Shown here: piece by piece, positions 1 through 34,056 of the stretch | Position numbering within the stretch: the stretch's first letter is position 1 | Layout of the letters: every line of letters begins with the position of its first letter | Origin: Heptranchias perlo | Taxonomy: Eukaryota | Length of the DNA stretch: 34,056 nt | Assembly (NCBI RefSeq): GCF_035084215.1 | Contig: NC_090363.1 | Coordinates: 2,480,001-2,514,056 of the forward strand | Reading direction: 5' to 3' | The notes under the pieces: generated by a model | The model's database searches: none | Told to the model about the DNA's origin: nothing | The model's input: the letters and a program-made list of their open reading frames with translations, nothing else | Made by a program: the position numbers and the translations under genes

Positions 1-157
1 GGCAGAAAGCTTTTTTCTCTTTTTCCCAGCACTGCAGGATACACTGACGGCAGACATCATGGCCACAATCTAACATAACCGGATCGATAAAGATATCGAG
101 ACAAATGGGGCAATTCAGTTCATCTCCCAAACTTAGGCTGGAGGACCCGGAAGCCAT
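1..157 (-). CDS. TRIM-A, first coding exon (partial, runs off the window): RING-finger N-terminus of a TRIM E3 ligase
   Basis: Manual translation from the ATG at 157 gives [52 protein letters not shown], a C3HC4 RING closely similar to TRIM-C exon 1. It is not in the ORF track because it is short and truncated. Confidence 0.9.
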   Translation of the reverse strand, partial: MASGSSSLSLGDELNCPICLDIFIDPVMLDCGHDVCRQCILQCWEKEKKAFC

Positions 158-933
158 GATCGGCTGCAGCGTTTCCTGCCTCAAAACTGGTTTCACTCTC
201 AGTGTTGCTGTGTGATTGCGCTCTCGGCGGTGGTATCTGAGGGAATAACGGCGGTGTGCAGGGACCTTGTAGCTTTCGGCGAGATTTAGCAGGGAAAGTT
301 GTACCGTATCGCGGGATTTCTCGAGTGCGTGGGTGAAGGGAGACAATTCTTGCTCTTTAAGCGACTAATGTCCCTTCCATTTATGGGCTATCGTATGTCA
401 GGGGAGGAGCACTCCGCCGCCGCTATTGATGCTGGCGTTCAGAAGGTGCTGGGTTTAAAACACAGTTAGATCATTGCAGAGTCCCGCATCACTTATTGTA
501 TCTTCATCAAACTAGTAATGAATTATTAAACTGTCTAAACCAGTGAGACTGTGAGCCCCTATTAACGAATCTATGAAATGAGATTGGAATCAGGCACGTT
601 CATTTTATATTATATATTATATATTAAAGCTGCTTTGGAGTCCTTAGTTCAAAAACCTCGGTGGATCTTGAGGGATCAAAACCCCGAGAAGTTAAACTTT
701 ATTTCCAGTGTTTTCCTTTTCCAGATGTTGGTGTAATTTCAGCATTTTGTGCGTTTATTTTAGATTTTCGCGTGTTTCCTGCTTTCATTCTGCGCATCCG
801 GGATCGCCAAGTTAACTTTGAAATTATTCACCAGGGCTCATTATTTCGGGGGAATCAACTTGTCTGAAGGGTATTCATTTTATACACATATACAATGAAT
901 AACAGTCTAAGTATTTTATTCCCCTGAAATGTT

Positions 934-965
<32 letters not shown>
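934..965. repeat. (TA)n(CA)n compound microsatellite
   Basis: Directly visible. Confidence 0.9.
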
Positions 966-1384
966 ATGTAACATTTTTCAAAAAATTAAATCAATGTCTA
1001 ACTACGGCATGTTGATGACTGTGGAGGTGAATACTCTTCCCTCGAAATTGTATGGGAATTCTCCCGCAAAAACGGGATCAAATTTGCGGTCGCCAAAAGG
1101 AGTTTGACATTTGTTTTAGTATCCTAGCAGTTGATCAATTACCATCCCCTTGGACTTTAGAATATGCGCTCGGTGGTCAGGATACCTGACTTGCTGTGTA
1201 CCCCGAGCTCTCTGATTAAGCCAACTGGGTGAATCGTGAGAATCCCGCTCCCGAGTTCACTGTATGTGGACTCCCGTGAACACATCTCTTGCAATGAGAG
1301 TGAAACGGGTTAACTCACCCCAATTTCTGCTCCCCCCCCCCCTTCCCATAGCTCGGTTGGTGTGCAATTAACCATGGTCCATGT

Positions 1385-1590
1385 GAATTCCTGGACTGGT
1401 TTCCATCGCCTGAGTGGGGTCGGAGAGGAATTTTCCAGAGTATTTTTTCCCTTATAAGCCCTGGGTCTTGTCTCTGGGTTTTTTTTTGCGGAGAGGGGGG
1501 TAGCCTTTAGTCACCATGGTCAGGCCATCATTGCGTGGGGCATTGGGTGGACCGGCTGGTATTTTCCTGCAGGTCAATTTTGTACGTTGG
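1385..1590 (+). mobile_element. Degenerate CR1-type LINE 3' UTR fragment
   Basis: Resembles elasmobranch CR1 3' tails (ggtggaccggctggtattttcctgc...ttttgtacgtt). Recognised by eye; boundaries approximate. Confidence 0.45.
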
Positions 1591-1613
1591 TAAACCATAC
1601 AAACTGATAGCGC

Positions 1614-1766
1614 TAGAAATTCGTCTTGGCCAGTAGCGCAAAACGGGCGAAATAGCATCAGCCGCCTTTTATACGCTCCACCCGATATTGGATTCCATTG
1701 ACTTCGTATAACGGGCGGCCGCTGCGATAACGCCCGTTTTGAGTCACTAGATTGGACGAATTTCTA
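1614..1766. mobile_element. Hairpin MITE-like element
   Basis: Terminal inverted repeat TAGAAATTCGTC (1614-1625) / GACGAATTTCTA (1755-1766), with internal arms AAAACGGGCG / CGCCCGTTTT and TATACG / CGTATA around a central ttccattgacttc. Confidence 0.7.
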
Positions 1767-2189
1767 CCCATGAAGGATAGGATTTAGCCCTGTTTCGTTA
1801 GCTGACAGCGGAAACAACAGTTAAACAGTGGGCCAGCATTTTTTGCTTTCCAGTTTTCTCGTTACAGTGATGGGTGGAAAATCGGAGGCTGGCGAGCGCG
1901 GAAGTGGCGAACTCTGCCCATGGTCTCGGAGCCCCTGGGTTAAGCCAGCCATCCAAGGCCGTAGGCTGTAAGGGCCAGGATATTCTAATTGCCGTTTTAA
2001 GAATGTTCCAGAAGCATCAAAGCAGTCTGGCTATTTCAGAGACAATCTGCGTGCTTTGCTTTAGTCCATAAAGGGACAGAATATGTTAATAATTACAATA
2101 CAGGGAATGCAGGTAGGTAGAGGGGAAAATCCTGACTCTGCTACTGTGTGTTTAGGTGAATAAAATGACCGTTTAAAAGACACGCATCA

Positions 2190-2632
2190 AGGCTTTAATT
2201 ATGAGAGGCTGGAGAAGCTGGGATTGTTCTCCTTAGAGCAGAGAAGATTAAGAGGAGATTTAATAGAGGTGTTTAATATTATGAAGGGTTTTTATAGAGT
2301 AAATAAGGAGAAACTGTTTCCAGTGGCAGGAGGGTCGGTAACCAGAGGACACAGATTTAAGGTAATTGGCAAAAGAACCAGAGGGGAGATGAGGAGAATT
2401 TTTTATGCAGCTGAGTTGTTCTGATCTGGAACGCACTGTCTGAGAGGGCGGTGGAAGCAGATTCAATAATAACTTTCAAAATGGGAATTGGATAAATACT
2501 TGAAAAGGGAAAAATACAGGGCAATGGGGAAAGAGCGGGGGGAGTGGGACTAAGTGGATAGCTCTTTCAAGGAGCCAGCACAGGCACGATGGGCCGAATG
2601 GCCTCCTTCCGTGCTTTATGATTCCCTGATTC
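2190..2632 (+). mobile_element. CR1/HER1-like LINE, 5'-truncated 3' end
   Basis: ORF2 C-terminus [17 protein letters not shown]...TRGHRFKV followed by the tail gggccgaatggcctccttccgtgc. Confidence 0.9.
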
Positions 2633-3346
2633 TAAAACATTGCACCGGAGATACATGTTTCATTATTGTTTCAAAAGAAAGCAATCATCTGCAAAGTTAT
2701 CTCAGGAAACCAGTTCTGTCCCTGATGATGCGGTTCACTTCTCTCAGCAAGGTCAATATTGGCTTAAAGTAACCGAATGTTGAAACAAACGCATGTTTGG
2801 AATTGCTGAGATGTACAGGGATGGTTACTTAGAAATGACAAGGACGTTTTGAAACAGATGTCAAGCTGTAGATGACCTCCAAAGAGAGGGGAGGAATTCC
2901 GATGCCCGCTGGTTGTAGCAAAATCCTGAACCCATTTGGAAAGAACAATCTGACTGTTTTGCTGCAATCCAACTCACAGCGGAAATCTCCCCACCCCTTA
3001 TGTTTCAATAAAGCTGAAAAACAAACGTATTGACCGCATAAGGCACGCCACTCCTGCAATTAAACTGGCCATTTAATAGTATACAAACAGACCCATTCAA
3101 CATTCAGGCGTTTCTATATTCTTCCAGCAAAATAACTTTCAAGTCAGACTTCAAAATCTTTTTTTCAACCTAAAACTGAAAGTACATTTCACAGAGTAAG
3201 ATTCCTTCGCTCTATTAAAATGCAAGTGTCGCCCAGCTTGGTGAACTTCAGGCCGCTAATGCTTCATTTGGCAATTCAGTTTCTCCCGTCAAACTCACAA
3301 TGAAAAGATAAATGTGGAGAAAACAAAATCCAACTCATTTCTTCCA

Positions 3347-3425
3347 TAGTTATAGGAACAGGAGGAGGCCATTCAGCCCCTCGAGTCTGTTCTGCCATTC
3401 AATTAGATTATGACTGATCTGTATT
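3347..3425 (-). mobile_element. Short CR1/HER1/HE1-type 3' tail fragment
   Basis: aggaacaggaggaggccattcagcccctcgag is the reverse complement of the LINE tail seen at 6565-6592 and 8320-8350. Confidence 0.65.
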
Positions 3426-3676
3426 CATTTATCCGCCTAAAGCGCAGTCCATGCTTGATTATCTCAAACGTGAATTCGCCACCCTTCCCACTGAAATTCT
3501 GCTGGGTTTGTCCAGGTCTCTGGACATAACTTGGGTGGGCGATAGGTGGAAACCTCAGAGAGGGGTAAATGGCCTGAAAACGGATATTTCCGCCGTCTCT
3601 CTAGGGGTTGAGTGGCACCCAGGGGAATTTGCAAGGAGGAACCGCAGGGGCCTATTATATATCTCCGAGGTGGGGA

Positions 3677-3700
3677 GGGGGGCGGGGGATATAAAGCGGG
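3677..3700 (+). promoter_or_regulatory. GC box plus TATA-like element in the CpG-rich region upstream of TRIM-B (candidate promoter)
   Basis: GGGGCGGGG directly followed by ATATAAAG. The ~3450-5340 region is visibly CpG-rich compared with its flanks. Confidence 0.35.
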
Positions 3701-4409
3701 GTTCTCCCTAAGCCGTGCCCTAATCAGCGGAAACCCGGAGAAAGCCTTAACGAACCTTCGCCCCTCTTCGGAAGGATTTCCCCTAATTTCGACCAAAGCT
3801 ACGGCGCAGATCGACAGGAGCTCCAGAAAAATTCCTACCCCCAATCCCCCTTCTCAAGCAGTACTTTCAGTTCATTTCCCTTTTAAAGATATTAATTGAC
3901 TCCGATTTGATCGCGTTCTCTGACAGTCGGCATTTTCCGCTCTCCCGTTGGGGAGGGGCGGGGGGAAACCACATGAATTGTTTGGACGAAGATGCAAAAA
4001 AAAAAGAGCCATCTAAAGTCTGCACGCCTTCATTCTGGATTACTTTCGCCAATTAGCTCCGCTGGGATCTGCGGAAAGAGAGCGGAAACCGCGGGGAAAA
4101 CAGCGGACTCCTCCGCCGAAGTTACGCCGGACGGTGGGCCGCCCCCTAGCGGAGATTCGACCTCTTTGTTTTCAGCGCAGCGCAAAACTGGAGACTTACC
4201 ATAAATTGCAGGGGCTGCATTGCTCCGCCCCGGACAGGAGAGGGTTCTTGGCATTCCATATATGGGAAGGATAGACTTTATTTAAAGTCCTGCATCTGTT
4301 TCCCTTTCGCTCATGCGCGAGAGAGAAATAATCGTAAATGACCCCTAAAAGTTTCGATCCCATAGCGGAGAACTGAACGGCGCAGTCACACGGCGACTGA
4401 GGGTGAACC

Positions 4410-4832
4410 ATGGCCTCTGAGCCCCAGAGCTGGAGTTTGGGAGCTGAAGCAAACTGCACCATTTGCCGCGAAATCATTGCGGAGCCGGTGAAACTGGAGT
4501 GCGGGCACACTTTCTGCCGCGAGTGTATCGCACGGTATTGGGAAACGGACGAGACGGCGTTCTGTCCCAAATGCGGCGTGACCATCGAGCAGAGAGGTCT
4601 GCACGCCGATTCGGCATTGGAGAAGCTAATTAGCAAAGGTGGGGTCCGGAGCGGGGAGAAGGGGGACCAGTCGGGAGCCAAACCTCACTGCGTGGAACAC
4701 CAGGAAGAAGTGAAGCTGTTCTGTGAAACCGAGCGGAAAATGATTTGTGTGAATTGCCTCGATAGGAGGGATGAGAAGAGCCACACGGCTCATAATTTCA
4801 TGTTGTTGAACGAAGCCGTTGAGATATACAAG
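4410..4832 (+). CDS. TRIM-B exon 1: RING (C3HC4) plus B-box 2. Gene model join(4410..4832,4935..5030,5197..5430,8814..8836,8942..9051, last exon uncertain)
   Basis: RING CTIC-x11-CGHTFCREC-x12-CPKC and B-box CVEH...FCETE...ICVNC...HTAH. Good Kozak context accATGG; phase-0 donor AAG|gtaaag. Confidence 0.93.
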
Positions 4833-4934
4833 GTAAAGGGGGACCCAGGCTGCGCGGCCGAGGTACAATGTTATTTGGCTTTTCACTCCCACCTTTAACC
4901 AAACACTTTCCCCCTGCTGTGAATTCCATTCCAG

Positions 4935-5030
4935 GAGAAAATGAACACCATCATATATTCCCTGAAGCAGAAGAAAACATCTTTTCAAGATTTTGAGCTT
5001 AAGCAGCAAGAGAGCATTTCCGAAATTAAG
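4935..5030 (+). CDS. TRIM-B exon 2 (96 nt, coiled coil)
   Basis: ttccag|GAG...AAG|gtaaag; EKMNTIIYSLKQKKTSFQDFELKQQESISEIK; same length as TRIM-C exon 2. Confidence 0.9.
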
Positions 5031-5196
5031 GTAAAGTCTCAATGCGCCGATGTGGTTAAAGTTACGCAGCGCATGTCCGGCCCTATCGCTCTGCACCTTC
5101 AGCACTTTAGCTTGGTGTTTATTAAATTGGCGATCGAGGTGTTTGCGGCCTGGAATAGTTACGGTTCCTTCTCCAACTAACTCTTTGTGTTCACAG

Positions 5197-5430
5197 GAAC
5201 AGTCGAATAAATTGCAGACTCTTATCGACTCCGAATTTTCCAAACTGCGCAACATTTTGGACGACAAGGAGCGGAATTTGGTCAAAGAATTAAATGAGGA
5301 AAAGGATGATATCTTAAGCAGAATGGAGACCAACCTACGAGAAATCCGAGACAATTCACAAGAAGCGCAGCAAAGGTTATCGTACATAGAGATGCAATTG
5401 AATGAGCAGGACGCATTCGCCTTGCTCATG
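5197..5430 (+). CDS. TRIM-B exon 3 (234 nt, coiled coil)
   Basis: tcacag|GAACAG...CTCATG|gtaacg; EQSNKLQTLIDSEF...QDAFALLM; same length as TRIM-C exon 3. Confidence 0.9.
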
Positions 5431-5806
5431 GTAACGTGGTCACTTTGATCACTTAAACTCCTCTCTCGTTACATTTAAGTTTTTAAAAAATTACATCCAT
5501 TGCTGCTGGTCCTCGGCATTTCTGAATCCCAGATTGTGTGAGAGGAGCTCATTCTATGATAACTGCTGCAAAGGATGCTGCTACTTTCATTTCCGGTCCC
5601 ATAAATCACTTACCATTATCAAGTTAAAATGCACATTGCCTTCCGTGGAATGCAGTGCGACATGAAACAATCATATTTATCAAACAAGGTTCTGAACCAC
5701 TTTGGTTGGTTGAAGTATACATTAACATAATATTTCCTGCTTTCACATTCCCTTCTCATCTCTTCATAGAGTAAAATGCCTATCTTCTTATTCTGATCTT
5801 TTTTAC

Positions 5807-6226
5807 TATTCGTTCATGGGATGTGGGCGTCGCTGGCGAGGCCGGCATTTATTGCCCATCCCTAATTGCCCCTTGAGAAGGTGGTGGTGAGCCGCCTTCT
5901 TGAACCGCTGCAGTCTGTGTGGTGACGGTTCTCCCACAGTGCTGTTAGGTAGGGAGTTCCAGGATTTTGACCCAGCGACGATGAAGGAACGACGATATAT
6001 TTCCAAGTCGGGATGGTGTGTGACTTGGAGGGGAACGTGCAGGTGGTGTTGTTCCCATGTGCCTGCTGCTCTTGTCCTAGGTGGTAGAGGTCGCGGGTTT
6101 GGGAGGTGCTGTCGAAGAAGCCTTGGCGAGTTGCTGCAGTGCATCCTGTGGATGGTACATACTGCAGCCACTGTGCGCCGGTGGTGAAGGGGGTGAATGT
6201 TTAGGGTGGTGGATGGGGTGTCAATC
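5807..6226 (-). mobile_element. Non-LTR retrotransposon (CR1/L2-group) 3' end, in TRIM-B intron 3
   Basis: ORF2 C-terminal-type peptide LHHRRTVAAVCTIHRMH...SWNSLP...RFKKAAHHHL followed by a 3' UTR gggatgggcaataaatgcc...cccacatcccatgaacgaata. Confidence 0.8.
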
Positions 6227-6384
6227 AATCTGACTGTGGAGTTAATGGTGTAACTTTACACTACCCATGGGATGAACATCTTTAATCTCCTAGATCCTTT
6301 GGCCTACATGGCCACATCACCTCCTCCCTGTCTACTCTACTACCTCTGAACACTTCTATTTGGATTATTTTTGTTTTATTTATT

Positions 6385-6592
6385 TACACAAAGGGTAGTG
6401 GATATCTGGAACTCTCTCCCTCCAAAGATTGGATGCTCGGTCAATTCAACGTTTTCAAGACTGAGATGGATAGAATTTTGTATCAAGGGATAGGGAACAA
6501 AGGCGGGTAAATGCAGCTGAGGTACAGATCAATCACAATCTAATTGAATGGCAGAACTGGTTCAAAGGGCTGAATGGCCTCATCCTGTTCCT
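6385..6592 (+). mobile_element. Degenerate CR1/HER1-like 3' end
   Basis: acacaaagggtagtggatatctggaactctctccc...gggctgaatggcctcatcctgttcct. Confidence 0.65.
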
Positions 6593-6695
6593 AGGCACCA
6601 TCCTCTGGAGTCAGCCATGTTTATAATATTCCTACAACACTGTAGTTCCCGAGTGCCAGGTAGCCTCATGTTAAGGCATTGCTTATTCCCAATAC

Positions 6696-6806
6696 CAGGT
6701 TATAGTCCAACAGCTTTATTGGCAATAAAACCATTGGACTATAACCTGGTGTTGTAAGATTCCTTACATTTGTCCACCCCAGTCCATCACCGGCATCTCC
6801 ACATCA
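6696..6806 (+). mobile_element. Short Penelope-derived fold-back insertion with a 13-bp TSD
   Basis: Inverted CCAGGTTATAGTCCAA / TTGGACTATAACCTGG, 3' end CCCCAGTCCATCACCGGCATCTCCACATCA, flanked by TTATTCCCAATAC at 6683-6695 and 6807-6819. The arm matches the Penelope remnant at 26170-26190. Confidence 0.8.
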
Positions 6807-7409
6807 TTATTCCCAATACATTTAACATTCACTTACTGCGGTTGTTACCATCTTTTGGCCCCCAGTTTACCCTTGTGAGTGTTGCCTGGTTCTTGTACAT
6901 CACTCTGCTGTCTAGACTCCATTCTTTAATTCAATGGGATCACATTTACTCCCGTCCTTCTCCCTCCTGTCCAATGTAAATGCTTCTTGTAGCCACTTCA
7001 ACGTTGCTGACAAGTTCCATTGTTTTTATTTTGTCATCTCTCCCTTTTTTGTTACAAGAACAGCGCCATTTACTTTTCTAGTGCCATTATTATTCTCCCA
7101 GCAGATTGACAGTCAGTTATTCGCATTCCCCGGTTTTCTTTGCAAAAATCTTTTTTCACCAACAACAGGAAGTATGGCAGAAAATTGCTTTGATTTTCTA
7201 GGCTATCCTTGCCTGGGCAGTTTCAGAGCCCTTTTATGATTTCTTACAGTGCCATTTAGCCCTTCCTGCTTTGGTCATTGATCTTCAGTGTGCACAGACC
7301 TACCTCGAGGCAACCAATTCATCCCCCTTACCACACTCATGTCTACCCACCTTCCTACAGCCAGAATCTCTCAGCACCTTACAAACTGCATCTTTGTCCT
7401 AACCCTGTA

Positions 7410-8229
7410 CATGGCAGACGAAATTTAATGTAGAGAAGTGCGAAGTGACACATTTTTGGCAGAAAGAACGAGGAGAGGCAATATAGACTAAATGGTACAA
7501 TTCTAAAGGGGGTGCAGGAACAGAGAGATCTGCGAGTATATGTGCACAAATCTTTAAAGGTGGGCAGGGCAGGTCGATAAAGCAGTTTAAAAAGCATACA
7601 GGATCCTGGGCTTTATAAATAGAGGCATAGAGTACAAAGGCAAGGAAGTTATGTTGAACCTTTATAAAACACTGGTTTGCCCACAGCCGGAGTATTGTGT
7701 CCAATTCTGGGCACCGCACTTTAGAAAAGATGTGAAAACCTTAGAGAGGGTGCAGAGGAGATTTACTAGAATGGTTCCAGTTACATGGAGAGATTGGAGA
7801 AGCTGGGGTTGTTCTCCTTAGAGCAGAGAAGGTTGAGAGGAGATTTGATAGAGGTGTTCAAAATCATGAAGGATTTAGATAAAGTAAATAAAGAGAAACT
7901 GTTCCCATTGGCGGAATGGTCATGAACCAGAGGACACAGATTTAAGGTGATTGGCAAAAGAACCAAAGGCGACATAAGGAAAACTTTTTTACACAGCGAG
8001 TAGTTATGATCTGGAATGTGCTGCCTGAAAGGGTGGTGGGAGCAGATTAAATCGTGGCTTTCAAAAGGGAATTGGATAAATATTTGAAGGGAAAAAAATT
8101 GCAGGGCTACGGGGAAAGAGTGGGGGAGTGGGACCAACTGGATAGCTCTTACAAAGAGCCAGCTCGGGCTCAATGGGCCGAATGGCCTCCTTCTGTGCTG
8201 TAACCATTCTATGGTTCTATAATTCTATG
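7410..8229 (+). mobile_element. CR1/HER1-like LINE, 3' ~820 bp (frameshifted ORF2 C-terminus plus tail)
   Basis: Encodes [24 protein letters not shown] and [19 protein letters not shown]; tail gggccgaatggcctccttctgtgctgtaaccattctatggttctat. Confidence 0.92.
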
Positions 8230-8813
8230 TTATCTGGCTTCTGAACTATTTCTTCCTCCATGTCTTGGTCTCCTGCATTATGAGTTGGTGCTTGATCTAA
8301 TTTAATGGTGCAACAGGCTCGAAGGGCTGAATGGCCTACTCCTGTTCCAATGTTCCTATATCCGCACATTTTTGTGGCTTTCTTAATATCTTTACAAGCG
8401 CTCTTCCTGTCGTTAGTGCATCATTTATTATATTATGTGCTTGCTTTCCTAATTCCTTTTCTTGCCGACCCTGCACCTATTTGCAAAAATCCCTATGACA
8501 GGTTCCTAGTGACTCGCTCTCAACATTGAGATGCAGCCTGTCCACTTCACTAAACTCTGATGACTCAGTGGGTTCAACACTATCCATTCGCCTTTGCTAA
8601 TTAGCTTTACAATCGATTTCTTCCATTAGTTCACCTCCCCTCCTCTCAAAGGTCCAAATTTTTCCCTTTAAACTTTAGGCAGATGAGATCAGCGGGTTGC
8701 TCAACACTTCACTATTGAGTCCTTTCATTCTGCAAAGTTGCCCCTCGTTTAATCTGTTTGTACACTGCCATCGGTATGCTGTGCGTTAATATTTGGGTTT
8801 TTGTCTGTTTCAG

Positions 8814-8836
8814 GATAGTACATCCGAGGAGCAGAG
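8814..8836 (+). CDS. TRIM-B exon 4 (23-nt micro-exon)
   Basis: ttgtctgtttcag|GATAGTACATCCGAGGAGCAGAG|gtacga; same length and phase as the TRIM-C and TRIM-D 23-nt exons. Confidence 0.8.
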
Positions 8837-8941
8837 GTACGACACGTTCTCCAAAAATAACTCTGAGCAACATTATAAAGTAGCAAATTGAAGCCTTTGT
8901 TTTATTTTCTGCTGTTAAATATTTCCTATTTGCATTATTAG

Positions 8942-9051
8942 TGAAAACGACTATCAACCAAAAATAGCGGAAGGCAGCCTGTCTCTGGGAGCATTTAAAG
9001 GACCCACCCAGTATAGAGTGTGGAGAAATGTGATAGACGTTATCAACCCTG
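8942..9051 (+). CDS. TRIM-B exon 5 (110 nt; homologue of the 116-nt linker exon with a shifted acceptor)
   Basis: (S)ENDYQPKIAEGSLSLGAFKGPTQYRVWRNVIDVINP(G), matching the paralogue motif LSLGVFKGPLQYTVWKEMIDSISP; donor CCTG|gtacgg. Confidence 0.8.
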
Positions 9052-9160
9052 GTACGGAGGTCTTTTCCTGTTTTCTTACTTAACCCATAAAGTCCTCAAT
9101 AACTATGCACATCTTGAGAATATGAGACAAGAGTACAGGATGTAAATATTTCATACCGAC

Positions 9161-9415
9161 TTCAAATAAGAAAATAAATTAAATAGTAGCATGGAATCCG
9201 GTTCATTCGTGGTTTATAATACAACTATCAAACAATAATCAAAACTATTTTAGAAGAAATCGATCAATCTAGTCCATTCATTGGTAAGAAACACTAATCT
9301 AAATCATTAAGTCTGTCAGTGTTTCTTTTGTAGCTTAAAAATGGAAAAATAATGCAGAAGGACATTCACAACTGATCTGGTCAAATCACTTTCGGGTGAT
9401 AATACAGGAAGTGCG
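9161..9415 (+). repeat. Diverged local direct duplication, copy 1 (copy 2 at ~10303-10560)
   Basis: Collinear similarity by eye; the core 9210-9244 matches 10352-10386 at 34/35 bases. Confidence 0.75.
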
Positions 9416-10088
9416 TGAAGAAACTTTAAACATGAAATGTTCGCATTTCTACTTTGCAAAAAAGAGTAAGAAACGTACTTGAAGGGTGCAGAACAGGAGG
9501 AAAGTTGAAAATATTTGGAAACAAAACGAAGTAAATCAAAAAGTAATGGTTAAGTGATGTCAGGAATGTTATTTTTTAAATGTTTAGATTATAGAAGGGA
9601 GGAGAGGCGGTCAGAGAGATAAGAAGTTATGGAGTGCGAGAGTCTCTCCATGAATGGGATGTAAACAGTTTAGTTGATGCCAATGAAATGTTACAATGAT
9701 GCATTGTCACAAAAGGGAAGGACTATGGTGTCCAGTAGACGTTGCTTTTTAATCAAAGCAATGTTCTTATTCTCAGAGCTCAAAAAACTCTGTGTTATCA
9801 CAATGGCAGTAATGAATATCAGGGCGGAAGTGCTCACTCTAGCGGGCTCAACTATTAATATCTCAGACAACTCTCGCTTATGCTAAATCTACCTTTCGGT
9901 TTAAACAAGGGAAGGGTGCATGAAATGGGAAATTGTCCGTTCAAATGATATGCATTGAACGATCCGATACTTTATACGGTAATTATACTAACAGAAACAG
10001 GTGGGCTTGTGTTGTACAATCACAGAGTAAGTGTGCAAAATGCAACATGCGTTGGTTCATCTAACAACATAAATCTTTTCTTTTCCAG

Positions 10089-10123
10089 GCTGTGCAGCGT
10101 TTAACAAAGGGACTACTTCTTGA
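10089..10123 (+). CDS. Candidate short terminal coding exon of TRIM-B (GCAAFNKGTTS*), giving a ~306-aa RBCC-only protein
   Basis: Strong acceptor ctaac...aaatcttttcttttccag|, stop at 10121-10123 when joined to exon 5, AATAAA at 10360-10365. Alternative ends exist. Confidence 0.35.
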
Positions 10124-10302
10124 TTTGCTTTGACTCCTTAATTACTTCTCTCAGCCTCGGCCATGTCCTGCGCTAAAGATCTTATCCAGGTCCCCACTCG
10201 GGACCAATCTGTTGTTCTGCACAGGATGAAACACCAGATTATTTTAGGTCCCATCTTCAAGTCACACATCACGAAATGCCAAACTAAACCTTTCGTGCTG
10301 GT

Positions 10303-10560
10303 TTCAAATAAGGATATAGATGAAATCTTAGCATGTAACCTGTTTAATTCTTGGTTTATAATAAAACTATCAAACAATAATCAAAAACTTTAAAAGGTAA
10401 TGTTCAATCTCGCCAGTTCATTCGTAAGGAATTCTATTCTGAATTAAGCCTGTCTCAATAGTTTCTTTCGCGGCTTGAAACAAGAAAAAAACGTCGATCA
10501 GGTCATTCAGATAAATTATTTTGGTCCAATCACTCTGGACTGACACCGTAGAACGTGCAT
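10303..10560 (+). repeat. Diverged local direct duplication, copy 2
   Basis: See 9161-9415. Confidence 0.75.
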
Positions 10561-12141
10561 TCAGGCAACCCTGAGCCAAGGTGGTCCAGAAATCACTTGT
10601 TAATTGCTTGAGAACTGGAAAAGAATGAAACGTCACTATGAGCGCAATTTCAAGCGTGAATTTATAGTAAGTTTTCAGAATTGCTTTGGTTTTTCTCGTA
10701 CTAATAGTGGTAACCCCCCTCCCCTCAAAAAATACCCTTACTCAGGTGGCTGTTACATCGAATTATATAGAAATTACAAAATAGAAACAGGCCGTTTGGT
10801 CCATCCAGTCCTGGACAGTCCTTGGTCCGTATCTTCTACAAGGTCATTTCAACTTTCGGCGATAATATAAAATGGGCGATTTCGGACCCGTTATAAAAAC
10901 CGCCAGATTGAGAGGAACAAATGACCCCCCATAAAGTGAATTTCTGTAGGCTGTTCGACAACAGTCAGCGCAGCCGAGCCCAATCCAATCCTCAAGTAAC
11001 ATTTCCACAAAAAAAAAATCTAGGAGTTATCACCAGGTCGCAATCAGGAGTCAGAATCCTGTCTATTTTCCCCTTGATATTTCACGGTACTGAGGCGAAC
11101 AGCGGGCCTCCACTCTGCAGAAACCAGGGATGAAAGCTGAAACCTTTCTGGTCGCTATACTCGCTCGCTAATGCATCTACCACTCAGCCATCACGTGGAC
11201 TATTTTTTTGTTGAGTTAAAATTGCAGAGGAAACCAAGCAGTGACATTAACAGCGTCTCACAGTTTTGAACACACGTGTGGAACATTACTGGACTCAAAA
11301 GAAATAAAAATGTCAAGTTATCCAATAAAACCAAAAAGGTGACGGTGCTCCTTTTGTACTTCAAATAGACTTAACGAAAGACATGTGTGCAGAAGTTTCC
11401 CCAGAGTGTTTATTTGCTTATAAATACATATTCAAAAGTATATAAAGTACTGAAAGCAGTACTACATTTCATCTGCACCTTCAGAGATGTTAAGAATCAA
11501 TTTATACTATCTATTATGCCACACTTATAATTATAATTAAATATATTTATATCCACACATTTACCTCTTGCAGATTTGTCCAGCATTATGTTCCTAGCGA
11601 TATCTCCAATATGTGTGTAGAAAAGTTATGAGTCGCGCATGTCCCATTTCTAGCGTCCCATGGGGGGTGATTTTAACCCCCAAGAACGGGTGGGTTGGGG
11701 GTGGGTGGGAGTTGAAAATAGCTGTATTTTTTGGGGTCGCGACCGCAAAATTTCCGGACTTTGCATTCCCAGTGGGAAGCCTGGACTTTTACCCGCCCAA
11801 GTTAAACCTGGAAATAAAGCCGGGTTGCGACCCAAAAAAAAAACAACTGTTTTCAGCTCCCACCCCTTCAAAAAAAATATTGTTCCGTCACTCTTCAATA
11901 AATATACCGAAAAAATGTCAATCTGACCTCTAAATGACCGGAGGATCATCCAAGAACAATCAGCCTCTGATTGGCTAAGAAACACACAGCAATTACATCC
12001 GTTGGCTTTAAAGGGACTCACCAACTTTATACAGAGTTGATTTTCGGAAGTCATGATGTGGAGATGCCGGTGATGGACTGGGGTTGACAATTGTAAACAA
12101 TTTTGCAACACCAAGTTATAGTCCAGCAATTTTATTTTAAA

Positions 12142-12180
12142 TTCACAAGCTTTCGGAGGCTTCCCCCTTCCTCAGGTGAA
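12142..12180 (-). ncRNA. Minimal type I hammerhead ribozyme motif (Penelope-type)
   Basis: Minus strand reads UUCAC-CUGAGGA-A-GGGG GAAGC CUCC-GAAA-GC-UU-GUGAA. Confidence 0.75.
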
Positions 12181-12235
12181 CGATGTGAAAAAAAAAATAT
12201 ATTTAATTATTATTATTTTTTTTTTTTTCACATCG

Positions 12236-12274
12236 TTCACCTGAGGAAGGGGGAAGCCTCCGAAAGCTTGTGAA
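12236..12274 (+). ncRNA. Minimal type I hammerhead ribozyme motif (Penelope-type)
   Basis: Stem I UUCAC/GUGAA, core CUGAGGA and GAAA, stem II GGGG/CUCC, palindromic AAGCUU stem III; predicted cleavage between 12269 and 12270. Confidence 0.75.
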
Positions 12275-14841
12275 TTTAAAATAAAATTGCTGGACTATAA
12301 CTTGGTGTTGTAAAATTGTTTACGATTTTCGGAAGGGGAGAGACCCTCCCACCTGCCGTGATCAGCGACTTAGGGACGCACAAGTCTTATAAATACAGAT
12401 TTCTTTCCTTACTGCACTTATCTTATGGACTTTGACCACAAACCTGAGACCATTCCAAATTCACGTCGGCCCTGTTTGGATGCAAATAAATTAAGAACAA
12501 AAAAAAAAGACCCTTGAAGAGAGATTTTGTTCCAAGGTCTGCATTCTTTAAAGGCTGGGGGGGGTCTTTCTGCAAAAAGGATGGGAATATATCTCACGGC
12601 TCAGCAGCGGGCTGGGGTCTTGTTTTCTCGGCTCTGCTCCTCCTGGCCCCACCATATTAAAAAAATTAAAACCAACTTTGACCGTGTTCTGAGCGGCCTC
12701 CAGCGGACGCTTGCAGGGCAGCTGGTGAGGCCTCGCTCCACACATTCGTACCTCAAAATTGCAGAACAGGGTCCAATGTACGTCACGGAACCCGGGTTTG
12801 CAGATTCCGTGGCTCCCCCCCGGAATCAGGCAGGAGTTCCCACTGCCCAACTCGGCACCCAACCCAAGGTGGTCATGGCTGAAACGCCAGCGTAAACTTT
12901 AATTCCATTCCCAGGCGACCGTCACTCCATTTCCGCCAGGAGAGGGGGGGTCTTAATATCGGGCCCGGTGAGTTCAGGATGTAGAGTCTGGAGCTGGATG
13001 CAAATAAAATTACAGCACAGAAATAGGCCATTCGGCCCAACAGGTCCAGGCCGAATAAAAAAAGCAACACGTTTAGTTTATCTTTCTGGGATTCAATTAA
13101 GCACCGAATCGCCTTTTGTTTAAGCGCTGGTTCTATTGTTTCTCTAGTTATTCTCTAGTTTAATATATATTATAGCCCTTGGTGTTGAACTAATCCATCT
13201 CAAACACGGCGATGGAGGGTCACCGTCCACCTGTGGAGCAACATTAGAGGCAGGAAGGTCACCAGGTCCCTGCCCCGCACACCTCATTCTACCCGGTAAC
13301 TTCCTCTCTACAATTGACCATCTATTTATTCCTTCTCTCCCCTCCTCCTTTCCCCCAGCCCCACAGAGGCCCTCGCTGATATTTCAGTTCCCAGTTCCGA
13401 TACAGGGTGTATATCCAAAATGTCAATCCGTCTTCTCTCTCCACATGTGATGACCGACCTGTGTATTTCCAGCATCTGTCCATCAGATTTCCAGCTGTTT
13501 ATTGCGCGGGTCGTGGAAATGGTTATTAATTTCATGTTTACTGGCCTCTTGTTAACCAACAGGGAAACCTTTTAGTGAAGCAAATAAAGTGAGGAAATTG
13601 ACTTACCAAGAAGCTGCTTTTCACAGTTGGAACTGTCCTCAGAATTTATCCCAGATCACTTCTTACTCTGTTTTATTTTTATTTCCCTCTGTGTAGATGT
13701 CCCAAGTATTTTTATGTTTGGTCAGGTACACATTTTCCTGGAAATTGAGGATATCACCGGAGGTGTAAAGAGCCAGGGTGGAATTTTACGAGGCCGTGTG
13801 TAACTGGCAGAGCCTCACATGGTCCGGGCAGTTTATCGGAAAATTGCTCTTTCATTGCCCGCGATGTGAGTGACGTGAGTGGGAGGGAAATCGAGGGCAG
13901 TCCGCCCGCAATGCTGTGATCAGCCGGGCGCAGCATGTGAGGCCCCACTGGTGAGAGGGACCTCCGCAAATTTCACCTCAAGTTGATATCACTCCCGGGA
14001 AACCAGACTGAACGGGGGCGATATTGGTCTTTGGTCAATTTTACACTACCGCCCAAATCCAATTTCACACCCACAATTTCTTCATTGATCTTTTTTTGTT
14101 AATGAATTTGCATCCAACCAGGGTTCACGTGATTTTAGAGCAGTCTCACCGCCTTTATTACATTCTATTAATTTAACAATTCAAATAAAGCAAATGAAAA
14201 GAAAAAACAGTGTGGTCAGACAAAAACTCTTAAGCAGGAAGTCCAAGCACTGGTTACTAGTCTATCAGTAACTTTGTTACTAATCACTGCAATATCACAG
14301 TGAACATTTAGAAGTGCAAGCCCAACTAATGGGTGTGATTTTGTCAAATTGCAGAACTAACTAGCACTGGACGCTTGTTTCTGTGTTCGATCAAGTGATC
14401 GAAGGCACGTTCTTTCTAAAGGAGTGTTGCGATATACTTTAAAAAATAGAAATTTCAGGGGTATTTGAACAGCCTGAACCCTCCCTGCTAACGCCCCTGG
14501 ACATTACAATATGCAGGATGTTAAAGTATTACTACATACAGGACTTAGCAATGCACGAGATGTTTCTTCACTGGTGCTGTTCAGGAAGCTGCAATAAGCT
14601 AAACAGGTGGCTCTCGGGAAGGAATTTGGACATATTTTTGAGTATTTGGCATTCAAAATTTTATTTTCCAAGCTCTTACAAAGGGCAGAATAATGACAAC
14701 ATATAATCATGACTACTAACTTTATTAATATGTTATAGATGGCATAACAAAATGGGAATATAACCATTTCTGTAAGTTACTGAATTACATAAACCCTGGG
14801 CAAAGAGCATGCATTACTTCCTTGCCGTCTAATGCCTTCTA

Positions 14842-15225
14842 ATCTAAGTCTGACACTTCAGTGCAGTACTGAGGGAGCGCTGCACTGTTGGAGGTGCCGT
14901 CTTTCGGGTGAGATGTTAAACCGAGGCCCCGTCTGCCCTCTCAGGTGGATGTAAACGATGCCACAGCCACTATTCGAAGAAGGTCAGGCGAGTTCTCTCC
15001 AGTTTCCTGGCCAGTATTTATCCCTCAATGGTCATCACTAATAGCTCATTATCAGGTCATTTTTCTCATTGCTGTTTGTGGGACTTTACTCTTGCACAAA
15101 TTGGCTGCTGCATTTTCCCACATTGCAATAGTTACCACATCTCAAAGGTACTTCATTGGCTTTAAAACTCTTTAAGACATCCTGACAATTTTAAATGCAT
15201 TGGCTAATTGCAAGTTCTTTCTTGG
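14842..15225 (+). mobile_element. Deu-domain SINE (SacSINE1-like), head truncated
   Basis: Deu core gaggtgccgtctttcgggtgagatgttaaaccgaggccccgtctgccctctcaggtggatgtaaa plus a tail ending gcaagttctttctt. Confidence 0.8.
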
Positions 15226-15239
15226 TGAATGTCGTCAAT

Positions 15240-15790
15240 TTTGCCTTCCTATGTTTAGTAATTTACACTTGTTCACATTAAATTTCATCTGCCATTGTTC
15301 TGACTATTTAAATATTTTGTCCAATTTATTCTGTAATTCCTGAGCTGCCTCCACTGCCCCTCCTAGTTTGATGTCATCTGCAAGTTTGACCATTTGTTTT
15401 GATTTTCTGAACCCAGGTCACATGTAAATTCGAGCAGTAGTGGTCCCAGCAATGAGCAGCTCAGTAAGAATTCCTCCGCGACATAACTCCTTCAGTGATT
15501 GCTCATTGTTTCCTACCCTGTAACTAGTTCTTCTCATTCTCTGCTGGATCCTCTGTGCCGGATCTATGCAACAGCAATCCAGCGATTCCCACACAGCCAA
15601 GTCCAAGTCATTGTTATATATCAAGAAAAGCAGAGGTCCCAGTACCGACCCCTGGGGAACACCACTGTACACCTCCCTCCAGTCCGAAAAACAACCGTTC
15701 ACCACTACTTTCTGCTTTCTGTTCCTTAGCCAATTTTGTGTTCATGCTGCCACTGCCTCCTTTTATTCCATGGGCTTCAATCTTGATCAT
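15240..15790 (-). mobile_element. CR1 ORF2 reverse-transcriptase fragments (old remnant plus a younger piece at ~15590-15790)
   Basis: [34 protein letters not shown], and a degenerate ADD-motif region (gtcatctgcaag) near 15373. Confidence 0.8.
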
Positions 15791-16224
15791 TCAATCTTGT
15801 CCATTCTCTATTCTAAACACTGTACACAATTGAATGCACAGTTCATTTCCATCCCCTGCGTTTCACAGTGTTTCCGATACTCCCACCACAATGTAGTTCA
15901 ACTAAAGCCGCAACAGCCTCGAGTTCTGGCTTCTGCGCCAAGAGTTTCCTCGGGGTTTCGCCCGCTTGCTCACCTTAACTTCAGCGGAAATCCCATTTAA
16001 GTGCCTAGGTAGGATTAGCGCCAAACTTCTGCTAAAGTTATGGCAGCTGCGTGGGAGAAATGCTGAAGAAATTCAGGGCGTTTATTTGTAATGTTTCTGG
16101 TATTCCTGATAACACCTCACATTCGAGATCTGTGGTTCCCCGTGTCTATTTATTCCTGGTCTCCAGTTTGAAGGAGTTTCTCCCAGTTTCTTAATCCGAA
16201 CATCCCCTCACTCCTGTCTGCATT

Positions 16225-16400
16225 GTAAGTTCCTTTTCCTTGCTCTCTAAGGCTAAAACTCTTACTGTGAGGTAACTGATTAACAGCCAGTTTTCACATC
16301 TCTTCGCCCCTCCATTGTATCTGGGACTCTCATGTATGAACATCCCACAGCAAACACACCTCATGGTCTCCATCTTAGTCATAGTTCTCTCTGCCATTTC
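16225..16400 (-). mobile_element. Possible degenerate CR1 ORF1 N-terminus (zinc finger / leucine zipper)
   Basis: CVCCGMF...RCENWLLISYLTVRVLALESK resembles the CR1 ORF1 pattern CxxCxM...CxxC....L..RV..LE. Confidence 0.4.
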
Positions 16401-16928
16401 CCTTGTATTTCTCCCGTTGTCCCCTTTTAGTTTAACTGATTTTCAGTCCCACTTTGTTCCCTTTTGATTTTACTTCTATCTGCTGCCTCCTTTCACTTTT
16501 TACTTCTCACAGGTATTATTAAATTTGCCATGTCTCGGATGGTTCCCTTTATCATGTACTTCCCACTGGTGTTCCATCTCACCCCAATTCCTCTCCCCTC
16601 CCCCTCTTTACCTTTAATTTCCTAGCTGGAGTCTGTGGTTCCCTTGGTGTATTTTTGCCCATGTTTTAATTCCCCTCTGTCTCTGCGCCCCGATGATTCT
16701 CGATGTTCTTGAAGTTTTTTAATTTAATTTTACAGGAATCTCTGGACCAGTTGCCCTGAGTTTGTTCCACTGCATCGATTAAACAAACAAATATCACCAA
16801 GACATTGTACCCGCCCTGACCTCAGGTGACATTTGGACCATCCGCACCATCTGTGATTGAGACCGATGCCCAGCAGTCTGCAGCTGGCAGGAGGCAGGTA
16901 GGCGGTGTGGAATTATGGGATGGACCAG

Positions 16929-17479
16929 TCAGTGACCTTTAACCCCACAGATTGTCAGCGGTGCTGAGTTTTTCCCGCCATCATTCAGTCCCGGATTGAA
17001 GATGGGAAAGAGTCTCTCGGTGAAAGTGTGGGTGAAAGTGTGGAGATGGGACATGTTGCCCACATTGTAAAATGACACCTGTCCACCCTCATAGTCCAGG
17101 TACACCCCGATCATCCAGGGATCCACACTCGGGGTGAGGGGGGTCGGTGAGGGGGAAGTGAGGGCAAAATAGCCACATCCAGGTAACAGCCACACAGCCC
17201 AGTATCCGGCCTCAGGTCCCAGGTTGATTCCCCCTTTCCTGCTGACAGACTCTCGGGCCACTCCCATAACCCACTCAGTCTTGTCCCCCACCTCCACCTC
17301 CCAGTAGTGTCTCCCTGATGTGAATCCCTCCGATCCCAGGACACAGGGCCAGGGATCAAACCTCTCCGGGGTGTCCGGGAGCCGCTGCCGTTTGTCTCCG
17401 AGTCTCACACTGGTCTGGTCCTCAGACAGGATAAGCCGGGGATGGGCTGTGTTCAGATCTAGAGTCAAACAGGCTGGAG
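16929..17479 (-). CDS. TRIM-C exon 6: PRY/SPRY (B30.2) domain, terminal coding exon
   Basis: cccccag|CTCCAGCC; [17 protein letters not shown]...[19 protein letters not shown]...[16 protein letters not shown]...[11 protein letters not shown]; stop at 16929-16931. Confidence 0.95.
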
Positions 17480-20400
17480 CTGGGGGGAAGTTAAAATAAC
17501 ACAGTCAGTGATTCAGTTTCTTGCTGCGATTTATCACAGTAGGTACAGCACTGAAGGAGGCCATTTGGCCCATCGTGCCTCTGCTGGCTCTTTGAAAGAG
17601 CTATCCAATTAGTCCCACTCCCCGGCTCTTTACCAGAGCCCTGTCATTTTTTTCCCTTCTAGTGTTTACCCAATTCTCTTTTGAAAGTTATTATTGAATC
17701 TGCTCCCACCGCCCTTTCAGGCAGCGCGTTCCAGATCAGAACAACTCGCTGCGTAAAAAAATGTTTCCTCATCTCACCTCTGGTTCTTTAGCCGATCACC
17801 TTAAATCTGTGTCCTCTGGTTCCCGACCCTTCTGCCACTGGAAACAGTTTCTCCTTATTTACTCTATCAAAACCCTTCATGATTTTGAACACCTCGATCA
17901 AATCTCCTCTTAACCTTCTCTGTTCTAAGGAGAACAAATCCAGCTTCTCCAGTCTCTCCACATAACTGAAGTCTCTCATCCCTGGTACCATTCTGGTAAA
18001 TCTCCTCTGCACCCTCTCCAAGGCCTTCACATCCTTCCTAAAGTGCGGTGCCCAGAATTGGACACAATACTCCAACTGAGGCCTAACCAGTGTTTTATAA
18101 AGGTTCACCATAACTTCCTTGCTTTTGTACTCTCTGCCTCTATTAATAAAGCCCAGGATCCCATATGCTTTTTAACAGCCTTCTCAACTTGTCCTGCCAC
18201 CTTCAAAGATTTGCGTATGTGAACACCCCCAGGTCTCTCTGTTCCTGCACCCCCTTTAAAATTGTACCATTTAGTTTATTTTGCCTCTCCTCATTCTTCC
18301 TACCAAAATGTATCACTTCACACTTCTCTGCTTTAAATTTCATCCGCCATGTGTCTGCCCATTTCACCAGTCTCTATCCTCCTGAAATCTGTTACTATCC
18401 TCAACATTGTTTACTACATTTGGGAGTTTGAAATTATACCCCTTATATCCAAGTCCAGGTCATTAATATATATTAAAAAGAGCAGTGGTCCTAATACTGA
18501 CCCCTGGGGAACACCACTGTATATTTCCCTCCAGTCTGAAAAACAACCATTCACCTCTACTCTCTGCTTTCTGCTTTATTCATACAATTTCCTGTTTAAA
18601 GTGCCAACCCAGGGGATTCCCGGGACCTCCGGTGTTTTCTGTTATTGGAAACTGCTCCCACCCGGGGGTTTACGCTTCTGGGACCGCTCTGACCTCTGGT
18701 CACCACGGCGATCCCGATCCGCTGCCAGGGACCCTGTGGCCGCCCCCCCCCAGTCCCCTGCGGTTCTCAGCGCCTGCAGAGTGACCCAGGGGTCTTTAGA
18801 GGTACATGTGGAATAGACTGTGCGGGCTGCAGCGTTCCTTGGAAACGCAAGAGGTGGAAAGGTACAGACCTGTGGAGAAGGGAGAGGAGAAAAAGATTTA
18901 AAAGGAGGGGAACTGCTTCAGAGGGGAAGAGAGAACCAAGGGGAGAAGGGAAATTAATTGGAATAAAAGTGAGCAGAAGAAAGGAGAGATTCGGCAGAGG
19001 AAACGAGGGAAGGAGCTACCGCAGAGGGAAATAGATAAATGGGGGAGATAAAGAATTCATGGAGAGAAAACTAGAAGAGTAGAAGCAAAGGAATAGAGAA
19101 GAGGATAAAAAAGCTGCAGCTCACTCGATCAGTCCAACAGTCTGACCAGAAATGCAAGAAAAACTGGAAGGGGGCAGCCCCAAGAATCAGAGACCCACCA
19201 CCCCTCCGCCAACAGAAAATAACACCCTGAGTACAGCCGGTCAATACAATTATATCCATGAATATCAACAGACTCCAACACATAATCAGGCGAAACAAAA
19301 CTGATCTACATAAAAGGACAGGTGGGAGTAGCATTTCTACAGGAGACCCTCCTCACCACCCTCAGAACACACCAAGTTTATGAGTGAGTGGGTGGGACAA
19401 ATGTCTCCGACTCAGCCAGGAGCTGGAGGTAGTCACACTAATCAACAGGAACCTCCCCATTACTCTGGAGATACACATTCCTGGAGAAGGAGGCCGCTCC
19501 ATCCTAATGAAATTCGAATAACAGGAGAACCCAAAGTGATGCTTCAGTTCTGTGTCCCGAGTGAGGAGTCCCCCCGCGTTCCCCACATCAGCATTCCTCA
19601 CACTCGCCCCACGTATGGACAACACAGTAACCATGAGTGGAGACCCGAACTGTGATCTTCACTCCCAACGGGTCAAGCTCCCAGCGGACACGGGGCACGA
19701 GGACTCGCAGCCGGGCTAATCCGAGGTCAGAGTAGTGGCCTGGGCCTAGTGGATGTATGGTGAGCCCACATCCCACAGGGTGGGAATTCACCTCCCACAC
19801 AAGACACACCCTGGGATAAACTACTCCTTCCTGAAGCAACCCCGCCTACCCTGTTGTGATAGGAGGTTAGCAGGACTTGGACCAAACGTGCTCCATTCAG
19901 ACATCGGAGCCTCAAACCTGCCTTTCGACATGACTCCGAGTTCCTGTCTACCTCTAGGTGAAGCTCCCCCTCACATATACCCTAGGGTAGAAAGTGCATG
20001 AATTATTGCACACAGTCACACTGAGCCCTTATCTCAGATGGTGAGCTTGAAGTTGGGAAGGTCTCGCCAACTTTTACCAGGCCACAATCCCAGACTTTTC
20101 TCCCCTCCGACTGAGCCTCCTTCAGTATGGACTGGAGATAAAGAACCAGAATTCATCCCCATCACGTTAATACATTTAAAAAAAAGGAAATTCATCCCCA
20201 CCAGCTCCTTCATACTGACTATAAAATATTGGCCAAGATCCTGACCTCCAAACTAGACACAGACGTCAGTGATCATTTTAATCTGGGGTCTGGGAGCCGG
20301 TTTACGCTCCTCACATCTGGATTTATAGATCAGGAAAAGGAATATAAGAGTTTTACCGGGGTTAATGGCGTCTATCATTTCTCTCCACGCTGTGTACTGT

Positions 20401-23400
20401 AAAAGGCCATCGAACTTTCCGATTGGCAGCTTGTTATCTGCTACTGACAGTAAATTATTGTCCTCACTAATCCTGTAAAAATATTAAACAGTCGATGTTA
20501 TGAATTGACCATAAACACTTTGCTGAGTTAGTCTAACAGAATCGTTACAGCACAGATGGAGGCCATTTGGCCCATCGAGTTATTGCCCCAAACTGTGCAG
20601 AGTTTCAGTAAAGACCATGTCCTACCTCATCTTCTGACGCGTTTCCTCCTGAAATAAATAAAACACAAATCTGAGTTGACAGAGACTGACCGTCTATATC
20701 CGGACAGCAGAAATTACCCCAAATTGTTACAAGCTGTTGATCATTCTGAATTCTCACTGCTGCCAACACACGGATAGAAAGAGGATATATCGAAAAATCT
20801 GATTTGTGAGTCAGGTTCTGGAAATCAACATCAGTCCCACTCACAGAGTGATTCTCACACCCACCGTACAACACACACACACTCACACTCACCGTACCAC
20901 ACACACACACTCACACCCACCGTACCACACACACACACACTCACACCCACCGTACCACACACACACACACTCACACTCACCGTACCACACACACACACTC
21001 ACACTCACCGTACCACACACACACACTCACACCCACCGTACCACACACACACACACTCACACCCACCGTACCACACACACACACTCACACCCACCGTACC
21101 ACACACACACACACTCACACTCACCGTACCACACACACACACTCACACTCACCGTACCACACACACACACTCACACTCACCGTACCACACACACACACTC
21201 ACACCCACCGTACCACACACACACACACTCACACACTCACACCCACCGTACCACACACACACACTCACACCCACCGTACCACACACACACTCACACCCAC
21301 CGTACCACACACACACACTCACACTCACCGTACCACACACACACACTCACACCCACCGTACCACACACACACACTCACACCCACCGTACCACACACACAC
21401 NNNNNNNNNNNNNNNNNNNNNNNNNNNNNNNNNNNNNNNNNNNNNNNNNNNNNNNNNNNNNNNNNNNNNNNNNNNNNNNNNNNNNNNNNNNNNNNNNNNN
21501 NNNNNNNNNNNNNNNNNNNNNNNNNNNNNCACTCACACCCACCGTACCACACACACACACTCACACTCACCGTACCACACACACACTCACACTCACCGTA
21601 CCACACACACACACTCACACTCACCGTACCACACACACACACTCACACCCACCGTACCACACACACACACTCACACTCACCGTACCACACACACACACTC
21701 ACACCCACCGGACCACACACACACACTCACACTCACCGTACCACACACACACACTCACACCCACCGTACCACACACACACACTCACACCCACCGTACCAC
21801 ACACACACACTCACACTCACCGTACCACACACACACTTACACTCACCGTACCACACACACACACTCACACTCACCGTACCACACACACACACACTCACCG
21901 TACCACACACACACACTCACACTCACCATACCACACACACACACTCACACTCACCGTACCACACACACACACTCACACCCACCATACCACACACACACAC
22001 ACACACCCACCGTACCACACACACACACTCACACTCACCGTACCACACACACACACTCACACCCACCATACCACACACACACACTCACACTCACCGTACC
22101 ACACACACACACTCACACCCACCATACCACACACACACACTCACACTCACCGTACCACACACACACACTCACACCCACCATACCACACACACACACTCAC
22201 ACTCACCGTACCACACACACACACTCACACCCACCATACCACACACACACACTCACACCCACCGTACCACACACACACACTCACACCCACCGTACCACAC
22301 ACACACACACACACTCACCGTACCACACACACACACACACACTCACACCTACCGTACCACACACACACACTCACACCCACCGTACCACACTCACACACTC
22401 ACACCCACCGTACCACACACACACACACACACTCACACCCACCGTACCACACACACACACTCACACCCACCATACCACACACACACACTCACACTCACCG
22501 TACCACACACACACACTCACACTCACCGTACCACACACACACTCACACTCACTGTACCACACACACAGACTCACACCCACCGTACCACACACACACACTC
22601 ACACTCACCGTACCACACACACACACTCACACTCACCGTACCACACACACACACTCACACTCACCGTACCACACACACACATTCACACTCACCGTACCAC
22701 ACACACACACACTCACACTCACTGTACCACACACACACACTCACACCCACTGTACCACACACACACACTCACACCCACCGTACCACACACACACACTCAC
22801 ACTCACCGTACCACACACACACACTCACACTCACCGTACCACACACACACACTCACACTCACCGTACCACACACACACACTCACACTCACCGTACCACAC
22901 ACACACACACTCACACTCACTGTACCACACACACACACTCACACCCACTGTACCACACACACACACTCACACCCACCGTACCACACACACACACTCACAC
23001 CCACCGTACCACACACACACACTCACACTCACCGTACCACACACACACACACACTCACCGTACCACACACACACACTCACACTCACCATACCACACACAC
23101 ACACTCACACTCACCGTACCACACACACACACTCACACCCACCATACCACACACACACACTCACACCCACCGTACCACACACACACNNNNNNNNNNNNNN
23201 NNNNNNNNNNNNNNNNNNNNNNNNNNNNNNNNNNNNNNNNNNNNNNNNNNNNNNNNNNNNNNNNNNNNNNNNNNNNNNNNNNNNNNNNNNNNNNNNNNNN
23301 NNNNNNNNNNNNNNNNNNNCACTCACACCCACCGTACCAAACACACACACTCACACTCACCGTACCACACACACACACACCCACCGTACCACACACACAC

Positions 23401-25931
23401 ACACTCACACTCACCGTACCACACACACACACTCACACTCACCGTACCACACACACACACTCACACCCACCATACCACACACACACACTCACACCCACCG
23501 TACCACACACACACACTCACACTCACCGTACCACACACACACACACTCACACCCACCGTACCACACACACACACTCACACTCACCGTACCACACACACAC
23601 ACTCACACTCACCGTACCACACACACACACTCACACCCACCGTACCACACACACACACTCACACTCACCGTACCACACACACACACTCACACTCACTGTA
23701 CCACACACACACACTCACACCCACCGTACCACACACACACACTCACACCCACCGTACCACACACACACACTCACACCCACCGTACCACACACACACACTC
23801 ACACTCACCGTACCACACACACACACTCACACCCACCGTACCACACACACACACACACTCACCGTACCACACACACACACTCACACTCACCGTACCACAC
23901 ACACACACTCACACCCACCGTACCACACACACACACTCACACTCACCGTACCACACACACACACTCACACTCACCGTACCACACACACACACTCACACTC
24001 ACCATACCACACACACACACTCACACCCACCGTACCACACACACACACTCACACCCACCGTACCACACACACACACTCACACCCACCGTACCACACACAC
24101 ACACTCACCGTACCACACACACACTCACACTCACCGTACCACACACACACACTCACACTCACCGTACCACACACACACACTCACACCCACCGTACCACAC
24201 ACTCACACTCACACTCACCGTACCACACACACACACTCACACTCACCGTACCACACACACACACTCACACCCACCGTACCACACACACACACTCACACTC
24301 ACCGTACCACACACACACACTCACACTCACCGTACCACACACACACACTCACACTCACCGTACCACACACACACACTCACACTCACCGTACCACACACCC
24401 ACACACTCACACTCACCGTACCACACACACACTCACCGTACCACACACAAACACACTCACACAAACACACACACACTCACACACACACACTCACATTCAC
24501 ACACTCACACCCACCGTACCACACACACACTNNNNNNNNNNNNNNNNNNNNNNNNNNNNNNNNNNNNNNNNNNNNNNNNNNNNNNNNNNNNNNNNNNNNN
24601 NNNNNNNNNNNNNNNNNNNNNNNNNNNNNNNNNNNNNNNNNNNNNNNNNNNNNNNNNNNNNNNNNNNNNNNNNNNNNNNNNNNNNNNNNNNNNNNNNNNN
24701 NNNNNNNNNNNNNNNNTGGATTACAATGTGAGTTCCAAGAGAATATTAAACCTTGGGCAACACAGAAATAATTACAAGCTAAGTGTCAAGATCAGTGAAA
24801 CTCATTCCTGGGGGGTTTGCAGGTATTTATACCAGACAGTGTGGAGCGGATTAATTCGGTGACAACAAAACCGCCCCGGAATAGAAAAAAAAACAATCGA
24901 TCGGTTTAAATCCGTTTCCAATTATTCCGCAAAAGCTGCATTTATTTTAAAATTGTTATTAGTTATTTTGTGACTGTGTGCACTTTCACTGAACTAAACT
25001 GAAATATAATCCTCACCTTCAGAAATATCAGCCAGTCTTTTTGTTCCATCCGTTTCTGTAACTTTGAGAGCTTCTCCTGAATAGAATTTAAATTCTCCTG
25101 AATTTCTCGAAGATTTTCCTCCATTGTTTCTAAAATCTTCCCTTCTTGTTCCCTGAGATCTCTGATTAAACGCTGCTCTTTCTCAGTGAGAATCTGGTGC
25201 ATTTTAGCGAACTCGGATGTGATGTGGGTCTGCAGGCCGCTCGACTGTTCCTACAGAATTAAAAAATGTGAAACATAATAATGTACCGCGATAAAGGGAA
25301 ACAAAACTAACCCAGATCCCAGGAAATCACCTTACCCTAACTTCAGAAATCTGCTGTTTTTGTTTCAGTTCCGTTTCTTGAACCGCCGTTTTCTTCCCTG
25401 TGAGAGAATCTAAGGAAGATTTCAGCTGATCCTGGGATTGGGATAGAAAATCACAGAATAAAGTGTTAGACCATGAAAATGTGATAAAATAATCAGGTGA
25501 TCAAATCTGTTCCATTTTACCTTGTACATTTCAACAGCTTCTTTAATCGGCATGAAGTTGTGAGATTTGTGTTCCCGCGAATCTCTACAAATAAGACAGA
25601 TCAATTTCTGGTCAGTTTCACAAAACAGCTTCACTTCTTCCTGATGTTCCTCACAGTGAAGTTTATTTTCCTTCTCTTTCCGATTCAGGTTTAATTTTCG
25701 AGCTTTCTCGGCCAGACTCGCTAAGACCCGATTAACCCTGAGGTTTCTTTCCGGAAACTCCTCTCTACATTCCGGGCAGGAGTTTATCTCCTTCTTTCCC
25801 CAACACTGTGTGATACAGGAGCGGCAGAAGTTGTGCCCACACTCCAGTATAACCGGATCGGTGAAGAAATCAAGGCAAATGGGACAGTTTAAATCCTCTG
25901 TCAAACGCTGCTCCTGCTGCCTGGAAGCCAT
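16929..25931 (-). CDS. TRIM-C complete gene: RING-B-box-coiled-coil-PRY/SPRY E3 ligase (A33/NF7/TRIM39-69-like), 476 aa; complement(join(16929..17479,20357..20472,20626..20648,25017..25250,25336..25431,25521..25931))
   Basis: Six exons of 411+96+234+23+116+551 = 1431 nt, all GT-AG, with a continuous open frame. Confidence 0.92.
17535..18575 (-). mobile_element. CR1/HER1-like LINE, 3' ~1 kb, in TRIM-C intron 5
   Basis: [19 protein letters not shown]...[17 protein letters not shown], an upstream [14 protein letters not shown] region, and the tail near 17545-17590. Confidence 0.92.
19350..20260 (+). mobile_element. Highly degenerate L1/Tx1-like ORF2 remnant
   Basis: Scattered motifs in the expected order: EWVGQ (endonuclease), HKTHPGINY (SRIDY-like), F.PITL and [11 protein letters not shown] (start of RT). 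Confidence 0.55.
20357..20472 (-). CDS. TRIM-C exon 5 (116 nt)
   Basis: ttttacag|GATTAGT...AACCCCG|gtaaaa; [38 protein letters not shown]. Confidence 0.9.
20626..20648 (-). CDS. TRIM-C exon 4 (23 nt)
   Basis: tttatttcag|GAGGAAACGCGTCAGAAGATGAG|gtagga. Confidence 0.88.
20854..24531. repeat. ~28-bp minisatellite ACCGTACC(AC)nTCACACYC in TRIM-C intron 3, with internal N gaps
   Basis: Directly visible; N runs at 21401-21529, 23187-23319 and 24532-24716. Confidence 0.97.
25017..25250 (-). CDS. TRIM-C exon 3 (234 nt, coiled coil)
   Basis: ctgtag|GAACAGTCG...CTGAAG|gtgagg. Confidence 0.92.
25336..25431 (-). CDS. TRIM-C exon 2 (96 nt)
   Basis: cccag|GATCAG...GTTAGG|gtaagg; [32 protein letters not shown]. 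Confidence 0.92.
25521..25931 (-). CDS. TRIM-C exon 1: RING plus B-box 2
   Basis: [39 protein letters not shown]...CPEC...CEEH...FCETD...CLIC...HKSH; donor AAG|gtaaaa. Confidence 0.95.
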
Positions 25932-26193
25932 GATTTGTTTCTGAACTTCCTGATTCAAACTGCTGGCATCAGGTGGATCAGTATGTGTGAGTCCTCGCCC
26001 TTCCTCCCTTTTTCCCCTCTACATTTTCCCAGCCTTAGTAAAAAGGTAAAATGCCCGTTTGTCTCTCAGTCTGATGATAGGTTCACCCAGAAGCGTCATA
26101 TCCAACACTGAGTGGATTTTCCCCTTCACAATCCTGCATTCGGTAACACCTGTAAGGAGTGGCACAACACCAGGTTATAGTCCAACAGCTTTA

Positions 26194-26565
26194 GAATCAT
26201 AGAAGTTACAACATGGAAACAGGCCCTTCGGCCCAGTTTATACCACTAAGCTAGTCCCAATTGCCTGCACTTGGCCCATATCCCTCCATACCCATCTTAC
26301 CCATGTAACTGTCCAAATGCTTTTTAAAAGACAAAATCGTACCCGCCTCTACTACTGCCTCTGGCAGCTCGTTCCAGACACTCACCACCCTTTGAGTGAA
26401 AAAATTGCCCCTCTGGACCCTTTTGTATCTCTCCCCTCTCACCCTAAATCTATGTCCCCTCGTTATAGACTCCCCTACCTTTGGGAAAAGATTTTGACTA
26501 TCTACCTTATCTATACCCCTCATTATTTTATAGACTTCTATAAAATCACCCCTTAACCTCCTCCT
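26194..26565 (-). mobile_element. CR1 LINE 3' end nested in the Penelope remnant
   Basis: MRGIDKVD...TRGHRFRV...FFTQRVVSVWNELP...FKKHLD; tail (plus strand) acaggcccttcggccc. Confidence 0.88.
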
Positions 26566-26580
26566 CTATTTTATTTGAAA

Positions 26581-26617
26581 TCACAAGCTTTCGGAGCTTT
26601 CCTCCTTCGTCAGGTGA
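26581..26617 (-). ncRNA. Minimal type I hammerhead ribozyme motif in the Penelope 3' region
   Basis: Minus strand reads UCAC-CUGACGA-A-GGAG GAAAG CUCC-GAAA-GC-UU-GUGA. Confidence 0.78.
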
Positions 26618-27249
26618 GTGCAGGTTTCCATAAAGGCACAGCATATATAGTCAGAGAACAATGCCTGGTGATTACAGATAATCTTTCCAACTGCCCGTTA
26701 TCACACCTCCCGGCAGAGATATAATCAAAGCAATCAAAGGAGTGGATGGTGTTCAGACAGAGAAACATTACATCCCAGACTACTGAATACACAAACGGTC
26801 AGAACACAAAGACAGATAGAGAGAGAGAGACACCCGAAAGGCAAAGAGAGAGAGAATGCCCTGTTGTATTAAAAACAGATAACATTTGTTCGCTGGTGGG
26901 GTAACGTGTAGCGTGACATGAACCCAAGATCCCGGTTGAGGCCGTTCTCATGGGTGCGGAACTTGGCTATCAATTTCTGCTCGACGATTTTGTGTTGTCG
27001 TGTGTCTCGAAGGCCGCCTTGGAGAACGCTTACCTGAAGATCGGTGGCTGAATGTCCTTGACTGCTGAAGTGTTCCCCGACAGGGAGAGAACCCTCCTGT
27101 CTGGCGATTGTTGCGCGGTGTCCGTTCATCCGTTGTTGCAGTGTCTGAATGGTCTCGCCAATGTACCATGCTCTGGGGCATGCCCAAGCGATAAAGACTA
27201 AAATCAACTTCACTGTATTTTCTAACATACTTTCATATTTCAGAGACCA

Positions 27250-28530
27250 CTCTAAAGTAAAAATACTCAATCAGAGGAGGGCCAATTTCAATGGGATGAG
27301 AACAGATCCGGCCCGGGTAAATTGGAATCAAAGATTGTCAGGCAAAACTGTAATTGAACAATGGGCGGCCTTTAAAGAGGAGATGGTTCTGGTACAGTCC
27401 GGGCACATTCCAACGAGGGGGAAAAGTAGGGCAACTAAAGACCGAGCTCCCTGGATGACAAAAGAGATAGTGAGTAATATAAAACGGGGAAAAAATGGTG
27501 TCAGGTTGATAACACAAGTGAGAACCAGGCAGAATATAGAAAGTTCAGAGGGGAAGTGAAAAAGGAAATAAGAGGGGCAAAGAGAGAGTATGAGAGTAGA
27601 CTGGGGGACAACATAAAAGGGAATCCAAAAGTCTTCTACAGGCATGTAAACAGTAAGCAGGTAGTAAGAGGAGGGGTGGGGCCAATTAGAGACTAAAAGA
27701 GATCTATTCATGGAGGCAGAGGGAATGGCCGAGGTACTAAATGAGTACTTTGCATCTGTCTTTACCAAAGAAGGAGATGCTGCCAGAGTCTCAGTAAAAG
27801 AAGATGTAGCTGAGATACTGGATGGGCTAAAAAATGATAAAGAGGAGGTATTAGAAAGGCTGGCTGTACTTAAAGTAGATAAGTCACCCGGTCCAGATGG
27901 GATGCATCCTAAGTTGCTGAGGGAAGTAAGGGTGGAAATTGCGGAGGTACTGGCCATAGTCTTCCAAACATCCATAGATATGGGGTGGTGCCAGAGGACT
28001 GGAGAATTGCAGATATAAGGATAAACCCAGGAACTACAGACCAGTCAGTTTAACCTCGGTGGTGGGGAAACTTTTGGAAATGATAATCTGGGACAGAATT
28101 AAAAGTCACTTTGACAAGTGTGGATTGATTAGGGAAAGCCAGCACGGATTTGTTAAAGGTAAATTGTGTTTAACCAACTTGATAGAGTTTTTTGATGAGG
28201 TAACAGAGAGGGTAGATGAGGGGAATGCAGTTGATGTGGTGTATATGGACTTTCAAAAAGTATTTGACAAAGTGCCGCATGGTAGGGTTATCATCAAGAT
28301 TGCGGCCCATGGAATAAAGGGGGCAGAAGCAACCTGGATACAGAATTGGCTAAGGGACAGGAAACAGAGAGTAGTGGTGAATGGTTGTTTTTCGGACTGG
28401 AGGGAGGTGTACAGTGGTGATCCCCAGGGGTCGGTGCTGGGACCACTGCTTTTCTTGATATAAATTAATGACTTGGACTTGGGTGTACAGGGCACAAGTT
28501 CAAAATTTGGAGATGACGCAAAACTTGGAA
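27250..28530 (+). mobile_element. CR1 LINE ORF2 internal fragment (frameshifted RT region)
   Basis: [73 protein letters not shown]. Confidence 0.93.
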
Positions 28531-29517
28531 AGTCCATTTGCTTGCAACCCACAACATTGTGACTTCGAATTAAAAGTGCTGCAGACTGTGCCAAGCTGAC
28601 ACTGATTGACATTCAATGCCTGTTCTGTATTTTCATCAGATTTATTTATTGATAATTAACAATCAGATACATTGACACGATCTCATTGACAAGTGACTAC
28701 CAGTATATTCACACATTTCACATTATCCAGCGACGAGGACAATTTAGCACTGATAATAAGGCTGGCAGCTCGACACTTGGCCGATCAGGCCCTGGCCCTT
28801 TCCCACAGTACACATACTGACAATGAGGAGTAGGGGCACAATCCTTAAAATATTCAAACAGTTTATATGGCAGATCAGAGAGCTGGTCCTGCAGACTGAT
28901 CCAGTGCACAATGTCGATGCTCAGTCCTGCCATTCAGATTGAAGAGAATGATAAATTTCATTATCTTGATGAAATACCCACTCTTACTTCAATTGTTGCA
29001 CAAAATGTTTTTAAACTTCAGGACAGAGACACCATTAGTGCCCGTGCTGATCTGTAGTATCGTTTTGGGGGTGGGGTTGGGCAGTAACACAAAACAAGCT
29101 GTAAACACAATCAACAACCCATTTTACACTCCACCCAATTCGCTTTTCCATTGAAGTTGTAAAACCAGCTGCTGATTTTTGCTGTCAGCCGTTTCGCAGT
29201 GGCGCCAAGATAAATTTCACTCCCTTCTGTCCCTGTAACTTTATGGAGGGCTCGTCACTCCAATTTCTGGCCACCTCCAGTCTTACTATAGTAATTCTCT
29301 CCCCCCCGGACTACCTCTCGCACCTTGTATCCCATAAATAGGCGACACTGCATCATATCACAGCCTCTCTCTCCCCACCGACAGAGTAAATCGGCGGGTT
29401 AGAAATAAAAGGACTTTAAAACACAAGAGACAGTCCTGGAAACCTTGGAGCTCAATTGCTCGGAGCAGTGCTAGTTACACTCCGATTAACAACAGGAAGT
29501 GTTAGTACAGAGAATCT

Positions 29518-30059
29518 AAAATGAAGTCGTGGGAAATAAAATGCAGTTAATGATCGCCAAGCCAGCAGATTTTCAGCGATTGCATGTTTCACGCAAACAG
29601 GGACTGAAGTCGGGGTAGAGCCTCTCAGTGAAGGTGTCAGTGAAAGTGTGGAGATGGGCCATGTTGTCCGCATTGTAAAACGACACCTGCCCCCCTCTCA
29701 TGGTCCAGGTACACCCCGACCTTAAGGGGCTTCACACTCGGCCTGAGACGGGTGGAAGGTGGAGTGAGAGAGCCTTGTAGTCATTTTCCAATCCTCAGCC
29801 ACACCATCCAGTATCCAGACTCTGCGGTGGCCACCTCATACCCCACTCCTGGCCGCCCCCACATCCCACTCAGTCTTGTGGCCCACGTGAACTTCCCAGT
29901 AGTGTTTTCCTGATGTGAATCCCTCAGAGCCTAGGACACAACGCCAGTTGTTAAACCTTTCCAGAGAGTGAGGGAGCTGCTTCCATTTGTATGCAGTTCA
30001 CACACGTCTTCTGTCCTTGGAATGGGCCGTTTTCGGATCCAGAGTCAGAGAGGCTGGAA
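29518..30059 (-). pseudogene. TRIM-D exon 6: decayed PRY/SPRY exon
   Basis: Intact acceptor tctcctag|TTCCAGCC then VPASLTLDPKTAH[5-codon deletion]SKDRRRV* (stop 29998-30000). Downstream [22 protein letters not shown] and [10 protein letters not shown] are broken by more stops and frameshifts. Confidence 0.9.
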
Positions 30060-30180
30060 CTAGGAGAAGGTTTTTTTTTTAAAAAAAAAGCAATATCAGA
30101 TTTGTTTTCTGGCTGTAATTTATTAAAACAATGAGTGACTTTCCTTTTTAAAATGTGCGCTCTCGGCTGCATAATTTAAT

Positions 30181-30271
30181 TGTAAACAATTTTACAACAC
30201 CAAGGACTATAACTTGGTGTTGTAAAATTGTTTACAATTGTCAACCCCAGTCCATCACCGGCATCTCCACA
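30181..30271 (+). mobile_element. Short Penelope-derived fold-back insertion with a 12-bp TSD
   Basis: TGTAAACAATTTTACAACACCAAG / CTTGGTGTTGTAAAATTGTTTACA hairpin, shared 3' end CCCCAGTCCATCACCGGCATCTCCACA, TSD GCATAATTTAAT at 30169-30180 and 30272-30283. Confidence 0.82.
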
Positions 30272-30689
30272 GCATAATTTAATGACTGCTGCTTCAGATC
30301 GCTCTGCAAAAAAAGATTAAATTATGAGGACAGGTTGTTTAAACCTGGTTTTATTCCCTTGAGATGGAGGTTTCAATGGCGATTTAACCTTTTTGCAACT
30401 GAGATGAAAATTTGACCCTAGCTCTTAAGTAAGCTCTTTTCAATTGTAAATGTCATGTACATATGTTTGATATACAAACCTGAATTATATATAATTATAA
30501 ACCTGAATACATCGCATCCATCCACGGATGTGTAGATCCATCTCCCCATCAACAATTCTGTTTGCCTCTGAAATTATGTGCAAATGTTAGGAAGATGCTT
30601 AGCTTCCATATCCTATGACATTCCGTTGTCCACTTTTTTTTTTAAAACGAAGACATTACCCTTCATAGGATAACAACTCCATTTACACA

Positions 30690-30808
30690 GGAAAGAAAAA
30701 ACTTGCATTTATATAGCATCTTTCAGGCCCCCAGGACGCCTCAGAGCGCTTCACAGCACTATGAAGTACTTTTGAAGTGTAGTCACTGTTGTAATGTAGG
30801 GAAACACA
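30690..30808 (-). mobile_element. SacSINE1/L2-type 3' tail fragment
   Basis: aacttgcatttatatagc...gaagtgtagtcactgttgtaatgtagg is the reverse complement of the SINE tail at 31730-31815. Confidence 0.7.
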
Positions 30809-31414
30809 CAGACTCGATCCACGGTCTATAATTAAAAACAGATGAAATGGGGAAGATATTTTCTCCCACCCCCCCTATACAAAAAGGAACAATGCTGCAA
30901 CCAGGAAGGAGGCAGATACGAGCAAGATATAATATCTTTCACATGGTGATCAAAATGCTGTGTGTTTCAACCAATTCGATTTATAACTAAATGATTAGCA
31001 GATGACCAGGAGTAACCCAGGAGCAGAGGGAGCATGTGGGCTTGTAAGACTCCAGGAATACCCCAAGGTGAGGTTGGAATGAGGCTGTCAGAGTTTTAGG
31101 GGTTTTCTGCTGGATATTTTCCCAGGACCAAAGTCATTGGTCACCTTGCATACTCCAAGAAATGGAGTGACCCTTTACTGTTCAAAACCTAGTTCAATGA
31201 TAGTGAAGACTCAGGGCCGTAGCAGAGAACCCTTACTCTGTACAACAGTCACTGAAATATGGCACATGCTGCCATCTGAATTAGTCTCCCTTTGCTGAAG
31301 GAGGATTGAAAAGCACCCTCCTGAGACAAAGCACAGGCTTTGGGCCATTAACACATTTACTTACATAAAAGACACAATCAGTGGTGTACACTTTTCACAA
31401 TTAAAACAATGTCA

Positions 31415-31815
31415 CGGTGTTAGCCTCGGCCCAATGAAAGCACGCTCACCTCTAGTTCAGAAAGTTGTAGTTTCAAGCCCCACTCCGGAGACTTCAGCAC
31501 CTAATAAGCTGACACTGCTGCAGTACTGTTAGAGGATCTCTTAAAGAGCAGACATTAAATCAAGGTTCCATTGGCCCTCTAAGGTGAATGTAACAGATCC
31601 CGTGGTATTATTTGGAAAACAGTGGGGCAGTGTCCTGGCCAACGTATATCCCTCAACCAAACAGCACAAATGGATTAACTGGTCATTTAGCTCATTGAGA
31701 CCTTGCTGCCTGAGAACCGACTGCTGCATTTGCCTACATAAGAACAGTGACTACACTTCAAATGTAATTCATTGGTTGTGAAGCACTTTGGGACATCCTG
31801 AGGACATGAAAGTTG
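31415..31815 (+). mobile_element. Degenerate near-full-length Deu-domain SINE (SacSINE1-like)
   Basis: tRNA-like head (tttcaagccccactcc), gctgacactgctgcagtactg, ggtgaatgtaacagatcccgtgg, tail cagtgactacacttcaaa...gcactttgggacatcctgagg. Confidence 0.7.
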
Positions 31816-32644
31816 CTTCCTCTCTGTCCCTACACCCCTCGGCTGTGAAAGCCATAACCATGTAATTTACCATCTCTAAACAACAGGTCATATTCACTAG
31901 CTTAACATTTCAAAGCCAAGTCAGTTCACGCTTTCAAAATACAGCCAACCTTTGTCTGCTGGCCATCAAATTCACAGAGCACCCTGCAACTGAGAGACTG
32001 CTTGTCCTTAGATCATTGAGTAGACAATATACCTTTCATGATTTAATTGACCCAGGCCATCTATTTCACCAAATTGAATGATAAAGTAGACATATTTTTA
32101 TTGATGGTCTAAAATGTTATCAATGAATCTGTCCCATTTCAGTCAACTGAGGCCTGAAGCCCACCCATTATTCACAGATCCAGTAACTCACAAGTTGACA
32201 ATGATTTCACGGTCATGTCTATGGCTGAGCTGCCATGACCACACCCCCAAAAAACCTTGGGCGACATGGATTGAATCCTTTACTTGCTGACCCTAGCGGT
32301 ACAGAACTATTACATGTTAAAAAAAAATCCAGCTCAGGCACTACCCAGTTTGCCACATGGTCGTGGACAATATACTGAAGTTCATTCATGCAGACGGAAA
32401 AGGATGGAACTTCGGGATAACTTTCCGAAGCTCCTGTCATCTTTGGCATCCTCGAGTGCCTCCACAGCACAAGTTAGCAGCAGTGTGGAGAGATTTCTGC
32501 TCATGCACTGTAAATCCAGAGAGTTAAGGACCAACCTGACTCCAAAACAAAGAGTGACTCTCCATCCTCCGGGGAGCCTCACTCCATTCGGTCCCAGTGC
32601 CACATTGGCCACACGACTCTGGATTTAGGCCACATTCACACAAT

Positions 32645-32830
32645 GGGGTAGATTTTGACTTTGTGCAATGGTGTAGAGCAGGTGACAGCGAGTCGGCAGC
32701 CTGTTTTACTCTTGTCCCAATTTTTATTTCCATCGACCTCAGTGGGAATAAAAATGGGGAGAGGTGTTAAACTAGCCGCCAACTTGCTGTCACCCGTTTT
32801 ACAGCATTGCACAAAGTCAAAATCGACCCC
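32645..32830. mobile_element. Hairpin MITE (186 bp)
   Basis: GGGGTAGATTTTGACTTTGTGCAATG ... CATTGCACAAAGTCAAAATCGACCCC, with imperfect pairing continuing to a central ttccatcgacctcagtggga. Confidence 0.8.
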
Positions 32831-33633
32831 AGTAGTTGCCCTTCCATGGCAAGCTTAACATCGGTGTAAAATGATTGTGGTTTCAAACCAACACTAAATA
32901 AGTAAGTGTAAATCTTGAGTTAGGGGCCTGACCTGACACTGGAGTCCCTCCTCCAGGACATAGCACCCTGCTTCACTCTGGGATCAGGCCGGGCTCAGAC
33001 CCCGGATTGAGGCTCCTTTTACACTGTCACTTTTTAACCAGCACTGCAGTTGCAGCGAGGGATGAAGGGGAGTGAATAAAGATGAGGTAGGGAAGAAGGG
33101 AATGCAGAGAGTTAACAAGATAGCGACTGTCTGAGCTCGCACAAATGGTAATAAAGAGGAACTGGTAAAGAGCAGAAAGGTCAGGTCAAGAACAGAATTT
33201 ACAAAAATTGTATAAACTGAAGAAAGGAAAAAGCAAAGTAAGAGAACAAGTGGCAAGATATTGTTCCAGGGGCGATGTTATTAAGAATAAACCAAATAAT
33301 GTGGACTGGAGTCACATTTTGGCCAAACCAGGGAGAGATAGCAGATTCCTCTCCCTGAAAGATATTAGTGAACCAGTTGGGTTTTTAATGACTTTGATGG
33401 TATTTTTGTCTGTTGAACTCAAGTTTACAACTTGTGATGAAGGGATTAATTTGTAAACTACCAGTCTTCTGGTGGGTGATTTGGTTTGTTTCAGCTGTGC
33501 AGTGATAACGGCCAATATTCTGATGGAATAATCGAGGAGGGGGGGGCGATGACAAGAGCAATGGTTCAGTGAAGTAGAATTTTAGAAGTGGGCTCTATAA
33601 TGTAAGAGATTACAGGTGTGTGAGGGTCTTTAC

Positions 33634-33749
33634 CTGGGCTGATGCTGTCTATCATTTCTTTCCACACTGTGTACTGTAACGGTCCTTTGAATACCCCCAG
33701 AGACAGATTGCCACCTGCTAATGAAACTCCATTACAAACTTCATTAATC
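33634..33749 (-). CDS. TRIM-D exon 5 (116 nt, open frame)
   Basis: ttttacag|GATTAAT...AGCCCAG|gtaaag; INEVCNGVSLAGGNLSLGVFKGPLQYTVWKEMIDSISP. Confidence 0.75.
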
Positions 33750-33850
33750 CTGTAAAAATAAAATATTTGACGTTATAAAAAGTAACTATAAGCACTTTGC
33801 TGAATAAATGTGCTTGGCTGTGCAGAGATTTTGTAAAGAGTATGACCTAC

Positions 33851-33873
33851 CTCCTCTCCCGATAAGCTTCTTC
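33851..33873 (-). CDS. TRIM-D exon 4 (23 nt); exons 1-3 lie beyond the window
   Basis: atttcccag|GAAGAAGCTTATCGGGAGAGGAG|gtaggt. Confidence 0.75.
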
Positions 33874-34056
33874 CTGGGAAATAAATCAAAAACAGATCTG
33901 AAGTGACGGAGACTGACAGTGTAAAGCCCAGACTGCAACGAGCATGAAGCTACAGTACAGAACTACACCGATACACTCAATAATTCCAGAGTCTGAATTC
34001 CACAAAAGGTGCAATCAGATGTACGTGGAAATTCTTTTTTGTCTGCAGTCTAAACA

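Follow-up and report, generated by a model that had tools for sequence, protein, structure and literature searches.

Short self-complementary insertions in the shark Heptranchias perlo attributed to an endonuclease-containing Penelope-like retrotransposon

Introduction

Endonuclease-containing Penelope-like elements (EN+ PLEs) leave complex insertions in which, according to the passages on Pen2a_Av in PMC3846280 and the Fig. 2 legend of PMC8557442, an inverted, 5'-truncated pLTR copy occurs with an optional tail of 30–40 bp and a target-site duplication (TSD). How PLEs form the inverted copies is described as an open question in PMC8557442. For an anole PLE studied in vitro, both target strands are cleaved and extended, reverse transcription starts at two sites, one on either side of the tail, within a stem-loop, and the protein is a predicted dimer (PMC11167929). 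Hammerhead motif pairs are found on opposite strands, 100–700 bp apart, in Schistosoma (PMC4209133), and in lizard and frog the Penelope repeats undergo heavy A-to-I editing (PMC5625713, PMC10636886). A literature search that mostly excluded subscription papers, and hence offers no proof of absence, found no paper stating both-strand priming for PLE inversions or the TSD lengths of shark elements.

Results

The window, meaning the whole stretch of DNA analysed, comprises 34,056 nt of Heptranchias perlo contig NC_090363.1 (GCF_035084215.1; forward-strand positions 2,480,001–2,514,056). It holds three insertions, I1 (6696–6806), I2 (12051–12323) and I3 (30181–30271; window positions throughout), and their anatomy, TSDs, end positions, hammerhead and link to an endonuclease are direct observations.

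6683..6695, + strand: left TSD copy of I1, 13 nt; last 6 nt agree with the element at 5/6 where the mirror arm starts
6696..6721, − strand: inverted tail-less arm of I1, 26 nt; starts ~20 nt inside the tail boundary
6723..6806, + strand: sense arm and tail of I1, CCAGG subfamily; small 6-bp hairpin at 6753–6768
6807..6819, + strand: right TSD copy of I1, 13 nt
12039..12050, + strand: TSD copy of I2 on the tail side, 12 nt
12051..12092, − strand: tail of I2, 42 nt, single copy; contains the 27-nt terminus, final ATGA
12093..12197, − strand: sense arm of I2, 3' part of the pLTR; one private mismatch at 12105
12141..12181, − strand: minimal type I hammerhead motif in the I2 sense arm, from a descriptor search; architecture as in PMC4209133
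12198..12218, no strand: filler between the I2 arms, 21 nt, AT-only, after A/T runs of 10 and 13
12219..12323, + strand: inverted tail-less arm of I2; second hammerhead copy at 12235–12275
12324..12335, + strand: TSD copy of I2 on the mirror-arm side, 12 nt
30169..30180, + strand: left TSD copy of I3, 12 nt
30181..30204, − strand: inverted tail-less arm of I3, 24 nt, perfect
30204..30271, + strand: sense arm and 35-nt tail of I3, CCAAG subfamily; 6-bp hairpin at 30221–30236
30272..30283, + strand: right TSD copy of I3, 12 nt

An initial annotation made from the letters alone had placed three insertions with clean TSDs at these positions, and the duplications are indeed exact (13, 12 and 12 nt for I1, I2 and I3, respectively), so that a stagger of 12–13 nt holds in these three of three copies. 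When 20,000 position pairs were drawn at random (3 nt of slack), no duplication of at least 11 nt arose and the maximum, 10 nt, occurred once; the AT fraction of the TSDs is 0.69, 0.58 and 0.83 versus 0.56 for the window. The shared 3' terminus, 27 nt long, occurs exactly three times in the window with no mismatches, and allowing up to 9 mismatches adds one site, with 9 mismatches, that is chance-like. The arms, already described as varying in length, stand head-to-head over 26 nt in I1 (3 mismatches), 105 nt in I2 (1) and 24 nt in I3 (0), separated by spacers of 1, 21 and 8 nt, within insertions that total 111, 273 and 91 nt and differ in their centres. A single-copy 3' part of 35–58 nt is carried at one end only, making the insertions asymmetric, with the tail on exactly one arm in 3/3 and the mirror arm always without it. 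This part measures 35 nt in I3, 42 nt in I2 and 58 nt in I1, the last because the I1 mirror arm starts further in, and many genomic copies end at 12051–12054. The two subfamilies (CCAGG and CCAAG) were also recovered, I1 and I3 differing at 6/68 sites and I2 and I3 at 1/68. The mismatch at position 12105 of I2 is private, with 99.4% of the DNA depth having the base of the other arm.

All three insertions (3/3) combine 5' truncation, an inverted upstream copy and a TSD. An inverted copy with a one-sided tail and a TSD is the published PLE anatomy (PMC3846280, PMC8557442), so these stumps are no MITEs and are not new in kind; the description of them as MITE-like does not suit insertions with a tail on one side only. 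Tandem or partial-tandem units with direct pLTRs are absent from the window, and tandem units elsewhere are hinted at by one 'goes back 131' joint and by contig-table rows.

The window also contains a longer relative of the arms.

26151..27185, − strand: 5'-truncated, tail-less PLE remnant with, in order, the C-terminal half of GIY-YIG (26872–27183), 3' UTR, hammerhead (26579–26619) and pLTR end

The match between the arms and this remnant (26.15–27.19 kb), noted earlier, stands, but the 27-nt terminus is not in the remnant. The remnant is interrupted by a LINE fragment at about 26194–26567, retains neither the RT nor the first half of the EN core, and has no TSD longer than 6 nt around it. 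Both histidine motifs of the endonuclease are present and the Pfam GIY-YIG match has E=0.0076, below the curated cut-off; peptide identity reaches 89% to homologue P0002 (RT plus EN, 643 aa) and 59% to the 882-aa P0022. One of the 36 homologues, a Scyliorhinus gene model (P0014; E 6e-08 to I2), has EN, hammerhead, pLTR and tail in order. Together with the order of the remnant, this model links endonuclease, hammerhead and tail, bearing out the proposed Penelope origin, and places the terminus and arms at the 3' end of an ORF-bearing EN+ PLE. A single ORF that joins the RT to a C-terminal, CCHH-bearing GIY-YIG endonuclease is found at the family level, in homologues rather than in the stumps themselves. 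The stumps are almost certainly heavily 5'-truncated insertions of a shark endonuclease-containing Penelope-like retrotransposon, made by its own RT-GIY-YIG protein. The CX2-5CxxC motif of the RT-EN linker, which defines the Neptune/Nematis clade (PMC8557442), is present in 20/36 homologues, including P0002 and P0022, and the remnant is without that region; the parent element is probably Neptune-type.

The hammerhead ribozyme was absent from the earlier reading of the window. The minimal motif has three window matches (both I2 arms and the remnant), none in I1 or I3 and none in 200 shuffles. An Rfam search gave no hammerhead match and only sub-threshold hairpin matches, miRNA hits among them, and folding z-scores of the tail region and the hammerheads, from −0.14 to −1.14, are not significant. 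Metazoan retrozymes, defined by canonical type I hammerheads in head-to-tail repeats of 150–450 bp (PMC7229834), were rejected as an identity for the insertions, in which the motif is minimal, inverted rather than tandem, and absent from I1 and I3. A metagenome scan for host-derived copies returned no loci, and the 22 loci obtained with a shorter pattern were rejected as chance: most are GC-rich, the I1/I2 pLTR body is in 0/22, and one 18-nt match to the remnant is chance-like.

The proposal that each integration makes a new hairpin is upheld by the inner breakpoints, which lie about 43, 104 and 22–31 nt upstream of the tail boundary in I1, I2 and I3, with no fixed breakpoint. Within each insertion the inner ends of the two arms are coupled (3/3; offsets of about 0–1, 0–10 and 8–9 nt), with p at or below about 0.005 if truncation were uniform and independent. 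The mirror arms of I2 and I3 have outer ends no more than 1 nt apart at the pLTR/tail boundary, and the end of the tail-less remnant coincides with it or falls a few nt away. The 3' foot of a 6-bp hairpin forms this boundary; the hairpin persists in both subfamilies, with one compensatory pair between them, and has no significant folding z-score. The mirror arm starts at the foot in 2/3 insertions, and in I3 the 3' foot of the hairpin at 30221–30236 is the end of the mirror arm. No loose-end cluster at the tail-less boundary was seen among the 24 of 472 rows listed.

In I1, three of four neighbouring bases differ between the arms, and it is the tailed arm that deviates: the mirror arm is identical to the remnant over 25/25 nt and also to loose ends in presumed RNA runs. 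CpG decay is a weak explanation for the mismatch because the family base there is TG in the remnant and the loose ends. The end of the I1 target agrees with the element at 5/6 nt, the best of 76 positions, and microhomology at I2 (4/6, with 14/144 positions as good) and I3 (3/6, 17/62) is unremarkable. Family contigs apparently show only a 4-nt run (24 and 11 contigs, agreement 0.46–0.63) where the I2 arms have 10 and 13, as if each arm had been lengthened independently at a single stop site. In I3 the spacer consists of element sequence that continues the tailed arm, and a perfect 10-bp palindrome lies at the 5' break of the remnant (27176–27185; 42 such in 29,947 positions). Among the contigs listed there were two strand-change joints (12090/12179 and 12112/12174), given without polarity; because palindromes are collapsed during contig assembly, the contigs are no firm guide to arm coupling. 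Hammerhead cleavage was considered as a source of the truncation: the ends of I1 and I3 lie downstream of the predicted cut, but I2 continues across it and family depth has its peak on the ribozyme, so cleavage is not required.

Contigs from eight sequencing runs, all of one sample and none recorded as RNA (that label is presumed), were compared with window positions 11850–12200 only. The family is very abundant, with about 15,000 matching contigs per DNA run, and the two presumed RNA runs had 4,005 and 1,895 contigs with pLTR sequence. For A>G/T>C changes, 10/13 rows showed an enrichment of 2.9- to 1549-fold that was present in both of the presumed RNA runs, counted on contigs rather than reads with all copies pooled and no locus assigned, and no other substitution was enriched in both (0/7 rows). 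The enriched changes are nearly absent from DNA of the same sample, and the pattern looks like ADAR editing.

Discussion

Priming from both target nicks is the reading favoured here over snap-back, although as a complete account it has only about an even chance of being right. The endonuclease would nick both target strands 12–13 nt apart, and both 3'-OH ends would prime reverse transcription near the 3' end of the element, a start at the distal site giving the arm with the tail and a start at the proximal site (the small-hairpin foot), or at nearby microhomology, giving the tail-less mirror arm. Both cDNAs would halt at about the same place, either the same RNA end or the same stop site, and would be joined head-to-head by microhomology or AT-rich filler, and fill-in of the staggered cut would yield the TSD. 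We infer the two priming events, the shared stop and the joining step. In favour of the model are the one-sided tail in 3/3 insertions, the compensatory pair of the boundary hairpin, the agreement of the I1 target end with the element, the lengthened runs of both I2 arms, and the extension of both strands by the anole PLE and its predicted dimer. Mirror arms that begin at the hairpin foot fit the two start sites of reverse transcription seen in vitro (PMC11167929), and priming on both strands is the simpler account of the near-fixed boundary in I2 and I3 and of the I1 arm differences, because a mirror arm of family sequence beside a deviant tailed arm is not expected from copying the tailed arm. 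Against it, the coupled inner ends need the extra assumption of a shared RNA end, the I3 spacer continues the tailed arm as fold-back predicts, and the anole study, on the Poseidon clade rather than the one here, found no start-site difference between strands and no primer homology (PMC11167929). The unremarkable microhomology at I2 and I3, the lack of a loose-end cluster at the tail-less boundary among the 24 of 472 rows listed, the non-significant folding of the boundary hairpin and the sample of three copies also count against it.

Snap-back, the default of the initial annotation, would have a single cDNA primed at the tail end truncate, fold back, be copied to about the tail boundary and jump onto the target overhang. 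It predicts the coupled inner ends directly, and it accommodates the identical or nearly identical arms of I2 and I3 (the sole I2 mismatch being private), the I3 loop made of element sequence and the palindrome at the remnant 5' break; junction palindromes are read as self-priming in PMC3846280. As a default, however, it is undercut by the clustered I1 differences with the family match on the mirror arm, by an I3 centre stem of at most 1 bp and an I1 loop of 1–3 nt, and by the near-fixed outer end, for it gives no reason to halt at the tail boundary, where RT of the anole element is known to start. We regard it as a credible second choice that falls short of an even chance; three copies cannot decide between the two.

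Pre-formed palindromic templates are improbable; on this reading hairpin RNAs, whether they arose by self-priming on antisense or read-through transcripts or represent non-autonomous masters, would be mobilised whole in trans. Self-priming on an antisense template has been proposed (PMC3846280) and pLTR sequence is abundant in the presumed RNA runs, but the three copies have three centres, even I2 and I3 at 67/68 identity, and a 105-bp perfect duplex (−178 kcal/mol) would presumably be a poor RT template. A DNA-transposon MITE, or a fold-back that arose artefactually in sequencing or assembly, is largely refuted and scarcely credible, for despite the palindromic look, and although no listed contig spans a whole insertion (the comparison covered the right-hand part of I2), a MITE needs TIRs at both ends and a fixed consensus where these copies have asymmetric ends, a single-copy tail at one end, differing lengths and centres, a hammerhead and collinearity with a PLE endonuclease, and read fold-backs should not make exact TSDs on both sides, while an independent short-read contig (11850–12074) crosses the flank-TSD-tail junction of I2 without mismatch.

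If priming from both nicks is taken further, a dimeric Neptune-type PLE protein might routinely prime both strands of the 12–13 nt cut on one RNA, with one subunit per start site, every insertion being a fresh palindrome and thousands of self-folding hairpins forming a major source of ADAR-edited dsRNA; this extension is tentative, and we would sooner expect it to fail than to hold. If true, the shark hairpins would resemble the inverted Alus of primates with no second copy needed, and the minimal insertions would prove from genomic sequence the steps still missing in PLE integration. The hairpins offer a structural reason for the heavy A-to-I editing of Penelope repeats and are open to mis-annotation as MITEs or microRNA precursors. 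Mostly ordinary, they are yet handy for testing the origin of the mirror half: with both junctions and the centre inside a single read, and with the family so abundant, tabulating copies across the genome could separate dual priming from fold-back.

Comparison with known systems

Insertions of the Pen2a_Av type share with the shark stumps a head-to-head inverted copy, a tail at one end, a TSD and small junction palindromes. The TSD is 9–10 bp in Adineta versus 12–13 in the shark, whose sense copy, unlike that of Pen2a_Av, is only 68–150 nt and without an ORF, so that the whole insertion is a hairpin. LINE-1 twin priming, reportedly described by Ostertag and Kazazian in 2001, resembles the mechanism proposed here in that both target ends prime cDNA and an inverted 5' segment lies within the TSD. 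In an example given in 10.1101/2024.12.14.628481, the twin-priming pieces are adjacent, non-overlapping parts of the RNA, whereas the shark arms copy the same segment, and the stumps have no poly(A).

The anole element PAc (Poseidon; PMC11167929) likewise has two discrete 3' ends bracketing the tail, each spread over a few nt, a pLTR hammerhead and AT-rich targets. It belongs to another clade, homologues of the shark element carrying the CX2-5CxxC linker, and a term search of PMC11167929 turned up nothing about inverted copies, stagger or TSD. The minimal hammerheads of metazoan PLEs (PMC4209133, in which the word "shark" does not occur) have, as here, an unpaired base before stem II, G10.1-C11.1 and a palindromic helix III stub; the spacing of the two I2 motifs is tighter than that of the Schistosoma pairs. 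The shark hairpins, as putative ADAR substrates, can finally be likened to the MITEs and palindromic Harbinger repeats of Xenopus (PMC5625713), which fold on themselves and are ADAR substrates without a partner copy, but those repeats have a DNA-transposon origin and a fixed palindromic consensus, whereas the centre of the shark hairpins differs in each copy.

Anatomy of the insertions

The initial annotation placed three small hairpin insertions in the window, and all are present at these loci, bounded by target-site duplications (TSDs):

6696-6806 (+), I1, insertion bounded by identical direct repeats of 13 nt
12051-12323 (-), I2, insertion bounded by identical direct repeats of 12 nt
30181-30271 (+), I3, insertion bounded by identical direct repeats of 12 nt

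Flanking repeats of at least 11 nt occurred at 0 of 20,000 random position pairs; the stagger of 12-13 nt is read from three copies. The arms face each other head to head, in the order TSD, tail-less antisense arm (mirror arm), centre, sense arm, tail and TSD. The arms measure 26 nt (3 mismatches) in I1, 105 nt (1 mismatch) in I2 and 24 nt (no mismatches) in I3, with spacers of 1, 21 and 8 nt and single-copy 3' parts of 58, 42 and 35 nt, respectively. Because the 27-nt terminus occurs exactly three times in the window, with a mirror arm at all three, the hairpin form was not selected from a larger set. Two imperfect inverted repeats elsewhere, 32644-32831 (89 nt, 82%) and 1614-1766 (62 nt, 76%), have no relation to the pseudo-LTR (pLTR) and no evident long TSD, and are probably old non-autonomous DNA elements.

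Link to a Penelope-like element

At 26151-27185 (-), a 5'-truncated remnant of a Penelope-like element (PLE) retains coding sequence for only the C-terminal half of a GIY-YIG domain (Pfam E 0.0076, short of the cut-off). Its peptide shares 89% identity with P0002, a Heptranchias protein with reverse transcriptase and endonuclease, and 59% with P0022 (882 aa); 36 of 67 candidates matched, the best named ones from sharks. A CX2-5CxxC linker, a Neptune/Nematis trait according to excerpts of PMC8557442, is present in 20 of the 36, a clade hint from motif rather than phylogeny. The remnant runs on through 3' UTR, hammerhead and arm sequence to end at or just past the pLTR/tail junction, and therefore cannot alone link the terminus to Penelope. 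That link, as originally claimed, is supplied by P0014, a Scyliorhinus gene model spanning endonuclease, hammerhead, pLTR and tail in order. Many annotated shark isoforms with this endonuclease fragment (P0001, P0008, P0014, P0027, P0030 and others) are gene models reading into Penelope insertions.

A minimal type I hammerhead descriptor matched both I2 arms and the remnant only (0/200 shuffles), while an Rfam search detected no hammerhead. The tail may end at an ORF start, since its last bases are ATGA and P0022 begins Met-Thr. The remnant's pLTR is interrupted, in an AT-rich stretch a little downstream of the hammerhead, by a LINE 3' fragment in the same orientation (26194-26567), which we take to be CR1-like. 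The remnant stops some 130 nt upstream of a RING-coding frame at 26018, part of a TRIM gene cluster (4407-5448 (+), 16929-17504 (-), 24963-26018 (-) and 29601-30005) whose exons encode RING and B-box domains and a PRY-SPRY domain, alongside a second, decayed PRY-SPRY-like copy. The minus-strand region of this cluster contains a long tandem array rich in CA (20772-24744), which has a unit of about 28 nt and is interrupted by three assembly gaps.

Family abundance and possible RNA editing

In two DNA runs, 14,843 and 15,146 contigs were placed on 11850-12200, nearly all on the element (contig totals, not copy number). At 12051-12054 there is a cluster of loose ends that run on into long unrelated sequence (142 contigs in two listed X1 rows, 261 in four listed X4 rows, both contig sets of these runs), so many insertions have a common tail end, to within about 4 nt. 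The junction of flank, TSD and tail at I2 is covered by one contig with 0 mismatches. All runs derive from one sample, possibly the window's own source, and are thus not independent support for the loci. Contig joints at 12179-12191, one in a presumed RNA run, return from the hammerhead 5' side to the tail end; they point to short pLTR units of about 130-140 nt repeated head to tail at other genomic sites, possibly non-autonomous, retrozyme-like arrays.

Two presumed RNA runs (the label is guessed) from the same sample were compared with DNA across 20 listed variant rows, using contigs rather than reads and with all copies pooled. Among the 13 rows showing A>G or T>C, ten were enriched 2.9- to 1549-fold in both (position 12134: 6.8% and 3.5%, against 0.004% in DNA), the remaining three being DNA subfamily variants; other change types were enriched in 0 of 7. 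At four of the five strongest sites the 5' neighbour is U, the preference of ADAR. Changes on both strands fit a hairpin RNA (predicted folding energy of I2, -178 kcal/mol), and pairing between separate copies is a possible alternative source of duplex. Penelope repeats are heavily edited in lizard and Xenopus tropicalis, according to parts of PMC5625713 and PMC10636886.

Arm boundaries and mechanism

The starts of the I2 and I3 mirror arms, at most 1 nt apart, coincide with the 3' foot of a 6-bp hairpin; the remnant stops there too, or a few nt beyond. Both subfamilies have this hairpin, with a single compensatory pair between them, and it is partly broken in the remnant; its folding energy is not significant. 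For the I1 mirror arm the start lies about 20 nt deeper in the element, where target end and element agree best over 6 nt (5/6; 1 of 76 positions), matches at I2 and I3 being ordinary. Inner ends lie about 43 (I1), 104 (I2) and 22-31 nt (I3) from the tail boundary, varying from copy to copy, while the two arms of any one copy end at most about 10 nt apart (p about 0.005 or less under an independent, uniform model). Each I2 arm closes with an A run (10 or 13) that leads into filler made of A and T only; at this point family contigs seem to carry a run of 4 (low-agreement summaries). As two further listed joints break at 12191, RNA ends or stops may recur at this site. At the remnant's 5' break, a perfect 10-bp palindrome (27176-27185; 42 such per 29,947 positions) may be a micro fold-back or chance.

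Fold-back of a single cDNA and dual priming yield an identical final layout. We favour dual priming, judging it about evenly balanced, in which both target nicks would prime reverse transcription, giving one cDNA per arm; coupled inner ends would then need a common RNA end or stop. It fits the biochemistry of an anole element, where parts of PMC11167929 describe cutting and extension of both strands, two start sites bracketing the tail and a predicted dimer; that work, however, saw neither start site preferred by strand and concerns another PLE clade. Also counting against it, no loose-end cluster was seen at the tail-less boundary among the 24 of 472 rows listed, though these were not chosen by count alone and the subfamilies differ directly beside that boundary.

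The snap-back of the initial annotation, one cDNA folding on itself to copy the mirror arm, is a credible but lesser candidate. It accounts for the coupling of inner ends and for the I3 loop being element sequence, and portions of PMC3846280 take junction palindromes as self-priming, but it leaves without reason both the stop at the tail boundary and the three clustered arm-to-arm differences in I1, whose mirror arm is the family version (25/25 nt against the remnant). Pre-formed palindromic templates are improbable, and a MITE or artefact is very improbable; of the earlier interpretation, Penelope origin stands through P0014, while snap-back ranks below dual priming.

Comparison with known elements

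The anatomy is largely familiar: sections of PMC3846280 describe an inverted pLTR, a 31-bp tail and TSDs of 9-10 bp, and those of PMC8557442 treat an inverted 5'-truncated copy with a one-sided 30-40 bp tail as typical. Hammerhead pairs on opposite strands appear in portions of PMC4209133, whose hammerheads share the build found here (unpaired base before stem II, G-C closing pair, palindromic helix III stub). The present analysis adds one more shark family, an end site at the hairpin foot, the disagreement between the I1 arms and the editing-like signal.

What the first reader, a model, noticed from the sequence alone, without database searches (positions are those of the whole stretch)
12039..12335. 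Palindromic element with a hammerhead ribozyme on each strand
Seen: a 273-bp insertion with a 12-bp TSD whose ~105-bp arms are near-perfect reverse complements around an AT-rich spacer, implying a young insertion. Each strand reads UUCAC CUGAGGA A GGGG-GAAGC-CUCC GAAA GC UU GUGAA: full hammerhead core, stems I and II, and a tiny palindromic stem III (AAGCUU). Known: Penelope-like elements encode minimal type I hammerheads that are thought to cleave as dimers. Inference: a transcript from either direction carries one ribozyme preceded by its own exact antisense, so it is either a self-masked ribozyme or a ~100-bp dsRNA hairpin. It lies between the 3' ends of two convergent immune-type genes, where it could affect read-through RNA, ADAR editing or dsRNA sensing.
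Basis: partly seen in the sequence, partly recalled or inferred. Interest (0 to 1): 0.8.

Follow-up and report, generated by a model that had tools for sequence, protein, structure and literature searches.

The report
Mirror-image stub of Penelope jumping gene
This palindrome is a short back-to-back insertion of a very common Penelope-type jumping gene, repeated many times in this genome; its two ribozyme motifs are likely silent passengers, but where such stubs end likely marks the start of the jumping gene's RNA and hints at how it copies itself.

Summary
In detail: a 273-bp insert, an exact 12-bp TSD, arms matching at 104 of 105 bases, and a minimal type I hammerhead (HHR) on each strand. 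It is not a special element. Each arm is the pseudo-LTR of an abundant Penelope-like element (PLE) with intact RT + GIY-YIG copies; one arm carries the PLE 'tail' up to the ORF's ATG. The tail has 28,782 exact hits, and 29 of 100 unselected hits have an HHR core on both arms. Inverted truncated copies, the tail and opposite-strand HHR pairs are published, and this scan noted the same on two other genomes. The insert lies beyond the apparent 3' ends of both flanking TRIM genes, and read-through RNA is predicted to bury the HHR in a hairpin. One addition: arm 5' ends pile up about 30 nt behind a pLTR TATA box, not at the HHR cut (48 of 112 arms; 37 of 57 held out), and the two arms of one insertion share subfamily and 5' end. 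That suggests twin priming on one RNA's 5' leader. Ordinary locus, modest mechanistic lead.

The parts
12039..12050 (.). Left target-site duplication (12 bp)
   Evidence: Exact match to 12324-12335; 41 of 62 TSD-bounded family inserts have 12-13 bp
12051..12092 (-). PLE 'tail', present on this arm only; ends at the ORF start codon (ATG at 12054-12052)
   Evidence: In intact copies L081, L082, L084 the same sequence runs straight into the ORF's ATG
12051..12190 (-). Tail-bearing pLTR arm, from 44 nt upstream of the predicted cut (TATA+30 of its subfamily) to 96 nt downstream
   Evidence: 96-97% identical over 137-141 nt to pLTRs flanking intact ORFs; subfamily spacing from 11 long copies
12142..12180 (-). 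Minimal type I hammerhead motif, predicted cut 12147/12146
   Evidence: Sequence; activity untested
12191..12225 (.). 35-nt all-A/T centre, not found in the source element: likely untemplated additions where the two arms were joined
   Evidence: Long copies of the subfamily read ...GGACTTCATTTCACATCG here; 27 of 48 family palindromes have a filler
12226..12323 (+). Tail-less pLTR arm, from cut-44 (TATA+30) to cut+54
   Evidence: 46 of 48 tail-less arms end at cut+51..+59
12236..12274 (+). Minimal type I hammerhead motif, predicted cut 12269/12270
   Evidence: Sequence and fold; activity untested
12324..12335 (.). Right target-site duplication (12 bp)
26146..27270 (-). Older 5'-truncated copy of the coding PLE (GIY-YIG end, 3' UTR, HHR at about 26568-26617), split by a second repeat with LINE-like coding remnants at about 26195-26567
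   Evidence: (GIY-YIG E=0.012, below cut-off)
30176..30280 (+). Shorter head-to-head insertion of the same family, no HHR, tail on one arm
6671..6811 (+). Older head-to-head insertion of a sister subfamily, no HHR, tail on one arm

Best explanation
The palindrome is a head-to-head insertion of two short copies of the pseudo-LTR of an abundant Penelope-like retrotransposon, likely made in one event and likely without a function of its own. SHOWN: each arm is that pLTR; one arm has the tail, the other stops about 40 nt earlier; the target is duplicated over 12 bp; the shape recurs throughout the genome. INFERRED mechanism: the element's mRNA starts about 30 nt behind a TATA box in the pLTR, so its 5' leader is HHR + tail, followed by the ORF. 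The RT/endonuclease cuts both target strands about 12 nt apart. Each 3' end primes reverse transcription on the same uncut RNA, one at the tail end (cut+~95, at the ATG) and one at a second site (cut+~56). Both copies run to the RNA's 5' end, gain untemplated A/T bases and are joined. The HHRs ride along. The insert has lost the TATA box, and any read-through RNA would fold into a ~105-bp hairpin that hides the HHR, so it is predicted to be silent as a ribozyme.
For: [quoted passage not shown] Abundance: 28,782 exact 41-nt hits, control 0; 903 exact copies of this HHR variant, with 17 minus/plus pairs under 200 bp apart among the first 100 listed (counted from the listing). Shape: 56 of 100 unselected tail hits have an inverted arm within 330 bp, 29 of 100 an HHR core on both arms. 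Two start sites: tail ends at cut+89..100 in 100 of 100 (selected on the tail), tail-less arms at +51..59 in 46 of 48, and 4 single tail-less arms have their own 11-13-bp TSD (L192, L201, L208, L219). One template: arms identical over 69 nt in 19 of 26 palindromes versus 12.8% between insertions; stem II type shared in 21 of 26 versus 7.9 expected; 5' ends correlated, Spearman 0.66, n=48. 5' ends: 48 of 112 arms at TATA+25..36, mode +30, only 9 of 112 within -5..+6 of the cut; ending rate 0.039 per nt there versus 0.0035 or less around the cut and 0.0015 or less upstream of TATA; held-out set 37 of 57, mode +30. In vitro precedent: a lizard PLE cuts and extends both strands, starts at two internal sites that bound the tail, needs the ORF's 5' part, and uses uncut RNA (PMC11167929, parts 1-2 of 4 read).
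Against: No RNA 5' end was seen: the TATA/initiator call is by eye and the runs are contigs only. The shift of 5' ends with TATA spacing is clear in the first sample (median cut-46, n=22, versus cut-39, n=23; p=0.001; partly circular) but nearly absent in the held-out one (-43 versus -42), where the second subfamily reads TTTTAAAATG instead of TATAAATG. Correlated ends and shared variants fit a cDNA fold-back, or later arm-to-arm conversion, equally well. 5 of 26 palindromes differ in stem II between arms. D. virilis Penelope has a TATA-less internal promoter (PMC2377424, passages), so loss of the TATA may not silence the stub. The first sample comes from 9.2 Mb of one contig and holds some tandem duplicates.
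Confidence: 0.6

Rival explanations
1. Same origin (PLE by-product), but the second arm is made by fold-back: one cDNA reaches the RNA's end, adds A/T bases, snaps back and copies itself; self-priming has been proposed for PLE inversions.
For: Shared subfamily and correlated 5' ends. A/T-rich centre that could self-anneal. Self-priming proposed in PMC3846280 (passages); an earlier AI note uses 'fold-back'.
Against: The tail-less arm reaches further 5' than the tailed arm in 18 of 48 palindromes (13 the reverse, 17 equal), and in L084 the tail-less arm is about 3 kb while the inverted tailed arm is short; a copy cannot outrun its template unless the centre was later deleted. The stop at cut+56 is also the 3' end of single arms with their own TSD, so it behaves as a start site.
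Confidence: 0.27
2. The short unit is a non-autonomous element (retrozyme- or SINE-like) that is transcribed and moved as a palindrome, using its HHRs to cut itself out.
For: Very high copy number, narrow size (33 of 48 palindromes are 195-265 bp). Animal retrozymes derive from pLTRs (bioRxiv 10.64898/2026.07.22.740005, part 1 of 5 and passages).
Against: Centres differ from copy to copy; ends do not sit at the HHR cut; no head-to-tail repeat of the unit was found upstream in 100 of 100 loci; arm sequence and subfamilies are those of coding copies.
Confidence: 0.05
3. The insertion has been put to use between two convergent TRIM genes, as a self-cleaving terminator or as a dsRNA hairpin for ADAR or innate sensing.
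For: Flanking genes are convergent TRIMs; read-through RNA would form a ~105-bp duplex.
Against: Young, one of many alike; outside both apparent 3' ends (contigs end near AATAAA at 10360 and 14660); HHR fold 76 kcal/mol less stable than the hairpin; no real stem III, and single min-HHRs showed no cleavage in vitro (PMC4209133, parts 1-2 of 4).
Confidence: 0.05
4. Assembly fold-back artefact.
For: No listed contig spans the whole insert; the DNA contig 12300-13035 holds only 24 letters of the arm, under the 31 needed to count as a bridge.
Against: Exact TSD, one-sided tail, one arm difference, non-palindromic centre, and the same anatomy with distinct TSDs at 48 other loci.
Confidence: 0.03

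Closest known systems
Insertion units of endonuclease-positive Penelope-like elements (Craig et al. 2021, PMC8557442; Arkhipova et al. 2013, PMC3846280; passages read)
   Same: pLTR, inverted 5'-truncated copy right at the 5' end, 30-40-nt tail on one end only, TSD, HHR in the pLTR; a TATA/initiator in the pLTR was noted for a rotifer PLE.
   Different: Here no coding sequence is left, only two ~100-140-nt arms; the passages read do not tie arm ends to a start site.
Minimal type I HHRs of metazoan PLEs (Cervera and de la Pena 2014, PMC4209133, parts 1-2 of 4 read)
   Same: Extra nucleotide between 9 and 10.1, G10.1-C11.1, palindromic 15.2-16.2, 5-bp stem I; 'dual min-HHRs ... (~100-700 bp) but in opposite strands' is stated there for Schistosoma.
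   Different: This species' motif is untested; pairs here are often closer (cores under 100 bp apart).
Anolis Poseidon element PAc in vitro (Frangieh et al. 2024, PMC11167929, parts 1-2 of 4 and passages)
   Same: Two internal RT start sites bounding the tail, both strands cut and extended, HHR cleavage not needed for insertion.
   Different: PAc starts 111-118 nt into its ORF and its HHR overlaps the start codon; here the tail ends at the ATG and the HHR lies about 95 nt upstream. Different clade (linker motif here). The parts read do not explain inverted copies.
Non-LTR retrozymes (Li, Clavereau, Pollet, bioRxiv 10.64898/2026.07.22.740005; part 1 of 5 and passages)
   Same: pLTR-derived, non-coding, type I HHR.
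   Different: Retrozymes are head-to-tail tandem arrays; this is head-to-head with a TSD.
LINE-1 twin priming (recalled, not from a call)
   Same: Both target strands prime on one RNA, giving an inversion with a TSD.
   Different: In L1 the inverted part is upstream, non-overlapping sequence at variable sites; here both arms cover the same stretch from two fixed sites.

Membership tests
EN+ Penelope-like element insertion | Sequence is the pLTR of an element whose single ORF has RT then a GIY-YIG endonuclease | tested here: met
   96-97% identity to pLTRs around 895-918-codon frames; RVT_1 above cut-off in 1 of 2 proteins; GIY-YIG E=0.012, below cut-off, on the window's copy; CCHH residues seen by eye
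EN+ Penelope-like element insertion | Inverted 5'-truncated copy adjacent at the 5' end | tested here: met
   56 of 100 family hits
EN+ Penelope-like element insertion | 30-40-nt tail on one end only | tested here: met
   42 nt here (12051-12092); about 38 nt in the family; 17 of 18 held-out palindromes have one tail
EN+ Penelope-like element insertion | Target-site duplication | tested here: met
   12 bp exact; 12-13 bp in 41 of 62
Neptune clade | CX2-5CxxC linker upstream of GIY-YIG (shared with Nematis, absent in Penelope/Poseidon) | tested here: met
   C-x4-C-x2-C in the L081, L083-L086 translations; definition from PMC8557442
Neptune clade | RT phylogeny groups with Neptune rather than Nematis | not tested
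   No named reference proteins in hand; PDB gave no hit, the Atlas gave no result
PLE minimal type I hammerhead | Core CUGANGA/GAAA/UH, extra base after A9, G10.1-C11.1, palindromic 15.2-16.2 | tested here: met
   core kept across stem II variants in family copies
PLE minimal type I hammerhead | Self-cleavage as dimer or with protein help | not testable with these tools
   Needs a bench assay; cofolding two units gave swapped stems I/II, not a stem III dimer
Rfam hammerhead families | Covariance-model hit | tested here: not met
   No hammerhead hit at E<=1 in the window or E<=10 on 12225-12290
Non-LTR retrozyme | Head-to-tail tandem units, each with an HHR | tested here: not met
   Head-to-head here; no direct upstream copy of the 150-nt arm within 400 bp in 100 of 100 loci
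MITE / DNA transposon | Terminal inverted repeats at both ends with a constant interior | tested here: not met
   Ends are asymmetric, centres vary, sequence belongs to an RT-coding element
microRNA precursor | Rfam hit at gathering score | tested here: not met
   All miRNA-model hits over the insert are below gathering, generic long-hairpin matches

The most novel reading that the evidence does not exclude
Most short copies of this PLE are not random 5'-truncations of the 3' end but complete reverse transcripts of the mRNA's 5' leader (start site to ATG), and the inverted pLTR plus one-sided tail typical of PLEs comes from two RTs priming from both target strands at two fixed sites on one uncut RNA. 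The stubs would then be a genome-wide record of the element's start site and a direct in vivo read-out of the unresolved PLE insertion step.
Probability: 0.45. Interest if true: 0.6.

Novelty: new member of a known kind. Interest (0 to 1): 0.27.

Why it matters
The locus itself matters little. The family-level pattern bears on an open question that PMC8557442 names, how PLEs form their tandem/inverted structures and tail, and gives sharp predictions (start site at TATA+30, two priming sites about 38 nt apart, 12-13-nt staggered cut, HHR uncut) in a genome with many open-frame copies. A rough extrapolation (29 of 100 times 28,782) gives several thousand ~100-bp near-perfect hairpins genome-wide, a possible bulk source of dsRNA where they fall in transcripts; that is a family question, not one about this copy.

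Tried and rejected
Rfam: no hammerhead hit, only sub-threshold miRNA hairpin matches. A direct genome-wide count of double-HHR palindromes was not obtained; the figure is an extrapolation from 100 loci plus the listing. Sequencing runs: no RNA holder on record; four runs guessed to be RNA come from the same sample, three were laid, all contigs, so no start, end, strand or editing can be read, and depth over the insert is that of the whole family; lack of cover on the unique flanks is no evidence. No joint skipping the insert (empty allele) is among the rows shown; 138 joints were not shown. Idea that HHR cleavage sets the template's 5' end: rejected (9 of 112 ends near the cut, no rise in ending rate). 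Idea of a fixed 150-nt unit starting with poly-T, from the first search: rejected as selection by the query; unselected hits start otherwise. First held-out pass mis-scored 29 arms for lack of a subfamily reference; redone, where two L209 arms were then mis-scored and are removed from the count (39 of 59 to 37 of 57). L033, L060, L087 were dropped for wrong TSD bounds; repeats of one TSD were dropped. Search of the left flank found another repeat at 11663-11865 but no empty-site paralogue. PDB and Atlas gave nothing. Paper searches for the TSS/twin-priming reading and for shark or crocodilian palindromic PLEs showed no such report in their listings; the library lacks most subscription papers and Repbase, and supplements of PMC11167929 (Fig. 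S2) and PMC4209133 were not opened and may bear on this.
Full report
1. Observation. The sequence is as described. A 12-bp word is repeated exactly at 12039-12050 and 12324-12335 around 273 bp. The arms 12093-12197 and 12219-12323 differ at one base, and the insert folds at -194.1 kcal/mol against -58 for shuffles. Each strand carries stem I (5 bp), CUGAGGA, an extra A, stem II (5 bp with one G-U), GAAA-GC-UU and the 3' strand of stem I; the predicted cut on the plus strand is 12269/12270. Rfam's models do not detect it. The insert is not symmetric: the left arm has 42 more bases (12051-12092).

2. What the arms are. The window holds a broken coding copy with a related HHR and a GIY-YIG-like frame (26146-27270). 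That frame had 36,132 candidates in the 3.25-Gb genome, 150 scored. I fetched six copies with long frames. They encode up to about 900 aa with an RT domain (RVT_1 E=4e-10 for L081, below cut-off for L084) and a C-terminal endonuclease region. The finding's arm matches their pLTR at 96-97%, and its last bases run into the ORF's ATG. So the extra 42 nt are the PLE tail. A C-x4-C-x2-C motif precedes the endonuclease, which by PMC8557442 (passages) marks Neptune or Nematis, not Poseidon; no tree was built. That the host is a shark-like fish is my recall from its repeats, not a test.

3. How common the shape is. A 41-nt tail pattern has 28,782 exact hits, control 0. I took the first 100 listed (9.2 Mb of contig C1, chosen on the tail only; some are tandem duplicates). 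56 of 100 have an inverted arm within 330 bp; with longer references 60 have an inverted piece, 29 have an HHR core on both arms and 20 are long copies. The finding's exact HHR variant has 903 hits; among the first 100 listed I count 17 minus/plus pairs under 200 bp apart and 9 more 0.4-5 kb apart, all head-to-head. Two shorter insertions of the same shape lie in this window (6671-6811, 30176-30280). The literature describes this: an inverted 5'-truncated copy next to the 5' end and a 30-40-bp tail on one end (PMC8557442, passages; PMC3846280, passages), and dual min-HHRs on opposite strands 100-700 bp apart (PMC4209133). Two earlier AI notes of this scan report the same on other genomes; I saw them after forming my reading.

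4. Ends of the arms. 3' ends fall at two sites: cut+89..100 for tailed arms and cut+51..59 for 46 of 48 tail-less arms. Four single tail-less arms have their own TSD (that script's ungapped test failed on one subfamily, so this is a list of cases, not a rate). TSDs are 12-13 bp in 41 of 62 deduplicated inserts. This matches the two RT start sites and two-strand cutting shown in vitro for a lizard PLE (PMC11167929). 5' ends do not cluster at the HHR cut: 9 of 112 lie within -5..+6. They cluster 25-36 nt behind a TATAAAT found 67-77 nt upstream of the cut in long copies: 48 of 112, mode +30. For tailed arms, 26 of 55 at risk end in that window (0.039 per nt), against 3 of 71 and 8 of 79 in the windows around and after the cut, and 0 of 23 and 3 of 23 upstream of the TATA. 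I noted the prediction and tested it on 60 new loci chosen on the HHR variant: 37 of 57 short arms end at +25..36, mode +30, after removing two mis-scored arms. Both arms of the finding end at exactly +30 of their subfamily. Against this: the shift with TATA spacing seen in the first sample (median -46 versus -39, p=0.001) is almost absent in the second (-43 versus -42), and no RNA end was observed.

5. One template. In 19 of 26 palindromes scored, the arms are identical over 69 nt, against 12.8% of between-insertion pairs; stem II type is shared in 21 of 26, 7.9 expected, 0 of 5000 shuffles. 5' ends correlate (Spearman 0.66, n=48). The tail-less arm reaches further 5' in 18, the tailed arm in 13, and 17 are within 3 nt. 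Shared template fits twin priming or fold-back; the frequent longer tail-less arm and the independent use of the +56 site favour twin priming. Later centre deletions or arm conversion could blur this.

6. Function at this locus. The neighbours are TRIM genes: RING/B-box/coiled coil on plus from 4407, and RING/B-box at 25422-26018 to PRY-SPRY at 16929-17504 on minus. In runs guessed to be RNA (one sample, contigs only), a GT..AG joint 9050-10088 appears in 2 of 3 runs, that contig ends at 10355-10375 near AATAAA at 10360 with thin pieces to 11209, and minus-side contigs end at 14648-14699 near a minus-strand AATAAA at 14660. The insert thus sits in a ~4.3-kb gap, about 1.7 and 2.3 kb from these ends. 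In a 470-nt read-through RNA of either strand the HHR-shaped fold costs 76 kcal/mol and stem II is essentially unformed. The motif has no stable stem III; single min-HHRs did not cleave in vitro (PMC4209133) and the lizard HHR needed protein. The insert lacks the TATA box. I infer a silent passenger. Editing and read-through could not be tested.

7. Verdict. Real, young, and ordinary: a stub of a known kind of element, in an arrangement already in print and already seen by this scan. PLE origin is near certain; the specific leader-copy, twin-priming mechanism is about 0.6 as best explanation and 0.45 in its full general form. Searches (papers; scan notes) showed no report of arm ends marking the start site, within the limits of those libraries. 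Interest 0.27.

Noticed in passing
window 32644-32831 and 1614-1766: Two other palindromic repeats (arms 89 and 62 nt, 82% and 76% complementary) unrelated to the PLE arm, with similar-looking ends; older MITE-like elements.
   Followed up: no
window 11663-11865: Part of a ~245-bp dispersed repeat with inverted ends, 87-90% identical to many copies (1,892 candidates), 185 bp left of the finding.
   Followed up: partly
window 12445-12502 and 14091-14148: 58-nt inverted pair, 78% complementary, 1.6 kb apart; may bound an older repeat right of the finding.
   Followed up: no
window 4407-10375 (+): TRIM gene that seems to stop right after the pre-PRY motif: the last splice (9050-10088) leads to a stop within 10-17 codons, so it would lack the B30.2 domain that its convergent neighbour has.
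   Followed up: partly
window 20772-24700: About 4-kb CA-rich minisatellite inside the minus-strand TRIM gene, with N stretches.
   Followed up: no
L081-L086: Many PLE copies keep 895-918-codon open frames; L082 is a head-to-head pair with kb-long arms, so the family is probably active or recently so.
   Followed up: partly
L060, L120, L151, L153, L119, L127: Centres or 5' junctions hold reiterated short repeats or 150-200 nt of unrelated sequence, as expected from slippage or template jumps by the RT.
   Followed up: no
family HHRs, L001-L156: Stem II varies by subfamily (loop-closing G-C versus A-U pair, G-U wobble, N7 G or C) while the core stays fixed, hinting at selection on the ribozyme in source copies although insertions carry it uncut.
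   Followed up: partly
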